Shown: piece after piece, positions 1 to 42,503 of the stretch
How the letters are laid out: each line of letters opens with the position of its first letter
How positions within the stretch are numbered: the first letter of the stretch is position 1
NCBI GenBank assembly: GCA_001805005.1
Contig: MHDO01000149.1
Span: 1-42,503, forward strand
Direction of reading: 5' to 3'
Source: Nitrospinae bacterium RIFCSPLOWO2_12_39_16
Lineage (GTDB): Bacteria > Nitrospinota > Nitrospinia > UBA9942
Length of the DNA: 42,503 nt
Made by a program: the position numbers and the translations under genes
Notes under the pieces: model-generated
What the model was told of the DNA's origin: nothing
Database searches by the model: none
Seen by the model: the letters and a program-made list of their open reading frames with translations, nothing else

Positions 1-1560
1 CCTACATCCGATGGTAAAAACATACTTTATATTTCTACGGCAGGTGGTGATCACAGCGTCTGGATTATGGATATGAATGGCGAAAATGAGAGAAGATTGA
101 CATCAGGAGGGACAGGAGATTGGTTCCCTGCGATGAATCCTGACGGCAAGGAGATTGTATTTGTAAGCACAAGACTTGGCAATGGTGATATATGGACGAT
201 AGATTCAGCAGAAAAGAGATACCACAGATTGACCTATACTGATCTGCCAGAGTTTTCCCCTGCATGGAGTCCTGATGGCTCAAGGGTTGCCTATGTAACC
301 AATCAGGGTGGAGAATTTGATGTCTGGATTATGGATAGGGATGGGAAAAATAAGAGGCGTTTGACAAAAGGGTTATCAGATAAAAATTGGGGGAACAGAT
401 TCTCGGCAATTAAGATAATGGAAACTGCAGGCTATTATCATCTCTCATGGCATCCTGATGGGACAAAGCTCCTTTTTACTGAATGGGAGACTGACACTAA
501 CACTAATCAGGAAAAGACATATATCTCTGTTCTTGAGTTTGATAAAGGAATATTGGATAAAATAGAGGTGGACAGAACACCTATTCCTGAATGGACATTA
601 ATAGGAGAAAAGGAATTAACTGTAGGTGAATGGGAGGATTTTGGGCCAGCCTTTAGTCCAGATGGCGGTTCCATTGCCTTTTCATCCAACAGGAGCGGTA
701 GCTGGGATATATGGAGTATGGAATTCAATGGAGAAAACTTAAGGCAACTTACAAAAGGGGATGATGATGAGTTGGCTCCAGTATATAGTCCCGATGGTAA
801 GGAAATAGCATTTTTGAGAAGCCAGAAGCCAGAAGCCAGAAGCCAGAAGGATGAAACAAATTTTGAAAATCTTCAATCGTCAATCGTCAATCGTCAATAT
901 TCATTGTGGATAATGAAAAGTGGCGGGAGTGGTGCTAGGCAGATTACAAAAGGTATTCCTATTATATCCTATCCTGCGTGGCATCCAAATGGTAGAAAGA
1001 TTGCCTTTGTTGTTAGAGAGGAAGATGGGACTAATATATGGAGTTATGATCTTGAAAATTCTAAAATGCAAAGGCTTATTGTTGCCATGCAGAGCGTAGT
1101 AACAAGTAAAGGCGAGCAACTTCCTTATTCCCCCTTAACAAAGAAGGGAGACGGAGGGTTATCTCTCTATCGCATTGGGTATAATCCTGCTGGTGATAAA
1201 ATCACCTTTGAATCTAATAGCTCTGGAAATATAGAGATATGGACAATGAGAGCTGATGGAACCAATCTTGCCCGTATTACAGAGGGGGATAGTCCTCATT
1301 GGAATCCTATCTGGAGTCCTGATGGGAAGTTCATAGCCTATTCAACCGAAAAGCTGGGAGAGGAGGCAGGACATCATAATTGGCGGAATTATAATATCTG
1401 GGTAGCAAATACAGAGACCCATGAAGAGAGAATAATTACTGGTGAGGAACAGACAGACTGGAATCCTGTGTGGAGTCCTGATGGTAAAAAAATTGCCTAT
1501 GTTACTAACAGGGCGGATGGCTTTAAACATTTCGGTATCTGGATGCTGTATTTGAAATGA
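1..1560 (+). CDS. PD40/TolB-like beta-propeller repeat protein, 5'-truncated by window edge (subfamily A)
   Basis: Frame 1 is open from nt 1 (PTSDGKNILYISTAGG..), so ATG 67 of the ORF track is internal. Repeated blade motifs D[IV]W[IVLM]MDxDGxNxxRLT and [FW]SPDGxxI[AV][FY]. C-terminus EEQTDWNPVWSPDGKKIAYVTNR..IWMLYLK* is shared with the next five genes. Confidence 0.85.
   Translation, partial: PTSDGKNILYISTAGGDHSVWIMDMNGENERRLTSGGTGDWFPAMNPDGKEIVFVSTRLGNGDIWTIDSAEKRYHRLTYTDLPEFSPAWSPDGSRVAYVTNQGGEFDVWIMDRDGKNKRRLTKGLSDKNWGNRFSAIKIMETAGYYHLSWHPDGTKLLFTEWETDTNTNQEKTYISVLEFDKGILDKIEVDRTPIPEWTLIGEKELTVGEWEDFGPAFSPDGGSIAFSSNRSGSWDIWSMEFNGENLRQLTKGDDDELAPVYSPDGKEIAFLRSQKPEARSQKDETNFENLQSSIVNRQYSLWIMKSGGSGARQITKGIPIISYPAWHPNGRKIAFVVREEDGTNIWSYDLENSKMQRLIVAMQSVVTSKGEQLPYSPLTKKGDGGLSLYRIGYNPAGDKITFESNSSGNIEIWTMRADGTNLARITEGDSPHWNPIWSPDGKFIAYSTEKLGEEAGHHNWRNYNIWVANTETHEERIITGEEQTDWNPVWSPDGKKIAYVTNRADGFKHFGIWMLYLK
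821..898 (+). repeat. in-frame heptamer STR pair in PD40 gene 1: (GCCAGAA)x4 821-848, (TCAATCG)x3.7 873-898
   Basis: Read directly. Translates SQKPEARSQKDETNFENLQSSIVNRQ. Confidence 0.9.
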
Positions 1561-1575
1561 AGGAGGATGATTAAA

Positions 1576-3702
1576 ATGAATAAAAAGCTAATATTAACCG
1601 CAGAGACACAGAGGCGCAGAGGAATATTTTTTGTTTTTAAGCCCATTAATGTTTTTCTCCGTGTCTCCGTGCCTCTGTGTTTTTTTCTTACATCTTGCTT
1701 CTTGTTGCCAACACTGTCATATGCACAGGAGCTTCCATATTCTGTCAGGAATATTACTGATGGAGGGCAGGTAGATTTTCATCCTGATTTTAGACCCGAT
1801 GGTAAGGAGCTCGTATTTGCATCCAGGAGTGAAATATCTAAAGACAATAAAGAGTTCTGGAATATCAGCCCCTATCATGTAAATTTATGGCTAATAGATT
1901 CTAATGGTAATAACAGGCGACCACTAACCTCTGGTAAAGTAATAGATTGTTATCCTTCCTTTACCCCTGATGGCGAGAAGATATTGTTTGTCTCAAACAG
2001 GGGAGGGCAGTGGGATATATGGTCTATAAAAACGGATGGCTCAAGCCTTACCCGTCTTACAGATAATCAGGATAAAGATTATTCTCCAAGGGCAACACAG
2101 GATGGAAAACATATTTTATTTTTCAGCACACCAACACATAGTGAAGCAGGTTATATTACAGAGAGTGTCTGGATTATGGATATGGATGGAAAAAATGCAA
2201 GGAGATTGACCTCCGGAGGCAAGGGTGATTGGTATCCATCTATGCATCCTGATGGAACAGAGATTATATTTGCGAGTATGAGACTTATCGGCGGGAGTCT
2301 CTGGACAATAGATATGGAGGGCAGAGATTACAAAAGGTTGACCTATGGGAAGGTATTGGAATTTTTCCCCAACTGGAGTCCTGACGGAACAAAAATCGCT
2401 TATATTTCAAGGAGGGAGCATGCATCCTTTGATACTGTAGGTGATACAAAAAATGACCCTCTTGAGATATGGGTTATGGATAGAGATGGGAGCAATAAAA
2501 GACAGTTAACAAAAAATATATCAGGAGGAATCTGGGATTCAAGATTTAACTTGAGAAAGCCATTAGACTTCATCAGTTATTATCATCTCTCATGGCACCC
2601 TGATGGCACAAAGCTCGCACTGACCACTTGGGAGAAGGAACAAAAGGGGAGTTACATAAGTATAATTGAATTTGATAAAGATACCCTAAATAGACTGCCT
2701 GTCTTGAATGAAGGGCCAGTTCTTCAATACACCCTGCTCGGAGAGAGGGAGCTTACTAAGGGGGAATGGGAGGATTTTGGTCCATCCTTCGGCCCTGATG
2801 GCAATGCGATAGTCTTTTCATCAAACAGAACAGGTAATTGGGATATCTGGAGTATAGGAGCGGATGGTGAAGGATTAAAACAAATAACAAATGAAACTGA
2901 TGATGATATTGCCCCTGTCTTCAGTCCTGATGGAAAGGAGATAGCATTTTTGAGGAGCCAGAAGCCAGAAGCCAGAAGCCAGAAGGATGAAACTGATTTT
3001 AAAAATCTTCAATCTTCAATCTTAAATCTTCAATATGATTTGTGGGTAATGAAGAGTGATGGGAGTGGTATGAGGAAGATTACAAAAAATATTCCTATTT
3101 TATCCTATCCTATATGGCACTCTGACGGTAAAGAGATTGCATTTGTATCAAAAGGAGATGAGGGGATTGGAATATGGAGATATGATGTTAATCGTCATAG
3201 TAGTAAGAAGGTCGCTATTATCTGGAATAGTGAACAAGAAACAGGAAGCAAGAAGCAAGAAGCAGGAAAAGGAAAATATTATCCATTTAATGAACTATTT
3301 CTTTACCGGATTGATTATAACAGGAAGGGTGATAAGCTCACATTTGAATCAAATCTATCAGGTAATGTGGAAATATGGGTAATGCATAGCGATGGAAGCA
3401 ATATGAGTAAGATTACAAGAGGCAATGAACCGCACTGGAATCCCGTTTTTAGTCCGGATGGAAAAATGATAGCTTATGCAACGGAGAAATTTGCCTCAAA
3501 TTTAGGACCTCCTTTCTGGCCTGCCTCTAATTATAATATCTGGCTGACAGATATAAATACAGGAAAAGAAGAAGCACTTACGGCTGAAGAGCAGACAGAT
3601 TGGAATCCTGCATGGAGTCCGGATGGAAAAAAAATCGCCTATGTCACTAACAGGTCAGGCGATTTTAAGCATAATAGTATATGGCTGTTGTATTTGAAAT
3701 AA
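1576..3702 (+). CDS. exported PD40/TolB-like double beta-propeller protein (subfamily A)
   Basis: AGGAGG 1561-1566 lies 9 nt before ATG 1576; ORF-track ATG 1567 abuts the SD and is less likely. Leader MNKKLILTAETQRRRG..VPLCFFLTSCFLLPTLSYA/QE has a charged then hydrophobic segment and an AxA-like site. PD40 blade motifs run throughout. Confidence 0.85.
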   Translation: MNKKLILTAETQRRRGIFFVFKPINVFLRVSVPLCFFLTSCFLLPTLSYAQELPYSVRNITDGGQVDFHPDFRPDGKELVFASRSEISKDNKEFWNISPYHVNLWLIDSNGNNRRPLTSGKVIDCYPSFTPDGEKILFVSNRGGQWDIWSIKTDGSSLTRLTDNQDKDYSPRATQDGKHILFFSTPTHSEAGYITESVWIMDMDGKNARRLTSGGKGDWYPSMHPDGTEIIFASMRLIGGSLWTIDMEGRDYKRLTYGKVLEFFPNWSPDGTKIAYISRREHASFDTVGDTKNDPLEIWVMDRDGSNKRQLTKNISGGIWDSRFNLRKPLDFISYYHLSWHPDGTKLALTTWEKEQKGSYISIIEFDKDTLNRLPVLNEGPVLQYTLLGERELTKGEWEDFGPSFGPDGNAIVFSSNRTGNWDIWSIGADGEGLKQITNETDDDIAPVFSPDGKEIAFLRSQKPEARSQKDETDFKNLQSSILNLQYDLWVMKSDGSGMRKITKNIPILSYPIWHSDGKEIAFVSKGDEGIGIWRYDVNRHSSKKVAIIWNSEQETGSKKQEAGKGKYYPFNELFLYRIDYNRKGDKLTFESNLSGNVEIWVMHSDGSNMSKITRGNEPHWNPVFSPDGKMIAYATEKFASNLGPPFWPASNYNIWLTDINTGKEEALTAEEQTDWNPAWSPDGKKIAYVTNRSGDFKHNSIWLLYLK
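1598..1707. repeat. family-2 leader palindrome (octamer arms) in PD40 gene 2
   Basis: Left arm CCGCAGAGACACAGAGGCGCAGAGG 1598-1622. Right arm TCTCCGTG TCTCCGTG CCTCTGTG 1656-1679 (the complementary octamer family). Then CTTGCTT CTTGTTG 1694-1707. Confidence 0.85.
2957..3034 (+). repeat. in-frame heptamer STR pair in PD40 gene 2: (GCCAGAA)x4 2957-2984, (AATCTTM)x4 3004-3034
   Basis: Read directly. Translates SQKPEARSQKDETDFKNLQSSILNLQ. Homologous position to 821-898. Confidence 0.9.
3234..3275 (+). repeat. in-frame heptamer STR (RCARGAA)x6 in PD40 gene 2
   Basis: ACAAGAA ACAGGAA GCAAGAA GCAAGAA GCAGGAA AAGGAAA. Translates EQETGSKKQEAGKGK. Confidence 0.85.
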
Positions 3703-3715
3703 GGGGGGATTTACC

Positions 3716-5965
3716 ATGAATAGAAAAATCAGAAGACAGAAGATAGAAGTCAGAAGTCAGACCTCTTGCCTCCGCAGGCTAAAGCCTACGGCTACTCATT
3801 GCTCATTGCTCATTGCTCATTGCTTCTTGTTACTCACACTGACACTGACACTTGCACTTAGCGATGTCTTTGCAGCATCAGAGGGAAGGCCTAATCACAT
3901 GTCGGAAGAGATATTGAAAACAAAGAAGGTTGTCGCAGTTCCCGAAGATGTTCAAGTTCCTTACACTGTCAGGAGGGTTACTGATGGCAGTTCTATTGAT
4001 TACCATCCTGAATTCAGCCCTGATGGAAAACAGATTGTGTTTATATCAAAAATAGATAATGTTGAGGCTAAGAAAAAAGGAGAGTTCTGGCACAAGACAC
4101 CTTATTATTTGAATCTATGGCTCATGGATTCGGATGGCAGGAATAAACGGCAATTAACATCCGGAGAATTTCAGGATTTTGCCCCAAAATGGACAGCAGA
4201 CGGGGAAAAGATATTTTTTGTCTCAAATCGCAGAAACGGCAGGTGGGATATATGGTCTGTAGATATAAATGGCTCAAACCTTGCCAGGATTACAGAGACT
4301 GAAGGAAATACAGGTTTATGGGAAAGGTCTCACTATCCTTTCCCTACACCTGATGGCAAAGGGATGGTTTTTATAATCTATAAAAAATCACATGGAAGTG
4401 TATGGTATAAGGATATGGAAAGCGGAAATATAAGGAGAATAACATCAGGAGGTTTTGGAGATGACTTTCCTATGGTTTCCCCTGATGGTAAAGAGATTGT
4501 CTTTAAAAGCACGAGACAGGGCAATGGAGATATATGGTCAATAGACAGCTCGGGGAAAAATTATAGGAGATTGACTTATGAGGATTATCCTGAGTTTTAT
4601 CCTGCATGGAGTCCGGATGGAACAAAGGTTTCTTATATTACAAACAAGGGAGGCGTCTTTGATGTGTGGCTCATGGATAGGGACGGCAGGCATAAAAAGA
4701 AATTGACAAAATATCTGTCAAAGGGGGCATGGGGATTAAGGTTTGATTATAATGACCTCACTGAGGCGGGATATTACCATGTTTCATGGCATCCTGATGG
4801 AACAAAGCTTGCTTTAACTACATGGGAGCCTGATAAAAAAGAGAGTTATTTGACAATGCTTGACTTTGGAAAGGATATTAATAAGGCGGCTGAGGAATTG
4901 CCCGAAGAAAAAGAAACCCTTCCTGAATATACTCTCATTGGAGAGAAAGAACTTACAGGCGGCGGAAATTATGATGATTTTGGTCCATCCTTCAGCCCTG
5001 ATGGTAAAACAATAATCTTTGCTTCCAATAGGAAGGGGAACTGGGATATCTTGAGCATAGGTGTTGATGGTGAAGGATTGCGGCAGATAACAAAAGATGC
5101 AGGTGATGAAGTTGCTCCAGTATATAGCCCTGATGGGAAGGAGATAGCATATCTTAAAGAAGCAAATCCTAAATCCGAAATCCTAAATCCTAAATATGAT
5201 ATCTGGGTAATGAATAGTAACGGGAGCGAGGCAAGGAAGGTTACGAATGGTATTGAGGTGATTTCCTATCCAGCATGGCATTCTGATGGTAAAGAGATTG
5301 CCTTTGTGGTAAAGGGAGATAGCGGACCAGAGATACGATTGCTTTCCCTTGACAAAAGGGGACAATCTCCTCAGGCGGTTGTTTCTATATGGGATACTGA
5401 AAAACCCAATCCTGTGATGTTTCCATTTACAAAGGAGGGAGAGAAAGAGGAATTTACCCCTCAGGAGATAGCAAAGATGAAGGAATTATTCCCGAATATA
5501 AAATTAGGGATGGGTGGATTAACTCCATTTACAAAGGGTGAAACGATTGATGTCCCTTATCCACTGAATGAATTTCTTTATAGAGTTGATTATAGTGCTA
5601 CAGGCGACAGAATTATATTTGAGTCTAATAAGACCGGTAATATTGATATATGGTCGGTAAGGAGGGATGGGACAGAATTGAACCGTATTACTAAAAAGGA
5701 TGGTCCTCATTTGAATCCTGTTTTCAGCCCTGATAATAAAAAGATTGCATATGCCCGCAGAAAATTAGATTTAAGCTCCTATAATGAAGTGAATTATAAT
5801 ATATGGATTGCTGATGCTGAAACAGGTGAAGAGATGCCGATTAATGGAGAGGAGCAGACAGACTGGAATCCTGCTTTCAGTCCTGATGGCAAAAAAATTG
5901 CCTATGTCACCAATCGCTCAGGGGAGTTTAAGCATTATAATATATGGATGCTGTATTTGAAATGA
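3716..5965 (+). CDS. exported PD40/TolB-like double beta-propeller protein (subfamily B)
   Basis: G-run 3703-3708 lies 7 nt before ATG 3716. Leader MNRKIRRQKIEVRSQ..HCSLLIAHCFLLLTLTLTLALSDVFA/AS. Subfamily-B signatures GEFWHKTPYYLNLWLMDSDG and LWERSHYPFPTPDGKGM. Same C-terminal ..NIWMLYLK*. Confidence 0.85.
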   Translation: MNRKIRRQKIEVRSQTSCLRRLKPTATHCSLLIAHCFLLLTLTLTLALSDVFAASEGRPNHMSEEILKTKKVVAVPEDVQVPYTVRRVTDGSSIDYHPEFSPDGKQIVFISKIDNVEAKKKGEFWHKTPYYLNLWLMDSDGRNKRQLTSGEFQDFAPKWTADGEKIFFVSNRRNGRWDIWSVDINGSNLARITETEGNTGLWERSHYPFPTPDGKGMVFIIYKKSHGSVWYKDMESGNIRRITSGGFGDDFPMVSPDGKEIVFKSTRQGNGDIWSIDSSGKNYRRLTYEDYPEFYPAWSPDGTKVSYITNKGGVFDVWLMDRDGRHKKKLTKYLSKGAWGLRFDYNDLTEAGYYHVSWHPDGTKLALTTWEPDKKESYLTMLDFGKDINKAAEELPEEKETLPEYTLIGEKELTGGGNYDDFGPSFSPDGKTIIFASNRKGNWDILSIGVDGEGLRQITKDAGDEVAPVYSPDGKEIAYLKEANPKSEILNPKYDIWVMNSNGSEARKVTNGIEVISYPAWHSDGKEIAFVVKGDSGPEIRLLSLDKRGQSPQAVVSIWDTEKPNPVMFPFTKEGEKEEFTPQEIAKMKELFPNIKLGMGGLTPFTKGETIDVPYPLNEFLYRVDYSATGDRIIFESNKTGNIDIWSVRRDGTELNRITKKDGPHLNPVFSPDNKKIAYARRKLDLSSYNEVNYNIWIADAETGEEMPINGEEQTDWNPAFSPDGKKIAYVTNRSGEFKHYNIWMLYLK
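3730..3860. repeat. family-1 leader cassette, copy in PD40 gene 3
   Basis: Purine arm CAGAAGA CAGAAGA TAGAAGT CAGAAGT 3730-3757. Core hairpin CCGCAGGC-TAAA-GCCTACGG 3772-3791. (CTCATTG)x4 3795-3822. CACTGA-type hexamers to 3860. Confidence 0.9.
5164..5195 (+). repeat. in-frame heptamer STR (AAATCCK)x4.5 in PD40 gene 3
   Basis: AAATCCT AAATCCG AAATCCT AAATCCT AAATA. Translates NPKSEILNPK. Same loop as 821-898. Confidence 0.9.
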
Positions 5966-5980
5966 GGGAGGTTGATTAAA

Positions 5981-8143
5981 ATGAACAAAAACCTAATATT
6001 AACCACAGAGACACAGAGGCGCAGAGGAAAAAACAACTTAAAGAAATCTCTGTGTCTCAGTGCCTCTGTGGCTTTTTCTTGCATCTTGCTTCTTGCATCT
6101 TGCTTCCTGTCACCGACACTGGCACTTGCACTGGAAGAGGAACTTCCATACTCCATCACAGATATTACATCTGGAGAGGCAGTAGATTTTTACCCTGAGT
6201 TCAGCCGTGATGGAAAACAGATTGTTTTCTCCTCTAAGCCATTGGACGGTAGTTATTTCACTGATATGCATCTGTGGATTATGGATGCCGATGGAAATAA
6301 CAGACGGCAGATAACAGATAAGAGTGCGATGTATCTTCAGCCTACCTTTACACCTGATGGAGAAAAGGTTGTTTTTATCTCCAATTTGGAAGATGGACTA
6401 TGGGATATATGGTCAATGAAAATTAACGGTTCAGGGCTTACCCGACTGACAAAGGACAACCAGAAAGAGTTTTTTCCGATTGTTACCTCTGATGGTAAAA
6501 ATGTGATTTTCATAGGAAGATATTTTGGAACGGATAGTGTATTTATTATGGATACTGATGGCAAAAATCTGAAAAGATTGACTTCCGGTGGAAATGGAGA
6601 TTCCTTTCCTGCGGTTTGTCAGGATGGAAAGGATATTATTTTTTCCACAACGAGGCTTGGTAATAGCAATCTCTGGACAATAGACAGAGAAGGGAAGATA
6701 TATAATCGTCTTACCTTTGAAGATACAATAGAGTTTTCACCATCCTGCAGCCCTGATGGAAAAAGGATTGCCTATGTTGCCATAGAGGGAGGGGCTAAGA
6801 CTTATAGCAAGGCACGGAAGGGATTTGAGTTTAAAGAGATATCCTATAGGGAAAGGTCATTTGATATGTGGTTGATGAACAAGGATGGAAGCGGCAGGAG
6901 GCAGATTGCAAGAAATATATTTGAGACGGGACCGAGTATGAGGTTGTTCAAGTCCGTAGATGTTATAGAAGGGATTAACTACTATCACATCTCATGGCAT
7001 CCTGATGGTAAAAAGATGATATTGAGCAGATGGAATAAGGACAAAGCGGGGAGTCGTATCAGTATCTTGTCATTAGATAATGAAGTTGTTGAAAAATTAC
7101 CAATCACCGAAACACCGCTTTCTGAGTATTCTCTTCTCAGTGAAAAAGACCTTACCGGTGGGGATTGGGATGACATCACCCCAAGTTTTGCCCCGGATGG
7201 CAAGGGTATAATATTTGCCTCTAACAGAAATGGCGGGTGGGATATATGGAGGCTTTGGATTGCGGATTGCGGATTGCGGATTGCGGATTGCAAATCAGAG
7301 TTTGATGATGCAAAGCTGGAACAGCTAACAAAAGGGGATGATGATGAGTTGGCTCCAGTATATAGTCCTGATGGCAAAAAGATAGCTTATTTACGAAATA
7401 CGAAAGACGAAATACTAAATACGAAATATGATATATGGTTAATGAAAACTGACGGGAGTAGTGCGAGGCAGGTTACAAATGGGATTTCTGTTCTTTCCTA
7501 CCCTGCATGGAAACCTGATGGGAAAGAGATTGTCTTTGTGTCTGAAGGTAATGAACAAGCCCCTGAAATATGGGGATATAATATCGCTGAGGGGAGTCTT
7601 AAAAATATTGCATCCATTAAGGACGCTTTACTTCTTGGCTCCAGATTAAATAAGAAAACTAATATTGAACTTATCAGTGACAGGCGAAATATAAATACTT
7701 CTAATCCGCTATCAATAGGTGCAGGTGGTATCTATCCATTTAATAAATTTCTTTATCGTATAAATTATAGTCCTCGCGGCGACAGAATTATATTTGAACT
7801 GGATATGAAAGATAGCATAGGTATATGGACTATTAATAGTGATGGTAATGGTCTTACTCCTGTTATGACAGAGGATTCTCTCTACTGGACGCCGGTCTTC
7901 AGCCCGGATGGCAGAAAAATAGCCTATTCAAAAAAGGCAGGTAAACAGTTTGCCCCGATATATTGGACGGATTACAACATCTGGATAGCGGATGTTGATA
8001 GCGGTGAGAAGATGATGATTAATGGGGAAGAGCAGATAGACTGGTTTCCATCATGGAGCCCTGATGGAAAGAAAATAGCTTATGTTACTAATCGTTCGGG
8101 AGATTTCAGCCGCTTTAATATATGGCTGTTGTATTTGAAATAA
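5981..8143 (+). CDS. exported PD40/TolB-like double beta-propeller protein (subfamily A)
   Basis: GGGAGG 5966-5971 lies 9 nt before ATG 5981; the ORF-track start 5972 is TTG. Leader MNKNLILTTETQRRRG..ASCFLSPTLALA/LEEE. PD40 blade motifs. Ends ..FNIWLLYLK*. Confidence 0.85.
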   Translation: MNKNLILTTETQRRRGKNNLKKSLCLSASVAFSCILLLASCFLSPTLALALEEELPYSITDITSGEAVDFYPEFSRDGKQIVFSSKPLDGSYFTDMHLWIMDADGNNRRQITDKSAMYLQPTFTPDGEKVVFISNLEDGLWDIWSMKINGSGLTRLTKDNQKEFFPIVTSDGKNVIFIGRYFGTDSVFIMDTDGKNLKRLTSGGNGDSFPAVCQDGKDIIFSTTRLGNSNLWTIDREGKIYNRLTFEDTIEFSPSCSPDGKRIAYVAIEGGAKTYSKARKGFEFKEISYRERSFDMWLMNKDGSGRRQIARNIFETGPSMRLFKSVDVIEGINYYHISWHPDGKKMILSRWNKDKAGSRISILSLDNEVVEKLPITETPLSEYSLLSEKDLTGGDWDDITPSFAPDGKGIIFASNRNGGWDIWRLWIADCGLRIADCKSEFDDAKLEQLTKGDDDELAPVYSPDGKKIAYLRNTKDEILNTKYDIWLMKTDGSSARQVTNGISVLSYPAWKPDGKEIVFVSEGNEQAPEIWGYNIAEGSLKNIASIKDALLLGSRLNKKTNIELISDRRNINTSNPLSIGAGGIYPFNKFLYRINYSPRGDRIIFELDMKDSIGIWTINSDGNGLTPVMTEDSLYWTPVFSPDGRKIAYSKKAGKQFAPIYWTDYNIWIADVDSGEKMMINGEEQIDWFPSWSPDGKKIAYVTNRSGDFSRFNIWLLYLK
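6003..6112. repeat. family-2 leader palindrome (octamer arms) + heptamers in PD40 gene 4
   Basis: CACAGAGA CACAGAGG CGCAGAGG 6004-6027. TCTCTGTG TCTCAGTG CCTCTGTG 6047-6070. CTTGCAT CTTGCTT CTTGCAT CTTGCTT CCTGTCA 6078-6112. Confidence 0.9.
7257..7291 (+). repeat. perfect (GGATTGC)x5 inside PD40 gene 4
   Basis: Five identical heptamers. Translates (R)LWIADCGLRIADC(K). Confidence 0.95.
7393..7427 (+). repeat. in-frame heptamer STR (ACKAAAK)x5 in PD40 gene 4
   Basis: ACGAAAT ACGAAAG ACGAAAT ACTAAAT ACGAAAT. Translates NTKDEILNTK. Same loop as 821-898. Confidence 0.9.
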
Positions 8144-8151
8144 TTAATGAT

Positions 8152-8227
8152 AGTTTCATTAGTTTTATTAGTTGGATTGGTTAAAAGCAATAAAACTAAT
8201 AAGACCAATGCAACCAATAAAACAAAT
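8152..8227. repeat. intergenic palindrome of 9-mers
   Basis: AGTTTCATT AGTTTTATT AGTTGGATT 8152-8178, facing AAAAGCAAT AAAACTAAT AAGACCAAT GCAACCAAT AAAACAAAT 8183-8227 (AATAAAACT is the reverse complement of AGTTTTATT). Confidence 0.85.
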
Positions 8228-8245
8228 TGAAGGGGAGAATTTACT

Positions 8246-10438
8246 ATGTATATTAAAAAACTGACACAGTCACTAACACTCACACTGTCATTATCACTAT
8301 TATTAATTCTTGCCGGTGAGGTCTTTGCGGACACGCAAAGTATTTCAGATATCCCTTATAATGTCATTAGAATTACTGATGGGAGTTCCAAAGATTATCA
8401 GCCTGAGTTCAGTCCTGATGGGAAGCAGATTGTATTTATTAAAGAAATAAGTAATAGTGAAGGCATAAAAAGTGGTGAATTCTGGCACAAGACACCATAT
8501 TACATGAACCTATGGCTCATGGATTCGGATGGTAAGAATAGGAGACAATTAACATCAGGAGAGGTGCAGGATTTTGCTCCAATGTTTACAACGGATGGGA
8601 AAAGTATCATTTTTGTATCAAATCGTAAACATGGTAATAGATGGGATATATGGTCAATTAATGTAGATGGCTCAAACCTTACCAGAATAACAGAAATAGA
8701 AAAGAATGAGCTATGGGAGAGAATATTTTATCCTTCACCTACACCTGATGGTAAAGGGATGCTTTTCGTAGTTTATCAAGAAGGTCACCCAAGTGTATGG
8801 TTAATGGACATGGAAAGTAGGGCTGTGAAAAGAATAACATCAGGAGGAACTGGAGACGATACTCCTGTGATGTCCCCTGATGGTAAAGATATCGTCTTTA
8901 AAACTTACAGACTCGGAGCTGGTGGTATATGGTCAATAGATAGGTCAGGAAAAAATTACAAGAGATTGACATACAAGTATTATAGGGAGTTTTACCCTGC
9001 ATGGAGTCCGAATGGAACAAAGATATCTTATGTTACTTATGAAAATGGCATTTTTGACCTATGGATAATGGATAGGGATGGCAGAAATAAAAAGAGGCTG
9101 ATAAAATCTATTCCACTGAAACCAAGTGATTTCTGGAGTGAGCATCCTATCGAATCTGGATATTATCGTGTCTCATGGCACCCTTATGGTACAAAGCTTG
9201 CCTTAACCCTTTGGGACCAAGATAAAAAAGAAAGCTATTTAACATTGTTTGATTTTGAAAAAGATATTACCATGGTATCGGAAAGCTTGTCTGATGAAAC
9301 CGAGTCGCTTAAAGATTATACGCTGATTGGTGAAAAAGATATCTCCGGCGATGGGAATTGGGATGATTTTGGTCCGTCTTTTAGTCCTGATGGAAAAACA
9401 ATACTATTTGCTTCTAATAGAAAAGGAAACTGGGGCATATGGAGTTTGGGAGCCGATGGCGAAGGATTAAAACAAATAACAAAAGGGAGCGGTGATGACA
9501 TTGCCCCTGTTTTTAGTCCTGATGGCAAAGAGATAGCTTTTTTGAAGAAGACAGAAGATAAGAAGTTAAGAAGTTTAGAAGATGAGAAACTGAAAAGCAC
9601 AACCTCTCAACCTCTCAACCTCTCAACTTCTGTTATTTCTACCTATGACCTCTGGATAATGAATAGTGATGGGAGTGTGGCGAGACAGGTTACTAAAGGT
9701 ATTTCAATTATATCCTATCCTGCATGGAATCCGAATGGGAAAGAGATTGCCTTTATTACAAAAGGTGATAAAGGTCATGAAATACAATTTATATCCCTTA
9801 ATAAAGATAGTGTGGGAGGTGTTTCTCAAGCTTACACTGTGAACCGACTTATCTCTATATGGGATATTGAAAATGATAATTCTGCAATCTCTCTATTCGA
9901 AAAAAACGAAGATTTTACTTCTAATAAAAAGTATAAAATAGCAAAGATGCAACATTTTTTACCAGAAGTGAAAAACCCTGCATTTATTTTATCAAGATTT
10001 ATAAAAGGAGAGGCGGTTACTTTATCCTATCCATTAAAAGAATTTCTTTATAAAGCCAGTTATAATACCTCCGGTGATAAGATTATATTTGAGTCCAATC
10101 GGACAGGGAACATAGATATATGGTCGGTAAAAAGGGATGGGACAGAACTGACACGAATTACGAAAGGGAATGGACCTCATTTGAATCCAGTTTTTAGCCC
10201 AGATAATAAAAAAATTGCCTTTGCCCATCGTAAAGAAATAGGGGTAAGCATTAGCAATACAACAAACTATAATATATGGATTGCCGATGTTCAAACAGAT
10301 GAGGAGATGATGATTAACGGTGAGGAGCAGACAGACTGGAATCCTGTATTTAGTCCTGATGGAAAAAAAATTGCCTATGTTACCAATCGTTCAGGAGATT
10401 TTAAGCACTATAACATATGGATGCTGTATTTGAAATAA
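8246..10438 (+). CDS. exported PD40/TolB-like double beta-propeller protein (subfamily B)
   Basis: AGGGGAG 8231-8237 upstream of ATG 8246. Classical signal peptide MYIKKLTQSLTLTLSLSLLLILAGEVFA/DT. GEFWHKTPYYMNLWLMDSDG signature. Ends ..NIWMLYLK*. Confidence 0.9.
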   Translation: MYIKKLTQSLTLTLSLSLLLILAGEVFADTQSISDIPYNVIRITDGSSKDYQPEFSPDGKQIVFIKEISNSEGIKSGEFWHKTPYYMNLWLMDSDGKNRRQLTSGEVQDFAPMFTTDGKSIIFVSNRKHGNRWDIWSINVDGSNLTRITEIEKNELWERIFYPSPTPDGKGMLFVVYQEGHPSVWLMDMESRAVKRITSGGTGDDTPVMSPDGKDIVFKTYRLGAGGIWSIDRSGKNYKRLTYKYYREFYPAWSPNGTKISYVTYENGIFDLWIMDRDGRNKKRLIKSIPLKPSDFWSEHPIESGYYRVSWHPYGTKLALTLWDQDKKESYLTLFDFEKDITMVSESLSDETESLKDYTLIGEKDISGDGNWDDFGPSFSPDGKTILFASNRKGNWGIWSLGADGEGLKQITKGSGDDIAPVFSPDGKEIAFLKKTEDKKLRSLEDEKLKSTTSQPLNLSTSVISTYDLWIMNSDGSVARQVTKGISIISYPAWNPNGKEIAFITKGDKGHEIQFISLNKDSVGGVSQAYTVNRLISIWDIENDNSAISLFEKNEDFTSNKKYKIAKMQHFLPEVKNPAFILSRFIKGEAVTLSYPLKEFLYKASYNTSGDKIIFESNRTGNIDIWSVKRDGTELTRITKGNGPHLNPVFSPDNKKIAFAHRKEIGVSISNTTNYNIWIADVQTDEEMMINGEEQTDWNPVFSPDGKKIAYVTNRSGDFKHYNIWMLYLK
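9546..9626 (+). repeat. in-frame STR pair in PD40 gene 5: AGAAG at period 7-8 x6 (9546-9592), (CCTCTCAA)x3 (9603-9626)
   Basis: Read directly. Translates ..KKTEDKKLRSLEDEKLKSTTSQPLNLST.. Same loop as 821-898. Confidence 0.85.
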
Positions 10439-10453
10439 ATGGGAGGTTTTACC

Positions 10454-12673
10454 ATGAACATAAAAATCAGAAGACAGAAGACAGAAGACAGAAAACAGAC
10501 CTCTTGCCTCCACAGGCTAAAGCCTGCGACTACTCATTGCTCATTGCTTTTTGCTTTTTGCTTTTTGCTCTTGCTTCTTGTCGGTAAGGTCTTTGCGGAC
10601 ACACAAAGTATTTCAGATATCTCTTATAATGTCATTAGAATTACAGACGGGAGTTCCATGGATTATAATCCTGAATTCAGCCCTGATGGAAAACAGATTG
10701 TGTTTATATCAAAAATAGATAATACTGAGGCTAAGAAAAAAGGAGAGTTTTGGCACAAGACACCATTTTATCTGAATCTATGGCTCATGGATTCGGATGG
10801 TAAGAACAGGAGACAATTAACATCAGGAGAGGTGCAGGATTTTGCTCCAAGGTTTACCCCTGACGGGAAAAAGGTTTTTTTTGTATCCAATCGAATGAAT
10901 AATAAAAGGGATGTATGGTCAATAGATATTGATGGCTCAAACCTTAAAAGGATTGCAGAGATAGAGGGGGATACAGAACATTGGAGGACAGTACAATATC
11001 CAGTTCCTACACCTGATGGTAAGGGATTGGTTTTAATACTCTATAAAAAAGAGTCTGTAAGTGGTGTATGGTTTATGGATATAGAAAGTGGAAAGACAAG
11101 GAGAATAACTTCAGGGGGAAATGGAGACTATTTTCCGGTAATGTCTCCTGATGGTAAAGAGATTGTTTTTGAAAGCATGAGACTGGGCAATTTGGGTAGT
11201 AGCGGAGATATTTGGTTAGTGGATACATCAGGAAAAAATTACAAGCGATTAACCTATGAGAATTATCCTGAGCTTTATCCTGCATGGAGTCCAGATGGAA
11301 CTAAGATATCATATGTTGCCAACAAAGAGGGTATCATTGATATATGGATAATGGATAGAGATGGAAAACACAGAAAGAGAGTAACAAAAAACATCTTAAA
11401 AGAGGTATGGGGGCGAAAGTGGCTGTCCATGTTTAATTATAACGACTTGTTTGATGCAGGATATTATCATGTATCATGGCATCCCGATGGAACAAAGCTT
11501 GCTTTAACTACATGGGAGCCTGATAAAAAAGAGAGCTATTTGACAATACTTGATTTTAAGGAAGATATTAGTAAAGTAATAGATAATTTACCTGAAGAAA
11601 AAAAGAACCTGTCTGATTATACTCTGATTGGGGAGAAAGACCTTACAGGTGGTGGAGACTGGGATGATTTTGGCCCATCTTTTAGCCCTGATGGAAAGAC
11701 AATAATCTTTGCTTCCAATAGAAAGGGGAACTGGAATATCTGGAGTATAGGAATTGATGGTGTAGGATTAAAACAGCTTACAAACGGGGATGATGATGAG
11801 TTAGCTCCAGTATATAGTCCTGATGGAAAAGAAATAGCCTTCCTTAAAAGCTCAAAGGAATTACTTTCAGCTTATGATATATGGGTAATGAAAAGTGATG
11901 GAAGTGGTGCGAGGCAGGTTACAGAGGGTTTTAAAGTTATATCCTACCCTGCTTGGAACCCGCAAAGTAACGAGATTGCCTTTGTATCAAAAGAGGATAA
12001 AGGTCCTGAGATACAATTAATCTCTCTTAGTAAGGTTGGTCAAGAGGTTGTTAATACTGTTAGTCGGGTTATTTCTATGTGGGATACTCAAAAGCCCAAT
12101 CCAGTTATGTTCCCATTTGCAAAAGAAGAGGAACAGAGAGAGTTCAATCCTCATAAAATAATGAAGATGAAAAAAATGGTTCAAGAGGAAAATAAAAATG
12201 AGAGAAAAGTTTGGAGCGAGGAATTGTTACTCTTAAAAAAAATCTTTGAGATTCCTTATCCATTGGAAGAGTTTCTTTATAAGATTGATTATAATACCAC
12301 AGGGGATAGACTTATATTTGAATCTAATCAAACAGGAAATATAAATATATGGTCGGTAAAAAGGGACGGAACAGGGCTGACCCATCTTACGAAAGGAGAT
12401 GGCACCTATCTAAATCCAGTTTTTAGCCCTAATAATTCAAAAGTTGCATATACCCGTAAGCTTAATAGAAGGTCAGAGTTTGATTACAACACCAGTGAAA
12501 GTTATGACATCTGGATTGCCGATGTTGATACTGGCGAGGAGATGAGGATTAACGATGAGGAGCAGACAGACTGGAATCCTGTCTTTAGTCCTGATGGAAA
12601 AAAAATTGCCTATGTTACTAATCGTTCAGGAGATTTTGAGCATTATAATATATGGCTGCTGTATTTAAAATGA
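10454..12673 (+). CDS. exported PD40/TolB-like double beta-propeller protein (subfamily B)
   Basis: GGGAGG 10441-10446 lies 7 nt before ATG 10454; ORF-track ATG 10439 directly abuts the upstream stop. Leader MNIKIRRQKTEDRKQ..LLLLLVGKVFA/DT. PD40 motifs. Ends ..NIWLLYLK*. Confidence 0.85.
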   Translation: MNIKIRRQKTEDRKQTSCLHRLKPATTHCSLLFAFCFLLLLLVGKVFADTQSISDISYNVIRITDGSSMDYNPEFSPDGKQIVFISKIDNTEAKKKGEFWHKTPFYLNLWLMDSDGKNRRQLTSGEVQDFAPRFTPDGKKVFFVSNRMNNKRDVWSIDIDGSNLKRIAEIEGDTEHWRTVQYPVPTPDGKGLVLILYKKESVSGVWFMDIESGKTRRITSGGNGDYFPVMSPDGKEIVFESMRLGNLGSSGDIWLVDTSGKNYKRLTYENYPELYPAWSPDGTKISYVANKEGIIDIWIMDRDGKHRKRVTKNILKEVWGRKWLSMFNYNDLFDAGYYHVSWHPDGTKLALTTWEPDKKESYLTILDFKEDISKVIDNLPEEKKNLSDYTLIGEKDLTGGGDWDDFGPSFSPDGKTIIFASNRKGNWNIWSIGIDGVGLKQLTNGDDDELAPVYSPDGKEIAFLKSSKELLSAYDIWVMKSDGSGARQVTEGFKVISYPAWNPQSNEIAFVSKEDKGPEIQLISLSKVGQEVVNTVSRVISMWDTQKPNPVMFPFAKEEEQREFNPHKIMKMKKMVQEENKNERKVWSEELLLLKKIFEIPYPLEEFLYKIDYNTTGDRLIFESNQTGNINIWSVKRDGTGLTHLTKGDGTYLNPVFSPNNSKVAYTRKLNRRSEFDYNTSESYDIWIADVDTGEEMRINDEEQTDWNPVFSPDGKKIAYVTNRSGDFEHYNIWLLYLK
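10468..10580. repeat. family-1 leader cassette, copy in PD40 gene 6
   Basis: (CAGAAGA)x3 CAGAAAA 10468-10495. Hairpin CAGGC-TAAA-GCCTG 10513-10526. (CTCATTG)x2 (CTTTTTG)x3 then CTCTTG CTTCTTG 10533-10580. Confidence 0.9.
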
Positions 12674-12738
12674 AGATTGAAGATTGAAGATTAACAGGTG
12701 GAAAATTTAGTATTCAATATTCAGTATTCAATAGTCAA
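12672..12738 (+). repeat. intergenic heptamer STRs (GAAGATT)x3 12672-12692 and (TATTCAR/TAGTCAA)x4 12711-12738
   Basis: Read directly. The first unit overlaps stop codon TGA 12671-12673. Confidence 0.9.
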
Positions 12739-12758
12739 TTTTTATGGAGGGATTTACC

Positions 12759-13715
12759 ATGAACATAAAAATCAGAAGACAGAAGACAGAAGACAGAAAA
12801 CAGACCTCTTGCCTCCACAGTCTAAAGCCTGCGGCTACTCATTGCTCATTGCTCATTGCTCATTGCTTCTTGTCACTCACACTTACACTGACACTATTAT
12901 TAGTTTTTGCTTCACTAGGGTGGACAGGAGGAGGAGGCTCTTATAATAAGAGGAGTGAGATGGTTCTTATACCCGAAGGTAAGTTTTTAATGGGGAGTAA
13001 AGAAGGTGATGGCAGAGTTGGCATTGATATGGGTGTAGATGAGCTTCCCCAGAGGGAGGTCTATCTTAAGTCATTTTACATAGATAAATATGAGGTTACT
13101 GTGGGGGCGTATAGAAAATTTGCAAAGGGACCAGGTGAAGAAGAGAGAAAATTTGCGAAGGGGACGGTGAATTCACCTTCAATTCTTCTTATCGGAGGGT
13201 TGACAGGTGAAAGGGCGAGAATGAAGAAGATGAGGGTTCCAATAGCAGATGATGATTTTCCTATGGCTGATGTGAGCTATATGGAGGCAGAGGCTTATTG
13301 TAAATCAATAGGGAAAAGACTTCCTACTGAAGAGGAGTGGGAGAAGGCAGCCAGGGGTAGTGATGGAAGAATCTGGCCATGGGGTAATAAGTTTGAGACA
13401 GGTATGGCAAACACCATAGAATCTAAAGAAAATGGGGCTGTGCAAGGGGGGAGTTTTACGGCCGATATAAGCCCTTATGATGTTTATGATATGGCAGGTA
13501 ATCTGATGGAGTGGACATCTTCATGGTATGAATCATATCCTGGGAGCAAGCTTGAAAGGCCTCAATTTGGTAAGGGGTATAGGGTCATGAAGGGCGGCAC
13601 CTGGAGTGCACCGTCAATACCTTTTTCCCGTGTAGCTCACAGGTACCCTGTCAAACCTACTGAAAATAATCATAGCCACCGTTATGGATTCAGATGTGCA
13701 AAAGATGCAGGGTAA
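12759..13715 (+). CDS. exported FGE-sulfatase-fold (SUMF1/PorK-like) domain protein, no FGE catalytic Cys pair
   Basis: GGAGGG 12746-12751 lies 7 nt before ATG 12759. Family hallmarks FYIDKYEVT, RLPTEEEWEKAARG, YDMAGNLMEWT, KGGTW, GFRCAKD. The segment equivalent to FGE GGSYMCHRSYCYRYR reads GGTWSAPSIPFSRVAHR, with no Cys. Confidence 0.85.
   Translation: MNIKIRRQKTEDRKQTSCLHSLKPAATHCSLLIAHCFLSLTLTLTLLLVFASLGWTGGGGSYNKRSEMVLIPEGKFLMGSKEGDGRVGIDMGVDELPQREVYLKSFYIDKYEVTVGAYRKFAKGPGEEERKFAKGTVNSPSILLIGGLTGERARMKKMRVPIADDDFPMADVSYMEAEAYCKSIGKRLPTEEEWEKAARGSDGRIWPWGNKFETGMANTIESKENGAVQGGSFTADISPYDVYDMAGNLMEWTSSWYESYPGSKLERPQFGKGYRVMKGGTWSAPSIPFSRVAHRYPVKPTENNHSHRYGFRCAKDAG
12773..12899. repeat. family-1 leader cassette, copy in FGE-fold gene 12759
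   Basis: (CAGAAGA)x3 CAGAAAA 12773-12800. Hairpin CCACAGTC-TAAA-GCCTGCGG 12815-12834. (CTCATTG)x4 12838-12865. CACTYA hexamers to 12899. Confidence 0.9.
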
Positions 13716-13719
13716 TAAT

Positions 13720-14763
13720 ATGTTGTCATTTGGTTATTCAAGTAAAGGAAATTATAAAAATTTGCCACAGAGGCACGGAGACACAGAGGAAATAAGGAGA
13801 AATGGTGAAAGGAAAAGAAATGGAGGAGCAAAAAAGTTATTTTTTATTGCTTTTTCTCCATCTCTCCATCTTCTCCCTTTCTCCTTAGTCTTTTTTGTCT
13901 TTCTCTGTGCCTCTGTGTCTCTGTGGCTTATTATGTCATTTCCCTTAGTGGTTACCGGTGATGAAGGAAAGGATGCAGAAGCACCTATAGAATTGGTCTT
14001 TGTTAAAGGGGGTTGTTTTAAAATGGGAGATATTGCTGGAGACGGAGAGAATGATGAAAGGCCTGTTCATGAGGTCTGTGTGGATGATTTTTATATCGGC
14101 AAGTATGAGGTTACAAGGGGTGAGTTTGAAAAATTTTTTAGTGAGACAGGTTATACTACTGATGCACAAAAAATGGGCTGTTTCGGGAAAGTGGGTTACA
14201 AATGGAGAAAGAGGATGGATTTTAGCTGGGAAAAGGTAGATTTTCCTCAGACAGATAGGCACCCGGCAGTCTGTATAAGCTATAATGATACACAAGAATT
14301 TATAAAATGGTTGAATAAAAAGCTTGTGGTGAGCGAAGCGAATCCATCTGATGGTAAATATCGTTTGCCCACAGAGGCTGAATGGGAATATGCAGCGAGG
14401 AGCGGCGGTAAGGCAGAAAAATGGGCAGGAACAAGTATAGAGTCGGAGCTTTCAGATTATGCATGGTATGATAAAAACTCTGGAGGTAAAACACATCCTG
14501 TAGGTCAGAAGAAACCTAATGTATTGGGTTTATACGATATGAGCGGCAATGTGTGGGAGTGGGTGGAGGATTGGTATGAGGTTGATTATTATGATAGAAG
14601 CCCTAAAAATAATCCTTTAAATACGAGCCCCAGCCATGCAAAGTCAATGCGCAGTGGTCCATGGAGTGTTCCTGTCCATGCTGTAAGGGTATTCTATCGC
14701 GGTAGTGATATACCGTATAGTATATGTGATGGACTTGGGTTTAGGATTGCAAAGACACCGTAG
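13720..14763 (+). CDS. FGE-sulfatase-fold domain protein, no FGE catalytic Cys pair
   Basis: FYIGKYEVT, YRLPTEAEWEYAARSGG, YDMSGNVWEWVEDWY, GFRIA. The start is uncertain: ATG 13720 follows the upstream stop, while ATG 13684 overlaps it. The first ~70 codons run through a nested palindrome (13764-13927). Confidence 0.8.
   Translation: MLSFGYSSKGNYKNLPQRHGDTEEIRRNGERKRNGGAKKLFFIAFSPSLHLLPFSLVFFVFLCASVSLWLIMSFPLVVTGDEGKDAEAPIELVFVKGGCFKMGDIAGDGENDERPVHEVCVDDFYIGKYEVTRGEFEKFFSETGYTTDAQKMGCFGKVGYKWRKRMDFSWEKVDFPQTDRHPAVCISYNDTQEFIKWLNKKLVVSEANPSDGKYRLPTEAEWEYAARSGGKAEKWAGTSIESELSDYAWYDKNSGGKTHPVGQKKPNVLGLYDMSGNVWEWVEDWYEVDYYDRSPKNNPLNTSPSHAKSMRSGPWSVPVHAVRVFYRGSDIPYSICDGLGFRIAKTP
13764..13927. 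repeat. nested (double) STR palindrome in the 5' region of FGE-fold gene 13720
   Basis: Outer arms GCCACAGAGGCACGGAGACACAGAGG 13764-13789 and CTCTGTGCCTCTGTGTCTCTGTGGC 13903-13927. Inner arms GGAGAAATGGTGAAAGGAAAAGAAATGGAGGAG 13796-13828 and CTCCATCTCTCCATCTTCTCCCTTTCTCC 13856-13884. Confidence 0.85.
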
Positions 14764-14768
14764 TTTAG

Positions 14769-15677
14769 ATGAACATGAAAATGAGAAGTCAGAAGTCAGA
14801 AGTCAGAAGTCAGGAGCAAGAAGCTCAAAGGGTTTGCTTTCAGTCTTCAGCTTTCAGCTTTCAGTTTCCATTTGTCTTTTGCCTCTATGTTTTTGCCTCT
14901 ATGCTCTTGCTTGTAGGCAGTGCAAATGCTAATGAATGTAAACTTATGGAGCCGAAAGTTCTGAAAAAATATATAGAAAATGGAACAATATACAATATGG
15001 TCGTAATTGATGTTCGTCAGGAGCATGATATAAAAATGAAGCGTATCGTGAGGGCTATTCCTGCCACTTTTGATAATATTAAAAAAGAATTGGTTAGCAG
15101 GGTGGGTGAGCTTATTGGTAAGAATGTAATTCTAATTGGGGAAGATACGAAGTCTGCAGAAAGTGTATGCAGCTATATGATAAAAAAAGATTACGGAATT
15201 CGTAATATCTTTGTCTTAAAAGGCGGGATGGAAAAGTGGGATGGACCTATTTTAGATGATATTTCAAATGTAGGATGTGAAGTGATTACCTCCCAGCAAC
15301 TTAAAAAGATAATGAAGTCAAATAGAAAGGTTGAGATAATTGATAAGCGTCCGTCAGAAGAGTATTATGAAGGACATATACCAGAGGCAAAATTAGAAGG
15401 TGGTTGGGGGAATCAGTTTCCAATAAATAAGTTCTCAATAAAAAACTTCTTACAGGAACTGGAGAGGCGTAAAAAATGGGAAAAAGAAAATGTTACTGTT
15501 GTATATGTCTATGATAACGAATGGCATGCCATGAGGGAGTGTAGGTATGAAAAATATTGGACATGGGGGTATAAAAATATTTATGTTCTTAGAGGCGGTA
15601 TGAAGGTATGGGAAGGAGAAGTAAAAAAAGATTATCTTGAAATATTGAAAAAGAGAGTTAAGGAGAAACTTAAATAG
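14769..15677 (+). CDS. exported tandem rhodanese-like domain protein, catalytic Cys absent in both domains
   Basis: Two rhodanese-homology units (..VVIDVRQEHD..VLKGGMEKWDG; ..VEIIDKRPSEEYYEGHIPEA..VLRGGMKVWEG). The active-site-loop position reads LIGEDTKSA and VYDNEWHA instead of CxxGxR[ST]. Leader MNMKMRSQKSEVRSQ..VFASMLLLVGSANA/NE. Confidence 0.75.
   Translation: MNMKMRSQKSEVRSQEQEAQRVCFQSSAFSFQFPFVFCLYVFASMLLLVGSANANECKLMEPKVLKKYIENGTIYNMVVIDVRQEHDIKMKRIVRAIPATFDNIKKELVSRVGELIGKNVILIGEDTKSAESVCSYMIKKDYGIRNIFVLKGGMEKWDGPILDDISNVGCEVITSQQLKKIMKSNRKVEIIDKRPSEEYYEGHIPEAKLEGGWGNQFPINKFSIKNFLQELERRKKWEKENVTVVYVYDNEWHAMRECRYEKYWTWGYKNIYVLRGGMKVWEGEVKKDYLEILKKRVKEKLK
14784..14903. repeat. STR leader of rhodanese gene 14769
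   Basis: (AGAAGTC)x4 AGGAGCA AGAAGCT 14784-14825. TCAG at period 7 x4 14838-14868. TTTTGCCTCTATG x2 14877-14903. Confidence 0.9.
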
Positions 15678-15707
15678 AGTCAAAGAGTCAAAGTGTCAGA
15701 GAGTTAA
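15676..15707. repeat. octamer STR AGAGTCAA AGAGTCAA AGTGTCAG AGAGTTAA (left flank of DUF4160/DUF2442 pair)
   Basis: Read directly. Overlaps stop TAG 15675-15677. Confidence 0.9.
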
Positions 15708-15736
15708 ATAAGAATATTGATGGATAAGAAAGATTT

Positions 15737-15986
15737 ATGCCCAGAATATCTATGTTTTTTGGTATATGTGTATTATGACGATCACAATCCTCCACATTTT
15801 CATGCCTCATATGAAGGTTTAGAAGCTACATTTGACTTTGGAGGAAATTTAATAAATGGCATTATGTCAACAAGGGCTAATAAATTGGTTAAGGAATGGA
15901 GCGGTATTCATAAAGGAGAACTGGAAGAAAACTGGGAAAGGGCAAGAAAAGATAAATCATTAAATTGGATAGAGCCTTTGAGATAG
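15737..15986 (+). pseudogene. DUF4160-family gene with a +1 frameshift near the 5' end
   Basis: ATG 15737 opens the canonical family N-terminus MPRISMFFGI, then hits TGA 15776-15778. The rest (..VYYDDHNPPHFHASYEGLEATFDF..ELEENWERARKDKSLNWIEPL*) is in the +1 frame, which the ORF track starts at 15717. Total length is 3n+1. Deleting one nt, e.g. T15767, restores MPRISMFFGIVYYDDHNPPHFHA. Confidence 0.7.
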
Positions 15987-15996
15987 GAGAAGAGAT

Positions 15997-16267
15997 ATGG
16001 ATTTTATACCTCATGTAGTAGAAGCGGAGTATATAAAAAATTATACTATAAGACTCAGATTCAGTGATGGAAGTATAAAAATAGTAAGCTTGGAATCTTA
16101 TGTTGAAAGAGGTGGAGTATTTTCCAGCTTGAAGGATAAAGAATTTTTTTATTGACCTGAATACATTGTGCTGGCCAAATGGAGCTGATATTGCTCCTGA
16201 AAGGTTATATGAGATAGGGAAAAAAGTCTCTAATGAGATGTTAGAGGTAGCTTATGAAAAAAGCTGA
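15997..16267 (+). pseudogene. DUF2442-family gene with a +1 frameshift in a T7 run
   Basis: ATG 15997: MDFIPHVVEAEYIKNYTIRLRFSDGSIKIVSLESYVERGGVFSSLKDKEFFY, then TGA 16153-16155. The +1 frame continues IDLNTLCWPNGADIAPERLYEIGKK..* (stop 16265-16267), the family hallmark WPNGaDixPExLY. The break is at T7 16144-16150. Length is 3n+1. Confidence 0.7.
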
Positions 16268-16274
16268 TATTGAT

Positions 16275-16306
16275 TTGACTCTCTGATATTCTCCTCTTTG
16301 ACACTA
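16275..16306. repeat. inverted octamer arm TTGACTCT CTGATATT CTCCTCTT TGACACTA (right flank of DUF4160/DUF2442 pair)
   Basis: TTGACTCT is the exact reverse complement of AGAGTCAA. TTTGACACT is close to the reverse complement of AGTGTCAGA. Arm-to-arm match is imperfect (~60% by eye). Confidence 0.7.
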
Positions 16307-16323
16307 TTTATGGAGGTGGTAAT

Positions 16324-17121
16324 ATGAAAAAAATATTATTTAAACTTTCAATTTTTTTCTTTGTGTCCTTCCTGTTCTTCGTGGTTAATCAGGTTTTTGT
16401 CCCTTCATTATCAGAGGCATCGGAATGTATCCTTATTGAACCGGAAGAGATGAAAAGGAGGTATGAAGACAGGGCAATTCTTTTAAACGATATGTTTATA
16501 TTTGATATTCGTTCCTATACGATAGCCAATAAGGGGAAAAGGATTCCGATGTCTATGGGGATCACCTATGAATCTATTGAAAATGAGTTTGTCTATGAGA
16601 TAGAGGTGTGGAAAGGGAAAGATGTTTATTTAGTAGGTGAAGATACAGAATCAACAGAGAACTTCTGCAAAGCCATGCTGGAAAAAAATTATCCAATTGA
16701 TGATATTTATGTTCTAAAGGGGGGTATGAATGCATGGAATGGACATGTTATCACTGGGAAGTTTGAGGATGTGAACTGTGAGGAGATAAATTTGGAAGAG
16801 TTATTGGGACTGAAAGATTCAGAAAGGAAAGTTGAATTTGTTGATATTCGTTCTCTAATAGATTATGAGAAGGGACATATTCCGGGTGCAGTAGGGGAAG
16901 GTGCGTTCAGGCGTGAAAATCTGTGTCTAACAGGTGTATTCTCAAGGGCGGTAAAGGAAGATGGTGCTGTGGTCTTTGTGGGATATACAGAGGCAGAAAC
17001 AGTGCATAGATGCAGGGCGCTGAAATGGGCAGTTGGATATAACAATATGTATGCACTTAAAGGAAGCATGAAGGCATGGAAAGGGAAGCTTGAAAAGGGA
17101 AAATTTGAGGGGCGGTATTAA
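16324..17121 (+). CDS. exported tandem rhodanese-like domain protein, catalytic Cys absent in both domains
   Basis: GGAGGTGG precedes ATG 16324. Signal peptide MKKILFKLSIFFFVSFLFFVVNQVFVPSLSEA/SE. Paralogue of 14769-15677. Loop positions read LVGEDTEST and FVGYTEAET. Also HIPGA and LKGGMNAWNG. Confidence 0.8.
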   Translation: MKKILFKLSIFFFVSFLFFVVNQVFVPSLSEASECILIEPEEMKRRYEDRAILLNDMFIFDIRSYTIANKGKRIPMSMGITYESIENEFVYEIEVWKGKDVYLVGEDTESTENFCKAMLEKNYPIDDIYVLKGGMNAWNGHVITGKFEDVNCEEINLEELLGLKDSERKVEFVDIRSLIDYEKGHIPGAVGEGAFRRENLCLTGVFSRAVKEDGAVVFVGYTEAETVHRCRALKWAVGYNNMYALKGSMKAWKGKLEKGKFEGRY

Positions 17122-17140
17122 AAATATCTTGAGAGTGTTA

Positions 17141-18058
17141 GTGAAAAGTGTCAGTGTCAGCAAAAAAATACTGATACTAACGCTAACGCTAACACTGACA
17201 CTATCAACTATAGTTAATGGAGAGAAAACAGAGATGCCAATAGAGATGGTTTTTGTAAGAGGCGGCTGTTTTCAGATGGGAGATATTTTTGGGGATGCAG
17301 AGAACAATGAAGAACCAGTGCATAAGGCATGGAAAGGCGGGCATCATCAGCATCATCAAGGGGCTAACGAAAAACCTGTGCATGAGATATGTGTGGACGA
17401 TTTTTATATAGGGAAATATGAGGTAACAGTAGGCGAGTTTAAGGAGTTTGTAAATGCTACAGGATATAAAACAGACGCTGAAGTTGGAGATGGTTGTTAT
17501 GGCTGGTCAGGGAGTAAATGGGAAAAGGACAGAAGCAGGAATTGGCGTAATCCTGGTTTTCTACAAGATGACAATCATCCGGTATCCTGTGTAACATGGG
17601 ATGATGCAGTAGTCTATATAGAGTGGCTGTCAGATAAGACAGGTAAAATGTATCGTTTGCCCACAGAGGCTGAATGGGAATATGCAGCGAGGAGCGGAGG
17701 TAAGGCAGAAAAATGGGCAGGGACAAATATTGAGTCGGAGCTTTCGGATTATGGATGGTACAATAAAAACTCTAAAGGTAAAACACATCCAGCAGGCAAT
17801 AAAAAATCAAATGGATTGGGATTATATGACATGACAGGGAATGTGTGGGAGTGGGTACAGGACTGGTATGACGAGAATTATTACAACAGCAGCCCTAAGA
17901 ATAATCCACAGGGACCAACTTCTGGCTCCTACCATATCCATCGCGGCGGCAGTTGGTATTTCAGTTCCCATCATGCAAGGATTACAAGTCGTCACCCTTA
18001 TACCCCCGACTACAGGTGCTATAGCCTCGGTTTTCGCTTTGCAGCCTCCACAAAATAA
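17141..18058 (+). CDS. FGE-sulfatase-fold domain protein with His-rich insertion, no FGE catalytic Cys pair
   Basis: Close paralogue of 13720-14763 (FYIGKYEVT, YRLPTEAEWEYAARSGG, YDMTGNVWEWVQDWY, GFRFA). The start is uncertain: GTG 17141 or TTG 17129 lie after the upstream stop 17119-17121, while ORF-track 17090 overlaps the upstream gene. Leader ..KKILILTLTLTLTLSTIVNG. Confidence 0.8.
   Translation: MKSVSVSKKILILTLTLTLTLSTIVNGEKTEMPIEMVFVRGGCFQMGDIFGDAENNEEPVHKAWKGGHHQHHQGANEKPVHEICVDDFYIGKYEVTVGEFKEFVNATGYKTDAEVGDGCYGWSGSKWEKDRSRNWRNPGFLQDDNHPVSCVTWDDAVVYIEWLSDKTGKMYRLPTEAEWEYAARSGGKAEKWAGTNIESELSDYGWYNKNSKGKTHPAGNKKSNGLGLYDMTGNVWEWVQDWYDENYYNSSPKNNPQGPTSGSYHIHRGGSWYFSSHHARITSRHPYTPDYRCYSLGFRFAASTK
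17147..17206. repeat. hexamer STR palindrome in leader of FGE-fold gene 17141
   Basis: AGTGTCAGTGTCAG 17147-17160 against CTAACACTGACACT 17189-17202 (13/14 complementary). (CTRAYR)x6 17171-17206 encodes LILTLTLTLTLS. Confidence 0.85.
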
Positions 18059-18075
18059 AATTTATTGTTTCAACT

Positions 18076-21015
18076 ATGCAAGTTTTTCGGAAGTTTTATA
18101 AAATACTGCTACTGTTATTCGTTCCCACACTCTGCGTGGGAATGTTTATTATCTTAAACCCTGTCTACGCCTCTGAAATGCCTGCCCATGAACGATTTAA
18201 TCAGGGAGTTGATGCTGAATTAACCCATGAAACAAGTTCAGGGCAAGGTTCAGCACAAGTATTTGTTCAGATGGGGCATTCAGAATCGGTTCTTTCTGTA
18301 GCTTTCTCCAATAATGGAAAATATATATTATCAGGAGGCAAGGATAAAATCCTCATACTCTGGGATGCACCCACAGGGAGGGAGATACGAAAATTTGAAG
18401 GGCATACGAGTGATGTTAATTCAGTTGCCTTTAGTTATGACGGGAGGATTCTGGCATCAGGTGGTAGGGATAAAACCATAATTCTGTGGGATATTAATAC
18501 AGGAAATATCATAAAAACATTTATAGGTCATACATCCACTGTCAAATCAGTTGCCATTAGCCCTGATGGAAGGATTCTGGCATCAGGGAGTTGGGATAAA
18601 ACTATAATCCTGTGGGATATTGAAACGGGGAGTGCTATAAAAACACTTAAGGGACATAATGACTATATTGATTCAGTTGCCTTTAGTCCTGATGGAAGGA
18701 CTCTTGCATCGGGGAGTCAGGATAAAACCATAAAACTATGGGAAATATCTACAGGAAGGGAGATGCGGAAATTTGAAGGGCATACCGGTCATGTCAAATC
18801 AGTTTCCTTTAGTCCTGATGGAAAAATTATCGCATCAGGTATTGATAAAGATATAACCCTGTGGAATATAGAAACAGGGAGTGCTATAAGGACACTTAAA
18901 GGACATGATGATATGGTATTGTCAGTTGCCTTTAGTCCTGTTGGAAAGGTTCTCTCATCAGGTGGGATTGATAAAAACATAATTCTCTGGGATATTGATA
19001 CAGGCAATGTCATAAAAACATTCAAAGGACAAACTGACTATATCAGTTCAGTTGCTTTAAGTCCTGATGGAAGAACTCTATGCTCAGGGAGTTTTGATAA
19101 CACCGTACTCCTCTGGGATATAGAAACAGGGAGTGATATAAGGACACTTAAAGGGCATAATTTTTATGCCAAATCAGTTGCCTTCAGTCCAGATGGAAGG
19201 ATTCTGGCGTCAGAGAGTTATGACACCGTACTCCTCTGGGATATAGAAACAGGGAGTGCTATAAAGACACTTAAAGGACATAATGAGTGGGTATCTGCAG
19301 TTGCCTTCAGCCCTGATGGAAAAGTTTTTGCATCGGGTGGCTGGGATAAAACTATAATTCTCTGGGATGTTGCAGCAGGTAGTGCTATAAGAACATTCAG
19401 AGGGCATACTTCATGGGTCAAATCAGTTGCCTTTAGTCCTGATGGAAAGATGCTGGTATCTGTGGGACAGGATGACGCTATAATCCTCTGGGATGTGGCA
19501 GCAGGCAGTGCTATAAAAACGCTGAAAGGACATTGGGTCAAATCAGTTGCCTTTAGTCCTGATGGAAAGAGTATAGCATCAGGTGGTGATTACAATATAA
19601 CCCTTTTGGATGTTGCAACAGGAAATGTAATAAAGACTTTCACCGGCCATACCGATTGGGTTGTACCAGTCACCTTCAGCCATGATGGAAGGCTTTTAGC
19701 ATCAGGGAGTGTTGATAAAGCTGTAATACTCTGGGATGTTGAGAAAGGTAATGCCATAAAAACACTAAGAGGACACAGTAATAATGTCGTCTCAGTTGCC
19801 TTCAGCCATGATGGAAGGCTTTTAGCATCAGGGAGTGTTGATAAAACTGTAATACTCTGGGATGTTGAGAAAGGTAATGCCATAAAAACACTAAGAGGAC
19901 ATAATGATATACTTTTATCAGTTGCCTTTAGTCCTGCTAAAAGGATTCTCGTATCAGGGAGTGGCGATGGAACGAGCAGATGCTGGGATATAAATACAGG
20001 GAGGGAGATTGCCCAGTTTATAGGTTTTAGTAATGGAGAGTGGATTGTGATTACCCCTGAAGGCTATTACAATTCCTCTGCAAATGGTGATAAACTTTTG
20101 AATGTAAGGGTCGGCAATAATGTTTATGGAATGGATCGGTATCGCTCATCATTTTATAACCCCAGGATTGTGGAGAATGCATTAAAACTTGAGGATTCAC
20201 AGAAAGCCATCTTAGAGGTTATTGGAGGGCAAAAGGGGATATTGCCTACCATTTCTACAATCCCTGTAACAGAGAGGGGAAGAAAGGAATGTATACCTAT
20301 TGATGCAGAGGAAATGCAGAGACGATACGAGAATAAGCCACTTCTCTTTGATAATATGTTTATATTTGATATTCGTCCTCTTAAAATGGCTGTGAAAGGA
20401 AAATCCATCCCATTTGTAAAGCAAACCAATTGGGATATGTTCAGGGTAAAATATATTTATAATGTAGAAATGTGGAAGGGTAAAGATGTTTATCTGATTG
20501 GTGAAGACTCAGAATCAACGAAGAGTTTTTGCGAAGAGATGCTCAAAAAAGATTATAGTGTGAATGATATTTATTATTTAAAAGGTGGAATAGATGCCTG
20601 GAATGGACCTGTCAGGATGCCTTTTAAAGATGTCCAGTGTGAAGGTCTTGATGGGGATGAAATAAAAAAAATGATGGAGGGAGGACAGAAGGTTTATATA
20701 ATAGACTGGCGTCATCCAAACGATTTTTATAATGGCGGGCATATCCCTGACTCAATAAATGGATATGGGAAAGAAGGTATTTTTGGAGGGATTGAAGACA
20801 TGCTTAGGGGATACTTTAGATTCAGACCAATTTATATAGATGTAATCAGAGATAATGCCATAGCAGTGTTTATAGATGATACAGAGTGGAAAGGATTGCA
20901 TCGCTGTAAGATTGAGAAGAGGGCAAGTGGTGTAATGGATAAGATGTATTATTTAAAAGGTGGTATTGAAAACTGGAAAGGGTCTCTGGAGAAAGAATCA
21001 TGGCAGCAAAAATAA
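18076..21015 (+). CDS. exported 14-repeat WD40 protein fused to a beta-rich linker and C-terminal tandem Cys-less rhodanese-like domains
   Basis: 14 units of [KR]GHxxxVxSVAFSPDG[RK]xLASGSxDKT[IV]xLWD (two 7-blade propellers). Then GEWIVITPEGYYNSSANGDKLLNVRVG..FYNPRIV. From ~20281, RKECIPIDAEEMQRRY.. is paralogous to 14769-15677 and 16324-17121. N-terminus MQVFRKFYKILLLLFVPTLCVGMFIILNPVYA/SE. Confidence 0.85.
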   Translation: MQVFRKFYKILLLLFVPTLCVGMFIILNPVYASEMPAHERFNQGVDAELTHETSSGQGSAQVFVQMGHSESVLSVAFSNNGKYILSGGKDKILILWDAPTGREIRKFEGHTSDVNSVAFSYDGRILASGGRDKTIILWDINTGNIIKTFIGHTSTVKSVAISPDGRILASGSWDKTIILWDIETGSAIKTLKGHNDYIDSVAFSPDGRTLASGSQDKTIKLWEISTGREMRKFEGHTGHVKSVSFSPDGKIIASGIDKDITLWNIETGSAIRTLKGHDDMVLSVAFSPVGKVLSSGGIDKNIILWDIDTGNVIKTFKGQTDYISSVALSPDGRTLCSGSFDNTVLLWDIETGSDIRTLKGHNFYAKSVAFSPDGRILASESYDTVLLWDIETGSAIKTLKGHNEWVSAVAFSPDGKVFASGGWDKTIILWDVAAGSAIRTFRGHTSWVKSVAFSPDGKMLVSVGQDDAIILWDVAAGSAIKTLKGHWVKSVAFSPDGKSIASGGDYNITLLDVATGNVIKTFTGHTDWVVPVTFSHDGRLLASGSVDKAVILWDVEKGNAIKTLRGHSNNVVSVAFSHDGRLLASGSVDKTVILWDVEKGNAIKTLRGHNDILLSVAFSPAKRILVSGSGDGTSRCWDINTGREIAQFIGFSNGEWIVITPEGYYNSSANGDKLLNVRVGNNVYGMDRYRSSFYNPRIVENALKLEDSQKAILEVIGGQKGILPTISTIPVTERGRKECIPIDAEEMQRRYENKPLLFDNMFIFDIRPLKMAVKGKSIPFVKQTNWDMFRVKYIYNVEMWKGKDVYLIGEDSESTKSFCEEMLKKDYSVNDIYYLKGGIDAWNGPVRMPFKDVQCEGLDGDEIKKMMEGGQKVYIIDWRHPNDFYNGGHIPDSINGYGKEGIFGGIEDMLRGYFRFRPIYIDVIRDNAIAVFIDDTEWKGLHRCKIEKRASGVMDKMYYLKGGIENWKGSLEKESWQQK
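18122..18142. repeat. 7-bp-stem hairpin TTCCCAC-ACTCTGC-GTGGGAA inside signal-peptide coding region
   Basis: Perfect inverted repeat. Encodes (F)VPTLCVGM. Confidence 0.6.
19675..19926 (+). repeat. 126-bp tandem duplication = two near-identical WD40 blades (repeats 12 and 13)
   Basis: 19675-19775 against 19801-19901: 101 nt with a single mismatch (ATAAAGCTG/ATAAAACTG). Both encode FSHDGRLLASGSVDK[AT]VILWDVEKGNAIKTLRGH. Confidence 0.95.
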
Positions 21016-21800
21016 CAGAAGTCAGAAGCCAGAAGCCAGAAGCAAGAAGTCAGAATATCTTTACTCTGTTTTCTGTTCTCTGTCTTTTGTCCTCTGTCCT
21101 CTGGTGTCTGATATTGGCACCCATGTTAGTCAGTGCTGACAGTGAAATGAAAGGGGGGTATCGCAATGATTATCTGCCGAGAGGGATTGTTCCTAAACAT
21201 GAAATGGATAAAGCTGAAAACTGGATTGCTATATTTGAACATTCAAAGCGTGATGAATGGCAAGAGCCAGATAAGGTAATTGAAAAAATGAACTTAAAAG
21301 ATGGTGATGTAATTGCTGATATTGGGGCAGGGTCAGGCTATTTTACAAGGCGGTTTGCCATGGCTGTTGGGCTTACAGGGAAGGCTTATGGAGTGGATAT
21401 TGAGCCTGAGTTGGTTAAATACATGGGTGATGATGCGCAAAAATTAAATCTTAAAAATTATATACCACGATTAGCAACAATGGCTGACTCAGGCCTTGAT
21501 CCCGGTAGTGTTGATGTGGTCTTTATATGTCTTACCTATCATCATATTGAGGATAGAATTAATTATATGAATAAACTTAAAAAGATTTTGAAAAAAGGCG
21601 GAAGGGTTGTAATTGTCGCATTTTATAAAAAGAAGATGGACTTCGGTCCCCCTCCTGATAATAAGATTTCGGAGGAAGTAACGATAGAAGAGATGAAAGA
21701 GGCTGGTTATCATCTTACCAAGCGGCTTGATTTTTTGAGATATCAGTATTTTCTTGAATTTGAGCCAGTTGAAAATCAGCCACAGACTTACACAGATTAA
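21000..21800 (+). CDS. class I SAM-dependent methyltransferase with N-terminal signal/anchor-like leader
   Basis: Motif I VIADIGAGSGYFTRRFA, VDVVFICLTYHHI, LKKGGRVVIV. The leader ..EVRSQKPEARSQNIFTLFSVLCLLSSVLWCLILAPMLVSA/DS is built from STRs. ATG 21000 overlaps the upstream gene by 16 nt. Confidence 0.8.
   Translation: MAAKITEVRSQKPEARSQNIFTLFSVLCLLSSVLWCLILAPMLVSADSEMKGGYRNDYLPRGIVPKHEMDKAENWIAIFEHSKRDEWQEPDKVIEKMNLKDGDVIADIGAGSGYFTRRFAMAVGLTGKAYGVDIEPELVKYMGDDAQKLNLKNYIPRLATMADSGLDPGSVDVVFICLTYHHIEDRINYMNKLKKILKKGGRVVIVAFYKKKMDFGPPPDNKISEEVTIEEMKEAGYHLTKRLDFLRYQYFLEFEPVENQPQTYTD
21016..21110. repeat. STR leader of methyltransferase gene
   Basis: CAGAAGT (CAGAAGC)x3 AAGAAGT CAGAATA 21016-21057. 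CTCTGTT TTCTGTT CTCTGTC TTTTGTC CTCTGTC CTCTGGT 21064-21105. Confidence 0.9.
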
Positions 21801-21837
21801 ACAAGAAAGATACTGAAACCACAGATTACACAGATTA
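21781..21837 (+). repeat. CACAGAYTA 9/10-mers at methyltransferase 3' end and spacer
   Basis: CACAGACTTA CACAGATTA 21781-21799 (encodes the C-terminal ..PQTYTD*). CACAGATTA x2 21820-21837. Confidence 0.8.
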
Positions 21838-21845
21838 TTAAAACT

Positions 21846-23372
21846 ATGAAACAATATAAGAATAGAACAATTTTATGCTTACTGCTTACTGTCTACTGCC
21901 TATTGCTTACTGTTAATGTTTATGCCTCTGTTTGGCAGAAGCCTGTCTTGATAGATGCAGGGACAGGTGATGCCTTCAGAACGAATATTGCCTTTGACCC
22001 TTATGGAAATGCCATGGCAGTGTTTGAGCAGTATACAGATGGCTTCTCAAGGATATATGCAAATCAATTTTTATTTAATAAAAATGGGTGGCAGAGACCT
22101 GTTATTATTGATGCAGGACCAAGTAATGCATATGTATCACGGGTTGCCTTTAACCAGAGCGGTGATGCCATTGCCATCTTCAAGCAGAGTGATGGAAGCA
22201 TATATCGTATCTATGCAAATCATTTTATCAGAACTGAAGGATGGAAAGGACCTGTTGCAATTGATGTAGGAACTGGAGACGCAGATGGACATCAGATAAC
22301 TTATAATGCTGATGGTAATGCTGTTGTGGTTTTTGAGCAGAAGCATAAAGGTATATACAGGATTTTTGCCAATCAATACAGGAGGGAAGAGGGTTGGCGT
22401 GGTGCAGTGGTAATTGATAGTGGTAATTGCAATGGATATTTTCCCTATCCTGCCTTTGATTATCAGGGAAATATCTATGTGATTTATTACAAGGAGGAGG
22501 GGAGTGGTCTTGAGGTATATGTAAATAAATACGAGGAGGGAAATAAGATATGGGGTAAACCTCTTCGCCTAACCGATGGACAGACTGTTGTTAAACATGA
22601 AGATTGGAATAAAAAGAGGGGTTATGTAAATAGAGGTATTACAGGAATATATAATCCGCTTTTTCTTCCTGAGATTAAAAAAAAGATTTATGCAGGGAAT
22701 TATACTTACAATATTAAGCGATTTGAGACCCCGTCTAAGATAGATTCAAGATTCAGAGATGCCTATACCCCTTCTGTGGTATGTGATAAAAATGGGCAGG
22801 TATTTGCATTTTTTGTAAAATGGGATGGGGAGTATCAAAGGGGATATACAGCAGTATACAGGGATAAAGATGGCTGGAGTAAGCCTGAGATTATTGATGC
22901 AAGAGGTGGAGATGTTGAGCATATAAGGGCTGCAATAAATTCAAAAGGTGAAATAGCCTTGGTATTTACTCAATGGCAATTAGAGAGTCAAAGAGCAAAA
23001 GGGTCAGAAAATCAGAGAGAGAATTTAAGAATACATGGAAGAATATACACACCTTCATCTGATTGGGGAAAGGCGGAGATTATTGATGCGGGCAGAAAGG
23101 ATGCCTATGGTCCAGCAGTGATATTCAATGGCGATGATGAAATTATAGCGATATGGTGTCAGTGGGAAGAAGAAACTGTAAAAACTTATAGGAATGATTA
23201 TATAAAAGAAAGAGGATGGGGGAAGGCAGTAAGAGCAGAAATGGAAGATGAATCCTGCGGCGGTTGTGGATTAAGGATTGCGGCATCTCAAGATGGAATG
23301 CTCATCGCTATATTTGAACAGAAGGTCTCCGTTAAAGAAAGGACAAAAATATACGGTATAGAGAGGAAATAA
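21846..23372 (+). CDS. exported repeat protein: ~8-9 copies of an unnamed ~48-aa unit (probable beta-propeller, Asp-box-like)
   Basis: Signal peptide MKQYKNRTILCLLLTVYCLLLTVNVYA/SV. Repeated unit GWxxPVxIDxGxxxxxxxxxAFxxxGNAxxVFEQxxxGxxRIYANxY (e.g. GWQRPVIIDAGPSNAYVSRVAFNQSGDAIAIFKQSDGSIYRIYANHF). Confidence 0.7.
   Translation: MKQYKNRTILCLLLTVYCLLLTVNVYASVWQKPVLIDAGTGDAFRTNIAFDPYGNAMAVFEQYTDGFSRIYANQFLFNKNGWQRPVIIDAGPSNAYVSRVAFNQSGDAIAIFKQSDGSIYRIYANHFIRTEGWKGPVAIDVGTGDADGHQITYNADGNAVVVFEQKHKGIYRIFANQYRREEGWRGAVVIDSGNCNGYFPYPAFDYQGNIYVIYYKEEGSGLEVYVNKYEEGNKIWGKPLRLTDGQTVVKHEDWNKKRGYVNRGITGIYNPLFLPEIKKKIYAGNYTYNIKRFETPSKIDSRFRDAYTPSVVCDKNGQVFAFFVKWDGEYQRGYTAVYRDKDGWSKPEIIDARGGDVEHIRAAINSKGEIALVFTQWQLESQRAKGSENQRENLRIHGRIYTPSSDWGKAEIIDAGRKDAYGPAVIFNGDDEIIAIWCQWEEETVKTYRNDYIKERGWGKAVRAEMEDESCGGCGLRIAASQDGMLIAIFEQKVSVKERTKIYGIERK
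21878..21912 (+). repeat. heptamer STR CTTACTG CTTACTG TCTACTG CCTATTG CTTACTG in signal peptide of propeller gene
   Basis: Encodes LLLTVYCLLLTV. Confidence 0.9.
22984..23023 (+). repeat. in-frame octamer STR AGAGTCAA AGAGCAAA AGGGTCAG AAAATCAG AGAGAGAA in propeller gene
   Basis: Translates ESQRAKGSENQRE. Interrupts one ~48-aa repeat unit. Confidence 0.8.
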
Positions 23373-23398
23373 GAAGGGTTGTAATAGATTTGTAAAAG

Positions 23399-23427
23399 TT
23401 GCATAGGTGGGCATTTTAAGTTATAAT
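23399..23427 (+). promoter_or_regulatory. candidate sigma70-type promoter upstream of 23469 gene
   Basis: TTGCAT (23399-23404), 17-nt spacer, perfect TATAAT (23422-23427). Lies in one of the few ~100-nt gaps. The -35 box matches only 3/6. Confidence 0.35.
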
Positions 23428-23468
23428 GACGGCTAATAAATCCCTGCGGTTATTGTGAAGGAGACAAT

Positions 23469-24311
23469 ATGAGACTAAAAAATATTATAAGTAGAAAGTT
23501 TTTAATCTATTGCGGAGGGGGAGGCTTATTTTTAATCCTCTTGATATTTATATATTATTTCTTTTTTGCTGTCGGCATGTCAAAAGACATGGTATTCATA
23601 CCAGGCGGGGAATTTATAATGGGGGTTAATATCCCAAAAGATGAGCAGGGGAAGAGAGAGGTGGAATTATCAATAGATATTGATGAGACACCAGCACATA
23701 AGATTTATGTAGATGGTTTTTATATAGATAAATACGAGGTTACAAATGCACAGTTTAAAAAATTTCTGAAGGCAACAAGCAGAAAATCTCTCCTTATTGA
23801 CCCGGTTGATAAAGGGGCTCCATACAACTGGAAGGAGGACAACTACCCTGAAGGGGAGGGGGATAACCCGGTTGTTCTTGTGGATTTTGAAGATGCAAAG
23901 GCATATTGTGAATGGAAAGGGAAGAGGTTGCCCACAGAAGAGGAATGGGAAAAGACATGTCGGGGAGATGATGGAAGAAAATGGAGTTATGGGAATGAAG
24001 ATGTTTCAGGATATGCTAACACAAGGGAGATAAATTTGAAGTGGTCAGGTCCAGTTGGCTCTTTTCCAAAAGATATTTCGCCCTATATGGTTTTTGATAT
24101 GACAGGTAATGTAATGGAATGGACAGAGTCTCACTATTTGCCATATCCTGAAACTGAAATGAGGGTAGGTTTTGGAGGACTTGAGAAGGTGATTCGTGGA
24201 GGAGGGTGGCTGATAGACCTTCAATCTTCAAGGTGTTCAAATCGCAATATTACTGCCACTGAAAAAAGACATAGAATGTTAGGTTTCAGATGTGCAAAGG
24301 ATATAAGATGA
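23469..24311 (+). CDS. membrane-anchored/exported FGE-sulfatase-fold domain protein, no FGE catalytic Cys pair
   Basis: AAGGAG lies 5 nt before ATG 23469. TM/signal GGGGLFLILLIFIYYFFFAVG. FYIDKYEVTNAQFKKF, RLPTEEEWEKTCRG, FDMTGNVMEWT, IRGGGW..SRCSNR..GFRCAKD. Confidence 0.85.
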   Translation: MRLKNIISRKFLIYCGGGGLFLILLIFIYYFFFAVGMSKDMVFIPGGEFIMGVNIPKDEQGKREVELSIDIDETPAHKIYVDGFYIDKYEVTNAQFKKFLKATSRKSLLIDPVDKGAPYNWKEDNYPEGEGDNPVVLVDFEDAKAYCEWKGKRLPTEEEWEKTCRGDDGRKWSYGNEDVSGYANTREINLKWSGPVGSFPKDISPYMVFDMTGNVMEWTESHYLPYPETEMRVGFGGLEKVIRGGGWLIDLQSSRCSNRNITATEKRHRMLGFRCAKDIR

Positions 24312-24433
24312 TGAACAAAAACCTAATGAAACCACAGAAGATGGGCACAGATAAACACAGATTTAAAAAGAAAAAAATTACCTGTATTCCTCCGTGTTTA
24401 TCTGTGGTTACTTCTATAAATTTCTATGCATGA
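24311..24433 (+). other. orphan copy of the MNKNL leader cassette (40-codon ORF with no mature domain attached)
   Basis: ATG 24311 overlaps the upstream stop TGA 24309-24311. It reads MNKNLMKPQKMGTDKHRFKKKKITCIPPCLSVVTSINFYA*. Its stop TGA 24431-24433 overlaps the next cassette's ATG 24430. The first 17 nt are identical to the leader of gene 5981. Confidence 0.5.
24330..24406. repeat. palindrome of the orphan family-2 cassette
   Basis: Perfect 13-bp inverted repeat CACAGATAAACAC 24346-24358 / GTGTTTATCTGTG 24394-24406, extended by AACCACAG../..CTGTGGTT. Confidence 0.9.
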
Positions 24434-25311
24434 ACAAAAATCTGATTTTAACCACGAAGAAGACGAGGTGGAAGATAATTTTAGGATTTTTAATCTCCGG
24501 GATTTTCGTGTCCTTCGTGGCTTATATTTTTTTTAACAGGGGCATAGCTTCAGAAATAGATGGGATGGTATATATACCGGAGGGTGAATTTAAGATGGGA
24601 AGCAAGGGTAAGCTGGAGCATGGAGATGATGGCGGCGATGGAAGGATAGGTTTGGAGGTTGGTGTTGACGAGATACCCTTGCATATTGTCATGGTAAAAG
24701 GATTCTACATTGATAGATATGAGGTTACAAATGCCCAATACAAGAAATTTTTTGATGCAACAGGACGGGAGCCGCCTGTAGATAGTGTGGCGCCAGATGC
24801 ACCCTATAACTGGAGAAATGGTAATTATCCAGCAGGTGAGGATAATCATCCTGTAGTTAATGTTACATGGTATGATGCTGAAGCCTACTGCAAATGGGCA
24901 GACAAGAGGCTTCCCACAGAGGCAGAATGGGAGAAATCATGTCGTGGTGGTGATGGAAGGAGATGGAGTTTTGGGAATTCTTTTATCACTTCCTTTGTTA
25001 ATACACATGAGCTTGAACTCAAATGGTCGCAGGCTGTAGGCTCATTTCCCGAAGACCGCTCTCCTTATGGTGTTTATGATATGTCAGGTAATGTAATGGA
25101 ATGGACAGCTTCCTGGTATAATCCTTACCCAACCTCAACTCTCAAAAGAGAGACATTTGGAGAGCAAAACAGGGTGATAAGGGGCGGAGCATGGTTGACA
25201 AGTTATCTTACCGCAAGATGTGCAAGCAGAAATTTCGCTGTGCCTGAGAAAAAGCACAGGACAATGGGATTTAGATGTGCAAAGGATGCCAATTGGAAAA
25301 AGAAGATTTAA
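24430..25311 (+). CDS. membrane-anchored/exported FGE-sulfatase-fold domain protein, no FGE catalytic Cys pair
   Basis: Start is placed at the conserved cassette ATG 24430 (MNKNLILTTKKTRWKIILGFLISGIFVSFVAYIFF); ORF-track ATG 24394 is inside the preceding orphan element. FYIDRYEVTNAQYKKF, RLPTEAEWEKSCRG, YDMSGNVMEWT, GFRCAKD. Confidence 0.85.
   Translation: MNKNLILTTKKTRWKIILGFLISGIFVSFVAYIFFNRGIASEIDGMVYIPEGEFKMGSKGKLEHGDDGGDGRIGLEVGVDEIPLHIVMVKGFYIDRYEVTNAQYKKFFDATGREPPVDSVAPDAPYNWRNGNYPAGEDNHPVVNVTWYDAEAYCKWADKRLPTEAEWEKSCRGGDGRRWSFGNSFITSFVNTHELELKWSQAVGSFPEDRSPYGVYDMSGNVMEWTASWYNPYPTSTLKRETFGEQNRVIRGGAWLTSYLTARCASRNFAVPEKKHRTMGFRCAKDANWKKKI
24450..24520. repeat. family-2 cassette palindrome (ACGAAG flavour) in leader of FGE-fold gene 24430
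   Basis: AACCACGAAGAAGACGAGGTGGAAG 24450-24474 against TTCGTGTCCTTCGTGG 24505-24520 (13/16 complementary). Confidence 0.8.
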
Positions 25312-27041
25312 ACACAGAGAAAGCAGAAAAAAGATACATAAATGGGACACAGATTTACACAGATAAAATAAAGATAAAAATTAATTTTTTAAATTTTTTA
25401 TTCTCTGTGTCCTCTGTGGTTTATGTTTTGTTTTTTGTTGTCCTTCTTGCAGGTTGTCAATCTGAAGACAAGAGAGTAGACAGTAGCGAGAAGATAAAGG
25501 CAGAACATGAGAAGGAAATAGTGCGGTTGAAGGATTTACTTAAAGAAGACCCGACAAGATGGAAGGAACGCCATAAATTAGGTGTCGCATATATGACCAT
25601 GGGAAAGAATGAGGAGGCAACTCAGGAATTTTTAGAGGTGATGTCAATAAAGCCTGATGATATTGATAATCTGCAATCACTGGGTATGGCATATTATAAG
25701 ATGGGTAAAAAACATAAAGCACACTTTTATTGGCGTAGTGCCCTTGAGATAGAGCCTGAAAACAAATTTATATGGGATATGCTTAAGATGATTGAAAAGG
25801 AAAAAGGCACGGGTGATGTATCCATGGATATAGAAAAATGGGCAAAGCATTATAAGGAAGGGCAGAAATTTTATAAGGAGAAGGAGTATGAAAAGGCAGC
25901 TAAAGAATTTGAGCTCGCCGTAAAATATAATTCAACCGATTCCAGGACATATTTTTCCATTGGTGCAGTATATAGAGCAATTGACAAGATAGATGAGGCA
26001 ATATCAGCATGGCAGAATGCTCTCAAGTTTAAACCTGATGACCTTATGGTCATGAAATTAATATCTCTTGCAAAGGAGAAGAAGGAGAGGGATGCTGCAA
26101 TGCTTAAAGCAAAGGAGGCAGTTGAAAAAAATCCAAATGATTGGAAGGCACATTCCAGTCTTGCCTCACTATATATTAGCGATAAGCATGGCAGGTTTAT
26201 AGACGAGGCAGAGACAGAATATAAGGAGACGATTCGTCTAAATTCACAGGATACGAATGCATATAGACAACTCGCAGAGATAAGCTTTTACAAGGGGCAA
26301 TATAAAGATGGCATTGGCTATCTTGAGAGGGCGGCAAAATATCTATCAAAGGAAGATGTAATATACAAAAAGATTAATAACATGAAGTTATATTTGAAAT
26401 TGTATCAAAAAGGGAGAGAAGCATGGAGTAAGGAGGGAATCAAAAAATATGATGAAATGGTCTTTGTTGATAGGTTCTATATAGATAAATATGAGGTAAC
26501 CAACGCCCAATATAAGAAATTTCTTGATGGGAACCTTAACCTTCCTCTGCCCCCCCACTGGAAAAAAGGGGCATATGAAGCAGGGAAAGATAACTATCCT
26601 GTTGTAAATGTGGATTGGTATATGGCGGCTATGTATTGCAAATCTATCAGTAAGCGTCTTCCTACCAAAGAAGAATGGGACAAGGCTGCCCGAGGGAATG
26701 AGGGATTTGAATATCCATGGGGAAAGATATTCAAGAGTGAGCTTTTAAACAGCGATGAGGCAGGTTTTGAGAGGTTGACCCCTGCAGGAAGTTTTGAGGC
26801 TGGCAAAAGTCCTTACGGGATTTATGACATGGCTGGGAATGTAAAGGAGTGGACAGATAGCGAATATGAAAAAAAAGTAGGAGAGGCTGAACTCCCTTTT
26901 CACGGCGGTAGCTATAAAATATTACGAGGCGGGTCTTTTAGATCAAATGCAGAAGAGGTCAAGGTGGCAAATATGAAATATTCGCCACCTGCATATAGAG
27001 ATATAGATGTTGGCTTTAGGTGTGCAAAGAGCAAGCAATGA
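25275..27041 (+). CDS. TPR-repeat + C-terminal FGE-sulfatase-fold lipoprotein (lipobox LLAGC)
   Basis: ..FFVVLLAGC/QSEDK lipobox, Cys codon 25455-25457. TPR units include LGVAYMTMGKNEEATQEFLEVMSIKPDD, SLGMAYYKMGKKHKAHFYWRSALEIEPEN and others. C-terminal FYIDKYEVTNAQYKKF, RLPTKEEWDKAARG, YDMAGNVKEWT, GFRCAKS. The start is uncertain: ATG 25275 overlaps the upstream gene by 37 nt and there is no other in-frame ATG. Confidence 0.8.
   Translation: MCKGCQLEKEDLNTEKAEKRYINGTQIYTDKIKIKINFLNFLFSVSSVVYVLFFVVLLAGCQSEDKRVDSSEKIKAEHEKEIVRLKDLLKEDPTRWKERHKLGVAYMTMGKNEEATQEFLEVMSIKPDDIDNLQSLGMAYYKMGKKHKAHFYWRSALEIEPENKFIWDMLKMIEKEKGTGDVSMDIEKWAKHYKEGQKFYKEKEYEKAAKEFELAVKYNSTDSRTYFSIGAVYRAIDKIDEAISAWQNALKFKPDDLMVMKLISLAKEKKERDAAMLKAKEAVEKNPNDWKAHSSLASLYISDKHGRFIDEAETEYKETIRLNSQDTNAYRQLAEISFYKGQYKDGIGYLERAAKYLSKEDVIYKKINNMKLYLKLYQKGREAWSKEGIKKYDEMVFVDRFYIDKYEVTNAQYKKFLDGNLNLPLPPHWKKGAYEAGKDNYPVVNVDWYMAAMYCKSISKRLPTKEEWDKAARGNEGFEYPWGKIFKSELLNSDEAGFERLTPAGSFEAGKSPYGIYDMAGNVKEWTDSEYEKKVGEAELPFHGGSYKILRGGSFRSNAEEVKVANMKYSPPAYRDIDVGFRCAKSKQ
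25311..25422. repeat. STR palindrome in leader of TPR-FGE lipoprotein gene
   Basis: AACACAGAGAAAGCAGAAAA..GGGACACAGATTTACACAGATAAA 25311-25368 against TTCTCTGTGTCCTCTGTGGTT 25401-25422. Confidence 0.75.
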
Positions 27042-27095
27042 ACAATGAGTAAAACTCGTTACTCGTTGTTTATTGATAAAAGAGGAGGTCTTCTT

Positions 27096-27551
27096 ATGAG
27101 AACAGTAGCTATTCTGATATTATTCTTATCTTTTCTCTGGATTATGAATGGAGAATCTGTGGCAGTAGGTAAGGAGATTAAGTGTGAAGAAATAGATCAA
27201 AAGAAACTACGTCAGATGATGGAGAAAGAAAAAAATGAGGTCGTCATTGTTGATTATAGAATACATAAAGATTATAATAATGGTCATATTCCTGGTGCTA
27301 TTCATATTTCACCAAAAGATAAGAATTTTTTGCAGCAGAGATTGGATTATTATACTTTACAGTGGAAGAAAAATAACAAGACTGCTGTTGTTGTGGATAA
27401 TAATGGAAGAGAGGCTAATATATTTTGCGGGAATATGAAGCTGACAACAAGGTATAAACATATATATAGCCTGAAAGAAGGCATGAATCTATGGACACTG
27501 CCGCTGGAAAAAGGGAAGTTGCCATCTTCTGGCATGAAAGGAAAGAAATAA
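27096..27551 (+). CDS. exported single rhodanese-like domain protein, catalytic Cys replaced by Asp
   Basis: GAGGAGG 27082-27088 lies 7 nt before ATG 27096. Signal peptide MRTVAILILFLSFLWIMNGESVA/VG. VVIVDYRIHKDYNNGHIPGAIHI. Loop position AVVVDNNGREA. LKEGMNLW. Confidence 0.8.
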   Translation: MRTVAILILFLSFLWIMNGESVAVGKEIKCEEIDQKKLRQMMEKEKNEVVIVDYRIHKDYNNGHIPGAIHISPKDKNFLQQRLDYYTLQWKKNNKTAVVVDNNGREANIFCGNMKLTTRYKHIYSLKEGMNLWTLPLEKGKLPSSGMKGKK

Positions 27552-27552
27552 T

Positions 27553-28068
27553 ATGATACACATTTCTCAAATTTTAACACTCTATAAAAAAGAAGGATGC
27601 AAGAAGCAAAAAGCAAAATGTCTGGTTTCTGGTTTTTTGCTTTTTGCATTTTGCCTCTTCATTACCCAGGTATTAGCAGAAGAAGACACTTCGCAGAATC
27701 CTAACTATGTTTTTGCAGTCTGTCATGATGTAGTAGATGGAGATACTATAGAAGTTGATATCCTTGGCATGAAAAAGAAACTCAGATTGATTGGTGTGAA
27801 TGTTGGCGGTAAAGGGTTGCTTGAGGGGATAAAAAGAAGATTTGGCATGGGCTCTGTGGGATATTTGGAAAAAACAGTAAAGGGTAAGAAACTCTATCTT
27901 GAATTTGAAGATAAGTGGACTGATTCATCAGGCATTTTGCGTGGGTATGTGCATCTTAAAGAGACGGGTACTTTTATAAATCTTGAGATGATAAAGTTGA
28001 GATATGCATCAGCTGACAGGAAGGGTAATTATAAACACAAAAAGGAATTTGAAAAAATGGATAAATGA
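27553..28068 (+). CDS. exported SNase (staphylococcal nuclease/OB-fold)-like protein with degenerate catalytic motif
   Basis: VVDGDTIEVD..KKKLRLIGVNVGG aligns with SNase IDGDTVKL..TFRLLLVDTPE (D40 to N, T41 to V, E43 to G). DSSGILRGYVHL aligns with DKYGRGLAYIY. Signal peptide ..KKQKAKCLVSGFLLFAFCLFITQVLA/EE. 1-nt gap to the upstream gene. Confidence 0.65.
   Translation: MIHISQILTLYKKEGCKKQKAKCLVSGFLLFAFCLFITQVLAEEDTSQNPNYVFAVCHDVVDGDTIEVDILGMKKKLRLIGVNVGGKGLLEGIKRRFGMGSVGYLEKTVKGKKLYLEFEDKWTDSSGILRGYVHLKETGTFINLEMIKLRYASADRKGNYKHKKEFEKMDK
27599..27654. repeat. heptamer STR palindrome in signal peptide of SNase-like gene
   Basis: GCAAGAA GCAAAAA GCAAAAT 27599-27619 facing TTTTTGC TTTTTGC ATTTTGC 27634-27654. 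Encodes CKKQKAK..LLFAFCL. Confidence 0.9.
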
Positions 28069-30248
28069 TTATCAAAAAAAATCTTCGTTTTAATTTTGTT
28101 CTGAACCACGAAGTATACGAAGGCCACAAAGGAATAAGTTATAGAAATTTTTATATATTTTTTTATTTTCTTCGCGTTCTTCGTAGTTTTAATATCTATT
28201 TTGTTTTATCCTGCCTAATTTTTTTCTTTTTGCTTCTTGATACGAGTATCTACGCTTCTGAACTGATTATACAGGATGGGCATAAAAAGGTTATTCGTTC
28301 CTTATCCTTTTCATCTGATGGTAATATCATCGCTTCAGGGGGACTTGATAGAACCATTAGGTTATGGGATACCCATGACATGTCCCTTTTAAAGACCCTT
28401 TCTGGTCATACAGGTTCTGTTAATTCAATTGCTATTTCTCCTGATAATAAGTTACTTGCATCAGGGAGCGATGATAAAACTATAAGACTCTGGGGTTTTA
28501 AAACAAAAACATCTCTGTTCACCCTTGCTGGTCATACAGGTTCCATTAATTCAATTGCCATATCTCCTGATGGTAGATTGCTTGCATCAGGTGGTGATGA
28601 TAAGGCTATAAGACTGTGGGACATTGAGAAGAGAGAGTGTATAGCTATACTGTCAGGCCACAATGGAACTGTTTTTTCTGTTGCATTTTCTCCAGATGGT
28701 AAATCCATAGCCTCTGCAAGTGGTGACACTACTATTGGAATATGGGATGCAAAAAAGATGACTCCACAATTTCTTAAAGGGCATAGTGGTGCGGTTTATG
28801 CGGTTGCATTTTCTCCAGATGGAAGATTCCTTGCATCGGGAGGGGCTGATGAAAATATAAACTTATGGGATATAAAAAAAATGACAATTGTTGAAACCCT
28901 TTTTGAAGAACATGAGAAGGGCTTTCACCCTGTATACAGCCTCAGATTCTCTTCAAATGGAGAGATTCTGGCAACAGCCGGTGCCTATCCTGAAGTCCAT
29001 TTATGGGATATAAAGAAAAAGATAATCATGCAGAAACTCTATGATAATTCTCATGCAGTTTACTCTGTGGACTTTTCACCAAAAGGAAAGGTTGCAGTTT
29101 CTGGAGGGTGGGATACAGCTATCAAACTCTGGGATATCACCACAGGTATAAAGATTCATACCTTTGAAAACCACATTAGACAATTATATTTGCAATCCCT
29201 TACCAGTGATGGAAGAGTCTTAACTATAGGGAGTTGGGACAAAGTAATTAAAATATGGGATATTCCAAGAAGCAGGGGCATAGAGGTAATTAGAGAGTCA
29301 AAGAGTCAGAGAGTCAAAGAGTCAGAGAGTGGAGGCAAGATAATAGAAGACGGCTCTTTGAATAATTTCTTTGAAAAACAGGATGGGTTTGTTGAGGCTG
29401 TAGCACTCTCTGATGATAATATGATGCTTGCAGCAGGATACAGGGATAACACAGTGAAGATATGGGATTTTGAAAATTTGTTTTTGCAAGGTTTAAGCAG
29501 GGAGAGAAAGGCTATTGCTGTATTTAAGGGGCATGAGAATTGGCCTATATGTATGGATTTTTCTCCAGAAGGGAGGATTCTGGCATCGGGTGGACTGGAT
29601 AGGACAGTAAGACTCTGGGATGTTTATAAAAAGGATTCCATCTCAATTCTTAGAGGGCACAATGAACCGGTAAAGTCACTTGACTTTTCTCCTGATGGAA
29701 ACATTCTTATTTCAACAGGTTGGGGTGGAGAGATGATTGTATGGGATATAAATCTGTTATCCCCTGTTGATACTTTTAAAGGATATAATGGCATGGTACA
29801 TCTCACTAAATTTTCCCCAGATGGCAAGAATATAGCAATCGTAACAAAGGACAATACAGTTCTGCTTATAAGTATAGATGGAAAATCATTTTATACGCTC
29901 TCCAGTGAAAAAGCAGCTATAAATTCTATTGCTTTCTCTCCTGACGGGCATCTCCTTGCAATCGGTGATGGCGTGAATACTGTGGAACTCTGGGATCTTT
30001 CAAGTAAAAAAAAGATACGTACCCTTTCAGAACATACAGATTCCATTTACATGTTAGTCTTTTCTGCCGATGGAAAGAGATTGGTATCAGGCAGTGAAGA
30101 CTATGGAATAAAGGTGTGGGATATAGAAAAAGGAATATCGCTTATGACCCTTTTGTCTATAAAGAGGGATGATTTTTTAATTTATCTGTGGGATAATACC
30201 TATGTAGCATCTGAAGGTGCAAAGAAACATATTAAGTTTATAAAGTAA
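28065..30248 (+). CDS. exported WD40-repeat protein (two-propeller size) with STR-built loop insertion
   Basis: ATGA start/stop overlap at 28065-28068. Leader ..FVLSCLIFFFLLLDTSIYA/SE. Many units of GHxxxVxS[IV]A[IF]SPDGxxLASG[GS]xDxxIRLWD. Insertion RESKSQRVKESESGG at 29294-29333. Confidence 0.85.
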   Translation: MIIKKNLRFNFVLNHEVYEGHKGISYRNFYIFFYFLRVLRSFNIYFVLSCLIFFFLLLDTSIYASELIIQDGHKKVIRSLSFSSDGNIIASGGLDRTIRLWDTHDMSLLKTLSGHTGSVNSIAISPDNKLLASGSDDKTIRLWGFKTKTSLFTLAGHTGSINSIAISPDGRLLASGGDDKAIRLWDIEKRECIAILSGHNGTVFSVAFSPDGKSIASASGDTTIGIWDAKKMTPQFLKGHSGAVYAVAFSPDGRFLASGGADENINLWDIKKMTIVETLFEEHEKGFHPVYSLRFSSNGEILATAGAYPEVHLWDIKKKIIMQKLYDNSHAVYSVDFSPKGKVAVSGGWDTAIKLWDITTGIKIHTFENHIRQLYLQSLTSDGRVLTIGSWDKVIKIWDIPRSRGIEVIRESKSQRVKESESGGKIIEDGSLNNFFEKQDGFVEAVALSDDNMMLAAGYRDNTVKIWDFENLFLQGLSRERKAIAVFKGHENWPICMDFSPEGRILASGGLDRTVRLWDVYKKDSISILRGHNEPVKSLDFSPDGNILISTGWGGEMIVWDINLLSPVDTFKGYNGMVHLTKFSPDGKNIAIVTKDNTVLLISIDGKSFYTLSSEKAAINSIAFSPDGHLLAIGDGVNTVELWDLSSKKKIRTLSEHTDSIYMLVFSADGKRLVSGSEDYGIKVWDIEKGISLMTLLSIKRDDFLIYLWDNTYVASEGAKKHIKFIK
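28104..28188. repeat. ACGAAG-flavour palindrome in leader of WD40 gene 28065
   Basis: AACCACGAAGTATACGAAGGCCACAAAGG 28104-28132 against CTTCGCGTTCTTCGTAGTT 28170-28188. Encodes NHEVYEGHKG..LRVLRSF. Confidence 0.8.
29294..29333 (+). repeat. in-frame octamer STR (AGAGTCAR)x4 + AGAGTGGA in WD40 gene
   Basis: AGAGTCAA AGAGTCAG AGAGTCAA AGAGTCAG AGAGTGGA. Translates ESKSQRVKESESG. Confidence 0.9.
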
Positions 30249-30268
30249 AAAATTCATAATGCTCAACG

Positions 30269-30310
30269 ACTTTATAAACTTTATAACCTTATAACTTTAT
30301 AGCTTATATT
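30269..30310 (+). repeat. intergenic 8/9-mer STR (ACTTTATAA)x2 CCTTATAA CTTTATAG CTTATATT before gspF
   Basis: Read directly in the 64-nt spacer 30249-30312. Confidence 0.85.
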
Positions 30311-30312
30311 CT

Positions 30313-31530
30313 ATGGCATTTTTTAAATATAAAGCCACAGATATTACCGGAACGGTTATTGAAGGGGTTATGGAAGCAAAGGAGGAAAGGTCTGTCATAA
30401 CCATACTTCAGAATCGCGGATATATTCCTATAAATGTTGCATCACCTACTGCTGAAAAAATGAGTAGAGAAAATCCTTTGCTATTTCTCTTCCAACGTGT
30501 CCCGCAGCAGCAGGTCATCAATTTTACCAGAGAACTGTCAGGACTCTTAAAGGCAGGTATCCCGATTGATAGAAGTCTTAAGACACTTATTAGTATTGAA
30601 GGAAAAAAAAGATTTAAAAAACTGCTTGAAAATATCTTAGGTTCTATTGAAAAAGGGAGTTCTGTTGCTAATGCACTGGAAGTTTTTCCAGTAGTATTTC
30701 CACCATTTTATATCAACTTAATACGGGCTGGAGAGGCAAGTGCTACTCTTGATGCAACCCTCAGGAGGTTGAGTGATTTTCTTTCAAGGTCTAGAGAACT
30801 CAGAAACTATATCATATCTGCTATGATATATCCTGCTATTCTTACAATCTTCAGTGGATTTTCTATAATCATCCTGTTAACCTTTGTTATACCGAAATTT
30901 GCGGCAACATTTTCAGAGATGGGACAGGCAATCCCCTTATCAACGATGGTTTTGATGAGGATAAGTGAGACTGTTAGAAATTATTGGTGGGTATTTATAC
31001 TATCCTTACTTGGTCCATATCTGCTCTTTTACACCTATAAGAGAACAAGTGCGGGGAGATTAGCCTGGGATCAGCTTAAGCTTAAGATGCCTGTTATTGG
31101 GACAATTATCAGAAATACAGAGGTTGTAAGATTTGCCAGGTCAATGGGGACTCTTCTTAAAGGTGGGGTTCCGGTTTTAAAATCCATTGATATTGTCAGT
31201 AATACAATTACCAACCGTTTTATTGCAAAGGCTATAATAAGACTATATGAGAGTGTGAGACATGGTGAGGGGCTTGGTTTACCATTAAAGAGGGAAGGTA
31301 TCTTTCCACCTATGGCAGTTGAGATGATTATTGTGGGTGAAGAGACAGGGCGTTTGGAAGAGATGCTTCTTGAGGTAGCAGATACTTTTGAAACTCATTT
31401 AAAGGAAAATGCAAAGAGGTTTCTATCTATAATGGAACCGTTATTGATAATTTTTATGGGAATGGTTGTAGGTTTTATAGTTGTATCAATGCTGCTTGCT
31501 ATTTTTAGTGTAAACGAGATACCATTTTAA
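30313..31530 (+). CDS. gspF: type II secretion system inner-membrane platform protein GspF
   Basis: 405 aa. Two T2SS-F repeats (..FTRELSGLLKAGIPIDRSL.. and ..FARSMGTLLKGGVPVLKSI..) and three TM segments. Sits at the head of the pseudopilin genes. Confidence 0.9.
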   Translation: MAFFKYKATDITGTVIEGVMEAKEERSVITILQNRGYIPINVASPTAEKMSRENPLLFLFQRVPQQQVINFTRELSGLLKAGIPIDRSLKTLISIEGKKRFKKLLENILGSIEKGSSVANALEVFPVVFPPFYINLIRAGEASATLDATLRRLSDFLSRSRELRNYIISAMIYPAILTIFSGFSIIILLTFVIPKFAATFSEMGQAIPLSTMVLMRISETVRNYWWVFILSLLGPYLLFYTYKRTSAGRLAWDQLKLKMPVIGTIIRNTEVVRFARSMGTLLKGGVPVLKSIDIVSNTITNRFIAKAIIRLYESVRHGEGLGLPLKREGIFPPMAVEMIIVGEETGRLEEMLLEVADTFETHLKENAKRFLSIMEPLLIIFMGMVVGFIVVSMLLAIFSVNEIPF

Positions 31531-31544
31531 GAAAGGAGATGTTT

Positions 31545-32012
31545 ATGAAAGGGTGGCTTTTAAAAATCCAAAATCCAAAATCCAAAATCAAAAATAATGA
31601 GAGGGGTTTTACTCTGATAGAGCTATTAATAGTACTCATAATCCTTGGTCTGCTCGCTGCGCTGGTAGTGCCGAGATTTTTTGGTCATGTTGGAAAATCT
31701 AAACTCAAGGTAGCAAAAATGCAGATAGAACTCTTTGGCACTGCTCTGGATGCGATGCGTTTGGATATAGGGAGATATCCTGCAACCGATGAGGGTTTGG
31801 CATTGTTACGGACGAATACAGGAAATGTGGATAGGTGGAGGGGTCCATATATACCCAAAGATATACCACTTGATCCATGGAGAAGACCCTATGCATACAT
31901 TTCTCCAAGTGAATATGGAGAATATGAGATCATATCCTATGGTGCCGATGGTGCGGCTGGTGGCATAGGGGAAGACCAAGATATTGTCAACTGGAAAGAC
32001 ATTGAGGAATAA
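31545..32012 (+). CDS. gspG: type II secretion major pseudopilin GspG
   Basis: AAGGAG 31533-31538 lies 6 nt before ATG 31545. Prepilin site ..NNERG/FTLIELLIVLIILGLLAALVVPRF. GspG signatures AKMQIELFGTALDAMRLDIGRYP, WRGPYI, DPWRRPY, SYGADG. Confidence 0.9.
   Translation: MKGWLLKIQNPKSKIKNNERGFTLIELLIVLIILGLLAALVVPRFFGHVGKSKLKVAKMQIELFGTALDAMRLDIGRYPATDEGLALLRTNTGNVDRWRGPYIPKDIPLDPWRRPYAYISPSEYGEYEIISYGADGAAGGIGEDQDIVNWKDIEE
31562..31593 (+). repeat. octamer STR (AAAATCCA)x3 AAAATCAA inside the GspG prepilin leader
   Basis: Encodes KIQNPKSKIK upstream of the G/F cleavage site. Confidence 0.9.
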
Positions 32013-32556
32013 TAAGATTTACGAATTAAGAATTGCAAATCTAAAATTTAAAATTGCAAAACATGAATCGATTAGGGGTTTTACTATGGTGGAACTCCTT
32101 GTAGTTCTGTTCCTCATAGGGCTGATGCTTTTGATTGCTGTGCCCTCTCTCCTGCATACCGTAGAATCTCTTAAATTCAAGGCAACTGCCCGTCAGATAG
32201 TCTCAACACTTAAGTTTGCCAGAAATACCGCAGTATTTAAACAGAGGTATCAGGTTGTTGGTTTTGATATAGATAATAATCTCTACTTCTTAGGGGGACA
32301 GGGAATTGCTGGGTATGAAGATACTCTTTCAAAGAGTATAAAAACTTTTAAGCTCCCTTCAGATGTTTCTATTAAATCCATGGAGATGGCGGAAGATAGG
32401 ATTGAGTCAGGAAAAGGTAATATCCTGTTTTATCCTGATGGGAGTTCCAGCAGCGGGGCAATCATAGTAAAAAATAAGAAGACTGATGAAGGTTTTAGAA
32501 TTGAAGTAGATGTCTTTACCGGTCTTACACATGTAACCTTTGATAGTGTTAGTTAA
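31984..32556 (+). CDS. gspH: type II secretion minor pseudopilin GspH-like
   Basis: Prepilin site ..SIRG/FTMVELLVVLFLIGLMLLIAVPS. ARQIVSTLKFARNTAV. The start is uncertain: 31984 is TTG and overlaps gspG, and there is no in-frame ATG before the cleavage site. Confidence 0.7.
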   Translation: MSTGKTLRNNKIYELRIANLKFKIAKHESIRGFTMVELLVVLFLIGLMLLIAVPSLLHTVESLKFKATARQIVSTLKFARNTAVFKQRYQVVGFDIDNNLYFLGGQGIAGYEDTLSKSIKTFKLPSDVSIKSMEMAEDRIESGKGNILFYPDGSSSSGAIIVKNKKTDEGFRIEVDVFTGLTHVTFDSVS

Positions 32557-32615
32557 TAGTGGCAGTTTAAGTTGAAAAATGCTCCCCCTAACACTGTCAC
32601 TGAAACTGACATTGT

Positions 32616-33017
32616 ATGAACAACGATAAGGGTTTTAGTCTTATAGAGGTATTGGTTGCTATTACTATACTGGGGATTACCCTCGGAATCATCATGCCCC
32701 TCTTCTCTGGGGCAATGAGGTCGGTACGTGCATCAGAAGAATATTCTCAAGCAATTCTCTTGGCGAAAAAGGGTATGGAAGATACAGTTCTCATGGAGGA
32801 TATCCACTTGGGAACAGAGGAGGGGAGTTTTGGTAATGGTTATACATGGAAGAGAACTATAAGCCCTTTTGAGATATCTGAAGAAGAAGAATATTTAAAT
32901 GAGAACCTTCCCTTTAATCTATATGATGTTGAAGTAAAAGTGGAATGGATGAGTGCGAGTGTGGAGAAGGCTATGAGTCTTAGGAGTGTAATCCTCAGAG
33001 AGGCTGCTGAGGAATAG
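32616..33017 (+). CDS. gspI: type II secretion minor pseudopilin GspI-like
   Basis: MNNDKG/FSLIEVLVAITILGITLGIIMPLF. Size (133 aa) and position between the H-like and J-like genes. Confidence 0.7.
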   Translation: MNNDKGFSLIEVLVAITILGITLGIIMPLFSGAMRSVRASEEYSQAILLAKKGMEDTVLMEDIHLGTEEGSFGNGYTWKRTISPFEISEEEEYLNENLPFNLYDVEVKVEWMSASVEKAMSLRSVILREAAEE

Positions 33018-33020
33018 GTT

Positions 33021-33091
33021 ACAAGAAGAAAGATGTAAGAAGCAAGATACAAGATTTTTTCTTGTTTCTTGCCTCTGACCTCTTGCTTCTT
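33021..33091. repeat. intergenic heptamer STR palindrome between gspI and gspJ
   Basis: ACAAGAA GAAAGAT GTAAGAA GCAAGAT ACAAGAT 33021-33055, TTTTT, CTTGTTT CTTGCCT CTGACCT CTTGCTT 33061-33088. Core stem GCAAGATACAAG / CTTGTTTCTTGC is 11/12 complementary. Confidence 0.9.
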
Positions 33092-33778
33092 ATGGAGTAT
33101 ATGCCTAAAAGGTTTCACAGAATATTTGCCGAAGATAAAGGATTCACATTATTGGAGATACTCGTCTCAATATTCATATTGAGTATGGTTGGCGTTCTGA
33201 TATTACAGGGATTAAGGCTTGGTTATAAGGTGTGGGAGAAGGGAGAATCAAAGGTTGCCCACCAACAAAGGGTGAGAATTGCATTAGATACAATTTCTAA
33301 ACAACTAAGCTCTGTTTATCCCTTTTTTGTAAAGAATGAAGATGGAAGCCTCTCTCCTGTGTTCAAGGTAGAGCCAAAAATGATACAGTTTATAACGAGC
33401 AGACCTATAGGGCAAAGCAATCGCGAAGGGCTATTTTTTGTAAGCTATAGTTTGAGAAATGTTCCTTATTCAGAAAAGAAGACACTATTTGCCTATCAGA
33501 AACCTATTTACATGATTGAGGATTTTAAAAATTTTGATATAAATGATGGCGAGTCGATTAATTTAATCTTTGATATATTTGACATAGAATGGAGCTATTC
33601 ATCATGGGAAGATGGGGGATTAGAAGGGTCTTTAGAGATACAGAAAGAGAGAGAAAAATCCCTGCCCAAAGAAGTTATGCTGACACTGAAGCACAGTGAA
33701 GGTGAGCATAGCTATCTTACAAATGTTATAATTCCCCTTATGATGGCAAGCAAGAAGCCACTAAAAGAGAGGACATAA
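33092..33778 (+). CDS. gspJ: type II secretion minor pseudopilin GspJ-like
   Basis: ATG 33092: MEYMPKRFHRIFAEDKG/FTLLEILVSIFILSMVGVLIL. ORF-track TTG 33062 lies inside the intergenic palindrome 33021-33091. Confidence 0.7.
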   Translation: MEYMPKRFHRIFAEDKGFTLLEILVSIFILSMVGVLILQGLRLGYKVWEKGESKVAHQQRVRIALDTISKQLSSVYPFFVKNEDGSLSPVFKVEPKMIQFITSRPIGQSNREGLFFVSYSLRNVPYSEKKTLFAYQKPIYMIEDFKNFDINDGESINLIFDIFDIEWSYSSWEDGGLEGSLEIQKEREKSLPKEVMLTLKHSEGEHSYLTNVIIPLMMASKKPLKERT

Positions 33779-33782
33779 AAAG

Positions 33783-33878
33783 GTGTCAGTGCAAGTGACA
33801 GTGTTTAAAAAAAATAAAAGCAGTATCATCGCGGGTGTCAGTAAAAAAGTACTTACACTGAAAACTGACACTGACACT
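33783..33878. repeat. hexamer STR palindrome at the 5' end of gspK
   Basis: GTGTCA GTGCAA GTGACA GTGTTT 33783-33806 against ACACTG AAAACT GACACT GACACT 33855-33878. Confidence 0.8.
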
Positions 33879-34886
33879 TTAAATGAGAAAGGTGTTGCGC
33901 TCATCCTGATTTTGTGGGTTGTCATCTTTCTGGGTGTTATTGTGAATACCTTTGCATGGATGGTTCGCACTGAGGTTCAGGCAGTTGGTAATTTTAAGGA
34001 AGAGATAAATGCTTATTACCTTGCCAGAGGTGGTTTTCAGCGGACTATCATGGAGTTGTTAAAGAGTCAAGGAAGCACTGACAGGGAGCCTCTAAAAGAA
34101 GGGTTAAAGTTGGATGGCAGGGTTAACATGGTCCATTTTCAAGATGGACATGCAGAGGTTAGAATAATTGATGAAAGTGGGAAGATAGATATAAATGTGG
34201 CAAGTAGAGATGATATTATCAGGGTTCTTACTGCTCTGGATATTGAGGTTGAAGATAAGGATGTAATAGCAGATTCTATACTTGACTGGATTGATGAGAA
34301 TAACTTTCATAGACTCAACGGGGCTGAGGACGATTATTACAGGTTGCTTCCTAAACCATATCGTGCGAAAAATGAACCACTTGTCACAGTGGATGAACTC
34401 TTGTGGGTCAGGGGTATTACCCCGAAAATATTCTATAATACTGTGATAGACCGAAGTTCTGACCCTGAACTTGTTTCATGGGAAGCAGAAGCTCAGAGTG
34501 TAGTGGAGGAAAATCTATCAGGAGAAGAAGAAATATTCAGGGCAGGGATGGAGAGTGTCTTTACAGTGTTTACCGGTTCTAATAAAATAAATATTAATAC
34601 TGCACCTTTACCCCTCCTTTTATCTATCCCTACTATTGACGAGGTCAAGGCTGAAAAAATAATCACTATAAGGGAAGAAAGCCCCTTTCGTGATATGAGT
34701 GACTTAATAAGGGCAGTTACATTACCCCCTGAATTTGGAAAATTTATTAGTTTTTCTTCCTCAGGGATATATACTATAGAGGTTGTAGGAAAATTAAATG
34801 GAAGCCATGTAAGGCGGTCCTTTAAATCGGTAATCAAAATCAAGGGGAAGACTGATTATGAGATACTTTATTGGAAGGAAGGATAA
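33783..34886 (+). CDS. gspK: type II secretion minor pseudopilin GspK-like
   Basis: ..NEKGVALILILWVVIFLGVIV, DESGKIDINVAS, PLVTVDELLWVRGIT, NINTAPLPLLLSIPTIDEVKAEKIITIREESPFRDMSDL (HhH-like), all typical of GspK. GTG start at 33783; the first ~30 codons cross an STR palindrome. Confidence 0.8.
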   Translation: MSVQVTVFKKNKSSIIAGVSKKVLTLKTDTDTLNEKGVALILILWVVIFLGVIVNTFAWMVRTEVQAVGNFKEEINAYYLARGGFQRTIMELLKSQGSTDREPLKEGLKLDGRVNMVHFQDGHAEVRIIDESGKIDINVASRDDIIRVLTALDIEVEDKDVIADSILDWIDENNFHRLNGAEDDYYRLLPKPYRAKNEPLVTVDELLWVRGITPKIFYNTVIDRSSDPELVSWEAEAQSVVEENLSGEEEIFRAGMESVFTVFTGSNKININTAPLPLLLSIPTIDEVKAEKIITIREESPFRDMSDLIRAVTLPPEFGKFISFSSSGIYTIEVVGKLNGSHVRRSFKSVIKIKGKTDYEILYWKEG

Positions 34887-34931
34887 ATATATAGCAAAAT
34901 TAAAGTGTTTAGATTATAATATGCCAATTTT

Positions 34932-36389
34932 ATGATACTAACAAAGTCAGCATTAGGGATAAGCTTTTGGGATGATAGGGTTGACCTCCTCTACTTAAAG
35001 CGTTCTTTTGGCAAGACCACTGTGGTAAATAGTCTCTCTGTACCTTTTGTATACGGGATGAAGATGGAGGAGTTTGAAATGGGTGTATCAGACTTTGTGA
35101 AGGCAAATCGACTTCAAAGGATAATGCCCTATGTTGCCCTTCCACGAAGGGATGTTATACTTCTTAATATTGAATTACCTGTTAAAGTTGAAGAGAATTT
35201 GAGTGAAGTAATAGGTTATGAGTTGGATAATTATACACCTTTTTCCGTGGATACCGCCTATTTTGATTTTCAAAATTTGGGACATACTTTGGATGGGAGT
35301 AAAGTCAGAATACTTCTTGTTGCTATAGAAAAAAGTCGTCTCAAATATTATCATGATATCCTTAAAGGGGTTGGGCTTGAGCCTATTTCTATGGAGGTAA
35401 GCTCCACTGCCATTGCCAGAATAATTCCATCTGATAGCCTCACTGGTGGTAAGAATATCGTCCTTTACGTTGGGGCTAATATCTGCGAGCTCTCCTTTCA
35501 TAATGAAAAGAATATGGAATATTCAAGGGATTTTGATAGACCTCATCCGAAAGTTAGTTTAGGAAAGGAGCAAATTGCAGATACAATTTTAAAGGAATAC
35601 AGAAGGATATCCCCTTTAAGTGTTGGTGAACATGAAATAGGGGAAATAAAGAAGATAATTGTATTAGGAGATGGAACTTCTGATGAGGAGTTTCTAAAGA
35701 AAATTTCTGATGCTACAGGTAAGGAAGCAGTAAGGGTTGAAACTTTTAAAGATATAGATATAAAAGACAGCTCTGGTATTCAATTTCAGATGGCCGCTCT
35801 TGGCTGCGGTCTAAGAGGACTTAATGAAAATATTGCTGCAATGAATCTCCTTCCTGTGAAGGTAAATGTAGATAAGTCATCCAGAGTTCTACGACTTACA
35901 GCGATAATATTATTCATTTTTTTAGTATCTCTATGGGGGGGAGGGATTGTCTTACGAATAAAGAAGGAGACTAACACTCTAAGCCAGATTAAAGAAAAGA
36001 TAATGCTTATGGAAAGACAAGCTATAGCTCTTGAAAAACTTAAAAAAGAGGCCATTGTTATGGAAGAGCGTCTTCCTCAGCTTAATAATTTCAGTAAAAG
36101 GAGAGTGCTCTTTCTTTCTGTTCTTAAGGAGCTTACTGATGTTATTCCATCGGATACTTACCTGACCATGCTTAAATATCATGATAATGAGATAGAAATT
36201 GTTGGGCGTTCAGTATCGGCAGTTACCCTTCTCTCTCTCCTTGAGGCATCACCTGTTTTTAAAGATGTGGAATTCTCTGCTACAGTGAAAAGAAAAGAGG
36301 TGGTTGGTGGAAGGGGGTCCATCCCTTTTATTGGTGAGGGCGTATATTTAGAAAACTTTAGTATTAAAGCAAAATTAGAGAGTTTGTAA
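34932..36389 (+). CDS. gspL: T2SS assembly protein GspL-like (PilM-like cytoplasmic domain + TM + PilN-like periplasmic domain)
   Basis: N-terminal actin-like PilM pattern. TM VLRLTAIILFIFLVSLWGGGIVL. Coiled coil. C-terminal DTYLTMLKYHDNEIEIVGRSVSAVTLLSLLEASPVFKDVEF. Positioned after gspK. Confidence 0.7.
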   Translation: MILTKSALGISFWDDRVDLLYLKRSFGKTTVVNSLSVPFVYGMKMEEFEMGVSDFVKANRLQRIMPYVALPRRDVILLNIELPVKVEENLSEVIGYELDNYTPFSVDTAYFDFQNLGHTLDGSKVRILLVAIEKSRLKYYHDILKGVGLEPISMEVSSTAIARIIPSDSLTGGKNIVLYVGANICELSFHNEKNMEYSRDFDRPHPKVSLGKEQIADTILKEYRRISPLSVGEHEIGEIKKIIVLGDGTSDEEFLKKISDATGKEAVRVETFKDIDIKDSSGIQFQMAALGCGLRGLNENIAAMNLLPVKVNVDKSSRVLRLTAIILFIFLVSLWGGGIVLRIKKETNTLSQIKEKIMLMERQAIALEKLKKEAIVMEERLPQLNNFSKRRVLFLSVLKELTDVIPSDTYLTMLKYHDNEIEIVGRSVSAVTLLSLLEASPVFKDVEFSATVKRKEVVGGRGSIPFIGEGVYLENFSIKAKLESL

Positions 36390-36971
36390 GTGAAGATTAC
36401 AAAGGGAACCAAAAGAGTTATAATATACGGCGGGGTATTGACAGGCATCGTTGCCTGCTACACTTTACTCTTTGAGCCTATCATGAAATATGAGTCAAAA
36501 ATGATGAAAGATATCTCACTTAAGACAGAACTCTTAAATCGTTATAAAACTACCCTTGAGGGCAGAACTGATATTGAGGCGAGATCAAGAAGGGCAAAGA
36601 CCATAATAGAGAGGACAAAGAACCGTATCTTTTTTGCAAAAACTCATGCTCTGGCTGCAGCTCAGCTTCAGTCCATCATACAGAACAGCGCAGGAAGATA
36701 TAATGTGATGATTAAGAGTATTAACATAAAAAAAACGGAGAAGCCTGTCCAGTCAAATCTTAAAACAAGAGTTGGTGGTTATAACACGATATCCCTTCAG
36801 CTTGTCACCTATAGTAATATCAAAGGACTCATTGATTTCCTTTATGATCTTGAAACAGCTGCAAAGTTTATTAATATAAACTCAGTTACTATAAAAGGCG
36901 AAATTGTAAAAGAGGCATCAAGGCTTGATGCAATTCTTATTGTTGAGGGACTTGCTGAGGTGGAAAGCTAA
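36390..36971 (+). CDS. gspM: T2SS assembly protein GspM/PilO-like
   Basis: GTG start abuts the gspL stop. Single N-terminal TM VIIYGGVLTGIVACYTLLF, coiled coil, and C-terminal alpha/beta domain. Position after gspL. Confidence 0.6.
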   Translation: MKITKGTKRVIIYGGVLTGIVACYTLLFEPIMKYESKMMKDISLKTELLNRYKTTLEGRTDIEARSRRAKTIIERTKNRIFFAKTHALAAAQLQSIIQNSAGRYNVMIKSINIKKTEKPVQSNLKTRVGGYNTISLQLVTYSNIKGLIDFLYDLETAAKFININSVTIKGEIVKEASRLDAILIVEGLAEVES

Positions 36972-36985
36972 ACTAAACACTTTTT

Positions 36986-37666
36986 ATGAAAAAAGTCTTT
37001 ATTATAGTAAACATTTTTTTATTGTTTCTGATCTTTTTTGAGGGATGGCAGTTTTTAAAAGTATGGTCAGCTGAATCAGCCCTCTCCTTCATAAAGCAAG
37101 GGGCTGTTAGTCTTCCCGTTTTACCCACAACTGAAGGGAGGGGGAGAGGTAAATCCGATAAAAAAAATGATTCCCTGCGAGAGGGTATGGTATTATCGGA
37201 GACGAGCTTTGAAAAAGAGGGAGAGAAATTATTGCCCTTAAATGAATTTTTTGCAGGGGTTATTGAAAAAAACCTTTTTCACACACAAAGGAGAGAGGGG
37301 GCTGAGGAGATTAAGGTGGAATCGCAAACATCACCATTATCAAAGCCGAAAGCAAAACCAATTATCATGGAAGGGATTGTTATCATCGGGAATTATAAGG
37401 CTGTAATTATTAAAGATACTGTACCCCATGTCAAGGGGGGACGTCTAACAAGGAGGGTACGGATAGGTGATACCATTGAAGACCAAAAAGTCATTGCTAT
37501 AATGGAGGATAGGATTGTTGTCAAAGATGAGGAGGGTGAAAGGGTCATAAAGATGCATGACTCTGATAGACCTCTGCGACCACAAATAACCGAGAATACT
37601 GGGGGGGCTCCAGCACAGACGGTGCCATTAGAAATACCTCTACTGTCTCCACCTCCGGCATCTTAA
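36986..37666 (+). CDS. GspC/PilP-like secretin-interacting protein
   Basis: N-terminal TM VFIIVNIFLLFLIFFEGWQFL. C-terminal beta domain IIMEGIVIIGNYKAVIIKD..RVRIGDTIEDQKVIAIMEDRIVVKDEEG, typical of the GspC HR/PilP domain. Lies directly upstream of the secretin. Confidence 0.55.
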   Translation: MKKVFIIVNIFLLFLIFFEGWQFLKVWSAESALSFIKQGAVSLPVLPTTEGRGRGKSDKKNDSLREGMVLSETSFEKEGEKLLPLNEFFAGVIEKNLFHTQRREGAEEIKVESQTSPLSKPKAKPIIMEGIVIIGNYKAVIIKDTVPHVKGGRLTRRVRIGDTIEDQKVIAIMEDRIVVKDEEGERVIKMHDSDRPLRPQITENTGGAPAQTVPLEIPLLSPPPAS

Positions 37667-37695
37667 ACATAAAGAAAGGGGGAAAAATTTAATGA

Positions 37696-37782
37696 GCCAC
37701 TGAGGCACAGAGAGACAAAGTGACAGAGAGTGATTGAGTCAAAACAGAAGATTTTTCTCTGACACTATGATTCTCGGACTCC
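37696..37782. repeat. degenerate octamer palindrome in spacer before gspD
   Basis: GCCACTGAGGCACAGAGAGACAAAGTGACAGAGAGTGATTGAGTC 37696-37740 against TTCTCTGACACTATGATTCTCGGACTCC 37755-37782. Arms share the CAGAGAG/CTCTCTG-type octamer family but pair poorly. Confidence 0.5.
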
Positions 37783-37824
37783 TTAATACTAAAAGATTCT
37801 GTGGCAAATTATGATTTCTTTAAT

Positions 37825-39837
37825 ATGAACAAAAAAAAGACTACCCAATTGAATTGTACATTTTTATTTTGTATCTTGTTTCTTGTATCTTGCCTCTTGC
37901 TTTTTACTCCTGTGGAGTTTTATGCACAGGAAAAACCCTTACAATTACAGGTCAATCCTCCTCAAAAAAATATAGAAGATAAACTTGGTAAAACTTCTGC
38001 CAAAAACATAGTCCTTAATTTTGATAATGCTGATATTTATGAAATTATAACTCTCGTATGTGATTTTTTAAAAATGGATTATATTATAGACCCAAGGGTT
38101 AGGGGAATGGTAAATATTCACACCACAGGAGAGATAACGCCGGACAACCTCTTTGACATCTTTACCACGATACTCAAGGTATCAGGGGCTGCAATAATCA
38201 AGGAAGGGGATATATATCATATAGTTCCAGCTACAGAGGCAAAGGGGATGCTTCTTATACCCAGGACAGACCAGGAGATACCTCCACCTGGTGATGAGAT
38301 AATATTTCAGGTAATCCAGCTTATGTATGTTCAGGCAAAGGAATTTATTAACATTATAAGACCCTTTACAACACAAGGTGCAGTACTAACTTCCTATGAC
38401 AGGGGGAACACTATTTTACTCATTGACTTTGCGAGTAATGTGAATAAGGTGTTAGAGATAATAAAGGTTATGGATGTAAGTATTTTTAGTGGTGTAGAGA
38501 TGAAGCTCTTTCCTATGAAGGAGGCTGATGTTGAGGATATAACAAAGGAGATGGAGAAACTCTTTGCATCGCTGAATGTATCTACCAAATCCGCTATATC
38601 GGTAGGGATAAATTTTATCTCCATTCCGAGACTGAATTCTCTTTTAGTTATGACATCCATACCTCAGATTATGGGGGAGGTGGAGAGGTGGATTGAGGTG
38701 TTGGATAAAGTGGAGAGCGGGGAAGAGATAAAGACATATATCTATCAGGTGAGGAATGGCATTGCCACCGATCTTACTGATATCTTGAATGAGATATTTG
38801 GAAGGAAAGGAATGGTATCAAAAAGGGCAGATGAGCTTAAAAAAAGAGCTGAGGCAGAAAAGAAACCAGCAGGTGAGCAAAAGGAGAGGACTGTCGCAAC
38901 AGAAAGACAACCTGCAGCTTCAGGAATTGGTGACAGTGCAGTGGAATTCATACCATATTCTATTACCAATACAATAATAATCAAGGCGGCTCTAAAGGAT
39001 TATAAGATGATAAAAGAAATGCTTGATGACCTTGATATTGCTCCCCGTCAGGTAATGATAGGGGTGTTTATTGCAGAGGTATCCCTGAATGACGATACAA
39101 GATTTGGGATAGATTATGCCCTGCGGAATGGAAAATTAGGCGAAGGGATATATAGTACTGCTGTTGGGACATCACTCGGTCTCTCTAAGGCTGGCACCAT
39201 AGCAGCGGGTGGACTTACCGCATCTGTAATAAGGGACGATTTCAGTGCTACCTTTAATGCACTGGCAAGCGAAGGCAGACTTAACATTCTTGCCTCTCCA
39301 CATATTCTTGCCAGAGATGGCAAAGAAGCAAGCATCAATATAGGCGATGAAGTCCCCATCATAACAAGTAGAACTATTACTGATGTTAGAGAATCTATAG
39401 CTATTGAGAGGAGAAATACTGGTGTTTTACTTAAGGTAACGCCTCATATTAATACTACAGGGTTGGTAACATTTGACCTTACCCTTGAGCTCAGCAATGC
39501 TGCATCGGCTGTACTGGCTGGTTCAACTGATATCAGGATATTTCAGCGCAAGGCAAATAACAGTATGGTGGTGCAGGATGGACAATCTGTACTTATAGGC
39601 GGGCTTATAAACGAACAGGAAGAGGATAGTATAACTAAGGTCCCTTTCCTTGGAGATATATTTCTTATAAAACACCTCTTCAGATATAAGTCAAAGACTA
39701 AAAAGAAAAATGAGCTGATTCTTCTTATTACACCGAGGGTGATTAGAAACTCTCAAGAGGCACGGGACATTACTACTGAATTCAGTGAAATGGTCAAGGG
39801 ACTTCAGGATAAGATTAAAGGGCGTATAAAAGAGTAA
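37825..39837 (+). CDS. gspD: type II secretion outer-membrane secretin GspD
   Basis: Signal peptide MNKKKTTQLNCTFLFCILFLVSCLLLFTPVEFYA/QE (ATG 37825; ORF-track GTG 37801 is an alternative). N0-N3 modules. Secretin core ..ILASPHILARDGKEASINIGDEVPI.., VPFLGDIFLIKHLFRYKSKTKKKNELILLITPRVI. Confidence 0.9.
   Translation: MNKKKTTQLNCTFLFCILFLVSCLLLFTPVEFYAQEKPLQLQVNPPQKNIEDKLGKTSAKNIVLNFDNADIYEIITLVCDFLKMDYIIDPRVRGMVNIHTTGEITPDNLFDIFTTILKVSGAAIIKEGDIYHIVPATEAKGMLLIPRTDQEIPPPGDEIIFQVIQLMYVQAKEFINIIRPFTTQGAVLTSYDRGNTILLIDFASNVNKVLEIIKVMDVSIFSGVEMKLFPMKEADVEDITKEMEKLFASLNVSTKSAISVGINFISIPRLNSLLVMTSIPQIMGEVERWIEVLDKVESGEEIKTYIYQVRNGIATDLTDILNEIFGRKGMVSKRADELKKRAEAEKKPAGEQKERTVATERQPAASGIGDSAVEFIPYSITNTIIIKAALKDYKMIKEMLDDLDIAPRQVMIGVFIAEVSLNDDTRFGIDYALRNGKLGEGIYSTAVGTSLGLSKAGTIAAGGLTASVIRDDFSATFNALASEGRLNILASPHILARDGKEASINIGDEVPIITSRTITDVRESIAIERRNTGVLLKVTPHINTTGLVTFDLTLELSNAASAVLAGSTDIRIFQRKANNSMVVQDGQSVLIGGLINEQEEDSITKVPFLGDIFLIKHLFRYKSKTKKKNELILLITPRVIRNSQEARDITTEFSEMVKGLQDKIKGRIKE
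37867..37901 (+). repeat. heptamer STR TTTTGTA TCTTGTT TCTTGTA TCTTGCC TCTTGCT in GspD signal peptide
   Basis: Encodes FCILFLVSCLLL. Confidence 0.9.
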
Positions 39838-39845
39838 ATTTAAAA

Positions 39846-39889
39846 AGTGTCATTGTCAGTGAATAGTGTCAGTAAAAGACACTCACACT
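39846..39889. repeat. hexamer STR palindrome in spacer before gspE
   Basis: AGTGTCATTGTCAGTGAATAGTGTCAGT 39846-39873, AAAA, GACACTCACACT 39878-39889. Core stem AGTGTC 39865-39870 / GACACT 39878-39883. Confidence 0.75.
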
Positions 39890-39893
39890 TATT

Positions 39894-41480
39894 ATGCAAA
39901 TACTATATGGACGACGTGCAGAGGATGGGAAAGAGATAGCATTATCTCAGGTAAAAAAAGATTTCTGTGAGATTGAATATACAGATTTTCCTGAAACCCC
40001 ATTCATAACTGACAAAATCTCCATGAGGTTTTTGAAGAATAAACTAATCTACCTCCTCTATGTGCGTGACAATGTATTATATGTGGCCGCTTCCAATCCA
40101 GAGGACTATGATGTCCTTGATGCGATAAAAATTGCAACCGGATTTGAGGTAAAAGCTCTCAAGGCAAGGGATGATGATATCTCAAGGGCAATAGAACAAC
40201 ACTATAAGGTAGGGCAGTCCAGTGTGGATGAGATTATTGGAGATATAGCACCCCATGACCTTGATGGAGGGATAAATGATGAGGATATTGATCACTTAAG
40301 AGATATGGCATCTGAGGCACCTGTAGTGAGGCTGGTTAACCATATTATGAGTACTGCTATAGGGTGCAGGGCAAGCGATATACACATTGAGCCCTTTGAA
40401 AAGATACTAAAGGTAAGGTATAGAATAGATGACATTCTCCATGAGAGAGAGGTTCTTCCCAGATCGCTTCAGGCAGCTGTTGTATCTAGGGTTAAGATAC
40501 TTGCCAATCTTAACATCGCTGAGAGGCGGCTTCCCCAGGATGGAAAGATCAATGCCAGATTAGGAGGTAAGGATATAGATTTAAGGGTTGCCACCGTCCC
40601 TACTGTTCATGGAGAGGGGATTGTGATAAGAATACTTGATAGGGGTGGCCTTGTATTAGACTTGAGGGAACTTGGACTGATAGGAGAGAACAAAAGAAAA
40701 TTTGAGTATATGATTACAAAGCCCCATGGGATGATTCTTGTTACCGGACCTACAGGAAGCGGGAAAACTACGACACTCTATGCTGCCCTTGAAAAATTGA
40801 ATACCTCTGATAGAAAGATTATTACTATAGAAGACCCTGTAGAATACCAGCTTGAGGGCATCAATCAGATACAGGTAAAACCACAAATAGGACTAACCTT
40901 TGCTAATGGGCTGAGGAATATTGTAAGACAGGATCCTGATATTATTCTCGTTGGAGAGATAAGGGACAGGGAGACTGCTGAAATAGCTATACATGCTGCA
41001 TTAACTGGACATCTTGTTTTCAGCACACTGCACACAAATGATGCCGCAGGCGCTATAACCCGTCTTGTTGAAATGGGGCTTACCGATTATCTCCTCGCCT
41101 CTACCCTTATTGGAGTGGTAGCACAGAGATTGTTCAGGAGAATTTGTGCGAATTGCAAGAAGGCTGTTGCACCAAATGAATTGGAGATGAATGAACTTAA
41201 AGGGATTATGAGGGGAGATATTAAAGATGTAAAAATATATAAGGGTGAGGGTTGTAAAGAATGTGTATCAACAGGTTACTGGGGACGTATTGCGGCATTT
41301 GAAATATTAGTAGTAGATGACAATATAAGGGCTCTTATACTCAAAAGTCCTGGGGCAAATACAATAAAGTCTGCTGCTGTAAACAGTGGTATGACCACTC
41401 TAAAAGAGGATAGCCTTAGAATGGTTATAGATGGTACTACAACCATGGAGGAAGTGATAAGGGTAATACAAGAGGGTTGA
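39894..41480 (+). CDS. gspE: type II secretion ATPase GspE
   Basis: N-terminal T2SS-E N domain. Walker A GPTGSGKTT (40746-40772). ILVGEIRD, GHLVFSTLHTNDA. Tetracysteine CANCKK..CKEC. Confidence 0.92.
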   Translation: MQILYGRRAEDGKEIALSQVKKDFCEIEYTDFPETPFITDKISMRFLKNKLIYLLYVRDNVLYVAASNPEDYDVLDAIKIATGFEVKALKARDDDISRAIEQHYKVGQSSVDEIIGDIAPHDLDGGINDEDIDHLRDMASEAPVVRLVNHIMSTAIGCRASDIHIEPFEKILKVRYRIDDILHEREVLPRSLQAAVVSRVKILANLNIAERRLPQDGKINARLGGKDIDLRVATVPTVHGEGIVIRILDRGGLVLDLRELGLIGENKRKFEYMITKPHGMILVTGPTGSGKTTTLYAALEKLNTSDRKIITIEDPVEYQLEGINQIQVKPQIGLTFANGLRNIVRQDPDIILVGEIRDRETAEIAIHAALTGHLVFSTLHTNDAAGAITRLVEMGLTDYLLASTLIGVVAQRLFRRICANCKKAVAPNELEMNELKGIMRGDIKDVKIYKGEGCKECVSTGYWGRIAAFEILVVDDNIRALILKSPGANTIKSAAVNSGMTTLKEDSLRMVIDGTTTMEEVIRVIQEG

Positions 41481-41653
41481 TATGTGCAATATTTCACAGC
41501 CCCTATGTAATAATACACACGCCATACTTTATCAGCCAACTTTTTGCTTTGCCAAGTTAGTGGTAGATAGGTAAGGGTTAATATTTCAAATGGTTATAAG
41601 TATTAGATTCTATAAGTTTTTATACAGGCGTTAGAATAGAAATTTAATATTTA

Positions 41654-41669
41654 TGGCATAAAAAATGCT
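41654..41669 (+). promoter_or_regulatory. candidate sigma54 (-24/-12) promoter upstream of cytochrome gene
   Basis: TGGCAT-AAAAA-ATGCT against consensus TGGCAC-N5-TTGCW. GG 41655-41656 and GC 41667-41668 have the canonical 12-nt offset. Sits ~117 nt upstream of ATG 41786 in a 305-nt AT-rich gap. Confidence 0.35.
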
Positions 41670-41785
41670 TAATTATATTAGGGGTAGGTTATATAATAGA
41701 CTAAAAGTGTCAAGGTGTTGGAAAATCAGAGTTTCTTCTAATTTGACACTTTGAATCTGTGACTTTTATTTTGTATGGGGTTGGC

Positions 41786-42503
41786 ATGATTAGAAGATAC
41801 CTGCATATCTTTGGCTCAAATTTATATCCTATAAGGATTATATTACTCATTTCTTTAGTAGTAGTTGATTTTTTCCTTTTAATACTCATGTATACACCAA
41901 TTGTAGACGCAACAGGTGGGGCATTTCCATTTACAAAGCATGGAGGTGTCACAGGTAATGGAGTAGACCGCTCTACAACAGGGAGTTGGCCTCCTGCCAC
42001 AGGTGCAGGCACATATCAAAAAGGTGAATGCTTGCACTGTCATGAAATACATGGAAGCTTTGGCGGTAGTGAGCCTTATCCTAATGTTAATATCTATCCA
42101 TCATTTATGAATTCTCAGGAGGCTGAGGGTCCAGACCCATATCTTCTCTTTGCTGATAACAACGAAAAACTATGCTTGACATGCCATGAAACATTTCAAT
42201 TTACAGGTAAGCCGGCAGGATGGGGGGAATATGGATTTTTTCAGGGGAAGACTGTTTATGAAAACTCAACCCATGGTGCCTTCTCATTAAATTCAAATAT
42301 GCTCTGGCCGGGTATAAGTGGTGCCACTGACCATCCAAGAAAAGCCCGACCTTCTACGCTCAATGGTGTAGCTCAAAAAGGTATATGTTTGAACTGTCAT
42401 ACTCCTCATGGTATCCTTGGCAGTGCAGGTAATGCCTATGATACAGATGCAGTTCCTGAAATAAAACAACTGACATCAAGCAACCCTTCTGTTACAAAGG
42501 ATT
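41786..42503 (+). CDS. multihaem c-type cytochrome, 3'-truncated by window edge
   Basis: ATG 41786. TM/signal IRIILLISLVVVDFFLLILMYTPIVDA. Three CxxCH motifs in frame: CLHCH 42029-42043, CLTCH 42173-42187, CLNCH 42386-42400. The ORF is open to the window end. Confidence 0.8.
   Translation, partial: MIRRYLHIFGSNLYPIRIILLISLVVVDFFLLILMYTPIVDATGGAFPFTKHGGVTGNGVDRSTTGSWPPATGAGTYQKGECLHCHEIHGSFGGSEPYPNVNIYPSFMNSQEAEGPDPYLLFADNNEKLCLTCHETFQFTGKPAGWGEYGFFQGKTVYENSTHGAFSLNSNMLWPGISGATDHPRKARPSTLNGVAQKGICLNCHTPHGILGSAGNAYDTDAVPEIKQLTSSNPSVTKD

What the first reader, a model, noticed from the sequence alone, without database searches (positions are those of the whole stretch)
1..41480. Candidate undescribed envelope/secreted system: a complete T2SS preceded by 30 kb of co-directional exported propellers and catalytically dead FGE/rhodanese/SNase folds
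Seen: apart from the decayed DUF4160/DUF2442 insert and the 5'-truncated first ORF, every + strand gene upstream of gspF (21 with visible N-termini) starts with a signal- or anchor-like leader. Junctions are overlapping or 1-100 nt, for example the ATGA overlap at 28065-28068 and the 1-nt gap at 27551/27553. No recognisable cytoplasmic enzyme, regulator or transporter interrupts the run. The domain inventory is almost entirely binding scaffolds: six PD40 proteins, two WD40 proteins, one unnamed propeller, TPR, six FGE-fold proteins, seven rhodanese-like domains and one SNase/OB-like protein; the one exception is a leader-bearing methyltransferase with an intact SAM-binding motif I (own finding). 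Each of the three 'enzyme' folds has lost hallmark catalytic residues (see separate findings). An FGE-fold gene is adjacent to a rhodanese-domain gene four times (13720/14769, 16324/17141, 17141/18076, 25275/27096). Rhodanese is also fused to WD40 once, which ties the modules together. Established: non-catalytic FGE-fold lipoproteins PorK/GldK and GldJ are structural parts of the type IX secretion/gliding apparatus. TolB-type PD40 propellers are periplasmic scaffolds. T2SS exports folded periplasmic proteins. Inference: these genes encode either T2SS cargo that forms a surface binding layer, or a periplasmic/outer-membrane scaffold accessory to this T2SS. I know of no described system with this composition.
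Basis: partly seen in the sequence, partly recalled or inferred. Interest (0 to 1): 0.78.

Follow-up and report, generated by a model that had tools for sequence, protein, structure and literature searches.

The report
Cytochrome-linked secretion island in Nitrospinota
An uncultured groundwater Nitrospinota bacterium carries about 45 kb of same-strand genes for exported propeller, lectin-like (FGE-fold) and rhodanese-like proteins, arranged around a type II secretion system and a ten-haem cytochrome. The cytochrome/FGE-fold gene pairing recurs in other phyla and I found no description of it, but its function rests on gene order alone.

Summary
Junctions are overlaps or gaps of at most 102 nt. 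The domain inventory is as stated. All six FGE folds, all seven rhodanese domains and the SNase-like protein lack the canonical catalytic residues. GspD, GspE and GspG pass NCBIfam cut-offs for a T2SS.

The 30 kb is not one unit. It is several modules conserved to different depths.
- A core block (Rhod2x, MTase, propeller, FGE4, FGE5, TPR-FGE6, Rhod1x, SNase-like, WD40) abuts gspF in five lineages of one Nitrospinota clade.
- The PD40 array moves to the other side of the T2SS in one lineage and varies in copy number.
- No rhodanese, WD40, SNase-like or methyltransferase partner turned up in the related modules of other phyla (one methyltransferase homologue lies by FGE genes in a Geobacter MAG).

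Directly after gspE (41786 to the window end) starts an exported ten-haem cytochrome. In other phyla its homologues are followed at once by Cys-less FGE-fold genes (8 of 26 loci) and sometimes lie next to T2SS genes (3 of 26).

Best reading: a T2SS-linked cytochrome export island with FGE-fold partner proteins and clade-specific binding-protein expansions. The function is inferred, not shown.

The parts
1..1560 (+). C-terminal 520 aa of a 1193-aa exported fusion protein: N-terminal lectin-like propeller (same family as 21846-23372) plus a PD40 double propeller
   Evidence: The ORF is open at the window start. PD40 by Pfam. Full-length fusions of 1174-1272 aa occur in relatives and in the same species.
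1567..12673 (+). Five tandem PD40/TolB-like double-propeller paralogues, each with a leader: 1567-3702, 3716-5965, 5972-8143, 8246-10438, 10439-12673
   Evidence: Pfam PD40 E 1e-57 to 1e-70. Paralogous repeats spaced 2.1-2.3 kb. TolB model matched at 272 bits, below its 343 cut-off. Relatives carry only 4 copies.
12744..14763 (+). FGE1 (12744-13715) and FGE2 (13684/13720-14763): exported FGE-fold proteins without the FGE cysteine pair
   Evidence: Pfam PF03781 E 1e-50 and 1e-55. Cys pair absent. FGE1-type orthologues occur in other phyla next to the propeller and the cytochrome.
14769..15677 (+). Rhod2x_A: exported protein with two rhodanese domains, no active-site Cys, and a conserved Cys pair in each domain
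   Evidence: Pfam. Alignment.
15717..16267 (+). Strain-specific insert: a DUF4160 gene and a DUF2442 gene broken by an 11-nt deletion. Not part of the system.
   Evidence: ORFs. Pfam names on sister contigs. The 11-nt difference lies at about 16142. UBA9963 has an Uma2 gene at the same place and Ga0484001 has nothing there.
16324..18058 (+). Rhod2x_B (16324-17121) and FGE3 (17090-18058, with a His-rich insert)
   Evidence: Pfam. FGE3's best solved relative is T. denticola TvpA, E 3e-34. His-rich loop.
18076..21015 (+). Exported 14-repeat WD40 protein fused to a C-terminal double rhodanese module. The two parts are separate genes in sister lineages.
   Evidence: Pfam WD40. Alignment of the C-terminus with Rhod2x. 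A stand-alone Rhod2x of 284-307 aa occurs in L023, L030 and L046.
21000..21800 (+). Class I SAM-dependent methyltransferase with a conserved cleavable-looking leader
   Evidence: Pfam. The leader is conserved in orthologues. No NCBIfam model reaches its cut-off.
21846..23372 (+). Exported beta-propeller with no Pfam match ('UnkProp'); its fold resembles lectins and sialidases
   Evidence: AlphaFold2 pLDDT 85, pTM 0.85. Foldseek best matches are the PLL and CV39L lectins, GH145 enzymes and sialidases, E about 1e-10. 30,681 relatives among 50%-identity cluster representatives. Flanked by FGE genes in other phyla.
23469..27041 (+). FGE4 (23469-24311) and FGE5 (24394-25311), both with N-terminal membrane anchors, and the TPR-FGE6 lipoprotein (25275-27041, lipobox LLAGC)
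   Evidence: Pfam. Cys pair absent. The lipobox is conserved in orthologues. FGE5-like and TPR-FGE6-like genes occur in Thermodesulfobacteriota-type MAGs.
27045..30248 (+). Rhod1x (27045-27551), SNase-like protein (27553-28068) and a second exported WD40 protein (28065-30248)
   Evidence: Pfam. SNase residue check. Orthologues have canonical signal peptides.
30313..41480 (+). Type II secretion system: gspF 30313, G 31539, H 31984, I 32616, J 33062, K 33783, L (PilM/N-like) 34932, M 36390, GspC-like 36986, D 37801, E 39894-41480
   Evidence: Pfam. NCBIfam GspD, GspE and GspG score above their cut-offs. Weak GspC_delta hit.
41786..42503 (+). 5' part (239 aa, three CXXCH motifs) of an exported multihaem cytochrome c. 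The full-length protein is 720 aa with about ten haem motifs. Beyond the window it is followed by a 1-haem 86-aa protein and a 3-haem lipoprotein.
   Evidence: Translation. Pfam Paired_CXXCH_1. Full length seen on same-species contigs. 39% identical (E 1e-44) to the cytochrome next to the FGE-FGE-propeller module in L026.

Best explanation
The window is most of a roughly 45-kb island of extracytoplasmic proteins built around a type II secretion system and a ten-haem c-type cytochrome.

Shown.
- All products upstream of gspF carry export leaders.
- The T2SS is a true member of that family by three equivalog models.
- A ten-haem cytochrome, a one-haem protein and a three-haem lipoprotein follow gspE.
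- Cytochromes of this family are paired with Cys-less FGE-fold genes in several phyla, often with overlapping stop and start codons.
- The usual pattern there is cytochrome, then an FGE protein with a signal peptide, then an FGE lipoprotein.

Inferred.
- The T2SS moves the folded, haem-loaded cytochrome, and possibly some of the soluble propellers, across the outer membrane.
- The FGE-fold proteins (C-type-lectin-like fold, anchored to membranes by a lipid or a helix) act as non-catalytic docking or assembly partners. They would hold the cytochrome at the envelope or on its extracellular substrate.
- The lectin-like propeller, PD40, WD40 and Cys-less rhodanese proteins are additions specific to this clade. 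They would be ligand-binding or scaffold proteins, tied in by two gene fusions (propeller with PD40, WD40 with rhodanese).

The likely physiological role is exchange of electrons with an extracellular or particle-bound substrate.
For: Export and secretion.
- Leaders on all 19 complete upstream genes, and canonical signal peptides or lipoboxes in orthologues.
- Conserved Cys pairs in the rhodanese domains and in the propeller, consistent with disulphides outside the cytoplasm.
- T2SS equivalog scores above cut-off.

Cytochromes.
- A cytochrome gene starts at 41786. The trio of 720, 86 and 256 aa follows gspE in four lineages of the clade.
- In L046 and L023 a second cytochrome and NHL-propeller cluster lies directly upstream of the core block.
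- In L069 and L042 the cytochrome trio is followed directly by FGE4-type genes.

Outside the clade.
- 8 of 26 cytochrome loci have an FGE gene immediately downstream, and 9 have one within 6 kb. Stop and start overlap in L081, L082, L083, L087 and L095.
- 3 of the 26 have T2SS genes within 10 kb (L070, L083, L088).
- All of these FGE partners lack the catalytic cysteines and carry signal peptides or lipoboxes.
- The propeller is flanked by FGE genes in L026, L028 and L036.

Precedents.
- The T2SS translocates the decahaem cytochromes MtrC and OmcA (PMC3279761).
- The exported rhodanese-like lipoprotein ExtH belongs to a Geobacter conduit gene cluster (PMC6148476).
- Propeller genes sit in Desulfovibrio ferrophilus cytochrome clusters (PMC9769857).
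- PorK/GldK is an FGE-fold lipoprotein of a secretion apparatus (its NCBIfam model is matched below cut-off).
Against: - Everything functional rests on gene order. There are no expression, localisation or interaction data.
- I found no outer-membrane porin of the MtrB or ExtI type.
- The cytochrome has no solved or named relative, so it could be a periplasmic reductase rather than a surface protein.
- 17 of the 26 cytochrome loci outside the clade have no FGE gene within 6 kb downstream, and several have WD40/NHL-type propellers instead.
- The loci come from about a dozen MAGs and are not independent.
- The T2SS adjacency outside the clade rests on three loci from two MAGs.
- gspE and the cytochrome gene are separated by 305 nt, so they need not be co-transcribed.
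- FGE4 and FGE5 look membrane-anchored, so they are not secreted cargo.
- The periplasmic, Cys-less FGE-fold protein PvdO is named a dehydrogenase by NCBIfam. Absence of the FGE cysteines therefore does not prove a non-catalytic role.
- An exported SAM-dependent methyltransferase has no obvious cofactor supply outside the cytoplasm.
Confidence: 0.45

Rival explanations
1. The whole 30 kb upstream of gspF is one dedicated system, either T2SS cargo forming a surface binding layer or a scaffold accessory to the T2SS, with no redox component.
For: The core block abuts gspF in five lineages. All products carry leaders. Two gene fusions link the modules. Folds related to lectins dominate: the propeller resembles the PLL lectin, and giant LamG-domain proteins lie upstream in relatives. 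FGE is a C-type-lectin-like fold (established knowledge).
Against: The PD40 array changes side and copy number. The rhodanese, WD40 and SNase-like genes are confined to one clade. Across phyla the only conserved partner of the FGE genes is the cytochrome, and mostly no T2SS is nearby. Cytochromes flank the block in every lineage of the clade that I examined.
Confidence: 0.2
2. There is no system. The region is a lineage-specific accumulation of tandemly duplicated genes for exported proteins on the leading strand, and it sits beside the T2SS and the cytochromes only through shared ancestry within a narrow clade.
For: Synteny of the full block is seen only among close relatives (GspF at least 85% identical). 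The region shows paralogue expansion, rearrangement and insertion of selfish genes. The promoter and terminator scan is uninformative. The FGE domain is promiscuous and is fused to kinases, TIR and caspase domains elsewhere.
Against: Cytochrome/FGE pairs with overlapping stop and start codons occur in unrelated MAGs of 44-57% GC. The FGE-propeller-FGE module is conserved at 39-41% identity in other phyla. There are two Rosetta-stone fusions.
Confidence: 0.2
3. The FGE-fold proteins are enzymes, not scaffolds. They would be periplasmic oxidases or maturation factors of the PvdO or NirV kind, acting on the cytochrome or on a small molecule, and the rhodanese and methyltransferase proteins would handle a chalcogen or metalloid substrate.
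For: PvdO, a Cys-less periplasmic family member, is named dihydropyoverdine dehydrogenase, and it matches here at E 1e-12 to 1e-21, below cut-off. Overlapping stop and start codons with a redox protein suggest tight coupling. There are weak hits to the ExtH and ArsM models. FGE3 has a His-rich loop.
Against: No curated enzyme model reaches its cut-off. The rhodanese domains lack the catalytic Cys. The periplasm has no known source of SAM (established knowledge). The membrane anchoring resembles that of structural lipoproteins of the PorK type.
Confidence: 0.12
4. The FGE-fold proteins are variable ligand-binding proteins of a diversity-generating retroelement, or parts of an anti-phage conflict system.
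For: The best solved relative of FGE3 is the DGR variable protein TvpA (E 3e-34). Elsewhere FGE domains are fused to TIR, caspase and kinase domains.
Against: The window has no reverse transcriptase and no template/variable repeat pair. Differences between orthologues are spread along the protein rather than concentrated at the C-terminus. PADLOC gave no relevant hit. All the proteins are exported.
Confidence: 0.03

Closest known systems
Shewanella oneidensis Mtr pathway with T2SS-dependent export of the decahaem cytochromes MtrC and OmcA
   Same: A complete T2SS lies next to genes for an exported cytochrome with about ten haems. In Shewanella the T2SS translocates folded, haem-loaded cytochromes across the outer membrane (PMC3279761).
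   Different: The sequence relation is faint (an Mtrc-MtrF_II-IV match only at 'faint' level). The cytochrome has no lipobox. No MtrA/MtrB-type porin-cytochrome pair was seen. The FGE-fold, propeller and rhodanese partners have no counterpart in Mtr.
T9SS and gliding lipoproteins PorK/GldK and GldJ (non-catalytic FGE-fold structural proteins)
   Same: FGE-fold proteins without the catalytic cysteines, anchored by a lipid, and encoded with a secretion apparatus. The GldK model is matched at E 1e-15 to 1e-23.
   Different: The scores (55-82 bits) are far below the GldK cut-off of 350. No PorL, PorM, PorN or Sov genes are present. The apparatus here is a T2SS and the phylum is not Bacteroidota.
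Geobacter sulfurreducens extHIJKL conduit cluster, with the rhodanese-like lipoprotein ExtH
   Same: An exported rhodanese-family protein encoded beside multihaem cytochromes. The extracellular component varies a great deal between relatives (PMC6148476).
   Different: The ExtH model is matched only weakly (E 0.004). The domains here lack the active-site Cys. No ExtI-type porin is present.
Multihaem cytochrome plus NHL beta-propeller clusters (Desulfovibrio ferrophilus DFE_0448-0451 and DFE_0461-0465, and similar)
   Same: Propeller proteins interleaved with exported multihaem cytochromes. This is seen directly upstream of the core block in L023 and L046 and with distant homologues of the cytochrome (PMC9769857).
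   Different: In the window itself the propellers are PD40, WD40 and an unnamed lectin-like type, not NHL, and they are far more numerous.
PvdO (periplasmic FGE-fold protein of pyoverdine maturation) and TvpA (DGR variable protein, PDB 2Y3C)
   Same: Exported FGE-fold proteins lacking the copper-binding cysteine pair.
   Different: There are no pyoverdine genes and no retroelement. The scores are well below the family cut-offs.
TolB of the Tol-Pal system
   Same: A periplasmic PD40 propeller (TolB model matched at 272 bits).
   Different: The score is below the cut-off of 343. The proteins are double propellers of 710-750 aa in six tandem copies. No tolQRA or pal genes are nearby. One copy is fused to the lectin-like propeller.

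Membership tests
Type II secretion system | Secretin GspD, ATPase GspE and major pseudopilin GspG at equivalog level | tested here: met
   NCBIfam scores: GspD 428 against a cut-off of 351, GspE 637 against 630, GspG 150 against 89.
Type II secretion system | Platform and assembly proteins GspF, L, M and C, and minor pseudopilins H, I, J and K | tested here: inconclusive
   All are present by Pfam or N-terminal methylation motif but score below the NCBIfam cut-offs: GspF 402 against 424, GspK 104 against 130, GspM 57 against 60, GspH 47 against 80. L is a PilM/PilN-type fusion. GspC_delta matches at E 2e-4.
Type II secretion system | Prepilin peptidase GspO | tested here: not met
   Not encoded in the window or in the 10 kb downstream. 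It may lie elsewhere in the genome.
Formylglycine-generating enzyme (SUMF1) | FGE fold (PF03781) | tested here: met
   Six domains, E 1e-43 to 1e-62.
Formylglycine-generating enzyme (SUMF1) | Copper-binding catalytic cysteine pair (human C336 and C341) | tested here: not met
   Both positions are non-Cys in all six domains and in 17 partner proteins from other loci.
EgtB/OvoA sulfoxide synthases | N-terminal DinB-type iron-binding domain and a score above the equivalog cut-off | tested here: not met
   Only the C-terminal FGE-like part of the model matches, at 59-118 bits against a cut-off of 360. The N-termini are leaders.
Rhodanese sulfurtransferase | Rhodanese fold (PF00581) | tested here: met
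   Pfam E 1e-15 to 1e-22. Profile hits to solved rhodaneses.
Rhodanese sulfurtransferase | Catalytic Cys at the start of the active-site loop | tested here: not met
   The loop reads GEDT(K/E)S or (D/Y)(N/T)E in all seven domains. The position was assigned by comparison with the GlpE loop recalled from memory, and no solved structure aligned over the loop. Two other Cys are conserved in each domain.
Staphylococcal nuclease | Ca-binding D21, D40 and T41, general base E43, and R35 and R87 | tested here: not met
   D21, R35 and R87 are kept. D40 is N, T41 is V and E43 is G. The alignment is weak (E 0.002).
T9SS PorK/GldK ring lipoprotein | Equivalog-level match and co-occurrence with PorL, PorM and PorN | tested here: not met
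   55-82 bits against a cut-off of 350. No PorL, PorM or PorN-like genes among the ORFs.
Mtr/Pcc-type porin-cytochrome conduit | Multihaem cytochromes together with an outer-membrane porin (MtrB, ExtI or OmbB type) | tested here: inconclusive
   Cytochromes with about 10, 1 and 3 haem motifs are present. No porin was recognised in the window or in the 10 kb downstream, but I ran no dedicated beta-barrel predictor.
Diversity-generating retroelement target | Reverse transcriptase and a template repeat matching the variable 3' end | tested here: not met
   No reverse-transcriptase ORF and no near-identical repeat pair. Divergence between orthologues is not concentrated at the C-terminus.
Tol-Pal system | TolB equivalog together with tolQRA and pal | tested here: not met
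   TolB model matched at 272 bits against 343. No tolQRA or pal genes in the window.
Known anti-phage defence systems | Match to PADLOC models | tested here: not met
   Only the WD40 repeats match a generic repeat model, and the SNase-like protein gives two weak partial hits (E 1e-5 and 6e-5).

The most novel reading that the evidence does not exclude
The ten-haem cytochrome, its two or three Cys-less FGE-fold partners (one soluble, one lipid-anchored, one fused to TPR) and the adjacent T2SS would form a previously undescribed type of envelope redox apparatus. The FGE-fold lipoproteins would form the outer-membrane dock or ring for a secreted cytochrome, as PorK does in the T9SS. The propeller and rhodanese expansions would tune which extracellular substrate is bound.
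Probability: 0.25. Interest if true: 0.8.

Novelty: new variant of a known kind. Interest (0 to 1): 0.55.

Why it matters
Extracellular electron transfer is understood mainly from Shewanella and Geobacter. How most uncultured subsurface bacteria place cytochromes at the cell surface is unknown.

This locus gives a concrete and testable gene set: a T2SS, a ten-haem cytochrome family with no solved or named relative, and FGE-fold partner genes whose start overlaps the cytochrome's stop. The set recurs in Nitrospinota and in Thermodesulfobacteriota-type groundwater MAGs.

It would also give a second role, after the T9SS, to the very common bacterial FGE-fold proteins that lack the catalytic cysteines. 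NCBI currently names such proteins 'SUMF1/EgtB/PvdO family nonheme iron enzyme'.

If the link proves to be only positional, the result is still useful. It shows that the striking 30-kb array is a composite of lineage-specific expansions.

Tried and rejected
- DGR variable-protein reading of FGE2 and FGE3. TvpA is the best solved match, but the window has no template/variable repeat pair and no reverse transcriptase, and orthologue divergence is not concentrated at the C-terminus.
- Phase variation through the 7-nt repeats in the leader-coding regions. Indels against UBA9963 are about six times enriched in the repeat regions (20 of 63 gaps in 5.3% of the sequence). However, no change in repeat copy number is seen among four contigs that are 99.6-99.99% identical to the window.
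- Leaders as artefacts of ORFs extended through repeats. For most genes no alternative start codon lies between the hydrophobic stretch and the conserved domain, and orthologues have ordinary signal peptides.
- Promoter and terminator scan: counts at or below the shuffled expectation, so uninformative.
- Rfam: no RNA family in the window. tRNA scan: none.
- PADLOC: nothing relevant.
- PDB sequence search: nothing for Rhod2x_A as a single sequence or for the cytochrome profile.
- True sulfatase maturation. L026 has sulfatase genes nearby, but its FGE genes also lack the cysteines, and the window has no sulfatase.
- My first conclusion that the PD40 array is unlinked in the JACQBS MAG was wrong. 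Contig 151 ends in gspH and contig 51 starts at gspI, so the array lies downstream of the same T2SS.
- Literature searches: no paper holds FGE-sulfatase, rhodanese and WD40 together, and none holds formylglycine-generating enzyme, multiheme and gene cluster together. The two papers that mention both Nitrospinota and type II secretion looked unrelated to this locus from their titles and abstracts; I did not read them.

Full report
**Source and general features.** The window has about 39% G+C and a strong positive GC skew, and every long ORF is on the + strand. Contigs that are nearly identical to it come from groundwater metagenomes. The closest genomes are uncultured Nitrospinota MAGs: UBA9963 has 97% GspF identity, and JACQBS01 and JACRGN01 have 87%. 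The window contains no tRNA and no Rfam family.

**The observation.** Pfam confirms the inventory.
- Six PD40 proteins, two WD40 proteins and six FGE-sulfatase domains, one of them behind TPR repeats.
- Rhodanese domains in four proteins, seven domains in all. The pair at the C-terminus of the 979-aa WD40 protein is shown by alignment and by a sister contig's gene call.
- A weak SNase match, a class I methyltransferase, and one 508-aa protein with no Pfam match.

Gaps between genes are 0-102 nt or overlaps.

Every complete gene upstream of gspF has a hydrophobic N-terminal stretch (maximum 15-residue hydropathy 2.1-3.0). GspF, GspE and GspL score at most 1.25. I count 19 such genes, not 21. 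For most of them no alternative start codon lies between the leader and the conserved domain. Orthologues in sister lineages carry short canonical signal peptides, for example MRFLASCLLLLVSGTCAAES in the WD40 protein, or a conserved lipobox in TPR-FGE6. FGE4 and FGE5 look like uncleaved membrane anchors.

The DUF4160/DUF2442 insert is strain-specific. DUF2442 is broken by an 11-nt deletion relative to sister contigs. UBA9963 has an Uma2 gene at the same site, and another lineage has nothing there.

**Catalytic residues.**
- Human FGE C336 and C341 align to non-Cys residues in all six FGE domains.
- None of the seven rhodanese domains has a Cys at the active-loop position. I placed that position by comparison with the GlpE loop from memory, because no solved structure aligned across it. 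Each domain keeps two other invariant Cys, which fits a disulphide in an exported protein.
- The SNase-like protein keeps D21, R35 and R87, but D40 is N, T41 is V and E43 is G (the alignment is weak).

That does not prove a lack of activity. The periplasmic, Cys-less FGE-fold protein PvdO is named a dehydrogenase by NCBIfam.

**The T2SS.** GspD, GspE and GspG exceed the NCBIfam equivalog cut-offs. F, H, I, K and M match below cut-off. L is a PilM/PilN-type fusion. The 226-aa protein weakly matches GspC_delta. No prepilin peptidase is in the window or in the 10 kb downstream.

**The unnamed propeller.** An AlphaFold2 model (pLDDT 85, pTM 0.85) is a beta-propeller with a helical insert. Its best structural neighbours are the PLL and CV39L lectins, GH145 enzymes, sialidases and polysaccharide lyases, at about 10% sequence identity. 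A profile search finds 30,681 relatives among cluster representatives, so this is a large family that Pfam does not cover.

ORF1 of the window is the C-terminal part of a 1193-aa fusion of this propeller with a PD40 double propeller. That fusion links the two modules. The WD40-rhodanese fusion does the same for its two parts, which are separate genes in sister lineages.

**Synteny within the clade.** The block Rhod2x, MTase, propeller, FGE4, FGE5, TPR-FGE6, Rhod1x, SNase-like, WD40 lies directly upstream of gspF in five lineages. The rest is variable.
- Ga0484001 and UBA9963-type contigs have four PD40 genes where the window has six.
- In JACQBS and L046 the genes upstream of the block are multihaem cytochromes, NHL propellers and an LpoB-like lipoprotein.
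- In JACQBS the PD40 array lies 25-30 kb downstream of the T2SS. Contig 151 ends in gspH and contig 51 starts at gspI.
- Giant LamG-domain proteins precede the PD40 array.

**Synteny outside the clade.**
- The T2SS of a Nitrospinota MAG with 46% GspF identity, and those of other phyla, have unrelated neighbours.
- The double rhodanese family has only 23 relatives in the large protein collection, and they appear confined to this clade.
- Propeller homologues of 39-41% identity in other phyla are flanked by Cys-less FGE1-like, FGE5-like and TPR-FGE6-like genes, with no T2SS nearby (L026, L028, L036).
- More distant propeller homologues (25-37% identity) lose this context.

**The missed component.** At 41786, which is 305 nt after gspE, an ORF with a leader and three CXXCH motifs runs off the window. 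On same-species contigs it is 720 aa long with about ten haem motifs. It is followed by an 86-aa one-haem protein and a 256-aa three-haem lipoprotein, and then by housekeeping genes. One strain variant has a further FGE gene there. The same trio follows gspE in UBA9963, JACRGN and JACQBS. In MHDI01 it directly precedes FGE4, FGE5, TPR-FGE6 and the genes up to gspF. The cytochrome is 39% identical (E 1e-44) to the one directly upstream of the FGE-FGE-propeller module in L026.

**Testing that link.** I scanned GTDB species genomes with a profile of the cytochrome. 26 loci from outside the clade (33-52% identity) have enough downstream sequence to judge.
- 8 have a Cys-less FGE gene immediately downstream, several with overlapping stop and start codons.
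- 9 have one within 6 kb.
- 3 have T2SS genes within 10 kb.
- 2 have a propeller of the unnamed family.

The usual pattern is cytochrome, then an FGE protein with a signal peptide, then an FGE lipoprotein. The loci come from about a dozen MAGs and are not independent. Even so, FGE genes in these loci occur almost only in that position. More distant homologues of the cytochrome sit in clusters of cytochromes and NHL propellers. The cytochrome family has no solved relative by sequence.

**Literature.**
- No paper in the library combines FGE-sulfatase, rhodanese and WD40, or formylglycine-generating enzyme, multiheme and gene cluster.
- T2SS-dependent export of MtrC and OmcA is a precedent (PMC3279761).
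- So is the exported rhodanese-like lipoprotein ExtH in a Geobacter conduit cluster, whose extracellular component varies widely between relatives (PMC6148476).
- So are the NHL-propeller genes in Desulfovibrio ferrophilus cytochrome clusters (PMC9769857).

**Interpretation.**
- Shown: an island of exported proteins; a genuine T2SS; multihaem cytochromes at its end; a cytochrome/FGE gene pair conserved across phyla; a clade-specific core block fixed next to gspF; two gene fusions tying the modules together.
- Inferred: the T2SS exports the cytochrome and perhaps some of the soluble propellers; the FGE-fold proteins dock or assemble it at the envelope; the remaining families are lineage-specific binding or scaffold additions.
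- Open: whether the FGE-fold proteins are catalytic; how electrons would cross the outer membrane, since no porin was found; what an exported methyltransferase could do.

**Verdict.** The single-system reading is too broad, and it omits the cytochrome that gives the locus its most plausible function. I place the finding as a new variant of a known kind, namely T2SS-linked export of a cytochrome with other exported proteins. Its accessory families are, as far as I could find, undescribed. The function remains untested.

Noticed in passing
window, 47 arrays, e.g. 3730-3852, 10464-10580, 12769-12895, 14784-14910, 21016-21103, 27599-27654, 31563-31595: Short tandem repeats of 6-9 nt (mostly 7 nt, 3-6 copies) build the leader-coding 5' ends of 17 genes. 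A purine-rich array such as (CAGAAGY)n encodes the charged n-region ('RSQKSEV'). A pyrimidine-rich array, often partly complementary to the first, encodes the hydrophobic core ('LLASCFL', 'LTLTLT'). Indels against UBA9963 are about six times enriched there, but the copy number does not vary among near-identical strains. The arrangement resembles cyanobacterial STRR heptamers and the Neisseria Opa CTCTT coding repeats (from memory).
   Followed up: partly
window 817-898, 2956-3034, 5164-5195, 7257-7428, 9545-9631, 29292-29330: The same kind of 7-8-nt repeat array sits in frame inside each PD40 paralogue, in the same region of each gene, and inside the second WD40 gene. It adds low-complexity peptides such as 'RSQKPEARSQKDETNFENLQSS' and 'CGLRIADCGLRIADC'.
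   Followed up: no
window 41786-42503, continuing in L040 11866-15153: A family of ten-haem cytochromes with no solved or named relative. The mature N-terminus directly after the predicted cleavage site is strongly conserved across phyla (A-T-x-G-A-F-P-[FY]-T-K-H-G-G).
   Followed up: partly
window 17318-17366 (FGE3): A His-rich insert (HKAWKGGHHQHHQG) in FGE3. The MHDI01 orthologue shares it, and the UBA9963 and Ga0484001 orthologues lack it. It could be a metal-binding loop.
   Followed up: no
window 15717-16267; L044 3680-4297; L117 4506-5449: Small selfish-looking cytoplasmic genes (DUF4160/DUF2442, Uma2, DUF559) sit at the same two intergenic sites in different strains: between the two double-rhodanese genes, and upstream of the fusion gene. 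This suggests insertion hot spots or operon boundaries. The window's DUF2442 carries an 11-nt deletion.
   Followed up: partly
window 14769-15677, 16324-17121, 20200-21015, 27045-27551: Each Cys-less rhodanese domain keeps two invariant cysteines: a 'CE' at the start of the domain and one in the helix after the loop. This is probably a disulphide. The family has only 23 relatives among 5.8 billion protein clusters.
   Followed up: partly
window 21000-21800; L116 7343-8233: A SAM-dependent methyltransferase with a conserved, cleavable-looking signal peptide. A 41%-identical homologue lies beside FGE-fold genes and an 8-haem cytochrome in a Geobacter MAG.
   Followed up: no
L034 104-9133, L058 21-9458, L117 2-4429: Giant proteins of 1475 to 3145 aa with several LamG_3 (ConA-like lectin) domains and DUF2341 lie directly upstream of the PD40 array in relatives and in the window's own species. 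The island therefore extends beyond the window's left end.
   Followed up: partly
L026 917-5884, L081 10-4497, L086, L095 2322-7325: A protein of about 1500-1670 aa with no Pfam match recurs beside the cytochrome/FGE pairs in other phyla. It is absent from the window.
   Followed up: no
window 21846-23372: The propeller repeat family has more than 30,000 representatives at 50% clustering, including proteins of up to 7019 aa, yet it has no Pfam model and only a sub-threshold hit to the NCBIfam BP39L lectin model.
   Followed up: partly

Follow-up and report, generated by a model that had tools for sequence, protein, structure and literature searches.

RPEs are small dispersed palindromic repeats that lie in frame in unrelated ORFs and are translated, apparently in a fold-compatible manner (PMC10969869). 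In the window analysed here, a 42,503-nt stretch of DNA from an uncultured groundwater Nitrospinota bacterium, six co-directional tandem PD40 (PF07676) paralogues carry translated repeat cassettes at one protein loop. As far as RPEs are described in that source, the two cases share dispersed palindromic repeats that stand in frame in unrelated ORFs and are translated as extra peptide. Whereas RPEs are given there as about 150 bp long and conserved per family, the repeats here comprise 30–110 nt of 7–9-base tandem units belonging to 137 unit families. Unlike RPEs, a single site is here re-occupied by different modules that are exchanged among tandem paralogues, and one of these modules, cassette A, lacks both a palindrome and a dispersed distribution.

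Heptanucleotide SSRs over-represented in bacteria were reportedly described by Mrazek in 2007, a study cited by Rehm et al. 2015. Such repeats are documented in bacteria, with convergent GGGAATC pairs in Xanthomonas (Rehm et al. 2015, PMC4692102), and TAACTGA repeats are known from Beggiatoaceae (PMC4679880). On these accounts the present repeats are similar in their dominant period of 7, low copy number, occasional inverted pairs and variation in length and sequence between close relatives, but those described are mainly intergenic, with one or few units per genome. Here, in contrast, many units are translated within a fixed protein loop and replaced as cassettes. The heptanucleotide VNTR of NeuO in E. 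coli K1 varies from 3 to 53 copies and switches the gene on and off (PMC13001214). Like that array, as portrayed there, a coding heptamer array yields a 7-residue periodic peptide, with the frame kept only by unit changes in threes; here, however, copy number is stable and variation arises via cassette replacement.

In TprK of Treponema pallidum, which is subject to immune pressure from the host, segmental gene conversion draws on 53 silent donor cassettes to diversify a single expression site (PMC10063172). Shared with that account are discrete variable regions between conserved stretches, whose sequence is overwritten when related copies donate short tracts non-reciprocally. In the present case, by contrast, the donors appear to be full-length paralogues, the host is a free-living groundwater organism, and non-coding modules turn over too. 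PARCELs, as far as they are characterized in the sources used, are likewise repeats in coding sequence that possess dyad symmetry, undergo shuffling inside genomes and are linked to membrane-targeted proteins; as 25-residue protein domains they form long tandem tracts, whereas the units here are 7-base DNA units in a loop of a folded domain. Our search of openly accessible literature for heptamer arrays within protein-coding loops, or for hairpins replaced in situ, yielded only the background papers cited here, and such work may be in print elsewhere.

PD40 paralogues and their loop cassettes

The six genes are listed below, with orthologues defined by tree and by the synteny order II-III-IV-I.

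1–1560, forward strand: gene 1, PD40 propeller paralogue of orthogroup II, truncated by the 5′ end of the window; defined by ORF, tree and synteny
1567–3702, forward strand: gene 2, PD40 paralogue of orthogroup III
3716–5965, forward strand: gene 3, PD40 paralogue of orthogroup IV
5972–8143, forward strand: gene 4, PD40 paralogue of orthogroup I
8246–10438, forward strand: gene 5, extra PD40 paralogue of orthogroup IV
10439–12673, forward strand: gene 6, extra PD40 paralogue of orthogroup IV

Membership of PF07676 is indicated by scores of 214.5 and 189.2 bits against a cut-off of 20.9 (E-values of 6e-65 and 5e-57), with 6–7 matching stretches. Like TolB and other PD40 β-propellers, these proteins contain PD40 repeats, and their loop region aligns with E. 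coli TolB chain 2w8b_B. They differ from TolB in scoring below the equivalog cut-off (TIGR02800; 260.1 and 269.9 bits against 343.15), in their length of about 720–750 residues with many PD40 repeats, and in occurring as 4–6 tandem copies. Each probably forms two propellers, and the proteins bear an N-terminal leader. The family is present in five of nine genomes at order level; a scan of metagenome contigs returned matches of at most 34% identity and no extra loops.

Protein alignment of the six paralogues places every insert between SPDGKxIA[FY]L and Y[DS][IL]W, in agreement with the preliminary description, which had assigned the arrays to one loop. Tandem Repeats Finder, used to locate arrays, recovers every array listed in that description. 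The cassettes in the window are as follows.

817–898, forward strand: cassette A of gene 1; arm 1 (AGAAGCC)x4.7 at 817–849, arm 2 (AATCGTC)x4.4 at 868–898
2953–3034, forward strand: cassette A of gene 2; arrays at 2956–2985 and 3004–3034, the latter AATCTTC x4.4
5156–5195, forward strand: cassette B of gene 3, (AAATCCK)x4.6; array AAATCCT x4.6 at 5164–5195
7392–7428, forward strand: cassette C of gene 4, (TACGAAA)x5.3; found nowhere else in the genome
9545–9643, forward strand: cassette D of gene 5; arm 1 (AAGAAGWT)x5.6 at 9545–9588, period 8; arm 2 (CAACCTCT)x4.0 at 9600–9631
11846–11872, forward strand: minimal cassette H of gene 6, KSSKELLSA, a 9+9-base hairpin with one mismatch

Five cassette types thus occur among six genes, those of genes 1 and 2 forming one family distinct from the others, as had been proposed. 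In gene 1, a unique spacer between the arms encodes DETNFEN, and the cassette translates as RSQKPEARSQKDETNFENLQSSIVNRQ; it has no significant fold. The only unit of cassette B whose TAA would be in frame carries GAA instead. Gene 4 has type C where its nearest relatives, at patristic distances of 0.03–0.04, have an A-type cassette. Arm 2 of cassette D is partly complementary to arm 1, and the cassette is open in one of six frames only. Gene 6 had been considered free of any insert, and Tandem Repeats Finder reports no array in it; its 9-residue loop is nevertheless the one-unit form of another cassette, H, with a small hairpin. Relatives carry longer H forms (KLKAQSS..LSAFSFQ), whose peptides would back-translate to heptamer arrays. 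In several arrays the last unit fuses with the conserved ..AATATGAT flank. DNA fold z-scores are −4.58 for type E, −1.66 for H, 0.1 to −1.3 for D and +1.0 to +1.4 for A. A reading of the inserts as RNA structure was dropped (RNA fold z of +0.7 to +1.2 for genes 1–4 and −1.63 for gene 5).

DNA was available for 17 family genes, six from the window and 11 from relatives, and 25 of their 71 arrays fall within this loop of about ten residues. The remainder lie in the N-terminal leader region (33), in one other loop (3) or elsewhere (10). This distribution upholds the earlier view of the loop as insertion-tolerant and as a repeat hotspot, and makes it the main intragenic one. Loop peptides are hydrophilic, with mean Kyte-Doolittle values of −1.0 to −2.4 in 16 of the 17 against −0.4 to −0.7 for whole proteins, and 25–50% of their residues are charged. 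The aligned turn of TolB 2w8b_B is three residues shorter. Hydrophilicity, tolerance of indels and the TolB alignment together suggest that the loop is solvent-exposed. All 17 genes stay open, cassette lengths are all multiples of 3, and no frameshifted allele occurs among the 72 family rows; selection appears to demand only an in-frame, stop-free and hydrophilic outcome.

Distribution, replacement and probable exchange of cassettes

The 72 family members comprise the 17 genes with DNA, all from metagenome assemblies, and 55 proteins. At least ten cassette types of 5 to 36 residues occupy their loops (A 22, D 19, H 9, E 6, B 5, F 3, I 3, plus singletons), while the outgroup loop consists of LRDET only. 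All four orthogroups and both genera contain type A, whereas D, E and B are found in two orthogroups each. Across genera, the architecture and copy numbers of A and D are unchanged, identical bipartite cassettes recur in different orthogroups together with their unique spacers, and cassettes common to both genera are more conserved than their own flanks. Types F and G resemble A with internal deletions. No donor was identified for types C, G, I or J. On a loop-masked tree, cassette types need 35 changes, compared with 43.4 ± 1.9 (minimum 37) in 2000 label shuffles. Pairs of the same type make up 11 of 11 at patristic distances below 0.02, 3 of 8 at 0.02–0.05 and 4 of 13 at 0.05–0.1, against a background of about 18%. 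The preliminary description held that ancient, invariant inserts would count against hypervariability; some cassettes are indeed ancient, but the loop is far from invariant.

Comparison of the genomes G003 and G002 reveals complete replacement, with all four orthologue pairs entirely different in the loop. The flanks of these pairs are 91–100% identical in most 25-codon windows; lower values occur upstream in pair III (75 and 83) and downstream in pair II (50), the latter being a second variable region. The replaced tract extends from about GATGGnAAnGAG to TGGnTnATGAA, and is bounded on both sides by orthologous sequence. Codons flanking the loop change together with the cassette. These pairs, and the number of types across the family, bear out the proposal of a hypervariable loop on an otherwise conserved protein.

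Identity between paralogues peaks at the same position. Between genes 1 and 2, the 120-nt block with cassette A is identical at 102 of 120 positions, against 81–88 of 120 in flanking blocks, and the longest identical run of the whole pair (38 nt) lies at cassette A. Among non-orthologous pairs with a common cassette, the corresponding values are 102–104 of 120 in the loop block and 81–96 of 120 in flanking blocks, and in five of six pairs the longest identical run lies inside the loop, although identity in low-complexity repeats may be inflated. In four of the six pairs, 0, 2, 0 and 8 of 5000 permutations reach the observed run length; in the B/B pair and one A/A pair the run is not significant (1507 and 235 of 5000). 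The adjacent paralogues IV and I of G002 have arm 2 and the next 12 bases in common. In Logan contigs of two runs, gene-2-like upstream sequence is joined to the gene 5 flank and a D cassette (joint 2882→9492, side 52), and protein P0001, 89% identical to gene 2 yet carrying cassette D, agrees with this joint; two chimeric joints only were seen, in contigs of 2 runs. The identity peak at the loop and the neighbouring codons that change with the cassette indicate short-tract gene conversion among paralogues. As in TprK, a variable tract lies between conserved sequence and related donor copies are present, here the paralogues themselves; partial silent donor copies were not found in the own genome.

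Copy number behaves differently from cassette type. No unit-number indel is listed at the loops in Logan contigs of four runs, from which rare variants are dropped. Logan contigs break inside arrays of at least 31 bases, which leaves arm 1 of genes 1 and 2 unbridged and rare length variants invisible; joints with sides below 30 or with undefined intervals were ignored. The loops of genes 3, 4 and 6 are bridged by contigs from at least two independent runs, with 0–1 differences. Of the marks of a slippage contingency locus, unit-number polymorphism was absent from the contigs of 4 runs and frameshifted alleles from the 17 genes. Comparison with the close relative G001 shows whole-unit differences in arrays elsewhere (+14, −24, −9 and +7 nt).

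Dispersed hairpin elements and intergenic modules

The arrays go well beyond chance expectation, and period 7 stands out in the entire 1.88-Mb genome. Exact self-match runs of at least 18 bases number 98 at lag 7, against 3, 5, 1 and 0 at lags 6, 8, 9 and 10. The genome holds 382 arrays in the 137 unit families, 306 of them with 4–5 copies. Among same-period adjacent array pairs, 40 of 85 are inverted complements, compared with about 7% of random pairs.

A dispersed hairpin element, present in about 50 copies in one relative, has cassette E as its core. Its arm motif matches 100 times in G003, 49 in G002, 36 in G004, 9 in G001 and 5 in G006, with no match to a reversed control pattern, and 20 element copies of G003 have a common core within conserved termini. 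The loop copies are without these termini, and no target-site duplication or common target motif is visible at loop junctions; the terminal inverted repeats and target-site duplication expected of RPE/MITE-like elements are thus not found at the loop. At a second loop, P0056 carries an E-like piece. Complete cassette D occurs in frame in a PF03781 (FGE-sulfatase) protein of G002 and also as an intergenic hairpin, and a GC-rich module at C136 is a further in-frame insertion in an unrelated ORF. The cassette A spacer has three matches, all in PD40 genes, and none outside them. An (AGAAGCC) array lies on contig C12, which has a PD40-like ORF; no long ORF covers that array.

Across the genome, whole repeat-hairpin modules are replaced at fixed intergenic sites as well. 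The whole hairpin module differs at four of five comparable G003/G002 intergenic sites, where the flanks are near-identical (L149, L156 and L158) or about 79% identical (L161), and one module site is empty in G001. The orthologous flanks of two G003 E elements (L151 and L153) were searched for in G002 and not found. At the unique intergenic sites, modules are replaced even though their flanks share no homology with a donor. This genome therefore has a mechanism distinct from homologous conversion, and it may act at the loop too. Leaders are swapped in both orthologue pairs examined.

Origin of the cassettes and significance

We assign a probability of about 0.55 to the reading that translated repeat cassettes are replaced wholesale, mostly by gene conversion between paralogues and in some cases from dispersed elements. 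The cassette would sit in one blade, at the turn that links the strand with SPDGKxIAFL at its end to the strand that begins with YD[IL]W. It consists of one or two arrays with 4–6 copies of a 7–9-base unit, often as an inverted pair, and is the same kind of module as those at intergenic sites and leader-peptide regions genome-wide. Cassettes would not be built unit by unit in situ but swapped whole, and such exchange would leave one spot of the protein highly variable and the remainder conserved. The main route may be short-tract gene conversion (~100–200 nt) among the tandem paralogues, with conserved flanking codons as homology. Some cassettes (E, probably D) would be captured cores of dispersed repeat-hairpin elements. 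Deletions between arms, gains or losses of 21 nt (three units) and the entry of small GC-rich palindromic modules into arrays may add further change. We infer that recombination is the mechanism and that hairpin or repeat DNA stimulates it. Type C is absent elsewhere in the genome, so conversion among paralogues is not the whole story. It is possible, though tentative, that a dedicated process directed at hairpins or repeats excises and replaces whole modules at intergenic sites, leader-peptide regions and the coding loop, acting on leader-bearing proteins as a built-in generator of diversity, for which the PD40 paralogues would form a shared cassette pool.

Several alternatives account for part of the evidence. 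That the cassettes are small mobile repeat-hairpin elements, excising and inserting at a preferred target which the PD40 loop happens to contain, so that one site would house different family members in different strains, seems doubtful: the multicopy element with E at its core, the occurrences of D outside the family, the modules replaced or empty at unique intergenic sites and the excess of inverted array pairs favour it, but the loop copies are without termini or junction signatures, flanking codons change along with the cassette, and cassette A forms no hairpin (z above 0) and has a PD40-only spacer. The preliminary description proposed STR seeding and expansion in an insertion-tolerant loop, which would mean that each paralogue gained its own array and lengthened it through replication slippage. 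Slippage is put forward in PMC4692102 as the cause of heptamer over-representation in many bacteria, whole-unit differences from G001 exist elsewhere, in several arrays the terminal unit runs into the conserved flank, and type C is confined to gene 4. Independent seeding is nonetheless rather unlikely, and types A, D and E already contradict it: the same bipartite cassettes and spacers cross orthogroups and genera, identity peaks and co-changing codons mark the loop, E derives from a dispersed hairpin element, D sits in an unrelated gene, and the variation does not lie in copy number. Array lengths are also narrow, where open-ended slippage would spread wider, and the contigs of the four runs hold no unit-number variants at the loops. 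Selection for exchange that varies the exposed face of an exported binding protein, for instance with respect to phages or ligand range, as in antigenic-variation conversion, would fit the cassette turnover, much faster than that of the rest of the protein, the mostly different paralogues within one genome, the N-terminal leaders and the conservation of cassettes common to the genera. However, intergenic modules without protein turn over alike, so that a mutational cause suffices; the loop peptides are of low complexity and no silent donor archive was found, and this adaptive explanation is improbable.

Misassembly, in which conserved flanks led metagenome assemblers to pair loops with the wrong paralogue, deserves consideration since every sequence derives from a MAG or is a metagenome protein, G002 has its PD40 genes on short contigs (3.2 and 10.3 kb) and Logan contigs break at arrays. 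Exact words common to paralogue flanks are, by eye, about 14 bases or fewer, too short to mislead assembly with k of at least 21. Swapped tracts have orthologous sequence on both sides, independent runs bridge three of the loops, gene-cassette pairings recur in separate protein clusters (e.g. P0021, P0039–41), and modules are also replaced at unique intergenic sites, all of which make an artefact very improbable. The least probable explanation is a single ancient insertion, subsequently diverging in situ within each lineage and never exchanged. The breadth of type A, the resemblance of its spacer DETN and following SLW to the short outgroup loop RDETNSLW, and the likeness of F and G to internally deleted A are in its favour. 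As a sole explanation it is contradicted by the four unrelated loops on contigs with 91–100% identical flanks, by D, E and B in non-orthologous genes and by identity peaks centred on the loop, although type A may have originated in this way.

Wholesale cassette replacement, as favoured here, joins three usually separate topics: over-represented heptamer repeats, in-frame palindromic elements and gene conversion between paralogues. Selfish-looking repeat DNA has turned into protein sequence at a defined spot and has then been shuffled as cassettes among gene copies, so that one loop ranges from 5 to 36 residues while the surrounding fold is fixed. The locus also exposes a fast turnover of repeat-hairpin modules among genomes that are otherwise nearly identical. 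If this replacement is enzyme-driven, it would constitute a new bacterial route to diversify leader-bearing proteins and regulatory regions. If it reflects only recombination at fragile DNA, the locus would still serve as a marker of strain turnover and as a warning for the assembly and annotation of metagenomes.

The tandem PD40 genes and their variable loop

Six ORFs, all co-directional, occupy the window's first 12.7 kb and form a tandem series of PD40 propeller paralogues.

Gene 1: 1-1560, cut at the window's 5' end
Gene 2: 1567-3702
Gene 3: 3716-5965
Gene 4: 5972-8143
Gene 5: 8246-10438
Gene 6: 10439-12673

Identity to gene 1 across the paralogues is 48-58%. The genes match the PD40 repeat model strongly and score below the TolB equivalog cut-off. 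They are the only close PD40 paralogues in the source MAG (1.88 Mb, 73% complete). Further along, Tandem Repeats Finder marks a long WD40-type repeat region at 18413-19959, with periods of 126 and 375 nt.

The preliminary description had located in-frame repeat arrays at a single loop of five of these genes. Its array positions coincide exactly with those of Tandem Repeats Finder, and protein alignment shows each array flanked by SPDGKxIA[FY]L on one side and Y[DS][IL]W on the other. Here, the translated block of 7-9-base repeat units filling this loop is called a cassette, and each array within it an arm. Aligned with E. coli TolB (2w8b_B), the loop falls on a turn 3 residues shorter than the loop of gene 6; it tolerates lengths of 5 to 36 residues, and its peptides are strongly hydrophilic, with 25-50% charged residues. 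From the PD40 motif and general propeller topology, we take it to be the turn joining strands 2 and 3 of a blade, on an axial face. Taken together, the TolB alignment, length tolerance, hydrophilicity and general topology are indirect evidence for a loop that would be solvent-exposed and probably floppy.

The genome is rich in such repeats. Periods 7 and 8 account for 316 and 66, respectively, of 812 tandem-repeat clusters, and these 382 arrays fall into 137 unit families, with a copy number of 4-5 in 306 and a length peak at 31-33 nt. Exact self-match runs of at least 18 bases number 98 at lag 7 and 0-5 at lags 6, 8, 9 and 10. Adjacent pairs involve 198 of the 537 arrays of period 6-10; in 40 of 85 same-period pairs, the two units are reverse complements at no fewer than 6 positions, against ~7% of random pairs. 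In the 17 family genes with DNA, 71 arrays are distributed among the loop (25), the N-terminal leader region (33), a second loop (3) and elsewhere (10), and their clustering in the PD40 loop exceeds chance. An intergenic example is the pair CAGAAGC / CTCTGTY at 21016-21103, two heptamer arrays in inverted orientation that fold as a long hairpin (RNA z -3.84; 0 of 200 shuffles equally good); its counterpart in G001, a relative's genome, has one more unit in the first arm and a replaced second arm.

Cassette types across the family

The same tandem array occurs in G001-G003, which share the genus of the window's genome, and in G006, from another genus of the family; the relatives are named as groundwater Nitrospinota, and extending the search to the order added no further genome with the array. 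A protein search returned 61 family members, 5 of them identical to locus ORFs; P0061 was left out, its loop being misaligned, and two G001 fragments lack the loop. A tree built with the loop masked, together with the conserved order of the genes (II-III-IV-I), defines four orthogroups (I-IV), with genes 5 and 6 as additional group IV copies.

Cassette types among the 72 loops covered
Type A: 22 rows; AGAAGNC arm, unique spacer, TCAATCK arm
Type D: 19 rows; arms of period 8
Type H: 9 rows; KSSKELLSA of gene 6 and expanded forms
Type E: 6 rows; inverted arms, period 9
Type B: 5 rows; AAATCCK
Type F: 3 rows; A bearing an internal deletion
Type I: 3 rows; known from protein sequence alone
Types C, G and J: 1 row each; singletons
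Other: 1 row; P0017
Outgroup: 1 row; loop LRDET, 5 residues

Cassette type by orthogroup (A' is an A-type variant)
Window: II, A; III, A; IV, B; I, C; gene 5, D; gene 6, H
G003: II, A; III, B; IV, E; I, F
G002: II, G; III, E; IV, A; I, A'
G006: II, A; III, D; IV, F; I, no copy on the fetched contig

The gene tree requires 35 type changes, compared with 43.4 +/- 1.9 for shuffled labels, and type identity falls to its 18% background by a patristic distance of ~0.2. Gene tree and cassette type are almost uncoupled. The preliminary description is thus supported in part: its view of the loop as a repeat hotspot is borne out (25 of 71 arrays), whereas independent local seeding of the inserts is not supported, since cassettes cross orthogroups. 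A MAG labelled Nitrospirae bacterium RBG_16_43_11 (L040), another phylum, also has a PD40 gene resembling group I that carries a D cassette; arm 1 of this cassette matches that of G006 over ~50 nt, and its presence there could be due to mis-binning or transfer.

The locus was found in 20 runs from 16 studies, as contigs in every case. In four runs, contigs run across the loop in genes 3, 4 and 6 with 0-1 differences, and no loop has a recorded unit-number indel, although contigs would hide rare variants. Contigs from 2 runs join gene-2-like sequence to the gene-5 flank and a D cassette, in agreement with a related protein (P0001) that is 89% identical to gene 2 and carries D.

Probable exchange among paralogues and the sources of cassettes

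In four G003/G002 orthologue pairs, most flanking windows are 91-100% identical (lower windows: 75 and 83 in pair III, 50 in pair II), and the loops are unrelated in all four. The replaced tract runs from a few to ~60 nt into conserved codons, with GGT AAA versus GGA AAG upstream and YSLW versus YDIW downstream. Among non-orthologous genes sharing a cassette, alignment blocks of 120 nt are identical at 102-104 positions where they contain the loop, and at 81-96 in the flanks. For 5 of 6 such pairs, the loop contains the longest identical run of the whole gene pair; for four of these, its length is matched or exceeded in no more than 8 of 5000 permutations, and the run is not significant in one A/A pair (235/5000) or the B/B pair (1507/5000). 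Adjacent G002 paralogues have arm 2 and the next 12 bases in common. This loop-centred identity is the apparent signature of short-tract gene conversion among tandem copies.

Cassettes also change internally. Deletion between arms is seen in F and G, an arm of A' is longer by 21 nt, and a small GC-rich palindromic module is inserted in arm 1 of two cassettes, those of group IV in G002 and group I in G003. In cassette B, the sole unit whose TAA would be in frame has GAA. The GC-rich module (peptide ..PALS.AEGT.. or PAPASSKQGT) lies within AGAAGNC arrays of PD40 loops at L033:2088-2207 and L031:13688-13753, and twice in frame within such arrays of an unrelated gene of the window's own genome (C136:11856-11943).

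Cassette arms recur across the genome as stand-alone arrays of the same length, with (AGAAGCC)4.6 at four other loci. Judged from sequence, E is copied from the core of a hairpin element that occurs dispersed, with four or five copies in the window's own genome. The two genomes with E in PD40 loops, G003 and G002, have 100 and 49 matches to the E arm motif, compared with 0 for a reversed control pattern. In 20 G003 copies the core lies between conserved termini, one found in 17, the other in 13 and both in 11; the loop copy lacks them. An FGE-sulfatase protein (PF03781; L148:70-1149 (-), G002:C92) carries an entire D-type cassette (..EDEKLGRLEDEKNILTSQPLNLSTS..) in frame, in a loop with YPWGN on one side and SPYGIHDMGG on the other, and D-like hairpins are also intergenic. 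The A spacer matches in PD40 genes only. It encodes DETN, which with the following SLW resembles the loop RDETNSLW of the single outgroup, weakly suggesting that A is the oldest form, born around the ancestral loop.

Module replacement beyond the loop

At three intergenic loci, G003 (L149, L156, L158) and G002 (L181, L184, L185) have near-identical flanks up to the element, and the whole repeat-hairpin module comes from a different unit family; at L149 the element is apparently also flipped. Three genomes hold three different cores at L161, with flanks ~79% identical. At L154, G003 and G002 agree, the window's own genome has another core with the same termini, and the G001 site is empty. Leaders show swaps as well: at the gene starts of L031 (G003:C69) and L033 (G002:C20), the two orthologue pairs examined have wholly different leader-peptide repeat arrays, with sequence ~99% identical on either side. 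These intergenic and leader swaps point to module replacement as a genome-wide property, of which the PD40 loop would be the coding-region case. Because the unique intergenic flanks at L149, L156 and L158 have no homology to donor flanks, a process beyond paralogue conversion must exist.

Arrays of the window's own genome differ from those of the close relative G001 by whole-unit changes (+14, +7, -9 and -24 nt). Gene 4 (group I) carries a second in-frame heptamer insert, (GGATTGC)5, at 7257-7291, encoding WIADCGLRIADC after the WDIW strand, in the blade preceding that of the main loop. It is the same in the window, G003, G002 and five protein clusters, and is therefore stable, unlike the main loop. 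Protein P0056 has a different insert there, which includes an E-like piece. Gene 2 has a (CAAGAAG)x4.9 array (3235-3274) in a second variable region, bounded by IAFVSKG..IW and YPF..LYRIDY. Both the length and the sequence of this region vary between G003_4259 and G002b_1648, which are near-identical orthologues.

Several elements of this behaviour have been described: heptamer SSR excess in bacteria (PMC4692102; PMC4679880), in-frame palindromic elements in Rickettsia (PMC10969869), a heptamer array in NeuO that is translated and keeps its frame in three-unit steps (PMC13001214), and variable regions rewritten by segmental conversion in TprK (PMC10063172). The literature searched gave no account of tandem paralogues exchanging repeat cassettes at a single loop, or of repeat-hairpin modules replaced in place between near-identical genomes. 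The reading we favour, at slightly better than even odds (roughly 0.55), is that a genome-wide repeat pool would supply translated cassettes to a permissive loop. These would be swapped whole, mainly via short-tract conversion among tandem paralogues, with no filter other than frame, lack of stops and hydrophilicity. The module replacement process itself is fast, and paralogue conversion alone does not account for it.

Follow-up and report, generated by a model that had tools for sequence, protein, structure and literature searches.

Unusually long export leaders are known from the ESPR of autotransporters and TPS proteins, where an N-terminal extension precedes the n-h-c part in leaders of about 50 residues; the ESPR is a motif conserved at the protein level (Pfam PF13018). 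REP/BIME elements are moved by RAYT transposases, and REP sequences have the layout of a GTAG followed by an imperfect palindrome. In the opa genes of Neisseria, CTCTT pentamers lie in the leader-peptide coding region and cause slipped-strand phase variation (PMC3960869). The Rickettsia palindromic elements (RPEs) are palindromic DNA sequences lying in frame within genes and translated into added peptide stretches at tolerant positions (PMC10969869). Many bacteria have an excess of heptamer SSRs, for which polymerase slippage is a proposed cause (PMC4692102). These repeats have a period of 7 and two to six or more copies, are sometimes found as inverted pairs and occur near start codons, where their length and sequence vary among close relatives (PMC4692102, PMC4679880). 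The arrays analysed here are best read as a variant of kinds already known, namely opa leader repeats, Rickettsia palindromic elements and heptamer SSRs.

The window is a 42,503-nt stretch of contig MHDO01000149.1 of Nitrospinae bacterium RIFCSPLOWO2_12_39_16, a free-living aquifer bacterium from groundwater. With TRF (period 6-9, at least 2.5 copies, score at least 30), 48 arrays were found in it, 31 of period 7, 10 of period 8, four of period 6 and three of period 9, while 20 shuffles keeping dinucleotides in 150-nt blocks had 0-4 arrays each (mean about 1.4). Every repeat unit named in a first-pass annotation of this DNA was recovered, by TRF and by printing the sequence, no more than a few bases from the position given there. 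Since 7 is not a multiple of 3, the period, with a unit identity of up to 100%, cannot reflect amino-acid selection. Descriptions of known heptamer SSRs (STRR of cyanobacteria, GGGAATC of Xanthomonas, TAACTGA of Beggiatoaceae) place most of them between genes and give them a single dominant unit or a few. Here, no fewer than 25 distinct units occur, and of the 48 array midpoints, 27 fall in the opening 210 nt of the 30 gene models, mostly in leader-coding DNA. These gene starts cover 15% of the window, an enrichment of 3.8-fold (binomial p=4e-11). Seven midpoints are intergenic (2.2-fold), and 14 lie in the other 79% of the window (0.37-fold depletion). At least one array is near the start in 17 of the 30 genes if GspJ starts at TTG 33062, or in 16, close to the 16 or so gene starts first noticed, if it starts at ATG 33092, because the array at 33059-33091 then becomes intergenic. 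This array is most likely untranslated, since gene callers choose ATG 33092.

Is the trait tied to export? The suggested enrichment at the 5′ ends of exported over cytoplasmic genes was borne out in the DNA sampled: in the window, its flanks and the contig L029, 18 of 41 genes with a hydrophobic N-terminus have an array, versus one of 11 without (Fisher p=0.04), and that sole exception is a leader-bearing gene scoring marginally below the cut-off. In about 30 kb of flanks and a syntenic MAG, arrays sit on leader-bearing genes and are absent from ten genes with cytoplasmic N-termini. Where a sampled gene begins with an export leader or membrane anchor, that leader is made of 7-8-base tandem repeats in about half of the cases. 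The window genes are all on one strand, so that orientation to the gene and orientation to replication are inseparable; the lone counter-example in orientation is a minus-strand gene in L098. Among 88 distinct (CTCATTG)n arrays from diverse metagenomes, 31 lie at most 70 codons from a possible start, 41 have no long ORF downstream, and just one is more than 70 codons into a long ORF. The CTCATTG/CAATGAG heptamer recurs in contigs of 36-71% GC. The leaders of PD40, FGE-sulfatase-domain (FGE), rhodanese and other exported genes are as follows (a slash marks a processing site).

1576..1725 (+): PD40/TolB-like protein 1 leader, MNKKLILTAETQRRRG...TLSYA/QE; arms (CGCAGAGG)x3 at 1599-1622 and (TCTCCGTG)x3 at 1656-1680 form a hairpin; AAGGAGG 9 nt before ATG 1576.
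3716..3874 (+): PD40 protein 2 leader (cassette A), ending in VFA/A; (CAGAAGA)x4.6 at 3730-3761, (CTCATTG)x4.3 at 3795-3824 and (ACTGAC)x3.5 at 3832-3852, with the short hairpin CCGCAGGCTAAAGCCTACGG between the first two.
5981..6130 (+): PD40 protein 3 leader; (CACAGAGG)x3 at 6004-6027 pairs with CTCTGTG... at 6048-6071, and (TCTTGCA)x3.9 follows the paired arms at 6077-6103.
8246..8329 (+): PD40 protein 4 leader, short; repeats confined to the hydrophobic core (period-6/18 ACTGAC-type, LTLTLSLSL, 8260-8298).
10454..10597 (+): PD40 protein 5 leader, cassette A with an altered second arm; (CAGAAGA)x4.6 at 10468-10499 and (TTGCTTT)x5.4 at 10533-10580; the mature N-termini of proteins 4 and 5 are almost identical.
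12759..12911 (+): FGE protein 1 leader (cassette A), in a family unrelated to PD40; arrays at 12773-12804, 12838-12867 and 12874-12895.
13720..13959 (+): FGE protein 2 leader, 80 codons, where gene callers also start (13720); long nested hairpin at 13770-13925 with CACAGAG-type outer arms and inner arms GGAGAAAT/TCTCCATC.
14769..14930 (+): rhodanese protein 1 leader; (AGAAGTC)x4.3 at 14784-14813 and (GCTTTCA)x4.9 at 14836-14868.
17090..17221 (+): FGE protein 3 leader; n-region GTGTCAGTGTCAGC pairs with (ACTAAC)x4.7 at 17176-17203, which encodes an LTLTLTLTL core.
21000..21137 (+): exported class I methyltransferase leader; (CAGAAGC)x5.7 at 21016-21055 and (CTCTGTT)x5.7 at 21064-21103.
21846..21926 (+): leader of a 508-aa protein, 27 codons; core-only repeat (TGCTTAC)x5.3 at 21876-21912.
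24430..24552 (+): FGE protein 5 leader or anchor; inverted repeat AACCACGAAGAAGACGA / TCGTGTCCTTCGTGG at 24445-24527.
25275..25457 (+): TPR-FGE lipoprotein leader, 60 codons, lipobox LLAG/C; arms CACAGA... / TCTCTGTG around 25320-25415.
27553..27678 (+): SNase-like protein leader; (GCAAAAA)x2.9 at 27599-27618 and its exact complement (TTTTTGC)x3 at 27634-27654.
28065..28256 (+): WD40 protein 2 leader, 64 codons; hairpin AACCACGAAGTATACGAAGG / CTTCGCGTTCTTCGTAG at 28104-28187.

In nine or ten leaders a purine-rich array is followed by a pyrimidine-rich one. TRF detected both arms in eight of them (starts 1576, 3716, 5981, 10454, 12759, 14769, 21000 and 27553), the first arm being 73-85% and the second 15-27% purine; in the gene at 13720 both arms are visible by eye, the purine arm having been missed by TRF. 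The arms had first been described as palindromes, roughly reverse complements of each other. This is true of about half of them, which fold, the CACAGAG, GCAAAAA and CACGAAG types being the good folders: hairpins were found at 1598-1682 (z -4.0 against shuffles), 6003-6071 (-42 kcal/mol, z -5.0), 13770-13919 (-63.6 kcal/mol, z -7.0), 27592-27660 (z -2.5), 28104-28187 (z -2.8) and 21016-21103 (z -2.2), and the inverted repeat in the 24430 leader is weak (z -0.75). It is not true of the CAGAAGA/CTCATTG pairs (3716, z +1.7; 10454, z +1.1) or the AGAAGTC/GCTTTCA pair (14769, z +2.1), which fold no better than shuffles; likewise, an element at 810-905, inside a protein loop, is not above shuffles (z within +1.1 to +2.1).

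The leaders were checked by a heuristic of hydropathy and motifs. By this measure all array-bearing Sec-type or lipoprotein leaders have a net-positive n-region, a hydrophobic core and an AxA-like site or lipobox, in place of which the pseudopilin leaders of GspG and GspH have a prepilin G/F site. As first proposed, the purine arm thus reads as a net-positive, unusually long putative n-region and the pyrimidine arm as a predicted hydrophobic core ahead of the AxA-like, lipobox or G/F site, a match of two arms to n- and h-regions that sets these arrays apart from known heptamer SSRs. Many leaders have 41-80 residues, far above typical Sec leaders, and in that of gene 4005 in L007 the hydrophobic residues form two stretches, a pattern that fits poorly with a cleavable signal peptide. 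The length recalls the ESPR; unlike that protein motif, the leaders here are repeat DNA, and no ESPR Pfam match was found among the window proteins. GGAGG-type motifs lie 7-9 nt upstream of the ATGs at 1576, 3716, 5981, 10454 and 12759. In GspG there is no in-frame ATG, GTG or TTG between ATG 31545 and the G/F site, and the other leaders have no alternative start except TTG or GTG codons within the hydrophobic arm, none with a Shine-Dalgarno-like motif. Methyltransferase homologues from other organisms have ordinary signal peptides ahead of the same conserved domain. Translation of the leader arrays is therefore well supported by the sequence, and their cleavage and export are predicted. The arrays of the T2SS genes, protein loops and spacers are listed next.

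31545..31604 (+): GspG prepilin leader, MKGWLLKIQNPKSKIKNNERG/F; (AAAATCC)x4.7 at 31563-31595.
31984..32076 (+): GspH leader; (AAATTTA)x2.7 at 32037-32055 ahead of RG/FT.
33783..33890 (+): GspK N-terminus; GGTGTCAGTGCAAGT pairs with (ACTGAC)x4.5 at 33851-33878.
37825..37923 (+): GspD signal peptide; hydrophobic core made of (TATCTTG)/(TTGTATCTTGCCTC) repeats at 37865-37899; the NCBI model P0315 begins at MNKKK.
817..898 (+): in-frame loop element of a 1193-aa PD40 protein, (AGAAGCC)x4.7 then (AATCGTC)x4.4.
2956..3034 (+): equivalent loop of PD40 protein 1, (AGCCAGA)x4.3 then (AATCTTC)x4.4, replaced in allele P0002 by a AAGAAGAT/CAACCTCT element.
5164..5195 (+): equivalent loop of PD40 protein 2, one array (AAATCCT)x4.6.
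7392..7428 (+): equivalent loop of PD40 protein 3, one array (TACGAAA)x5.3.
9545..9631 (+): equivalent loop of PD40 protein 4, (AAGAAGAT)x5.6 then (CAACCTCT)x4, a type also present within the leader of allele P0019.
11816..11890 (+): equivalent loop of PD40 protein 5, an array-free empty site, KSSKELLSA.
8151..8227 (unstranded): intergenic hairpin of period-9 arrays TAGTTTCAT and TAAAACCAA.
12671..12739 (unstranded): intergenic arrays (TGAAGAT)x3 and (TATTCAA)x4, 5′ of cassette A; this spacer also precedes the replaced leader in L025 and L026.
30230..30305 (unstranded): intergenic inverted repeat (ACTTTATA)x4.5; a scaffold gap in one assembly.
33022..33091 (unstranded): intergenic arrays (CAAGATG)x4.9 then (TTCTTGC)x4.7, directly before the GspJ start.

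The loop arrays had been overlooked. At one position, a surface loop, five of the six PD40 paralogues have arrays, all different, and further gene-internal arrays lie at 3235-3274, 7257-7291 and 29294-29330. The purine-then-pyrimidine pairing is also seen in loop elements, where an n/h architecture is not needed.

How do the leaders vary among related strains and MAGs? The idea that they are resized was confirmed: GspG has 1.7 AAAATC(C/A) units in L029, 3.7 in L023 and 4.7 in the window, and the methyltransferase arms have 5.7 units in the window versus 2.5 in the L029 orthologue, a 36-nt indel. As the units do not divide into whole codons, gain or loss of one alters the reading frame, as in opa. 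After the one-unit deletion in GspG (three contigs, L023), the ATG frame stops after about 21 codons and only a GTG is left in frame; in a rhodanese allele lacking one unit (L024), the in-frame start shifts into the upstream gene. Such alleles were found in two of 19 protein clusters, these two. This frame shift was missed in the first-pass annotation; it links the arrays to phase-variable leader repeats, and the alleles are rare. The arrays are unchanged across 14 near-clonal assemblies, so slippage in them is not frequent, and in more distant orthologues the differences mostly preserve the frame (21 nt, 36 nt).

Leaders are also swapped, as had been suspected. In genes otherwise about 99% identical the leader is replaced wholesale; allele P0019 of PD40 protein 2 is nearly identical past the leader, with a different leader whose right breakpoint lies at the (ACTGAC)n array. 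Cassette A, 129 nt with the Shine-Dalgarno motif, ATG and both arrays, occurs at 78-94% identity on PD40, FGE and rhodanese genes, three aligned unrelated families (92% over 129 nt between FGE protein 1 and PD40 protein 5), and also on a fourth, that of the 508-aa protein. Presence and absence of elements differ between orthologues in L007, L022 and L029: the rhodanese orthologue in L007 has cassette A instead of the AGAAGTC/GCTTTCA leader, and the 508-aa orthologues have a 50-aa leader in L029 and cassette A in L022. In L029, FGE protein 5 has an unrelated plain leader, the TPR-FGE protein reads as having a 21-aa leader, the SNase-like protein has an ordinary non-repeat signal peptide, and WD40 protein 2 has a 17-aa leader of (TTCTTGC)x3.9. 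The further claim that signal peptides are created in this way did not hold in the lone family tested, the methyltransferase; because this family is already exported, its case is a replacement, not de novo creation.

On balance it is somewhat more probable than not that repeats born by slippage are retained at permissive sites and then shuffled by recombination, the enrichment in leaders being mainly a tolerance filter. Arrays would arise by slipped-strand expansion of resident short motifs, as seen once, in GspG, and presumed elsewhere, and they persist at weakly constrained sites: spacers, the PD40 propeller loop and, above all, leader-coding 5′ ends. Every 21 nt, a heptamer array passes through all three reading frames, and thus CAGAAGA gives the 7-residue repeat QKTEDRR, whose net positive charge would make an extended n-region, while CTCATTG would give LIAHCSL, a hydrophobic core. 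The c-region and cleavage site, lying outside the repeats, would remain with the mature protein. Comparison shows that arrays grow and shrink in place and that whole 5′ cassettes are exchanged among genes, the (ACTGAC)n breakpoint being known from one allele mapped at the DNA level. Single-unit changes leave the mature protein in a different frame from its start codon. Hydrophilic arrays may be tolerated in n-regions and loops, hydrophobic ones only in leader cores. No dedicated export-module element would be needed, and frame-shifting alleles would be a by-product, perhaps used as a switch. The tolerance filter alone leaves unexplained the purine-pyrimidine pairing in loops and the recurrence of CTCATTG over that range of GC contents.

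Alternatively, the arrays may be contingency devices selected for phase variation, in which a one-unit change toggles exported proteins, even a T2SS pseudopilin. The units are not multiples of 3, the arrays lie between the start codon and the mature part, natural exact one-unit deletions exist in GspG (L023) and rhodanese (L024), and the targets are exported or surface proteins like those of known contingency loci (PMC3960869). I consider this unlikely, given that alleles are confined to two of 19 clusters with none in the 14 near-identical assemblies, that the arrays have 3-6 often imperfect units, implying a lower slippage rate, that loop and spacer arrays could not work in this way, and that distant orthologues mostly keep the frame. 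The likeness to opa is that pyrimidine-rich units lie in a leader-coding 5′ region. Unlike in opa, the units here are 7-8 nt long and of many sequences, and the arrays are usually paired (purine for the n-region, pyrimidine for the core), are found on many unrelated genes of a free-living bacterium, and are short and mostly invariant between strains; opa repeats phase-vary, whereas here variation is known from sequence alleles.

It was speculated in the first-pass annotation that the repeats are a genome-wide REP-like element. Copies of a REP-, MITE- or RPE-like palindrome, transposed for example by a RAYT or IS200-type enzyme, would then have landed in frame. The hairpin of cassette A is followed by CTAC, so that the other strand reads GTAG and then a palindrome, which I take to be the REP layout. 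This central hairpin, on the non-coding strand, resembles REP/BIME sequences, and its 26-nt pattern (stem-loop into CTACTCATT) recurs alone in non-coding DNA of distant phyla, in Planctomycetota, Thermodesulfobacteriota and Thermodesulfovibrionia MAGs, with a chance expectation of about 0.02 matches. The AAGAAGAT/CAACCTCT element is found both in the loop at 9545-9631 and in the P0019 leader, and presence differs between orthologues, as for RPEs and intragenic MITEs; the in-frame insertions in Rickettsia are a precedent (PMC10969869). Nevertheless, such an origin is clearly improbable and a genome-wide REP-like element was not established: GspG grew stepwise from one resident AAAATCA motif rather than by insertion, the 25 or more units have no common termini or visible target-site duplications, half of the arm pairs are non-palindromic, and the exact cassette A core has just two or three copies per related MAG, only in this gene cluster. 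No transposase and no RAYT were seen in about 75 kb. Unlike REP/BIME sequences, the elements here are intragenic, translated and of low copy in related MAGs, and flanking tandem arrays are not a REP feature. RPEs form families of about 150 bp with conserved peptides and insert as units, whereas here the arms consist of tandem 7-8-mers with many different sequences, growth in place is seen for at least one array (GspG), and most copies are in export leaders, not in metabolic enzymes.

Less probable still is that the hairpin leaders act in the mRNA, by slowing early elongation, which would help targeting, or binding a heptamer-specific protein, with the peptide being secondary. Six leaders have strong structure 20-30 nt past the start (z -2.2 to -7.0), and it has been proposed for Beggiatoaceae that start-adjacent heptamer repeats regulate translation (PMC4679880); against this, cassette A, the most widespread leader, and the AGAAGTC leader fold worse than shuffles, an Rfam family search gave no match, and orthologues manage without these structures. 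The least probable alternative is that the arrays are untranslated intergenic or 5′-UTR structures (REP-like stabilisers, attenuators or terminators) with true starts downstream, crossed by ORFs only because the units have no stop codons: identical kinds do occur in the four spacers listed, some very stable hairpins are followed by T-runs (1665-1690, 6048-6085) and some gene-caller starts lie in or after the pyrimidine arm (GspD, 641 aa; FGE protein 5, 267 aa; WD40, 957 aa), but GspG and GspH require a leader ending in G/F and have no downstream start, the downstream TTG or GTG codons have no Shine-Dalgarno motif and would drop the charged n-region while the upstream ATGs have good ones, loop copies are unavoidably translated, these proteins belong to families that require a signal peptide at this position, and a terminator scan showed no excess.

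Tolerance of slippage-born repeats, with subsequent shuffling, thus remains the preferred reading. Leaders have been lengthened, frame-shifted and swapped across unrelated genes; therefore, repeat dynamics reshape export leaders, and in this bacterium they can lengthen, frame-shift and exchange them between unrelated genes.

Short tandem repeats were counted with TRF at fixed thresholds (periods 6-9), and the counts were compared with 20 shuffles that keep dinucleotides within 150-nt blocks. I found 48 arrays of period 6-9 in the 42.5-kb window against 0-4 per shuffle (about 1.4 on average), and every repeat unit named in the first-pass annotation was recovered. The period is 7 in 31 of the 48 arrays and 7 or 8 in 41, with at least 25 distinct units. 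Heptamer arrays are thus far above chance, as is characteristic of bacterial heptamer SSRs. Over the 30 gene models, 27 of the arrays fall within 210 nt of a gene start, a zone that makes up 15% of the window (3.8-fold, p = 4e-11); seven arrays are intergenic, and the remaining coding DNA is depleted (0.37-fold). Since unit identity reaches 100% at periods that are not multiples of three, a DNA-level process rather than amino-acid selection must be responsible. As in SSR contingency loci, units of such lengths lie after the start codon and ahead of the region coding for the mature protein. An assembly artefact was ruled out, since the same arrays are present in independent JGI, ENA and NCBI assemblies.

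Every long ORF of the window is on the plus strand, and the G+C content is about 39%. According to Pfam and gene-caller records, there are six tandem PD40/TolB-like beta-propeller genes and six FGE-sulfatase-domain genes, together with rhodanese genes, WD40 genes, a class I methyltransferase, an SNase-like gene and a type II secretion (T2SS) operon, gspF-G-H-I-J-K-L/M-D-E. This DNA recurs at 99.5-99.98% identity in many JGI assemblies and ENA records, and some ENA scaffold names suggest the Rifle aquifer study. Sister MAGs go under the names "Nitrospinae bacterium RIFCSP..." or "Nitrospirae bacterium RBG_16_43_11", and Thermodesulfovibrionia is the label of one record, so that the phylum assignment is unsettled. 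The contig L007, identical to MHEI01000005.1 (Nitrospirae bacterium RBG_16_43_11) over their overlap, matches the window at 99.9% to the right of about 16003 (L007 9669) but at only 82-86% to the left, where its gene content also differs (an extra PDDEXK_3 fragment and other PD40 lengths); this position marks a recombination breakpoint within the cluster. The rhodanese gene at 16324 is preceded by a spacer in which, at window 16142, all eight of the other assemblies covering the site have an extra 11 nt (AATTTTTTAAA). DUF4160 (88 aa) and DUF2442 (93 aa), called in other assemblies between the rhodanese genes (about 15720-16280), are possibly a toxin-antitoxin-like pair amid an otherwise exported-protein cluster. 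A 126-nt periodicity at 18413-19959 (12 copies, about 71% identity) corresponds to the WD40 repeats of a 979-aa WD40-rhodanese fusion; at the orthologous position, the syntenic MAG locus L029 (GCA_016194325.1) has a 282-aa rhodanese without the WD40 part. In one scaffolded assembly, a run of N falls exactly at the intergenic ACTTTATA repeat (window 30259-30311; L004 317-418), which indicates that such repeats break assemblies.

In a small sample, arrays avoid cytoplasmic genes. Taking the window, its flanks and L029 together, they are present on 18 of the 41 genes whose N-terminus is hydrophobic and on 1 of the 11 others (Fisher p = 0.04), and that single gene is leader-bearing and lies just below the hydrophobicity cut-off. 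Arrays are missing from holA, rpsT, dksA, a radical-SAM gene and a YfiH-like (Cu-oxidase_4) gene on the downstream contig (L001), where the lipoprotein-like leader of a 256-aa cytochrome c7 contains AAAGCTC and CTTTCAC arrays. On the upstream contig (L027), the DUF559 and Uma2 genes are array-free, and the leader of a 1193-aa PD40 protein contains GTGTCA and TACTGCC arrays. Multihaem cytochrome genes (c7-type, MtrC-like) flank the T2SS/exported-protein cluster in both genomes (L001 11866-15153; L029 1022-7363), and arrays also occur in several of their leaders.

Do the arrays change in length? Leaders had been proposed to be resized by repeat change, and two genes bear this out. The gspG array has 1.7 units in L029 (MKWGLFKIKNNERG|F), 3.7 in L023 (three ENA contigs) and 4.7 in the window, and the length differences among these alleles are exact multiples of the unit. 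The array has thus grown in situ, starting with an AAAATCA motif that was already resident. The arms of the methyltransferase leader have 5.7 units in the window versus 2.5 in L029, with a 36-nt indel. Single-unit changes shift the frame: in the 3.7-unit gspG allele, the ATG at 31545 is out of frame and the sole in-frame start is a GTG 14 nt after the Shine-Dalgarno motif, while a rhodanese allele (L024, one contig) lacks one AGAAGTC unit and its in-frame start shifts into the upstream gene. As for a selected phase-variation switch, a rival reading, such one-unit alleles do exist, but they are rare. They were found in 2 of 19 protein clusters and in none of the other 17 (consensus assemblies), and no array length change was seen among the 14 near-identical assemblies compared. 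Thus, slippage occurs but is infrequent. Any frame buffering by a cassette A spacer open in all three frames was ruled out by a TAA in the +1 frame. Alleles of GspD also vary: P0324 has a 19-residue tandem duplication (KGMLLIPRTDQEIPPPGDE) at window positions of about 38200-38300, and in P0322 (window 39837) the altered C-terminus ends GKMSNEQ, a CAATGAG-type array translated.

The annotation had also suggested that leaders may be swapped, and this was borne out. Past the leader, the PD40-2 allele P0019 hardly differs from its counterpart in the window, but its leader is another one, made of CACAGAG and AAGAAGAT/CAACCTCT elements. P0019, the sole allele mapped at the DNA level, has its right-hand breakpoint at an (ACTGAC)n array, and its upstream spacer is the one preceding FGE-1 in the window. 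In the rhodanese orthologue of L007, a CAGAAGA/CTCATTG cassette replaces the AGAAGTC/GCTTTCA leader, and the leader of a 508-aa protein is a different one in each of the window, L029 and L022. The SNase, WD40-2 and FGE-5 genes have plain or far shorter leaders in L029. One leader, the 129-nt cassette A, reads GG(A/G)GG-TTTACC-ATGAA-, (CAGAAGA)n, a short hairpin, (CTCATTG)n and CTTCTTG. Copies before PD40, FGE-sulfatase and rhodanese genes are 78-94% identical, and the cassette is also found on the 508-aa family, in three or four genomes. A second leader family starts MNKNLILTTE... and is coded by ...TTAACCAC(A/G)(A/G)AG arrays. Recombination would be the route of exchange. The features concerned are as follows.

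Window 3766-3790, 10504-10528 and 12809-12833: cassette A hairpin with a GCAGGC/GCCTGC stem, within putatively translated leaders
L017 7812-7837, L019 138-163 and L020 4605-4630 (other contigs): hairpin CGCAGGCTAAAGCCTGC running into CTACTCATT
Window 1576, 5981, 24430 and 28065, and partly P0019: members of the second leader family

REP/BIME sequences are imperfect palindromes of 20-40 nt preceded by GTAG. The reverse strand of cassette A reads GTAG-CCG(C/T)AGGC-TTTA-GCCTGCGG, and this hairpin alone among the elements has that layout; I take it to be REP-like, with GTAG and then a palindrome on the other strand. A 26-nt degenerate pattern, from the cassette hairpin into CTACTCATT, stands alone and non-coding in Planctomycetota, Thermodesulfobacteriota and Thermodesulfovibrionia MAGs, for a chance expectation of about 0.02 matches. 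Transposition of REP/MITE-like elements is an unlikely rival reading: the gspG array grew in place, no RAYT (Y1 transposase) or other transposase was found in the approximately 75 kb examined, and copy number is low: a scan of genome contigs with a strict pattern gave 8 stretches in 6 incomplete MAGs, 1-3 per MAG. REPs are extragenic and occur in many copies, whereas the cassette hairpin lies inside leaders. The hairpin with the GCAGGC/GCCTGC stem has no Rfam match.

Element types like those of the leaders are also present inside genes, which the annotation had not remarked. In PD40 paralogues, a surface loop is filled in different ways.

PD40 surface loop, five filled paralogues: AGAAGCC/AATCGTC, AGCCAGA/AATCTTC, AAATCCT, TACGAAA, or AAGAAGAT/CAACCTCT
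PD40 surface loop, sixth paralogue: array-free (KSSKELLSA), an empty site
PD40 surface loop, PD40-1 allele P0002: another element

As with RPEs and intragenic MITEs, an in-frame palindromic element is thus present or absent among paralogues and alleles; inspection of the loop and leader sites by eye revealed neither the common termini nor the target duplications of such elements. The loop arrays lie within coding sequence, so that their translation is unavoidable. In PD40 protein 3, a (GGATTGC)x5 array (7257-7291) is read as WIADCGLRIADC, and on the opposite strand it opens an ORF of 130 aa (6985-7377); the GGATTGC unit also adjoins CTCATTG arrays in an unrelated metagenome contig, L051.

Is the CTCATTG repeat limited to this lineage? 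In a metagenome scan for (CTCATTG)x3, the repeat proved common, and the matches listed come from a wide variety of contigs of 36-71% GC (L030-L109), with TTCATTG, CTAATTG, CCCATTG and GGATTGC as co-occurring units.

L032, L041, L045, L058, L078, L086, L103 and L105: example contigs with (CTCATTG)n arrays

Many of the listed arrays follow an inverse (CAATGAG)n array, often within about 60 nt, and form hairpins with heptamer-array arms. Most of these hairpins are not in genes; nusA and a livG-like gene, for example, are each preceded by one. Only 1 of 88 distinct arrays among the matches listed is more than 70 codons deep in a long ORF, as a tolerance filter predicts for a repeat coding for hydrophobic residues. 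Repeat strings of the CTCATTG/CAATGAG type were not found in the literature searched.

Both arms are present in eight leaders, where TRF finds a purine-rich array (73-85% purine) and then a pyrimidine-rich one (15-27% purine); the same layout was seen by eye in gene 13720. The elements had been described as palindromes. Folding z-scores against shuffles uphold this for about half of the paired elements and not for the rest. True hairpins (z of -2.2 to -7.0) are found at 1598-1682, 6003-6071, 13770-13919, 27592-27660, 28104-28187 and 21016-21103, whereas the CAGAAGA-then-CTCATTG leader, which is the commonest, the AGAAGTC/GCTTTCA leader and the loop element 810-905 fold like shuffles (z of +1.1 to +2.1). 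An RNA-level regulator is difficult to reconcile with the half of the elements that do not fold. At gathering thresholds, Rfam gave no match at any element, the sole hit being a cobalamin riboswitch at an unrelated locus. A scan for consensus promoters and terminators gave no excess over shuffles, but its loop limit of 3-8 nt is blind to long-loop hairpins, which makes it uninformative.

The elements had been read as translated signal peptides, core T2SS genes included. The gspG gene is the clearest case. GspG needs a leader ending at its G|FTLIEL site, and no in-frame ATG, GTG or TTG lies between the ATG at 31545, which has GGAG 6 nt upstream, and this site. Thus, the (AAAATCC)x4.7 array in the prepilin leader would be read as KIQNPKSKIKN. 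Elsewhere, GGAGG-type Shine-Dalgarno motifs lie 7-9 nt before the upstream ATGs, close to the 6-9 nt given in the annotation. It also stated that in most genes no in-frame ATG separates the element from the mature domain; apart from gspG, a start in frame could otherwise be made only at TTG or GTG codons in the hydrophobic arm, which lack a Shine-Dalgarno-like motif and would delete the charged n-region. Gene callers are inconsistent in their starts: GspD is 641 or 670 aa, the rhodanese 298, 300, 302 or 313 aa, and FGE-3 305, 307, 317 or 322 aa.

The leaders were checked by a simple, heuristic scan of hydropathy and motifs. All array-bearing Sec-type and lipoprotein leaders have a net-positive n-region (+2 to +8), a hydrophobic core (best 12-residue hydropathy of at least 2.16) and an AxA-like site or lipobox, with predicted sites SYA|Q, VFA|A/D, ANA|N, VSA|D, VLA|E, IYA|S and LLAG|C; GspG and GspH have the prepilin site G|FT instead. 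A Tat signal peptide, suggested by RR/RRR runs, was ruled out because the S/T-R-R-x-F-L-K motif is absent. The leaders are long: the usual length is about 18-30 residues, while many here are 41-80 residues with n-regions of 16-40, and the GspG leader has 20 residues in the window versus 13 in L029, where usual prepilin leaders have about 5-10. In an exhaustive search, the conserved domain of the methyltransferase was found in other organisms behind an ordinary signal or lipoprotein leader of 20-40 residues, so that a leader is to be expected at precisely the position of the arrays. Since the family is ancestrally exported, this gene did not gain its signal peptide de novo. The gene (21000-21800) encodes a class I SAM-type enzyme with an export leader, and N-terminal signal or lipoprotein leaders occur in more than 100 distant homologues; it is apparently a periplasmic methyltransferase family, which is odd since SAM is cytoplasmic. 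These indirect but consistent lines of evidence suggest that the leader arrays are translated; the leaders, though many are abnormally long, would direct export and be cleaved. The view of the arrays as untranslated structures is contradicted by GspG, by the Shine-Dalgarno placement and by the family comparison.

It is likely that arrays of 7-8 nt arise by slippage, some of them organised as hairpins, and accumulate where the sequence is permissive. In leaders, translation of the arrays would give the hydrophobic core and a lengthened n-region. The 5′ cassettes, rich in repeats, would be shuffled between genes, and single-unit changes shift the frame. Each ingredient is already known. The opa CTCTT repeats of Neisseria code for the leader and shift the frame (PMC3960869), Rickettsia RPEs are in-frame palindromic elements (PMC10969869), Beggiatoaceae have TAACTGA heptamer repeats beside start codons (PMC4679880), and heptamer SSRs are over-represented, occur as inverted pairs and turn over rapidly, for which polymerase slippage was hypothesised (PMC4692102). 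PARCELs (PMC2996958) were set aside as 25-residue amphipathic repeats that are not comparable. The heptamer SSRs (STRR, TAACTGA) are mainly intergenic and have one or a few dominant units, in contrast to the few intergenic arrays and the many units found here. RPEs and MITEs fall into discrete families whose members have conserved ends and insert whole, whereas the gspG array grew in place, unit by unit. The combination is new: within a single environmental lineage, many exported genes that are unrelated to each other are involved, the paired arrays map to n- and h-regions, one shared cassette brings the ribosome-binding site and start codon along, and the targets include a T2SS pseudopilin.

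A bolder reading, which I consider rather doubtful, is that heptamer cassettes are a portable, recombining export-leader module that gates secreted proteins, and that inverted arrays are an undescribed, widespread source of leaders. The module may consist of the Shine-Dalgarno motif, the start codon, the purine array as n-region and the pyrimidine array as core. Gating may operate by change of unit number on each secreted protein, including a T2SS pseudopilin, in a free-living groundwater bacterium. The leaders may have been recruited from inverted heptamer arrays, such as (CAATGAG)n...(CTCATTG)n, on contigs across the GC range of the metagenome matches.

Signal peptides are usually seen as slowly drifting and gene-specific. 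Here, n-regions and cores appear to be made and remade by DNA repeat dynamics, fast enough to show up when strains of a single aquifer population are compared. Such a process would provide a mechanism for fast leader turnover, for unusually long leaders, and for a ready-made start and leader moved among unrelated genes. In practice, gene callers disagree on starts and assemblies break at the repeats. If the one-unit alleles are switches, contingency loci, known from host-associated pathogens, would also occur in environmental bacteria and in a core gene of a secretion machine.

Follow-up and report, generated by a model that had tools for sequence, protein, structure and literature searches.

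A leader module of an FGE-sulfatase-family gene and its probable exchange with neighbouring PD40 genes in a Nitrospinae contig

The FGE-sulfatase-family gene FGE_a begins with a leader module that, as the best explanation of our data, is swapped among neighbouring genes by ordinary homologous recombination; we consider this explanation probable. Four things were observed directly and are presented below: how the leader copies in the window (the whole stretch of 42,503 nucleotides analysed here) relate to each other in sequence, that leader type and gene orthology disagree, that hybrid leaders occur, and that other assemblies reproduce the region.

The leader module and its copies in the window

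The leader module covers about 140 bases (12746-12895), that is, a ribosome-binding site and about 46 codons, and is composed of three tandem arrays and one unique spacer (Table 1). The heptamer arrays begin at codons 5 and 27, and the Pfam FGE domain begins at residue 66. The same arrangement of SD and spacer precedes every leader copy, and the start kept in all of them corresponds to the ATG at 12759, not to the ATG at 12744. The unique spacer marks the copies as being of common descent. Its 16-mer core, CAGACCTCTTGCCTCC, has exactly three exact occurrences in the window against 0.31 expected even when three mismatches are allowed, so the match between the leaders is not due to chance. A search of genome and metagenome collections with the core pattern returned matches at this locus only, and within the window there is no antisense copy of the leader. 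A protein database search with the 60-residue leader alone gave one match, the 103-residue fragment P0001; evidently, the word index misses such a low-complexity query.

Table 1. Features of the FGE_a leader region and of the other leaders and leader-like gene starts in the window
Feature	Positions	Strand	Basis
Class-2 leader, PD40 gene 2 (MIKMNKKLILTAETQRRRG...RVSVPLCFF)	1567-1700	+	
SD and leader, PD40 gene 3; class 1, consensus-type 3' half, ends VFA-ASEG	3703-3870	+	
Class-2 leader, PD40 gene 4; also on the FGE_a ortholog of L011 (P0008)	5972-6110	+	
SD and leader, PD40 gene 6; 5' 95 nt nearly identical to FGE_a	10441-10580	+	direct comparison
Inserted intergenic DNA between gene 6 and FGE_a: (TGAAGAT)3.1 and (TATTCAA)4.1, an imperfectly inverted pair	12674-12743	+	TRF
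SD GGAGGG and 7-nt spacer ATTTACC of FGE_a	12746-12758	+	read directly
FGE_a gene, 318 aa, PF03781 FGE-sulfatase	12759-13715	+	Pfam; ORF
5' part of the FGE_a leader, MNIKIRRQKTEDRKQTSCLHSLKPA, putative gene-conversion tract	12759-12831	+	specific match to PD40 gene 6
(CAGAAGA) x4.6 array, encodes charged n-region RRQKTEDRKQ	12773-12804	+	TRF; translation
Unique non-repeated spacer, CCTCTTGCCTCCACAGTCTAAAGCCTGCGGCTA	12805-12837	+	exact core only three times in the window
(CTCATTG/CATTGCT) x4.3 array, encodes hydrophobic HCSLLIAHCF	12838-12867	+	TRF; translation
(CACTSA)/(CACTGA) hexamer array, about 3.6-3.7 units, encodes LTLTLTL	12874-12895	+	TRF
FGE-specific leader end, LLLVFASLGWTGGGGSYNKRS, candidate signal-peptidase sites VFA-S and GW(A/T)-G	12896-12953	+	orthologous in L014, P0003
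Rhodanese gene start, first leader sub-module only (MNMKMRSQKSEVRSQ: ATGAAYATRAAAAT then (CAGAAGT)n)	14769-14823	+	TRF

Short tandem arrays are a general feature of the window: TRF detected 34 non-overlapping arrays scoring at least 40, 26 of them with period 7 or 14, against 0-4 arrays in ten dinucleotide shuffles. The arrays show no preference for non-coding DNA; 38 of 46 lie within genes, and 27 fall within the first 80 codons and there supply parts of the leader coding sequence. Since the units are 7 or 8 nt long, each is read in all three frames. The rhodanese gene start is 87.5% identical over 40 nt to the leader sub-module. In the class-2 leader of PD40 gene 2, inverted octamer arrays form a hairpin within the coding region (z=-6.3), and the class-2 leader of PD40 gene 4 folds with z=-5.9. 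The inserted DNA upstream of FGE_a, which folds as a weak hairpin (z=-2.5), also lies 5' of FGE_a in the related contig L012; L003 lacks it.

The purine-rich (CAGAAGA)n array would provide the charged part of an export signal, and the T-rich (CATTGCT)n array together with (CACTGA)n its hydrophobic part. Leader residues 1-23 have a net charge of +5 in FGE_a, +6 in gene 6 and +8 in gene 3, as is expected of a Sec n-region; an n-region of 23 residues is unusually long for a signal peptide. An uncharged hydrophobic run of 21-37 residues, with a best 11-residue Kyte-Doolittle mean of 2.4-3.3, agrees with a Sec core, and could also be a membrane anchor. In architecture, the leader codons match a long Sec-type signal peptide, or possibly a signal anchor. 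Candidate small-x-small cleavage sites (marked by hyphens) are clear in the PD40 genes, VFA-ASEG in gene 3 and VFA-DTQS in gene 6, and ambiguous in the FGE gene, with either VFA-SLG or, in orthologs, GW(A/T)-GGG. A Tat signal peptide was rejected: QKTEDRKQ comes after the RR at residues 6-7, which stands about 20 residues before the core, and the S/T-R-R-x-F-L-K motif is absent. When the leader peptides were run through hmmscan with the Pfam-A and NCBIfam models (E<=10), no family was found for the class-1 leaders and no signal model was matched. In FGE homologs further removed (54-60% identity), the same EMVLIPEG start is preceded by a short signal peptide of the ordinary kind. Export function and cleavage of the leader are inferred here, as is the recombination mechanism.

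Counting from the ATG, the FGE_a leader (12759-12853) and that of PD40 gene 6 (10454-10548) differ at only 2 of 95 positions, 12821 (T/G) and 12834 (G/A), a count first made by hand in the initial annotation and reproduced by direct comparison. Gene 6 was also correctly said to carry T-rich units in place of CATTGCT: TTTTTGC units lie at 10548-10572, and the 3' part of its leader is a diverged array, (CATTGCT)2(TTTTGCT)3, followed by CTCTTGCTTCTTG. For the next part of the FGE_a leader, 12834-12895, the partner had been given as PD40 gene 3 from 3790 onwards with two mismatches. The two mismatches hold (2 of 62, FGE_a nt 75-137) in the correct register, with an ATG-to-ATG offset of 9043 that pairs 12834 with 3791; the start had been placed one base off, and an ungapped comparison from 3790 gives 54 mismatches in 62. 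Likewise, the SD and 7-nt spacer, described earlier as conserved, are similar in the three genes without being identical: they read GGAGGGATTTACC in the FGE gene, GGGAGGTTTTACC in gene 6 (3 of 13 positions different from the FGE gene), and GGGGGGATTTACC in gene 3 (1 of 13 different). The likeness of FGE_a to the PD40 leaders stops at 12895, the last base of the (CACTGA)n array, after which ungapped identity is at chance level. Identity reaching into the mature regions, as plain gene duplication would leave it, is therefore not seen, and the folds that follow the shared leader are indeed unrelated (PF07676 PD40 and PF03781 FGE-sulfatase). The FGE-specific leader end has 1 mismatch in 39 bases to its counterpart in L014.

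The initial annotation had gone on to call the FGE_a leader a mosaic of two PD40 copies. This stands for nt 1-73, which are gene-6-like, and falls for nt 75-137, for which a gene 3 donor is not supported. Over nt 1-73/74 FGE_a has a single mismatch to gene 6 and 5-12 mismatches to every other copy; between leader nt 73 and 76, the informative sites change over from the gene 6 state to that of gene 3. Among the aligned copies, only the window FGE and gene 6 lineages have the CAC codon at 12816-12818. Compared with the FGE gene of L014, the window gene has 8 mismatches in 74 positions of the 5' part and 1 in 102 downstream (Fisher p=0.0045). As far as can be read from these sites, the specific likeness of nt 1-73 to gene 6 points to a recent conversion. 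The remaining nt 75-137 show 2 mismatches to gene 3 and 1-3 to copies in other genomes; because they continue unbroken into the FGE-only sequence that is orthologous in L014 (the same stretch of 102 with its single mismatch), they are the gene's own ancestral or consensus sequence. It is the 3' half of the gene 6 leader that is derived, having diverged, and it is still polymorphic in the population, with two of the six SNPs of contig L009 at 10550 and 10581.

Few sites underlie the case for one particular conversion between gene 6 and FGE_a. Of these, the GCG codon common to both is also present in gene 3 of L011, and the AAAACAG of their tract is also present in the FGE gene of L012 and in L006. 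We further considered, and rejected, a conversion tract reaching upstream into the 3' ends of the preceding genes: over the last 120 nt, genes 5 and 6 are 92% identical, about the same as genes 3 and 5 (90%), and the SD and spacer differ at the 3 of 13 positions given above.

Leader type and gene orthology in related contigs

The leaders were compared across 12 related contigs, and most of these related loci were found by the leader pattern, which biases the sample towards conserved copies. Orthologs of FGE_a at 76-88% identity carry the class-1 leader in L003, L005, L012 and L014, as in the window; in all, beyond the window, L009 and L010, FGE orthologs starting with this leader were found in six contigs. 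The FGE gene P0003 carries the same peptide as the window, HCFLSLTLTLTLLLVFASLGWTGGG, and P0001 has a 64-residue leader identical to that of the window on an FGE body that is 88% identical. Other orthologs of FGE_a start differently: P0008 of L011 has the class-2 leader MNKNLILTTETQRRRGKNNLKKSLCLSASVAFSC, which in the window sits on PD40 gene 4, P0007 has only the first part of the class-1 leader, and P0009 has a short unrelated leader. Leader class differs among orthologs not only of FGE_a, but also of PD40 genes 2, 3 and 4 and of the rhodanese gene (Rhod_a). In L012, the closest relative, with full synteny, the ortholog of gene 3 (87.5% amino acid identity) has a class-2 leader, whereas gene 3 of the window has class 1. 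Three PD40 paralogs of L012 share this class-2 leader with 59-60 of the first 60 nt identical on bodies that are 42-47% identical as proteins.

Hybrid leaders were found as well. In L014, the leader matches a PD40 leader of L004 and L007 up to nt 74, as do the 100 nt ahead of it, and from nt 75 to 176 it matches the window FGE gene; this is a clean hybrid, as expected from a leader-by-leader crossover. Depending on the contig, FGE_a is preceded by gene 6, by gene 4 or by an unrelated small gene X, and the PD40 leader that is part of the L014 hybrid is one adjacent to X. Two further hybrids, in L007 and P0001, could be metagenome assembly chimeras and not real recombinants. The lack of agreement between leader type and gene orthology and the L014 hybrid support the proposal that recombination exchanges leaders without regard to the gene body behind them, with the varying gene content and the gene 3 ortholog of L012 as further instances. 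Pure concerted evolution, in which leader copies would group by genome, was rejected: the gene 3 orthologs have TEVRSQ in common across genomes, so vertical retention and exchange both occur.

The mechanism we propose is a simple one. The same module heads adjacent head-to-tail genes with unrelated mature proteins, and if it is cut off or remains in the membrane, its copies would be interchangeable among these genes. The leader copies are direct repeats 2-9 kb apart, and homologous recombination between them would therefore give short-tract gene conversion, unequal crossover and deletion. In this way segments would move between genes, hybrid leaders would form and the number of PD40 genes would change. 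Nt ~1-73 of the FGE and gene 6 leaders would have been homogenised with each other recently, the remainder of the FGE leader being the gene's own older sequence. The marks of gene conversion are found at the locus: an island of near-identity is bounded by unrelated bodies, the history of segments disagrees with that of the genes that carry them, and the hybrids have definable breakpoints.

A more far-reaching reading, which we regard as doubtful, is that arrays and leaders together make up a bacterial 'secretory cassette' system, in which a process making heptamer and octamer arrays creates charged-then-hydrophobic N-termini from scratch, and the modules are kept alike as DNA and passed between neighbouring genes and co-occurring lineages. 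The modules may themselves act as a common nucleotide-level element for control or recombination, or they may be the last identity islands on which recombination can work. If true, unrelated proteins of a single extracellular pathway would obtain and trade their export signals through this system.

Alternatives to leader exchange

Exchange by homologous recombination has to be weighed against an excess conservation of the leaders. Between genomes, retained leaders differ at 3-9% of third codon positions and gene bodies at 25-37%, in a sample biased as stated above; the retained leaders show no codon-position pattern, with at least as many non-synonymous as synonymous changes, and the adjacent PD40 3' ends evolve normally, their third positions being far more divergent than the first and second. 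Gene conversion within one genome does not account for the few third-position differences of leaders between genomes. Such numbers are what one would look for if the leader were a translated nucleotide-level element, either a common target of a regulator, antisense RNA or small RNA co-controlling the cluster, or a sequence selected for promoting recombination in the manner of the conserved flanks of antigenic-variation cassettes. The sharing of the leader by functionally linked, structurally unrelated genes and the identical leader of P0001 fit the same idea. We nevertheless find it unlikely. The only short-distance comparison free of ascertainment bias, that of the window and L012 FGE genes, gives third-position differences of 7.9% for the leader and 11.8% for the body, which are similar. 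No RNA structure was detected in the leader: the region 12740-12905 folds worse than shuffled sequence (z=+1.66), as does one class-1 core (z=+2.16), and the other class-1 cores gave z=+0.95 and -0.56. Rfam, run over the whole window, yielded no family at the gathering threshold, with one sub-threshold chance match near the leader, and the window lacks an antisense copy. Folding of the translation-initiation region (-20 to +40) in the leader genes, at -2.8 to -5.7 kcal/mol, is within the range of other genes, and a promoter and terminator scan of 12400-13000 gave nothing beyond shuffle expectation. The leader also is dispensable, in that orthologs use other leaders.

The absence of any exchange, with tandem duplication, a single gain of the leader by FGE and purifying selection, and with the mosaic as a product of uneven divergence, is very unlikely in our judgement. 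The leader on FGE_a is admittedly old, occurring in orthologs of 82-88% identity (L003, L005, L012, L014), the gene-3-like half is indeed only the consensus state, and the tract shared with gene 6 comprises few sites. However, leader class and orthology are discordant in at least five ortholog groups, L012 has its three near-identical class-2 leaders on 42-47% identical paralogs, the L014 hybrid has a statistically supported breakpoint (p=0.0045), and the changes in the leaders are mostly non-synonymous, unlike those left by purifying selection on a peptide.

Leaders that are repeats of 95-137 nt in metagenome-derived sequence could also have made an assembler jump from one to another, in which case the FGE leader or its mosaic would not be real; L007, which is 100% identical to the window from 9540 on and ~72% before, does resemble such a join at a tandem array. 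To this explanation we give very little credence. The succession of gene 6, spacer and FGE_a is the same in three assemblies, with zero gaps: L009 (ENA, MEGAHIT k141) is 99.85% identical to window positions 9744-13865 and L010 (JGI) 99.95% identical to 9744-13802, and neither differs from the window in the FGE leader. Since two independent assemblies reproduce it in this way, the region is not a chimera, and the six further contigs whose FGE orthologs start with this leader agree.

It is similarly improbable, to a high degree, that we are looking at a phase-variable contingency locus, in which slippage of heptamers in the first codons shifts the frame and turns genes on or off. In its favour, the 7-nt unit is not divisible by 3, the arrays lie in the 5' coding region of genes for probably secreted proteins, and simple-repeat enrichment near N-termini is a known signature of phase variation according to PMC4692102, which cites Lin and Kussell. 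However, the window, L009 and L010 agree in the copy number and frame of (CAGAAGA) and (CATTGCT), and so do nearly all of some two dozen copies; the sole length variants are in-frame rearrangements, arrays of 4.3-4.6 units are short for slippage, and no frameshifted allele occurs among the assembled copies compared. Finally, a dedicated mobile cassette, whether carried by a diversity-generating retroelement or by site-specific recombination as in integrons, shufflons or invertible promoters, would put the same module on unrelated genes with junctions at repeat arrays, as seen here, and is almost certainly not the answer, given that neither recombinase nor integrase nor reverse transcriptase appears in the 20 Pfam-scanned ORFs and the other translations read over the 42.5 kb, that breakpoints vary (at nt 73-76 for the window, at some point from nt 60 to 137 for L014, elsewhere in L005, L006 and L012) and lack conserved flanking inverted repeats, and that the core-pattern search confines the copies to one locus.

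Significance and comparison with known systems

The locus offers what appears to be a concrete case, seen in independent assemblies, of a bacterial signal-peptide-like coding module as a separable unit, which is found on unrelated folds, is wholly replaced between close relatives, and mediates gene gain and loss in a tandem array. It also shows a possible origin for such a module, as tandem arrays of 7-8 nt units yield in-frame charged and hydrophobic segments whose lengths are roughly those required. Should the excess silent-site conservation be real, it would indicate an unrecognised nucleotide-level role of the 5' coding region in a cluster probably for secreted proteins. Since these bacteria, labelled Nitrospinae, are uncultivated and come from groundwater-type metagenomes, the interest is for now evolutionary and mechanistic, not applied.

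The leader shuffling is a variant of already known gene-conversion behaviour. In Helicobacter pylori, the 5' (signal-peptide) and 3' ends of the outer-membrane-protein paralogs babA/babB and of the Hop family are in concerted evolution by gene conversion. There as here, the ends of secreted-protein paralogs are near-identical while the middles diverge, and chimeras arise by RecA-type conversion. The Hop partners, however, are homologous and at dispersed loci, whereas the leaders described here also head non-homologous folds (FGE-sulfatase and, in part, rhodanese) in one head-to-tail array, fall into two classes that replace each other, and are themselves made of heptamer arrays. In the vsp, vlp and vsa lipoprotein loci of Mycoplasma, variable bodies follow a 5' region and a signal peptide that are both highly conserved. 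Their clustered genes, with a near-identical 5' UTR/signal-peptide module and divergent, often repeat-rich bodies, resemble ours; on/off switching in them works through promoter-linked repeats or site-specific inversion and involves either a dedicated recombinase or just one expression site, whereas in our locus each gene has its own SD and ATG, the scanned window ORFs include no recombinase, and switching was not observed. The frog skin peptide 'secretory cassette' and the signal sequences of cone-snail toxins are conserved modules joined to very different mature products. These signal or prepro modules, like the leaders here, are conserved even at silent sites ahead of structurally diverse mature products; those systems are eukaryotic and exon-based with hypermutating mature peptides, and the present one is bacterial and intronless with ordinary conserved folds.

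Cyanobacterial STRR are dispersed heptanucleotide tandem arrays. Other arrays of this kind are the GGGNATC repeats of Xanthomonas and Nostoc (PMC4692102) and the TAACTGA repeats of Beggiatoaceae (PMC4679880). The window resembles these families in its many scattered short 7-nt arrays, typically of about 4 units, drawn from a few recurring unit families; unlike the STRR-type families with their non-coding preference, its arrays lie mostly within genes and near gene starts, in the proportions given earlier. In the archaeal, extrachromosomal Borg elements, tandem repeats create new disordered protein regions, according to PMC9879509. The likeness to that account lies in recent tandem repeats within ORFs that add peptide segments at permissive positions; the difference is that the Borg repeats, as described there, give disordered regions and the product here is a charged-then-hydrophobic leader.

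Anatomy and reproducibility of the leader

The FGE-sulfatase gene FGE_a (12759..13715, +) begins with a leader that recurs on two genes of the PD40 row, genes 3 and 6 (class 1), and that was resolved into its parts with Tandem Repeats Finder (see the table). Aligned without gaps from the ATG, 12759-12853 and 10454-10548 of gene 6 are mismatched only at 12821 and 12834, exactly the 2 differences in 95 bases that the initial annotation had counted. The match it reported to gene 3 is sound in substance, with 2 mismatches over leader bases 75-137, but was placed one base out of register: the FGE and gene-3 start codons lie 9043 bases apart, so that 12834 pairs with 3791. Gene 6 indeed has three TTTTTGC units in place of the CATTGCT units of FGE and gene 3. 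The Shine-Dalgarno sequence and its 7-nt spacer, described as conserved, are alike but not identical (3 of 13 positions differ between FGE and gene 6, 1 of 13 between FGE and gene 3). As had been stated, the mature proteins are unrelated (Pfam PF07676 for PD40, PF03781 for FGE-sulfatase); a check for identity reaching into the mature regions found that the FGE/PD40 similarity stops at 12895 and is at chance level beyond. Exactly three copies of a 16-base leader core are present in the window, with 0.31 occurrences expected even if three mismatches are allowed.

The exact FGE protein is also encoded by two independent assemblies of this region, L009 (ENA, MEGAHIT k141) and L010 (JGI). The former corresponds to 9744-13865 with 6 substitutions and the latter to 9744-13802 with 2, both with zero gaps, and the FGE leader is free of all these differences. 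Since two other public assemblies reproduce the region, it is not the assembly artefact that the initial annotation had wished to see excluded. Of the six L009 substitutions, spread over 4.1 kb, two are in the gene-6 leader's 3' half, 10548-10581 (10550, T/A; 10581, T/C), which is therefore its fast-changing part; a change from CATTGCT to TTTTGCT seems to be spreading through the gene-6 array one unit at a time. A related contig, L007, shares the TATTGCT intermediate unit.

The leader peptide has the architecture of a signal peptide: 23 residues with a net charge of +5 to +8, then 21-37 uncharged, mostly hydrophobic residues, and candidate small-x-small sites (VFA/ASEG in gene 3, VFA/DTQS in gene 6, VFA/SLG in FGE, GWA/GGG in FGE orthologs). 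Because in more distant FGE homologs (54-60% identity) the same EMVLIPEG domain start comes right after an ordinary short signal peptide, the leader is probably an N-terminal export or anchor segment lying outside the fold. It matched no Pfam or NCBIfam model and no Rfam family, and its RNA is less structured than shuffled sequence. A Tat signal was considered and rejected.

Positions of leader parts, arrays and inserted elements
Feature	Contig	Position	Remark
(CAGAAGA) x4.6	window	12773-12804	reads RRQKTEDRKQ; Tandem Repeats Finder
non-repeated spacer	window	12805-12837	
(CATTGCT) x4.3	window	12838-12867	reads HCSLLIAHCF; Tandem Repeats Finder
(CACTSA) hexamer array	window	12874-12895	reads LTLTLTL; Tandem Repeats Finder
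example arrays	window	817-898, 3730-3852, 14784-14910, 21016-21103, 27599-27654, 33022-33091, 37865-37899	
class-2 leader	window	1595-1685, 6000-6103, 13775-13925	MNKNLILTTETQRRRG...SVPLC; inverted octamer arrays within 5' coding region
PD40 loop array pairs	window	817-898, 2956-3034, 5164-5195, 7257-7428, 9545-9631	same inter-domain loop, differing pairs
gene X	L004	rc 5843-6316	157-158 aa, nucleotidyltransferase-like (weak Lnu(A)-like match only)
gene X	L005	6526-6999	as in L004
gene X	L014	586-1059	as in L004
Uma2 gene	L012	12985-13602	205 aa, Pfam PF05685
ORF	L002	357-887	176 aa, looks like other small inserted genes
in-frame inserted repeats	L001	2330-2400	
in-frame inserted repeats	L001/L008		coding regions
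in-frame inserted repeats	L005	7030-7055	
in-frame inserted repeats	L003		gene 3 leader
(GCAATGA)n array	L011	5545-5735	upstream of gene-3 ortholog

Exchange of leaders between genes of the cluster

An exact-pattern scan with the leader core, run over GTDB-representative genomes and metagenomes, found one representative genome, 'Nitrospinae bacterium RIFCSPHIGHO2_02_FULL_39_82', with two copies on one contig (L001/L002), and six metagenome contigs (L003-L008). A genome-wide sorting signal is accordingly unlikely, the core pattern being confined to a single representative-genome contig and, in metagenomes, to this locus. A leader-independent search by FGE protein gave orthologs at 76-88% identity and, by contig look-ups, L011-L014. 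All contigs share one gene cluster, with a giant repeat-plus-PD40 protein, PD40 genes in a head-to-tail row, FGE genes, rhodanese genes and others; gene bodies have about 75-90% DNA identity to the window, and BLAST with the leader found about two dozen copies in these related contigs. Small unrelated genes are inserted at differing positions of the cluster in different relatives. Relatives also have further in-frame inserted repeats within coding regions and leaders, among them a palindromic element, read ...ELALAFESGSKLPHSK, and, in the FGE leader of L005, a 24-nt insert, read CPERSRRV.

Leader type is discordant with gene orthology. Four kinds of leader occur among the FGE_a orthologs: class 1 (window, L003, L005, L012 and L014); the first class-1 sub-module only (protein relative P0007); a short unrelated leader (P0009); and a second long leader, MNKNLILTTETQRRRGKNNLKKSLCLSASVAFSC (P0008/L011), found on PD40 gene 4 in the window. 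The L012 orthologs of genes 2, 3 and 4, with proteins 87-91% identical to those of the window, all carry the second leader type (class 2), whereas window gene 3 is class 1; the first 60 nt of these L012 leaders are identical at 59-60 positions, with bodies just 42-47% identical as proteins. Gene 4 is class 1 in its L004/L007 ortholog and class 2 in the window, and the giant first gene of the cluster has a class-1 start in L006 and L008, not in L003. The window rhodanese gene (14769-14823) has only the first sub-module in common with the leader, and its L011 and L012 orthologs contain a class-2 sub-module. As leader kinds vary within the FGE_a, PD40, giant-gene and rhodanese orthologs, the main proposal of the initial annotation, an exchange of leaders independent of the gene body, holds, and extends further than was seen there.

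The gene preceding FGE_a varies as well. The window has gene 6 there, L003, L011 and L012 have gene 4, and L005 and L014 have gene X; in L004 and L007 the gene that comes after X is a PD40 gene headed by a class-1 leader. The L014 leader is a clean hybrid of two arrangements. Its 5' side, the one marked by gene X, matches the X-adjacent PD40 leader (6/100 mismatches in the upstream 100 nt, 2/74 in leader nt 1-74), and its 3' side, nt 75-176, matches the window FGE leader (1/63 and 1/39 mismatches), including FGE-only sequence absent from the PD40 leader. A crossover between two leaders in direct repeat, in which the intervening gene or genes were lost, would be expected to give such a product.

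In the window itself, the FGE leader had been read as a mosaic of two PD40 copies. With all copies aligned, its bases 1-74 differ from window gene 6 at 1 position and from every other copy at 5-12, and a CAC codon is common to these two leaders and absent from the other lineages in the alignment. Between the window and L014 FGE orthologs, 8/74 mismatches fall in the 5' part and 1/102 in the part that follows (Fisher p=0.0045); this makes the boundary at about leader nt 73-76 (window 12831-12834) a real one, with different histories on its two sides. The simplest explanation of the 5' part would be a short conversion tract, in either direction, between the adjacent gene-6 and FGE leaders, judged from few diagnostic sites, two gene-6-type states of which occur elsewhere (GCG in L011 gene 3; AAAACAG in L012 FGE and L006). 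Bases 75-137 have 1-3 mismatches to copies in other genomes, which are as close as gene 3 or closer, and continue into sequence specific to FGE, for which L014 and P0003 have the orthologous stretch. They belong to the FGE gene's own consensus-type leader, with gene 3 having retained the consensus and gene 6 having diverged. What had been read as a mosaic of two copies is thus better taken as a single exchange with gene 6, superimposed on a pre-existing FGE leader, without gene 3 as a specific source. A site-specific cassette system is not supported, given that breakpoints are variable and that the search of the examined ORFs turned up neither a recombinase nor a reverse transcriptase.

Tandem arrays and silent-site conservation

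Across the window we counted 46 short tandem arrays of about 4-5 units each, with units of 7 nt (some of 6, 8 or 9 nt). A TRF score of at least 40 is reached by 34 non-overlapping arrays, of which 26 have a period of 7 or 14; ten dinucleotide shuffles gave 0-4. The first 80 codons of genes, 17% of the sequence, hold 27 of the 46, which there encode parts of N-terminal leaders; another 11 are in other parts of genes, chiefly a single inter-domain loop of the PD40 paralogs, and 8 are intergenic. A small number of unit families keep reappearing (for example CAGAAGN, CAAGAWG/TCTTGCN, ACTGAC and CACAGAGG), the purine-rich arrays giving K/R/E/Q-rich segments and the T-rich ones L/F/C/S-rich segments. 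Many arrays form imperfect inverted pairs with strong predicted hairpins, as in the class-2 leaders (z=-5.9 to -7.3), the methyltransferase leader, the leader of a nuclease-like gene and the spacer preceding GspJ, but not in the class-1 leader. Because the leaders of orthologs differ largely in the arrays they contain, the arrays appear to be the raw material of leaders. Phase variation by means of the arrays is not supported, their copy numbers and frame being constant in three assemblies and nearly all copies.

Class-2 leaders occur on PD40 genes 2 and 4, partly on two FGE genes, and also on the L011 FGE_a ortholog. The loop array pair of window gene 5 (KKTEDKKLRSLEDEK...TTSQPLNLSTS) recurs in the L001 gene-2 ortholog, so that loop segments also seem mobile between paralogs. 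In L011, the (GCAATGA)n array is the reverse complement of the leader (CATTGCT)n about 100 nt downstream; with the ribosome-binding site and start codon between them, the two arrays thus make up a long-range inverted repeat. Directly downstream of the leader-bearing genes, 30313-41480 holds a type II secretion/type IV pilus-like gene set (GspF-, pseudopilin-, GspK-, PilM/N-, secretin- and ATPase-like), several members of which begin with heptamer arrays. Throughout the window (GC about 39%) every ORF taken as a gene is on the + strand, and GC skew is strongly positive (0.13-0.38).

Class-1 leaders that have been retained have no codon-position pattern, and synonymous changes do not outnumber non-synonymous ones in them; the 3' ends of neighbouring PD40 genes have a normal pattern. 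At third positions these leaders diverge by 3-9% and the bodies of those gene pairs by 25-37%, in a sample biased toward conserved leaders, and the contrast is weak (7.9% vs 11.8%) in the closest unbiased pair, window and L012. Within-genome conversion alone cannot slow divergence between genomes; either the leader is functional as DNA or RNA sequence, or co-occurring lineages exchange leader segments with one another. P0001 has the exact 64-residue window leader on a different FGE allele, although it could be a chimeric assembly. The same holds for L007, a hybrid at an array: compared with window 8000-11204 it is 100% identical from about 9540 to its end and only about 72% before, and the break is located at a (AAGAAGAT)n array (9545-9588). 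Either strains that co-occur have truly recombined, or metagenome assembly has joined a chimera at the array.

Comparison with known systems

The feature is real and reproducible. The description that fits best is a probable export leader, composed of heptamer arrays, that acts as a separable module and recombination substrate within a tandem cluster of genes for unrelated, probably secreted proteins. Concerted evolution of the 5' ends of secreted-protein paralogs is known, as are conserved signal 'cassettes', and the window leader is a variant of the same behaviour; less familiar are its spread to non-homologous neighbours and its origin from arrays.

Follow-up and report, generated by a model that had tools for sequence, protein, structure and literature searches.

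Rhodanese domains that have lost their catalytic Cys are regarded as mediators of protein interaction (PMC10135228), and two further papers give examples of such interaction domains (PMC7274447, PMC12057046). The known inactive domains, which include the N-terminal domains of bovine TST and A. vinelandii RhdA, the MKP/Cdc25-homology domains, USP8 and TBC1D23, have a common alpha/beta fold in which another residue, often Asp, stands in for the loop Cys. These domains are cytoplasmic, and no Cys pair is conserved in them.

Rhodanese domains do get exported in Gram-negative bacteria: E. coli PspE, YnjE and Wolinella Sud are periplasmic, and we know of no structural disulfide in these proteins at the two Cys positions discussed below. 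They have the same fold as the domains described here (1QXN, 3IPO/2WLR). However, they are sulfurtransferases with a loop Cys, unlike our domains.

Among solved structures, the best match to our domains is 6MXV from Francisella tularensis, a tandem of short rhodanese domains (profile search, 2.2 × 10−8; Foldseek, E = 1.2 × 10−8). It keeps the catalytic Cys in both domains (YFYCGGGFRS, YLYCGSGFRS) and has no Cys pair. Alr3790 of Anabaena (3K9R, 3ILM, 2KL3, 3HIX) is among the best single-domain PDB matches by sequence (27–28 bits; Foldseek TM-score 0.66) and, like four of our seven domains, has Gly at the catalytic column (IYVYGAGDEQ). However, it lacks Cys at both pair columns, and it is not secreted as far as the PDB sequences show.

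Here, we explored seven rhodanese-like domains of Nitrospinae bacterium RIFCSPLOWO2_12_39_16 (contig MHDO01000149.1). The window is the whole stretch of DNA that was analysed, 42,503 nucleotides in length. A first-pass annotation had located the seven domains in four genes, and all 21 peptide strings that it quoted were found in the genes to which it had assigned them. The genes and the relevant codons are as follows.

14769–15677, + strand: RhodA, 302 aa; signal peptide, two Cys-less rhodanese domains (aa 53–163 and aa 165–288) and a conserved, basic C-terminal helix
14937–14939 and 15168–15170: codons of RhodA Cys pair 1, C57/C134
15276–15278 and 15540–15542: codons of RhodA Cys pair 2, C170/C258
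15138–15140 and 15510–15512: dead catalytic positions of RhodA, G124 and Y248
16324–17121, + strand: RhodB, 265 aa; signal peptide and two Cys-less rhodanese domains (dead positions G105 and G220)
16426–16428 and 16666–16668: RhodB Cys pair C35/C115
16777–16779 and 17011–17013: RhodB Cys pair C152/C230
16924–16926: extra Cys of RhodB, C201, the fifth Cys of the mature protein
18076–21015, + strand: WD40-RhodC, 979 aa; signal peptide, about 14 WD40 repeats and two Cys-less rhodanese domains (dead positions G809 and D934)
about 20278–21015: rhodanese part of WD40-RhodC, aa ~735–979
20290–20292 and 20530–20532: WD40-RhodC Cys pair C739/C819
20638–20640 and 20905–20907: WD40-RhodC Cys pair C855/C944
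27045–27551, + strand: RhodD, 168 aa; signal peptide and a single Cys-less rhodanese domain (dead position D118, within a conserved VDNxGREA loop)
27183–27185 and 27426–27428: RhodD Cys pair C47/C128, the sole two Cys in the mature protein

The Pfam gathering score (22.2 bits) was used as the membership threshold for PF00581, and all four proteins exceeded it. Two stretches matched in RhodA (2.9 × 10−22, 79.4 bits), in RhodB (5.5 × 10−18, 65.7 bits) and in the C-terminal 280 aa of WD40-RhodC (9 × 10−15, 55.4 bits), and one stretch matched in RhodD (1.7 × 10−15, 57.8 bits). Because the orthologues of RhodD are 151–162 aa long, its true start is likely to be the ATG at 27096. When the seven domains were aligned with MAFFT, they showed 19–39% identity to the first domain, and only 7 of the 131 alignment columns were invariant. 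Two of these seven columns are Cys, and at such low identity chance is therefore excluded.

The AF2 model of RhodA (pLDDT 78, pTM 0.67) shows the order of strands and helices expected for the rhodanese alpha/beta fold. All of its Foldseek matches were rhodaneses, with single-domain TM-scores of 0.64–0.83 (normalised to the target), and the single-domain matches included GlpE, 3MZZ, 3GK5, 3ILM and the integrative model 9A5G_B. Taken together, the two modelled domains did not superpose on the classical tandem rhodaneses (rmsd 16–19 Å). The AF2 model of RhodD, based on eight orthologues, reached a pLDDT of only 52 and was too poor for use. A single-sequence PDB search with mature RhodA returned only polyubiquitin (E about 1 × 10−3); this match was rejected as a chance resemblance between VLKGGM and LRLRGG.

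The PDB was searched with a profile of the seven domains, and the register of the loop was anchored on the solved rhodaneses. The catalytic Cys of 6MXV (YFYCGGGFRS) falls on profile column 73, and so does the catalytic-Cys position of Arabidopsis Cdc25 (1T3K), which is printed as HSALSQVR and was taken as a Cys-to-Ser variant. In our domains, column 73 is occupied by G124 and Y248 of RhodA, G105 and G220 of RhodB, G809 and D934 of WD40-RhodC and D118 of RhodD, and the loops read GEDTKSA, YDNEWHA, GEDTEST, GYTEAET, GEDSEST, DDTEWKG and DNNGREA, respectively. The catalytic Cys is thus absent from all seven domains, as the first-pass annotation had claimed, and neither of the two conserved Cys falls in the active-site loop. 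In the model of RhodA, strand beta4 ends at residue 123 in domain 1 and at residue 247 in domain 2, so that G124 and Y248 are the first residues after beta4.

Active sulfurtransferases of the TST, GlpE and PspE type have a Cys that opens a CX4[RT] loop after beta4, and phosphatases or arsenate reductases of the Cdc25/Acr2 type have an HCX5R loop with both Cys and Arg. None of the seven domains has either loop. Their loops agree instead with the description of inactive rhodanese domains as rhodanese folds without the loop Cys (PMC10135228), and the replacement by Asp that is often seen in the known cases is found here as well. However, in proteins of the TST and RhdA type it is the N-terminal domain that is inactive, whereas in the RhodA, RhodB and RhodC tandems both domains are dead.

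The same loss was seen outside the window. No Cys was found in columns 72–82 among 95 database subfamily domain sequences after realignment to the profile, and none was found in the printed loops of 32 domains from related loci. The earlier description of the domains as non-catalytic is therefore supported. The dead loops are acidic or neutral (GEDTxS, YDNEWH, GYTEAE, DDTEWK, DNNGRE) and have no basic anion cradle. Their sequences are conserved inside each paralogue type and strongly different between types, and this conservation speaks for a non-catalytic site that has been kept, and against decay. Selenocysteine in the loop was ruled out, since no stop interrupts the reading frames and the loop uses the codons GGN, TAT and GAT.

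The conserved Cys pair proposed earlier was confirmed by the seven-domain alignment, in which both Cys are invariant; two Cys per domain is correct for the pair itself, but RhodB carries C201 in addition. The second Cys (Cys2) lies exactly 10 residues after the dead position in all seven domains, in the middle of a helix. In the model of RhodA it is the 8th residue of alphaD, the helix of 13–14 residues that follows the dead loop (127–140 and 251–263). The first Cys (Cys1) is at profile column 7, and the conserved Ile of beta1 follows three residues later. Cys1 begins beta1 (57–60) in domain 1 of RhodA, and in domain 2 C170 stands directly before the strand (171–173). It had been described as lying just before the first helix; it does precede that helix by five residues, but it is really the first residue of beta1.

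The pair is very constant. It is present in the 95 database domains and in the 32 domains from related loci, and every full-length member has it; the single-Cys cases are fragments or lower-scoring sequences outside the high-scoring group. In RhodD-type proteins, the pair makes up the only two Cys of the entire chain. RhodA is only 52–58% identical between loci whose neighbouring genes are 75–94% identical, yet all four of its Cys are kept.

In ordinary rhodaneses, columns 7 and 83, which hold Cys1 and Cys2 here, are core positions. V/I stands in column 7 and A/T/G (mostly Ala in the active ones) in column 83, with V/I plus A/G as the dominant combination. Cdc25A (1C25/8ROZ; RMCRY) and Arabidopsis Cdc25 (1T3K; PTCA) have the helix Cys without the other one; in the profile alignment, it falls on Cys2. 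Thus, it is the pair and not the single Cys that is distinctive. Cdc25 phosphatases keep the CX5R loop, and their column 7 is hydrophobic and not Cys. In the known regulatory disulfide of Cdc25, the catalytic Cys is joined to another Cys, the 'backdoor' Cys.

V/I with A/G is a large-small contact of the kind that a Cys-Cys pair can replace. The replacement of these core positions by the Cys pair therefore fits a buried disulfide staple. The constancy of the pair and the export of the proteins (see below) point the same way, and we consider an intradomain disulfide fairly likely. Cys2 lies seven residues (~10.5 Å) below the start of its helix, and Cys1 lies three residues (~10 Å) below the end of beta1. 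The sheet order of the rhodanese fold is 1-5-4-2-3. From these offsets and this sheet order, Cys1 and Cys2 should stand at a similar height on the same face. A helix-to-strand disulfide requires a C-alpha separation of about 6.5 Å or less, for which the present estimate, made from topology only, is borderline.

We also calculated mutual information with APC on 349 rhodanese domains from outside the subfamily. Columns 7 and 83 ranked 3082 of 5778, with column 7 gapped in 280 of the domains, and the top pairs of this analysis were gap artefacts. Among the exported proteins of the window, there was no bias towards even numbers of Cys, and hence no independent sign of a Dsb system; the fifth Cys of RhodB, which makes its count odd, also speaks against the staple. 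In the same 349 domains, column 83 showed weak mutual information with the loop columns 73–78.

The proposed extracytoplasmic location agrees with the N-terminal sequences. A hydrophobic signal with AXA-like sites was found in all four proteins and in every full-length homologue whose N-terminus was read, and the RhodA orthologues share a cleavage-like junction, ..VNA|KEC. The known inactive rhodanese domains are cytoplasmic and lack the pair, whereas those described here are exported and have it. A lipoprotein Cys was ruled out for Cys1, which lies outside any lipobox; only the TPR-FGE protein listed below carries one.

We searched 1.84 billion cluster representatives with the seven-domain profile and retrieved 3825 proteins at E ≤ 1 × 10−3. 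About a dozen representatives scored at least 70 bits per domain. Below a gap in the scores came P0172, the best canonical rhodanese, which has the catalytic Cys (64 bits), P0173, which has the Cys pair (63 bits), and P0075, which has Cys1 only (61 bits). When every domain of every retrieved protein was realigned to the profile, 95 carried both Cys. Public databases and syntenic loci together gave about 125 domain sequences with the pair, almost all from a few Nitrospinota-type metagenome-assembled genomes (MAGs); the named sources are groundwater 'Nitrospinae/Nitrospinota bacterium' MAGs. A word-indexed search with the same profile gave 22 proteins. RhodA relatives were found in 4 of 185,579 species genomes, together with one weak unrelated match, by a scan with two peptide patterns that gives a lower bound; three of the four are Nitrospinota MAGs, and the fourth carries the label Nitrospirae RBG_16_43_11.

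The first-pass annotation had suggested looking for the Cys-pair subfamily in other genomes, and it was indeed found there, with its syntenic loci, in a few Nitrospinota-type MAGs. The seven domains thus appear, by sequence, to form part of a small subfamily of rhodanese homology domains that is restricted to one lineage. No NCBIfam model reaches or nears its cut-off for this subfamily, and Pfam gives the generic family only. Our literature searches on rhodanese with disulfide and periplasm, and with formylglycine and WD40, found nothing that describes it. In its source database, one orthologue bears the name '3-mercaptopyruvate sulfurtransferase SseA'.

The four genes belong to a large cluster, whose other members are listed here together with the adjacent secretion operon.

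67–12673: six PD40 propeller proteins
12744–13715 and 13684–14763, + strand: two FGE-sulfatase-fold genes directly upstream of RhodA (Pfam; synteny in five loci)
17090–18058, + strand: FGE-like gene that overlaps the end of RhodB and precedes WD40-RhodC
23469–24311 and 24394–25311, + strand: FGE-like genes
25275–27041, + strand: TPR-FGE, with lipobox LLAGC61; ends 3 nt before RhodD
27553–28068, + strand: secreted SNase-like protein directly downstream of RhodD (Pfam SNase, 4.4 × 10−5)
30313–41480, + strand: type II secretion operon with GspF, G, H-like, pseudopilins, K, L/M-like, D secretin and E ATPase

The cluster holds six FGE-sulfatase-fold proteins in all, as well as a second WD40 protein, a signal-anchored methyltransferase-like protein and a 508-aa repeat protein. 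Nearly all of the cluster proteins tested have a signal or anchor sequence, the exceptions being the first PD40 ORF and an inserted DUF4160 gene. The type II secretion operon directly downstream is complete; it is context only and not part of the domains. The best NCBIfam match of the methyltransferase is ArsM, far below threshold. No arsenic or redox genes were found within the window.

Five other loci show exactly the order PD40(n)-FGE-FGE-RhodA-RhodB-FGE-WD40RhodC, and in two of the five (L001 and L007) the same order continues through MTase-508aa-FGE-FGE-TPRFGE. A RhodD-type gene is followed directly by a homologue of the SNase-like gene (45–52% identity) in three contexts, including P0042 and P0052. 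P0052 is a distant member that consists of a signal peptide, a Cys-pair rhodanese domain, a TM segment and GGDEF, and this architecture implies that the domain is used there as an extracytoplasmic input module. Its neighbours are divergent genes with arsenite-oxidase architecture (Rieske_3 + Molybdopterin + Molydop_binding, and a small Rieske subunit). By eye, the GGDEF motif of P0052 looks degenerate, with EKGKI in place of GGDEF.

The neighbours were also aligned with their characterised relatives. The FGE-like protein at 17090–18058, the one FGE-like protein that was aligned, does not have the Cys pair with which true FGE binds Cu. Its closest solved relative is TvpA, a Treponema variable protein with a lectin fold (2Y3C). 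The equivalents of Glu43 and Asp40 of staphylococcal nuclease are missing from the SNase-like protein, whose mature form has a single conserved Cys, C57. The idea that the rhodanese Cys are FGE substrates was ruled out, because their motifs (ECxLxEP, [VI]xCE) are not CxPxR; the absence of the Cu-binding Cys pair from the aligned FGE-like protein also speaks against it. Prompted by the match to TvpA, a DGR variable protein, we considered a DGR origin of the FGE-like neighbours and found no support for it here: a search of the window gave no template/variable repeat pair, and the Pfam scans of the ORFs tested gave no reverse transcriptase.

We read the seven domains as non-catalytic extracytoplasmic binding or sensor modules that are probably stapled by a disulfide. 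In its more specific form, which we favour with moderate confidence, the proposal is that they are lineage-restricted, exported, non-catalytic binding or scaffold modules of an envelope cluster, stapled by a disulfide. A rhodanese domain has been exported and has lost its sulfurtransferase or phosphatase chemistry, with the loop Cys changed to Gly, Tyr or Asp. The Cys pair has replaced V/I on beta1 and A/G on the post-loop helix, both in the core and at the same height, and most likely forms an intradomain disulfide, by which the edge strand at the N-terminus would be stapled to the core once the protein has been exported. The dead domains would act as non-catalytic binding or scaffold modules of the conserved envelope cluster. 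RhodA, RhodB and RhodD carry them free, RhodC carries them on a WD40 propeller, and in the distant relative the domain would be the periplasmic input to TM-GGDEF. The RhodD type is paired genetically with the secreted SNase-like protein, and RhodA, RhodB and RhodC are interleaved with the FGE-like lectin-fold proteins. The binding role is suggested by this genomic context, that is, by the WD40 and TM-GGDEF fusions and the pairing with FGE-like and SNase-like proteins. Instead of contacting a protein, the conserved loops could bind a small molecule.

Other functions of the Cys pair were also weighed. Instead of a passive staple, it may be a functional dithiol/disulfide that makes the domain a periplasmic sensor, either by switching with redox state or by binding a thiophilic ligand, for example As(III) or a different soft metal(loid). 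The TM-GGDEF architecture of P0052 and the arsenite-oxidase-type genes next to it point in this direction, as do the ArsM match of the window's methyltransferase and the single conserved exported Cys of the SNase-like partner, which could join thiol exchange. It also counts in favour that the rhodanese/Cdc25 fold includes arsenate reductases. However, both Cys stand in for buried core residues (V/I, A/G) and not for surface or loop ones, arsenic is suggested by one genomic context only, with no arsenic or redox genes in the window, the GGDEF motif of P0052 looks degenerate, and the similarity to ArsM is generic for class I methyltransferases. We thus regard a sensor function as unlikely, and slightly less probable still is its elaborated form, in which a reactive pair senses redox state or arsenite as a new class of periplasmic input (free, WD40 or TM-GGDEF) with the single-Cys SNase-like protein as partner. 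Disulfides between domains or molecules, which would make homodimers or links to partners such as the single-Cys SNase-like protein or through C201 of RhodB, are quite improbable: although odd counts of mature Cys are common in the cluster proteins, the strict rule of two per domain applies to single-domain, tandem and fused architectures alike, and the core positions favour an intradomain pair. The model for such a link is the PorK-PorG disulfide of the type IX system, in which PorK, an FGE-fold protein, is disulfide-bonded to its partner, according to a preprint (bioRxiv 10.1101/2025.03.18.644022).

The domains might also still be enzymes in which the nucleophile has been relocated, with Cys2 (at +10, in the helix) or Cys1 carrying a persulfide in an active site that has been remodelled. 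Cys2 lies two turns from the loop, as the 8th residue of a helix of 13–14 residues, although it is invariant and near the pseudo-active loop in sequence. Most active rhodaneses have Ala at the Cys2 column, and Cdc25A has Cys there alongside the true catalytic Cys; column 83 does have weak mutual information with columns 73–78 in other rhodaneses. The loops are conserved inside each paralogue type, which would suit a remodelled site, but they differ strongly between types, are acidic (GEDTES, DNNGRE, DDTEW) and have no CX4-5R anion cradle. A relocated nucleophile is thus highly improbable.

Cys-less rhodanese domains are already well known inside cells; it is the exported Cys-pair subfamily that is new and has no curated model. 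To a specialist, this subfamily would be tidy rather than surprising. For annotation, the consequence is that these genes should not be called sulfurtransferases. If the disulfide and the binding role are true, the domain would be a small, stable extracytoplasmic module, which one uncultured groundwater lineage has multiplied seven-fold in a conserved cluster. Several members of this cluster lack the catalytic residues of their families: the aligned FGE-fold protein has no Cu site, the SNase-like protein has no Glu43 and the rhodaneses have no loop Cys. The ligands of these modules, once known, would help to explain the purpose of the large envelope cluster.

Heptanucleotide tandem repeats were abundant in the window, with 4-6 copies per array and 85-100% matches. 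The arrays were located as follows:

Window 3730-3824, 10468-10572, 12773-12867, 14784-14868, 21016-21103 and 33022-33091: heptanucleotide arrays
Window 817-898, 2956-3034, 7257-7291 and 7392-7428: further heptanucleotide arrays

Arrays of this kind were typically paired, each pair lying at the 5' end of a gene for an exported protein. The charged n-region of the signal peptides (..RSQKSEVRSQ..) is the translation of a purine-rich array (CAGAAGA, AGAAGTC), and the hydrophobic core is that of a pyrimidine-rich array (CTCATTG, GCTTTCA). Phase variation by heptanucleotide repeats is known from Haemophilus and from neuO. Because the gain or loss of one heptamer unit would shift the reading frame, phase variation is possible for the exported-protein genes that carry these arrays.

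The repeat-built signal-peptide leaders were also swapped among orthologues. We compared window 14760-14940, at the start of the exported rhodanese-domain protein RhodA, with the leader regions of three related loci (L007 2780-2960, L001 9985-10170 and L008 4670-4860). The RhodA leader in L007 and L001 consists of CACAGAG-type 8-mers followed by their near reverse complement; that in L008 is of the CAGAAGA...CTCATTG type, which in the window is found on FGE_a, a gene for an FGE-sulfatase-fold protein.

Several other genes were also noted:

Window 67-12673: six PD40 (TolB-like) propeller genes, tandem paralogues of about 2.2 kb each
Window 15717-15986: small DUF4160 gene between RhodA and RhodB (Pfam, 1e-16)
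Window 21000-21800: class I SAM-methyltransferase-like protein
Window 27553-28068, L006 3552-4064 and L004 5205-5702: secreted SNase-like gene, product of about 170 aa
Window 12744-14763, 17090-18058 and 23469-27041: six FGE-sulfatase-fold proteins with signal peptides or anchors

The PD40 paralogues share 60-85% nucleotide identity over long stretches, and their coding regions contain heptamer arrays as well. The methyltransferase-like protein begins with a signal-anchor made of heptamer repeats, so that its domain would sit outside the cytoplasm; its best NCBIfam match, far under the cut-off, was arsenite methyltransferase. A SAM-methyltransferase fold that is predicted to be exported is odd. 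The DUF4160 gene is absent from the corresponding site in L001, where the gap between RhodA and RhodB is 124 nt, and probably represents a small insertion, either mobile or of the toxin-antitoxin type.

The SNase-like gene always lies directly downstream of RhodD-type genes (window, L006 and L004). Relative to staphylococcal nuclease, its product retains the equivalents of Asp21, Arg35 and Arg87, has Asn and Gly in place of Asp40 and Glu43, and conserves one mature Cys in the motif AVCHD. The L004 locus (263-5203, GCA_054034195.1) also encodes P0052, a distant protein of the Cys-pair rhodanese subfamily, which combines a signal peptide, a Cys-pair rhodanese domain, a TM segment and a GGDEF domain whose motif appears degenerate by eye (EKGKI for GGDEF). 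Divergent from P0052 and adjoining it are an AioA-like gene (Rieske_3 and Molybdopterin) and a gene for a small Rieske subunit.

The FGE-like protein that was aligned, from 17090-18058, has no counterpart of the Cu-binding CxxxxC found in true FGE; in the PDB it matched best to the DGR variable protein TvpA (2Y3C, 2.8e-34). A DGR template repeat was looked for in the window and was not found, and Pfam scans of the ORFs tested reported no reverse transcriptase. The TPR fusion, TPR-FGE (25275-27041), carries the lipobox LLAGC61. For mature RhodA (14769-15677), a single-sequence PDB search matched query residues 46-103 to polyubiquitin at E about 1e-3; the match stems from the aligned RhodA segment ...LIGEDTKSAESVCSYMIKKDYGIRNIFVLKGGM and was judged to be a chance resemblance.

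Divergence was uneven across the syntenic loci. Between the window and L001 and L007-L010, amino acid identity was 52-58% for RhodA and 54-64% for the FGE-like gene at 17090-18058, whereas the neighbouring genes showed 72-98%, far above both. Against L007, nucleotide identity of 89-98% fell to about 77% across RhodA. The window stretches set against these five loci were:

Window 14050-15679: stretch that includes RhodA
Window 17090-18058: FGE-like gene

These identities suggest that RhodA and the FGE-like gene may have undergone co-diversification or allelic replacement.
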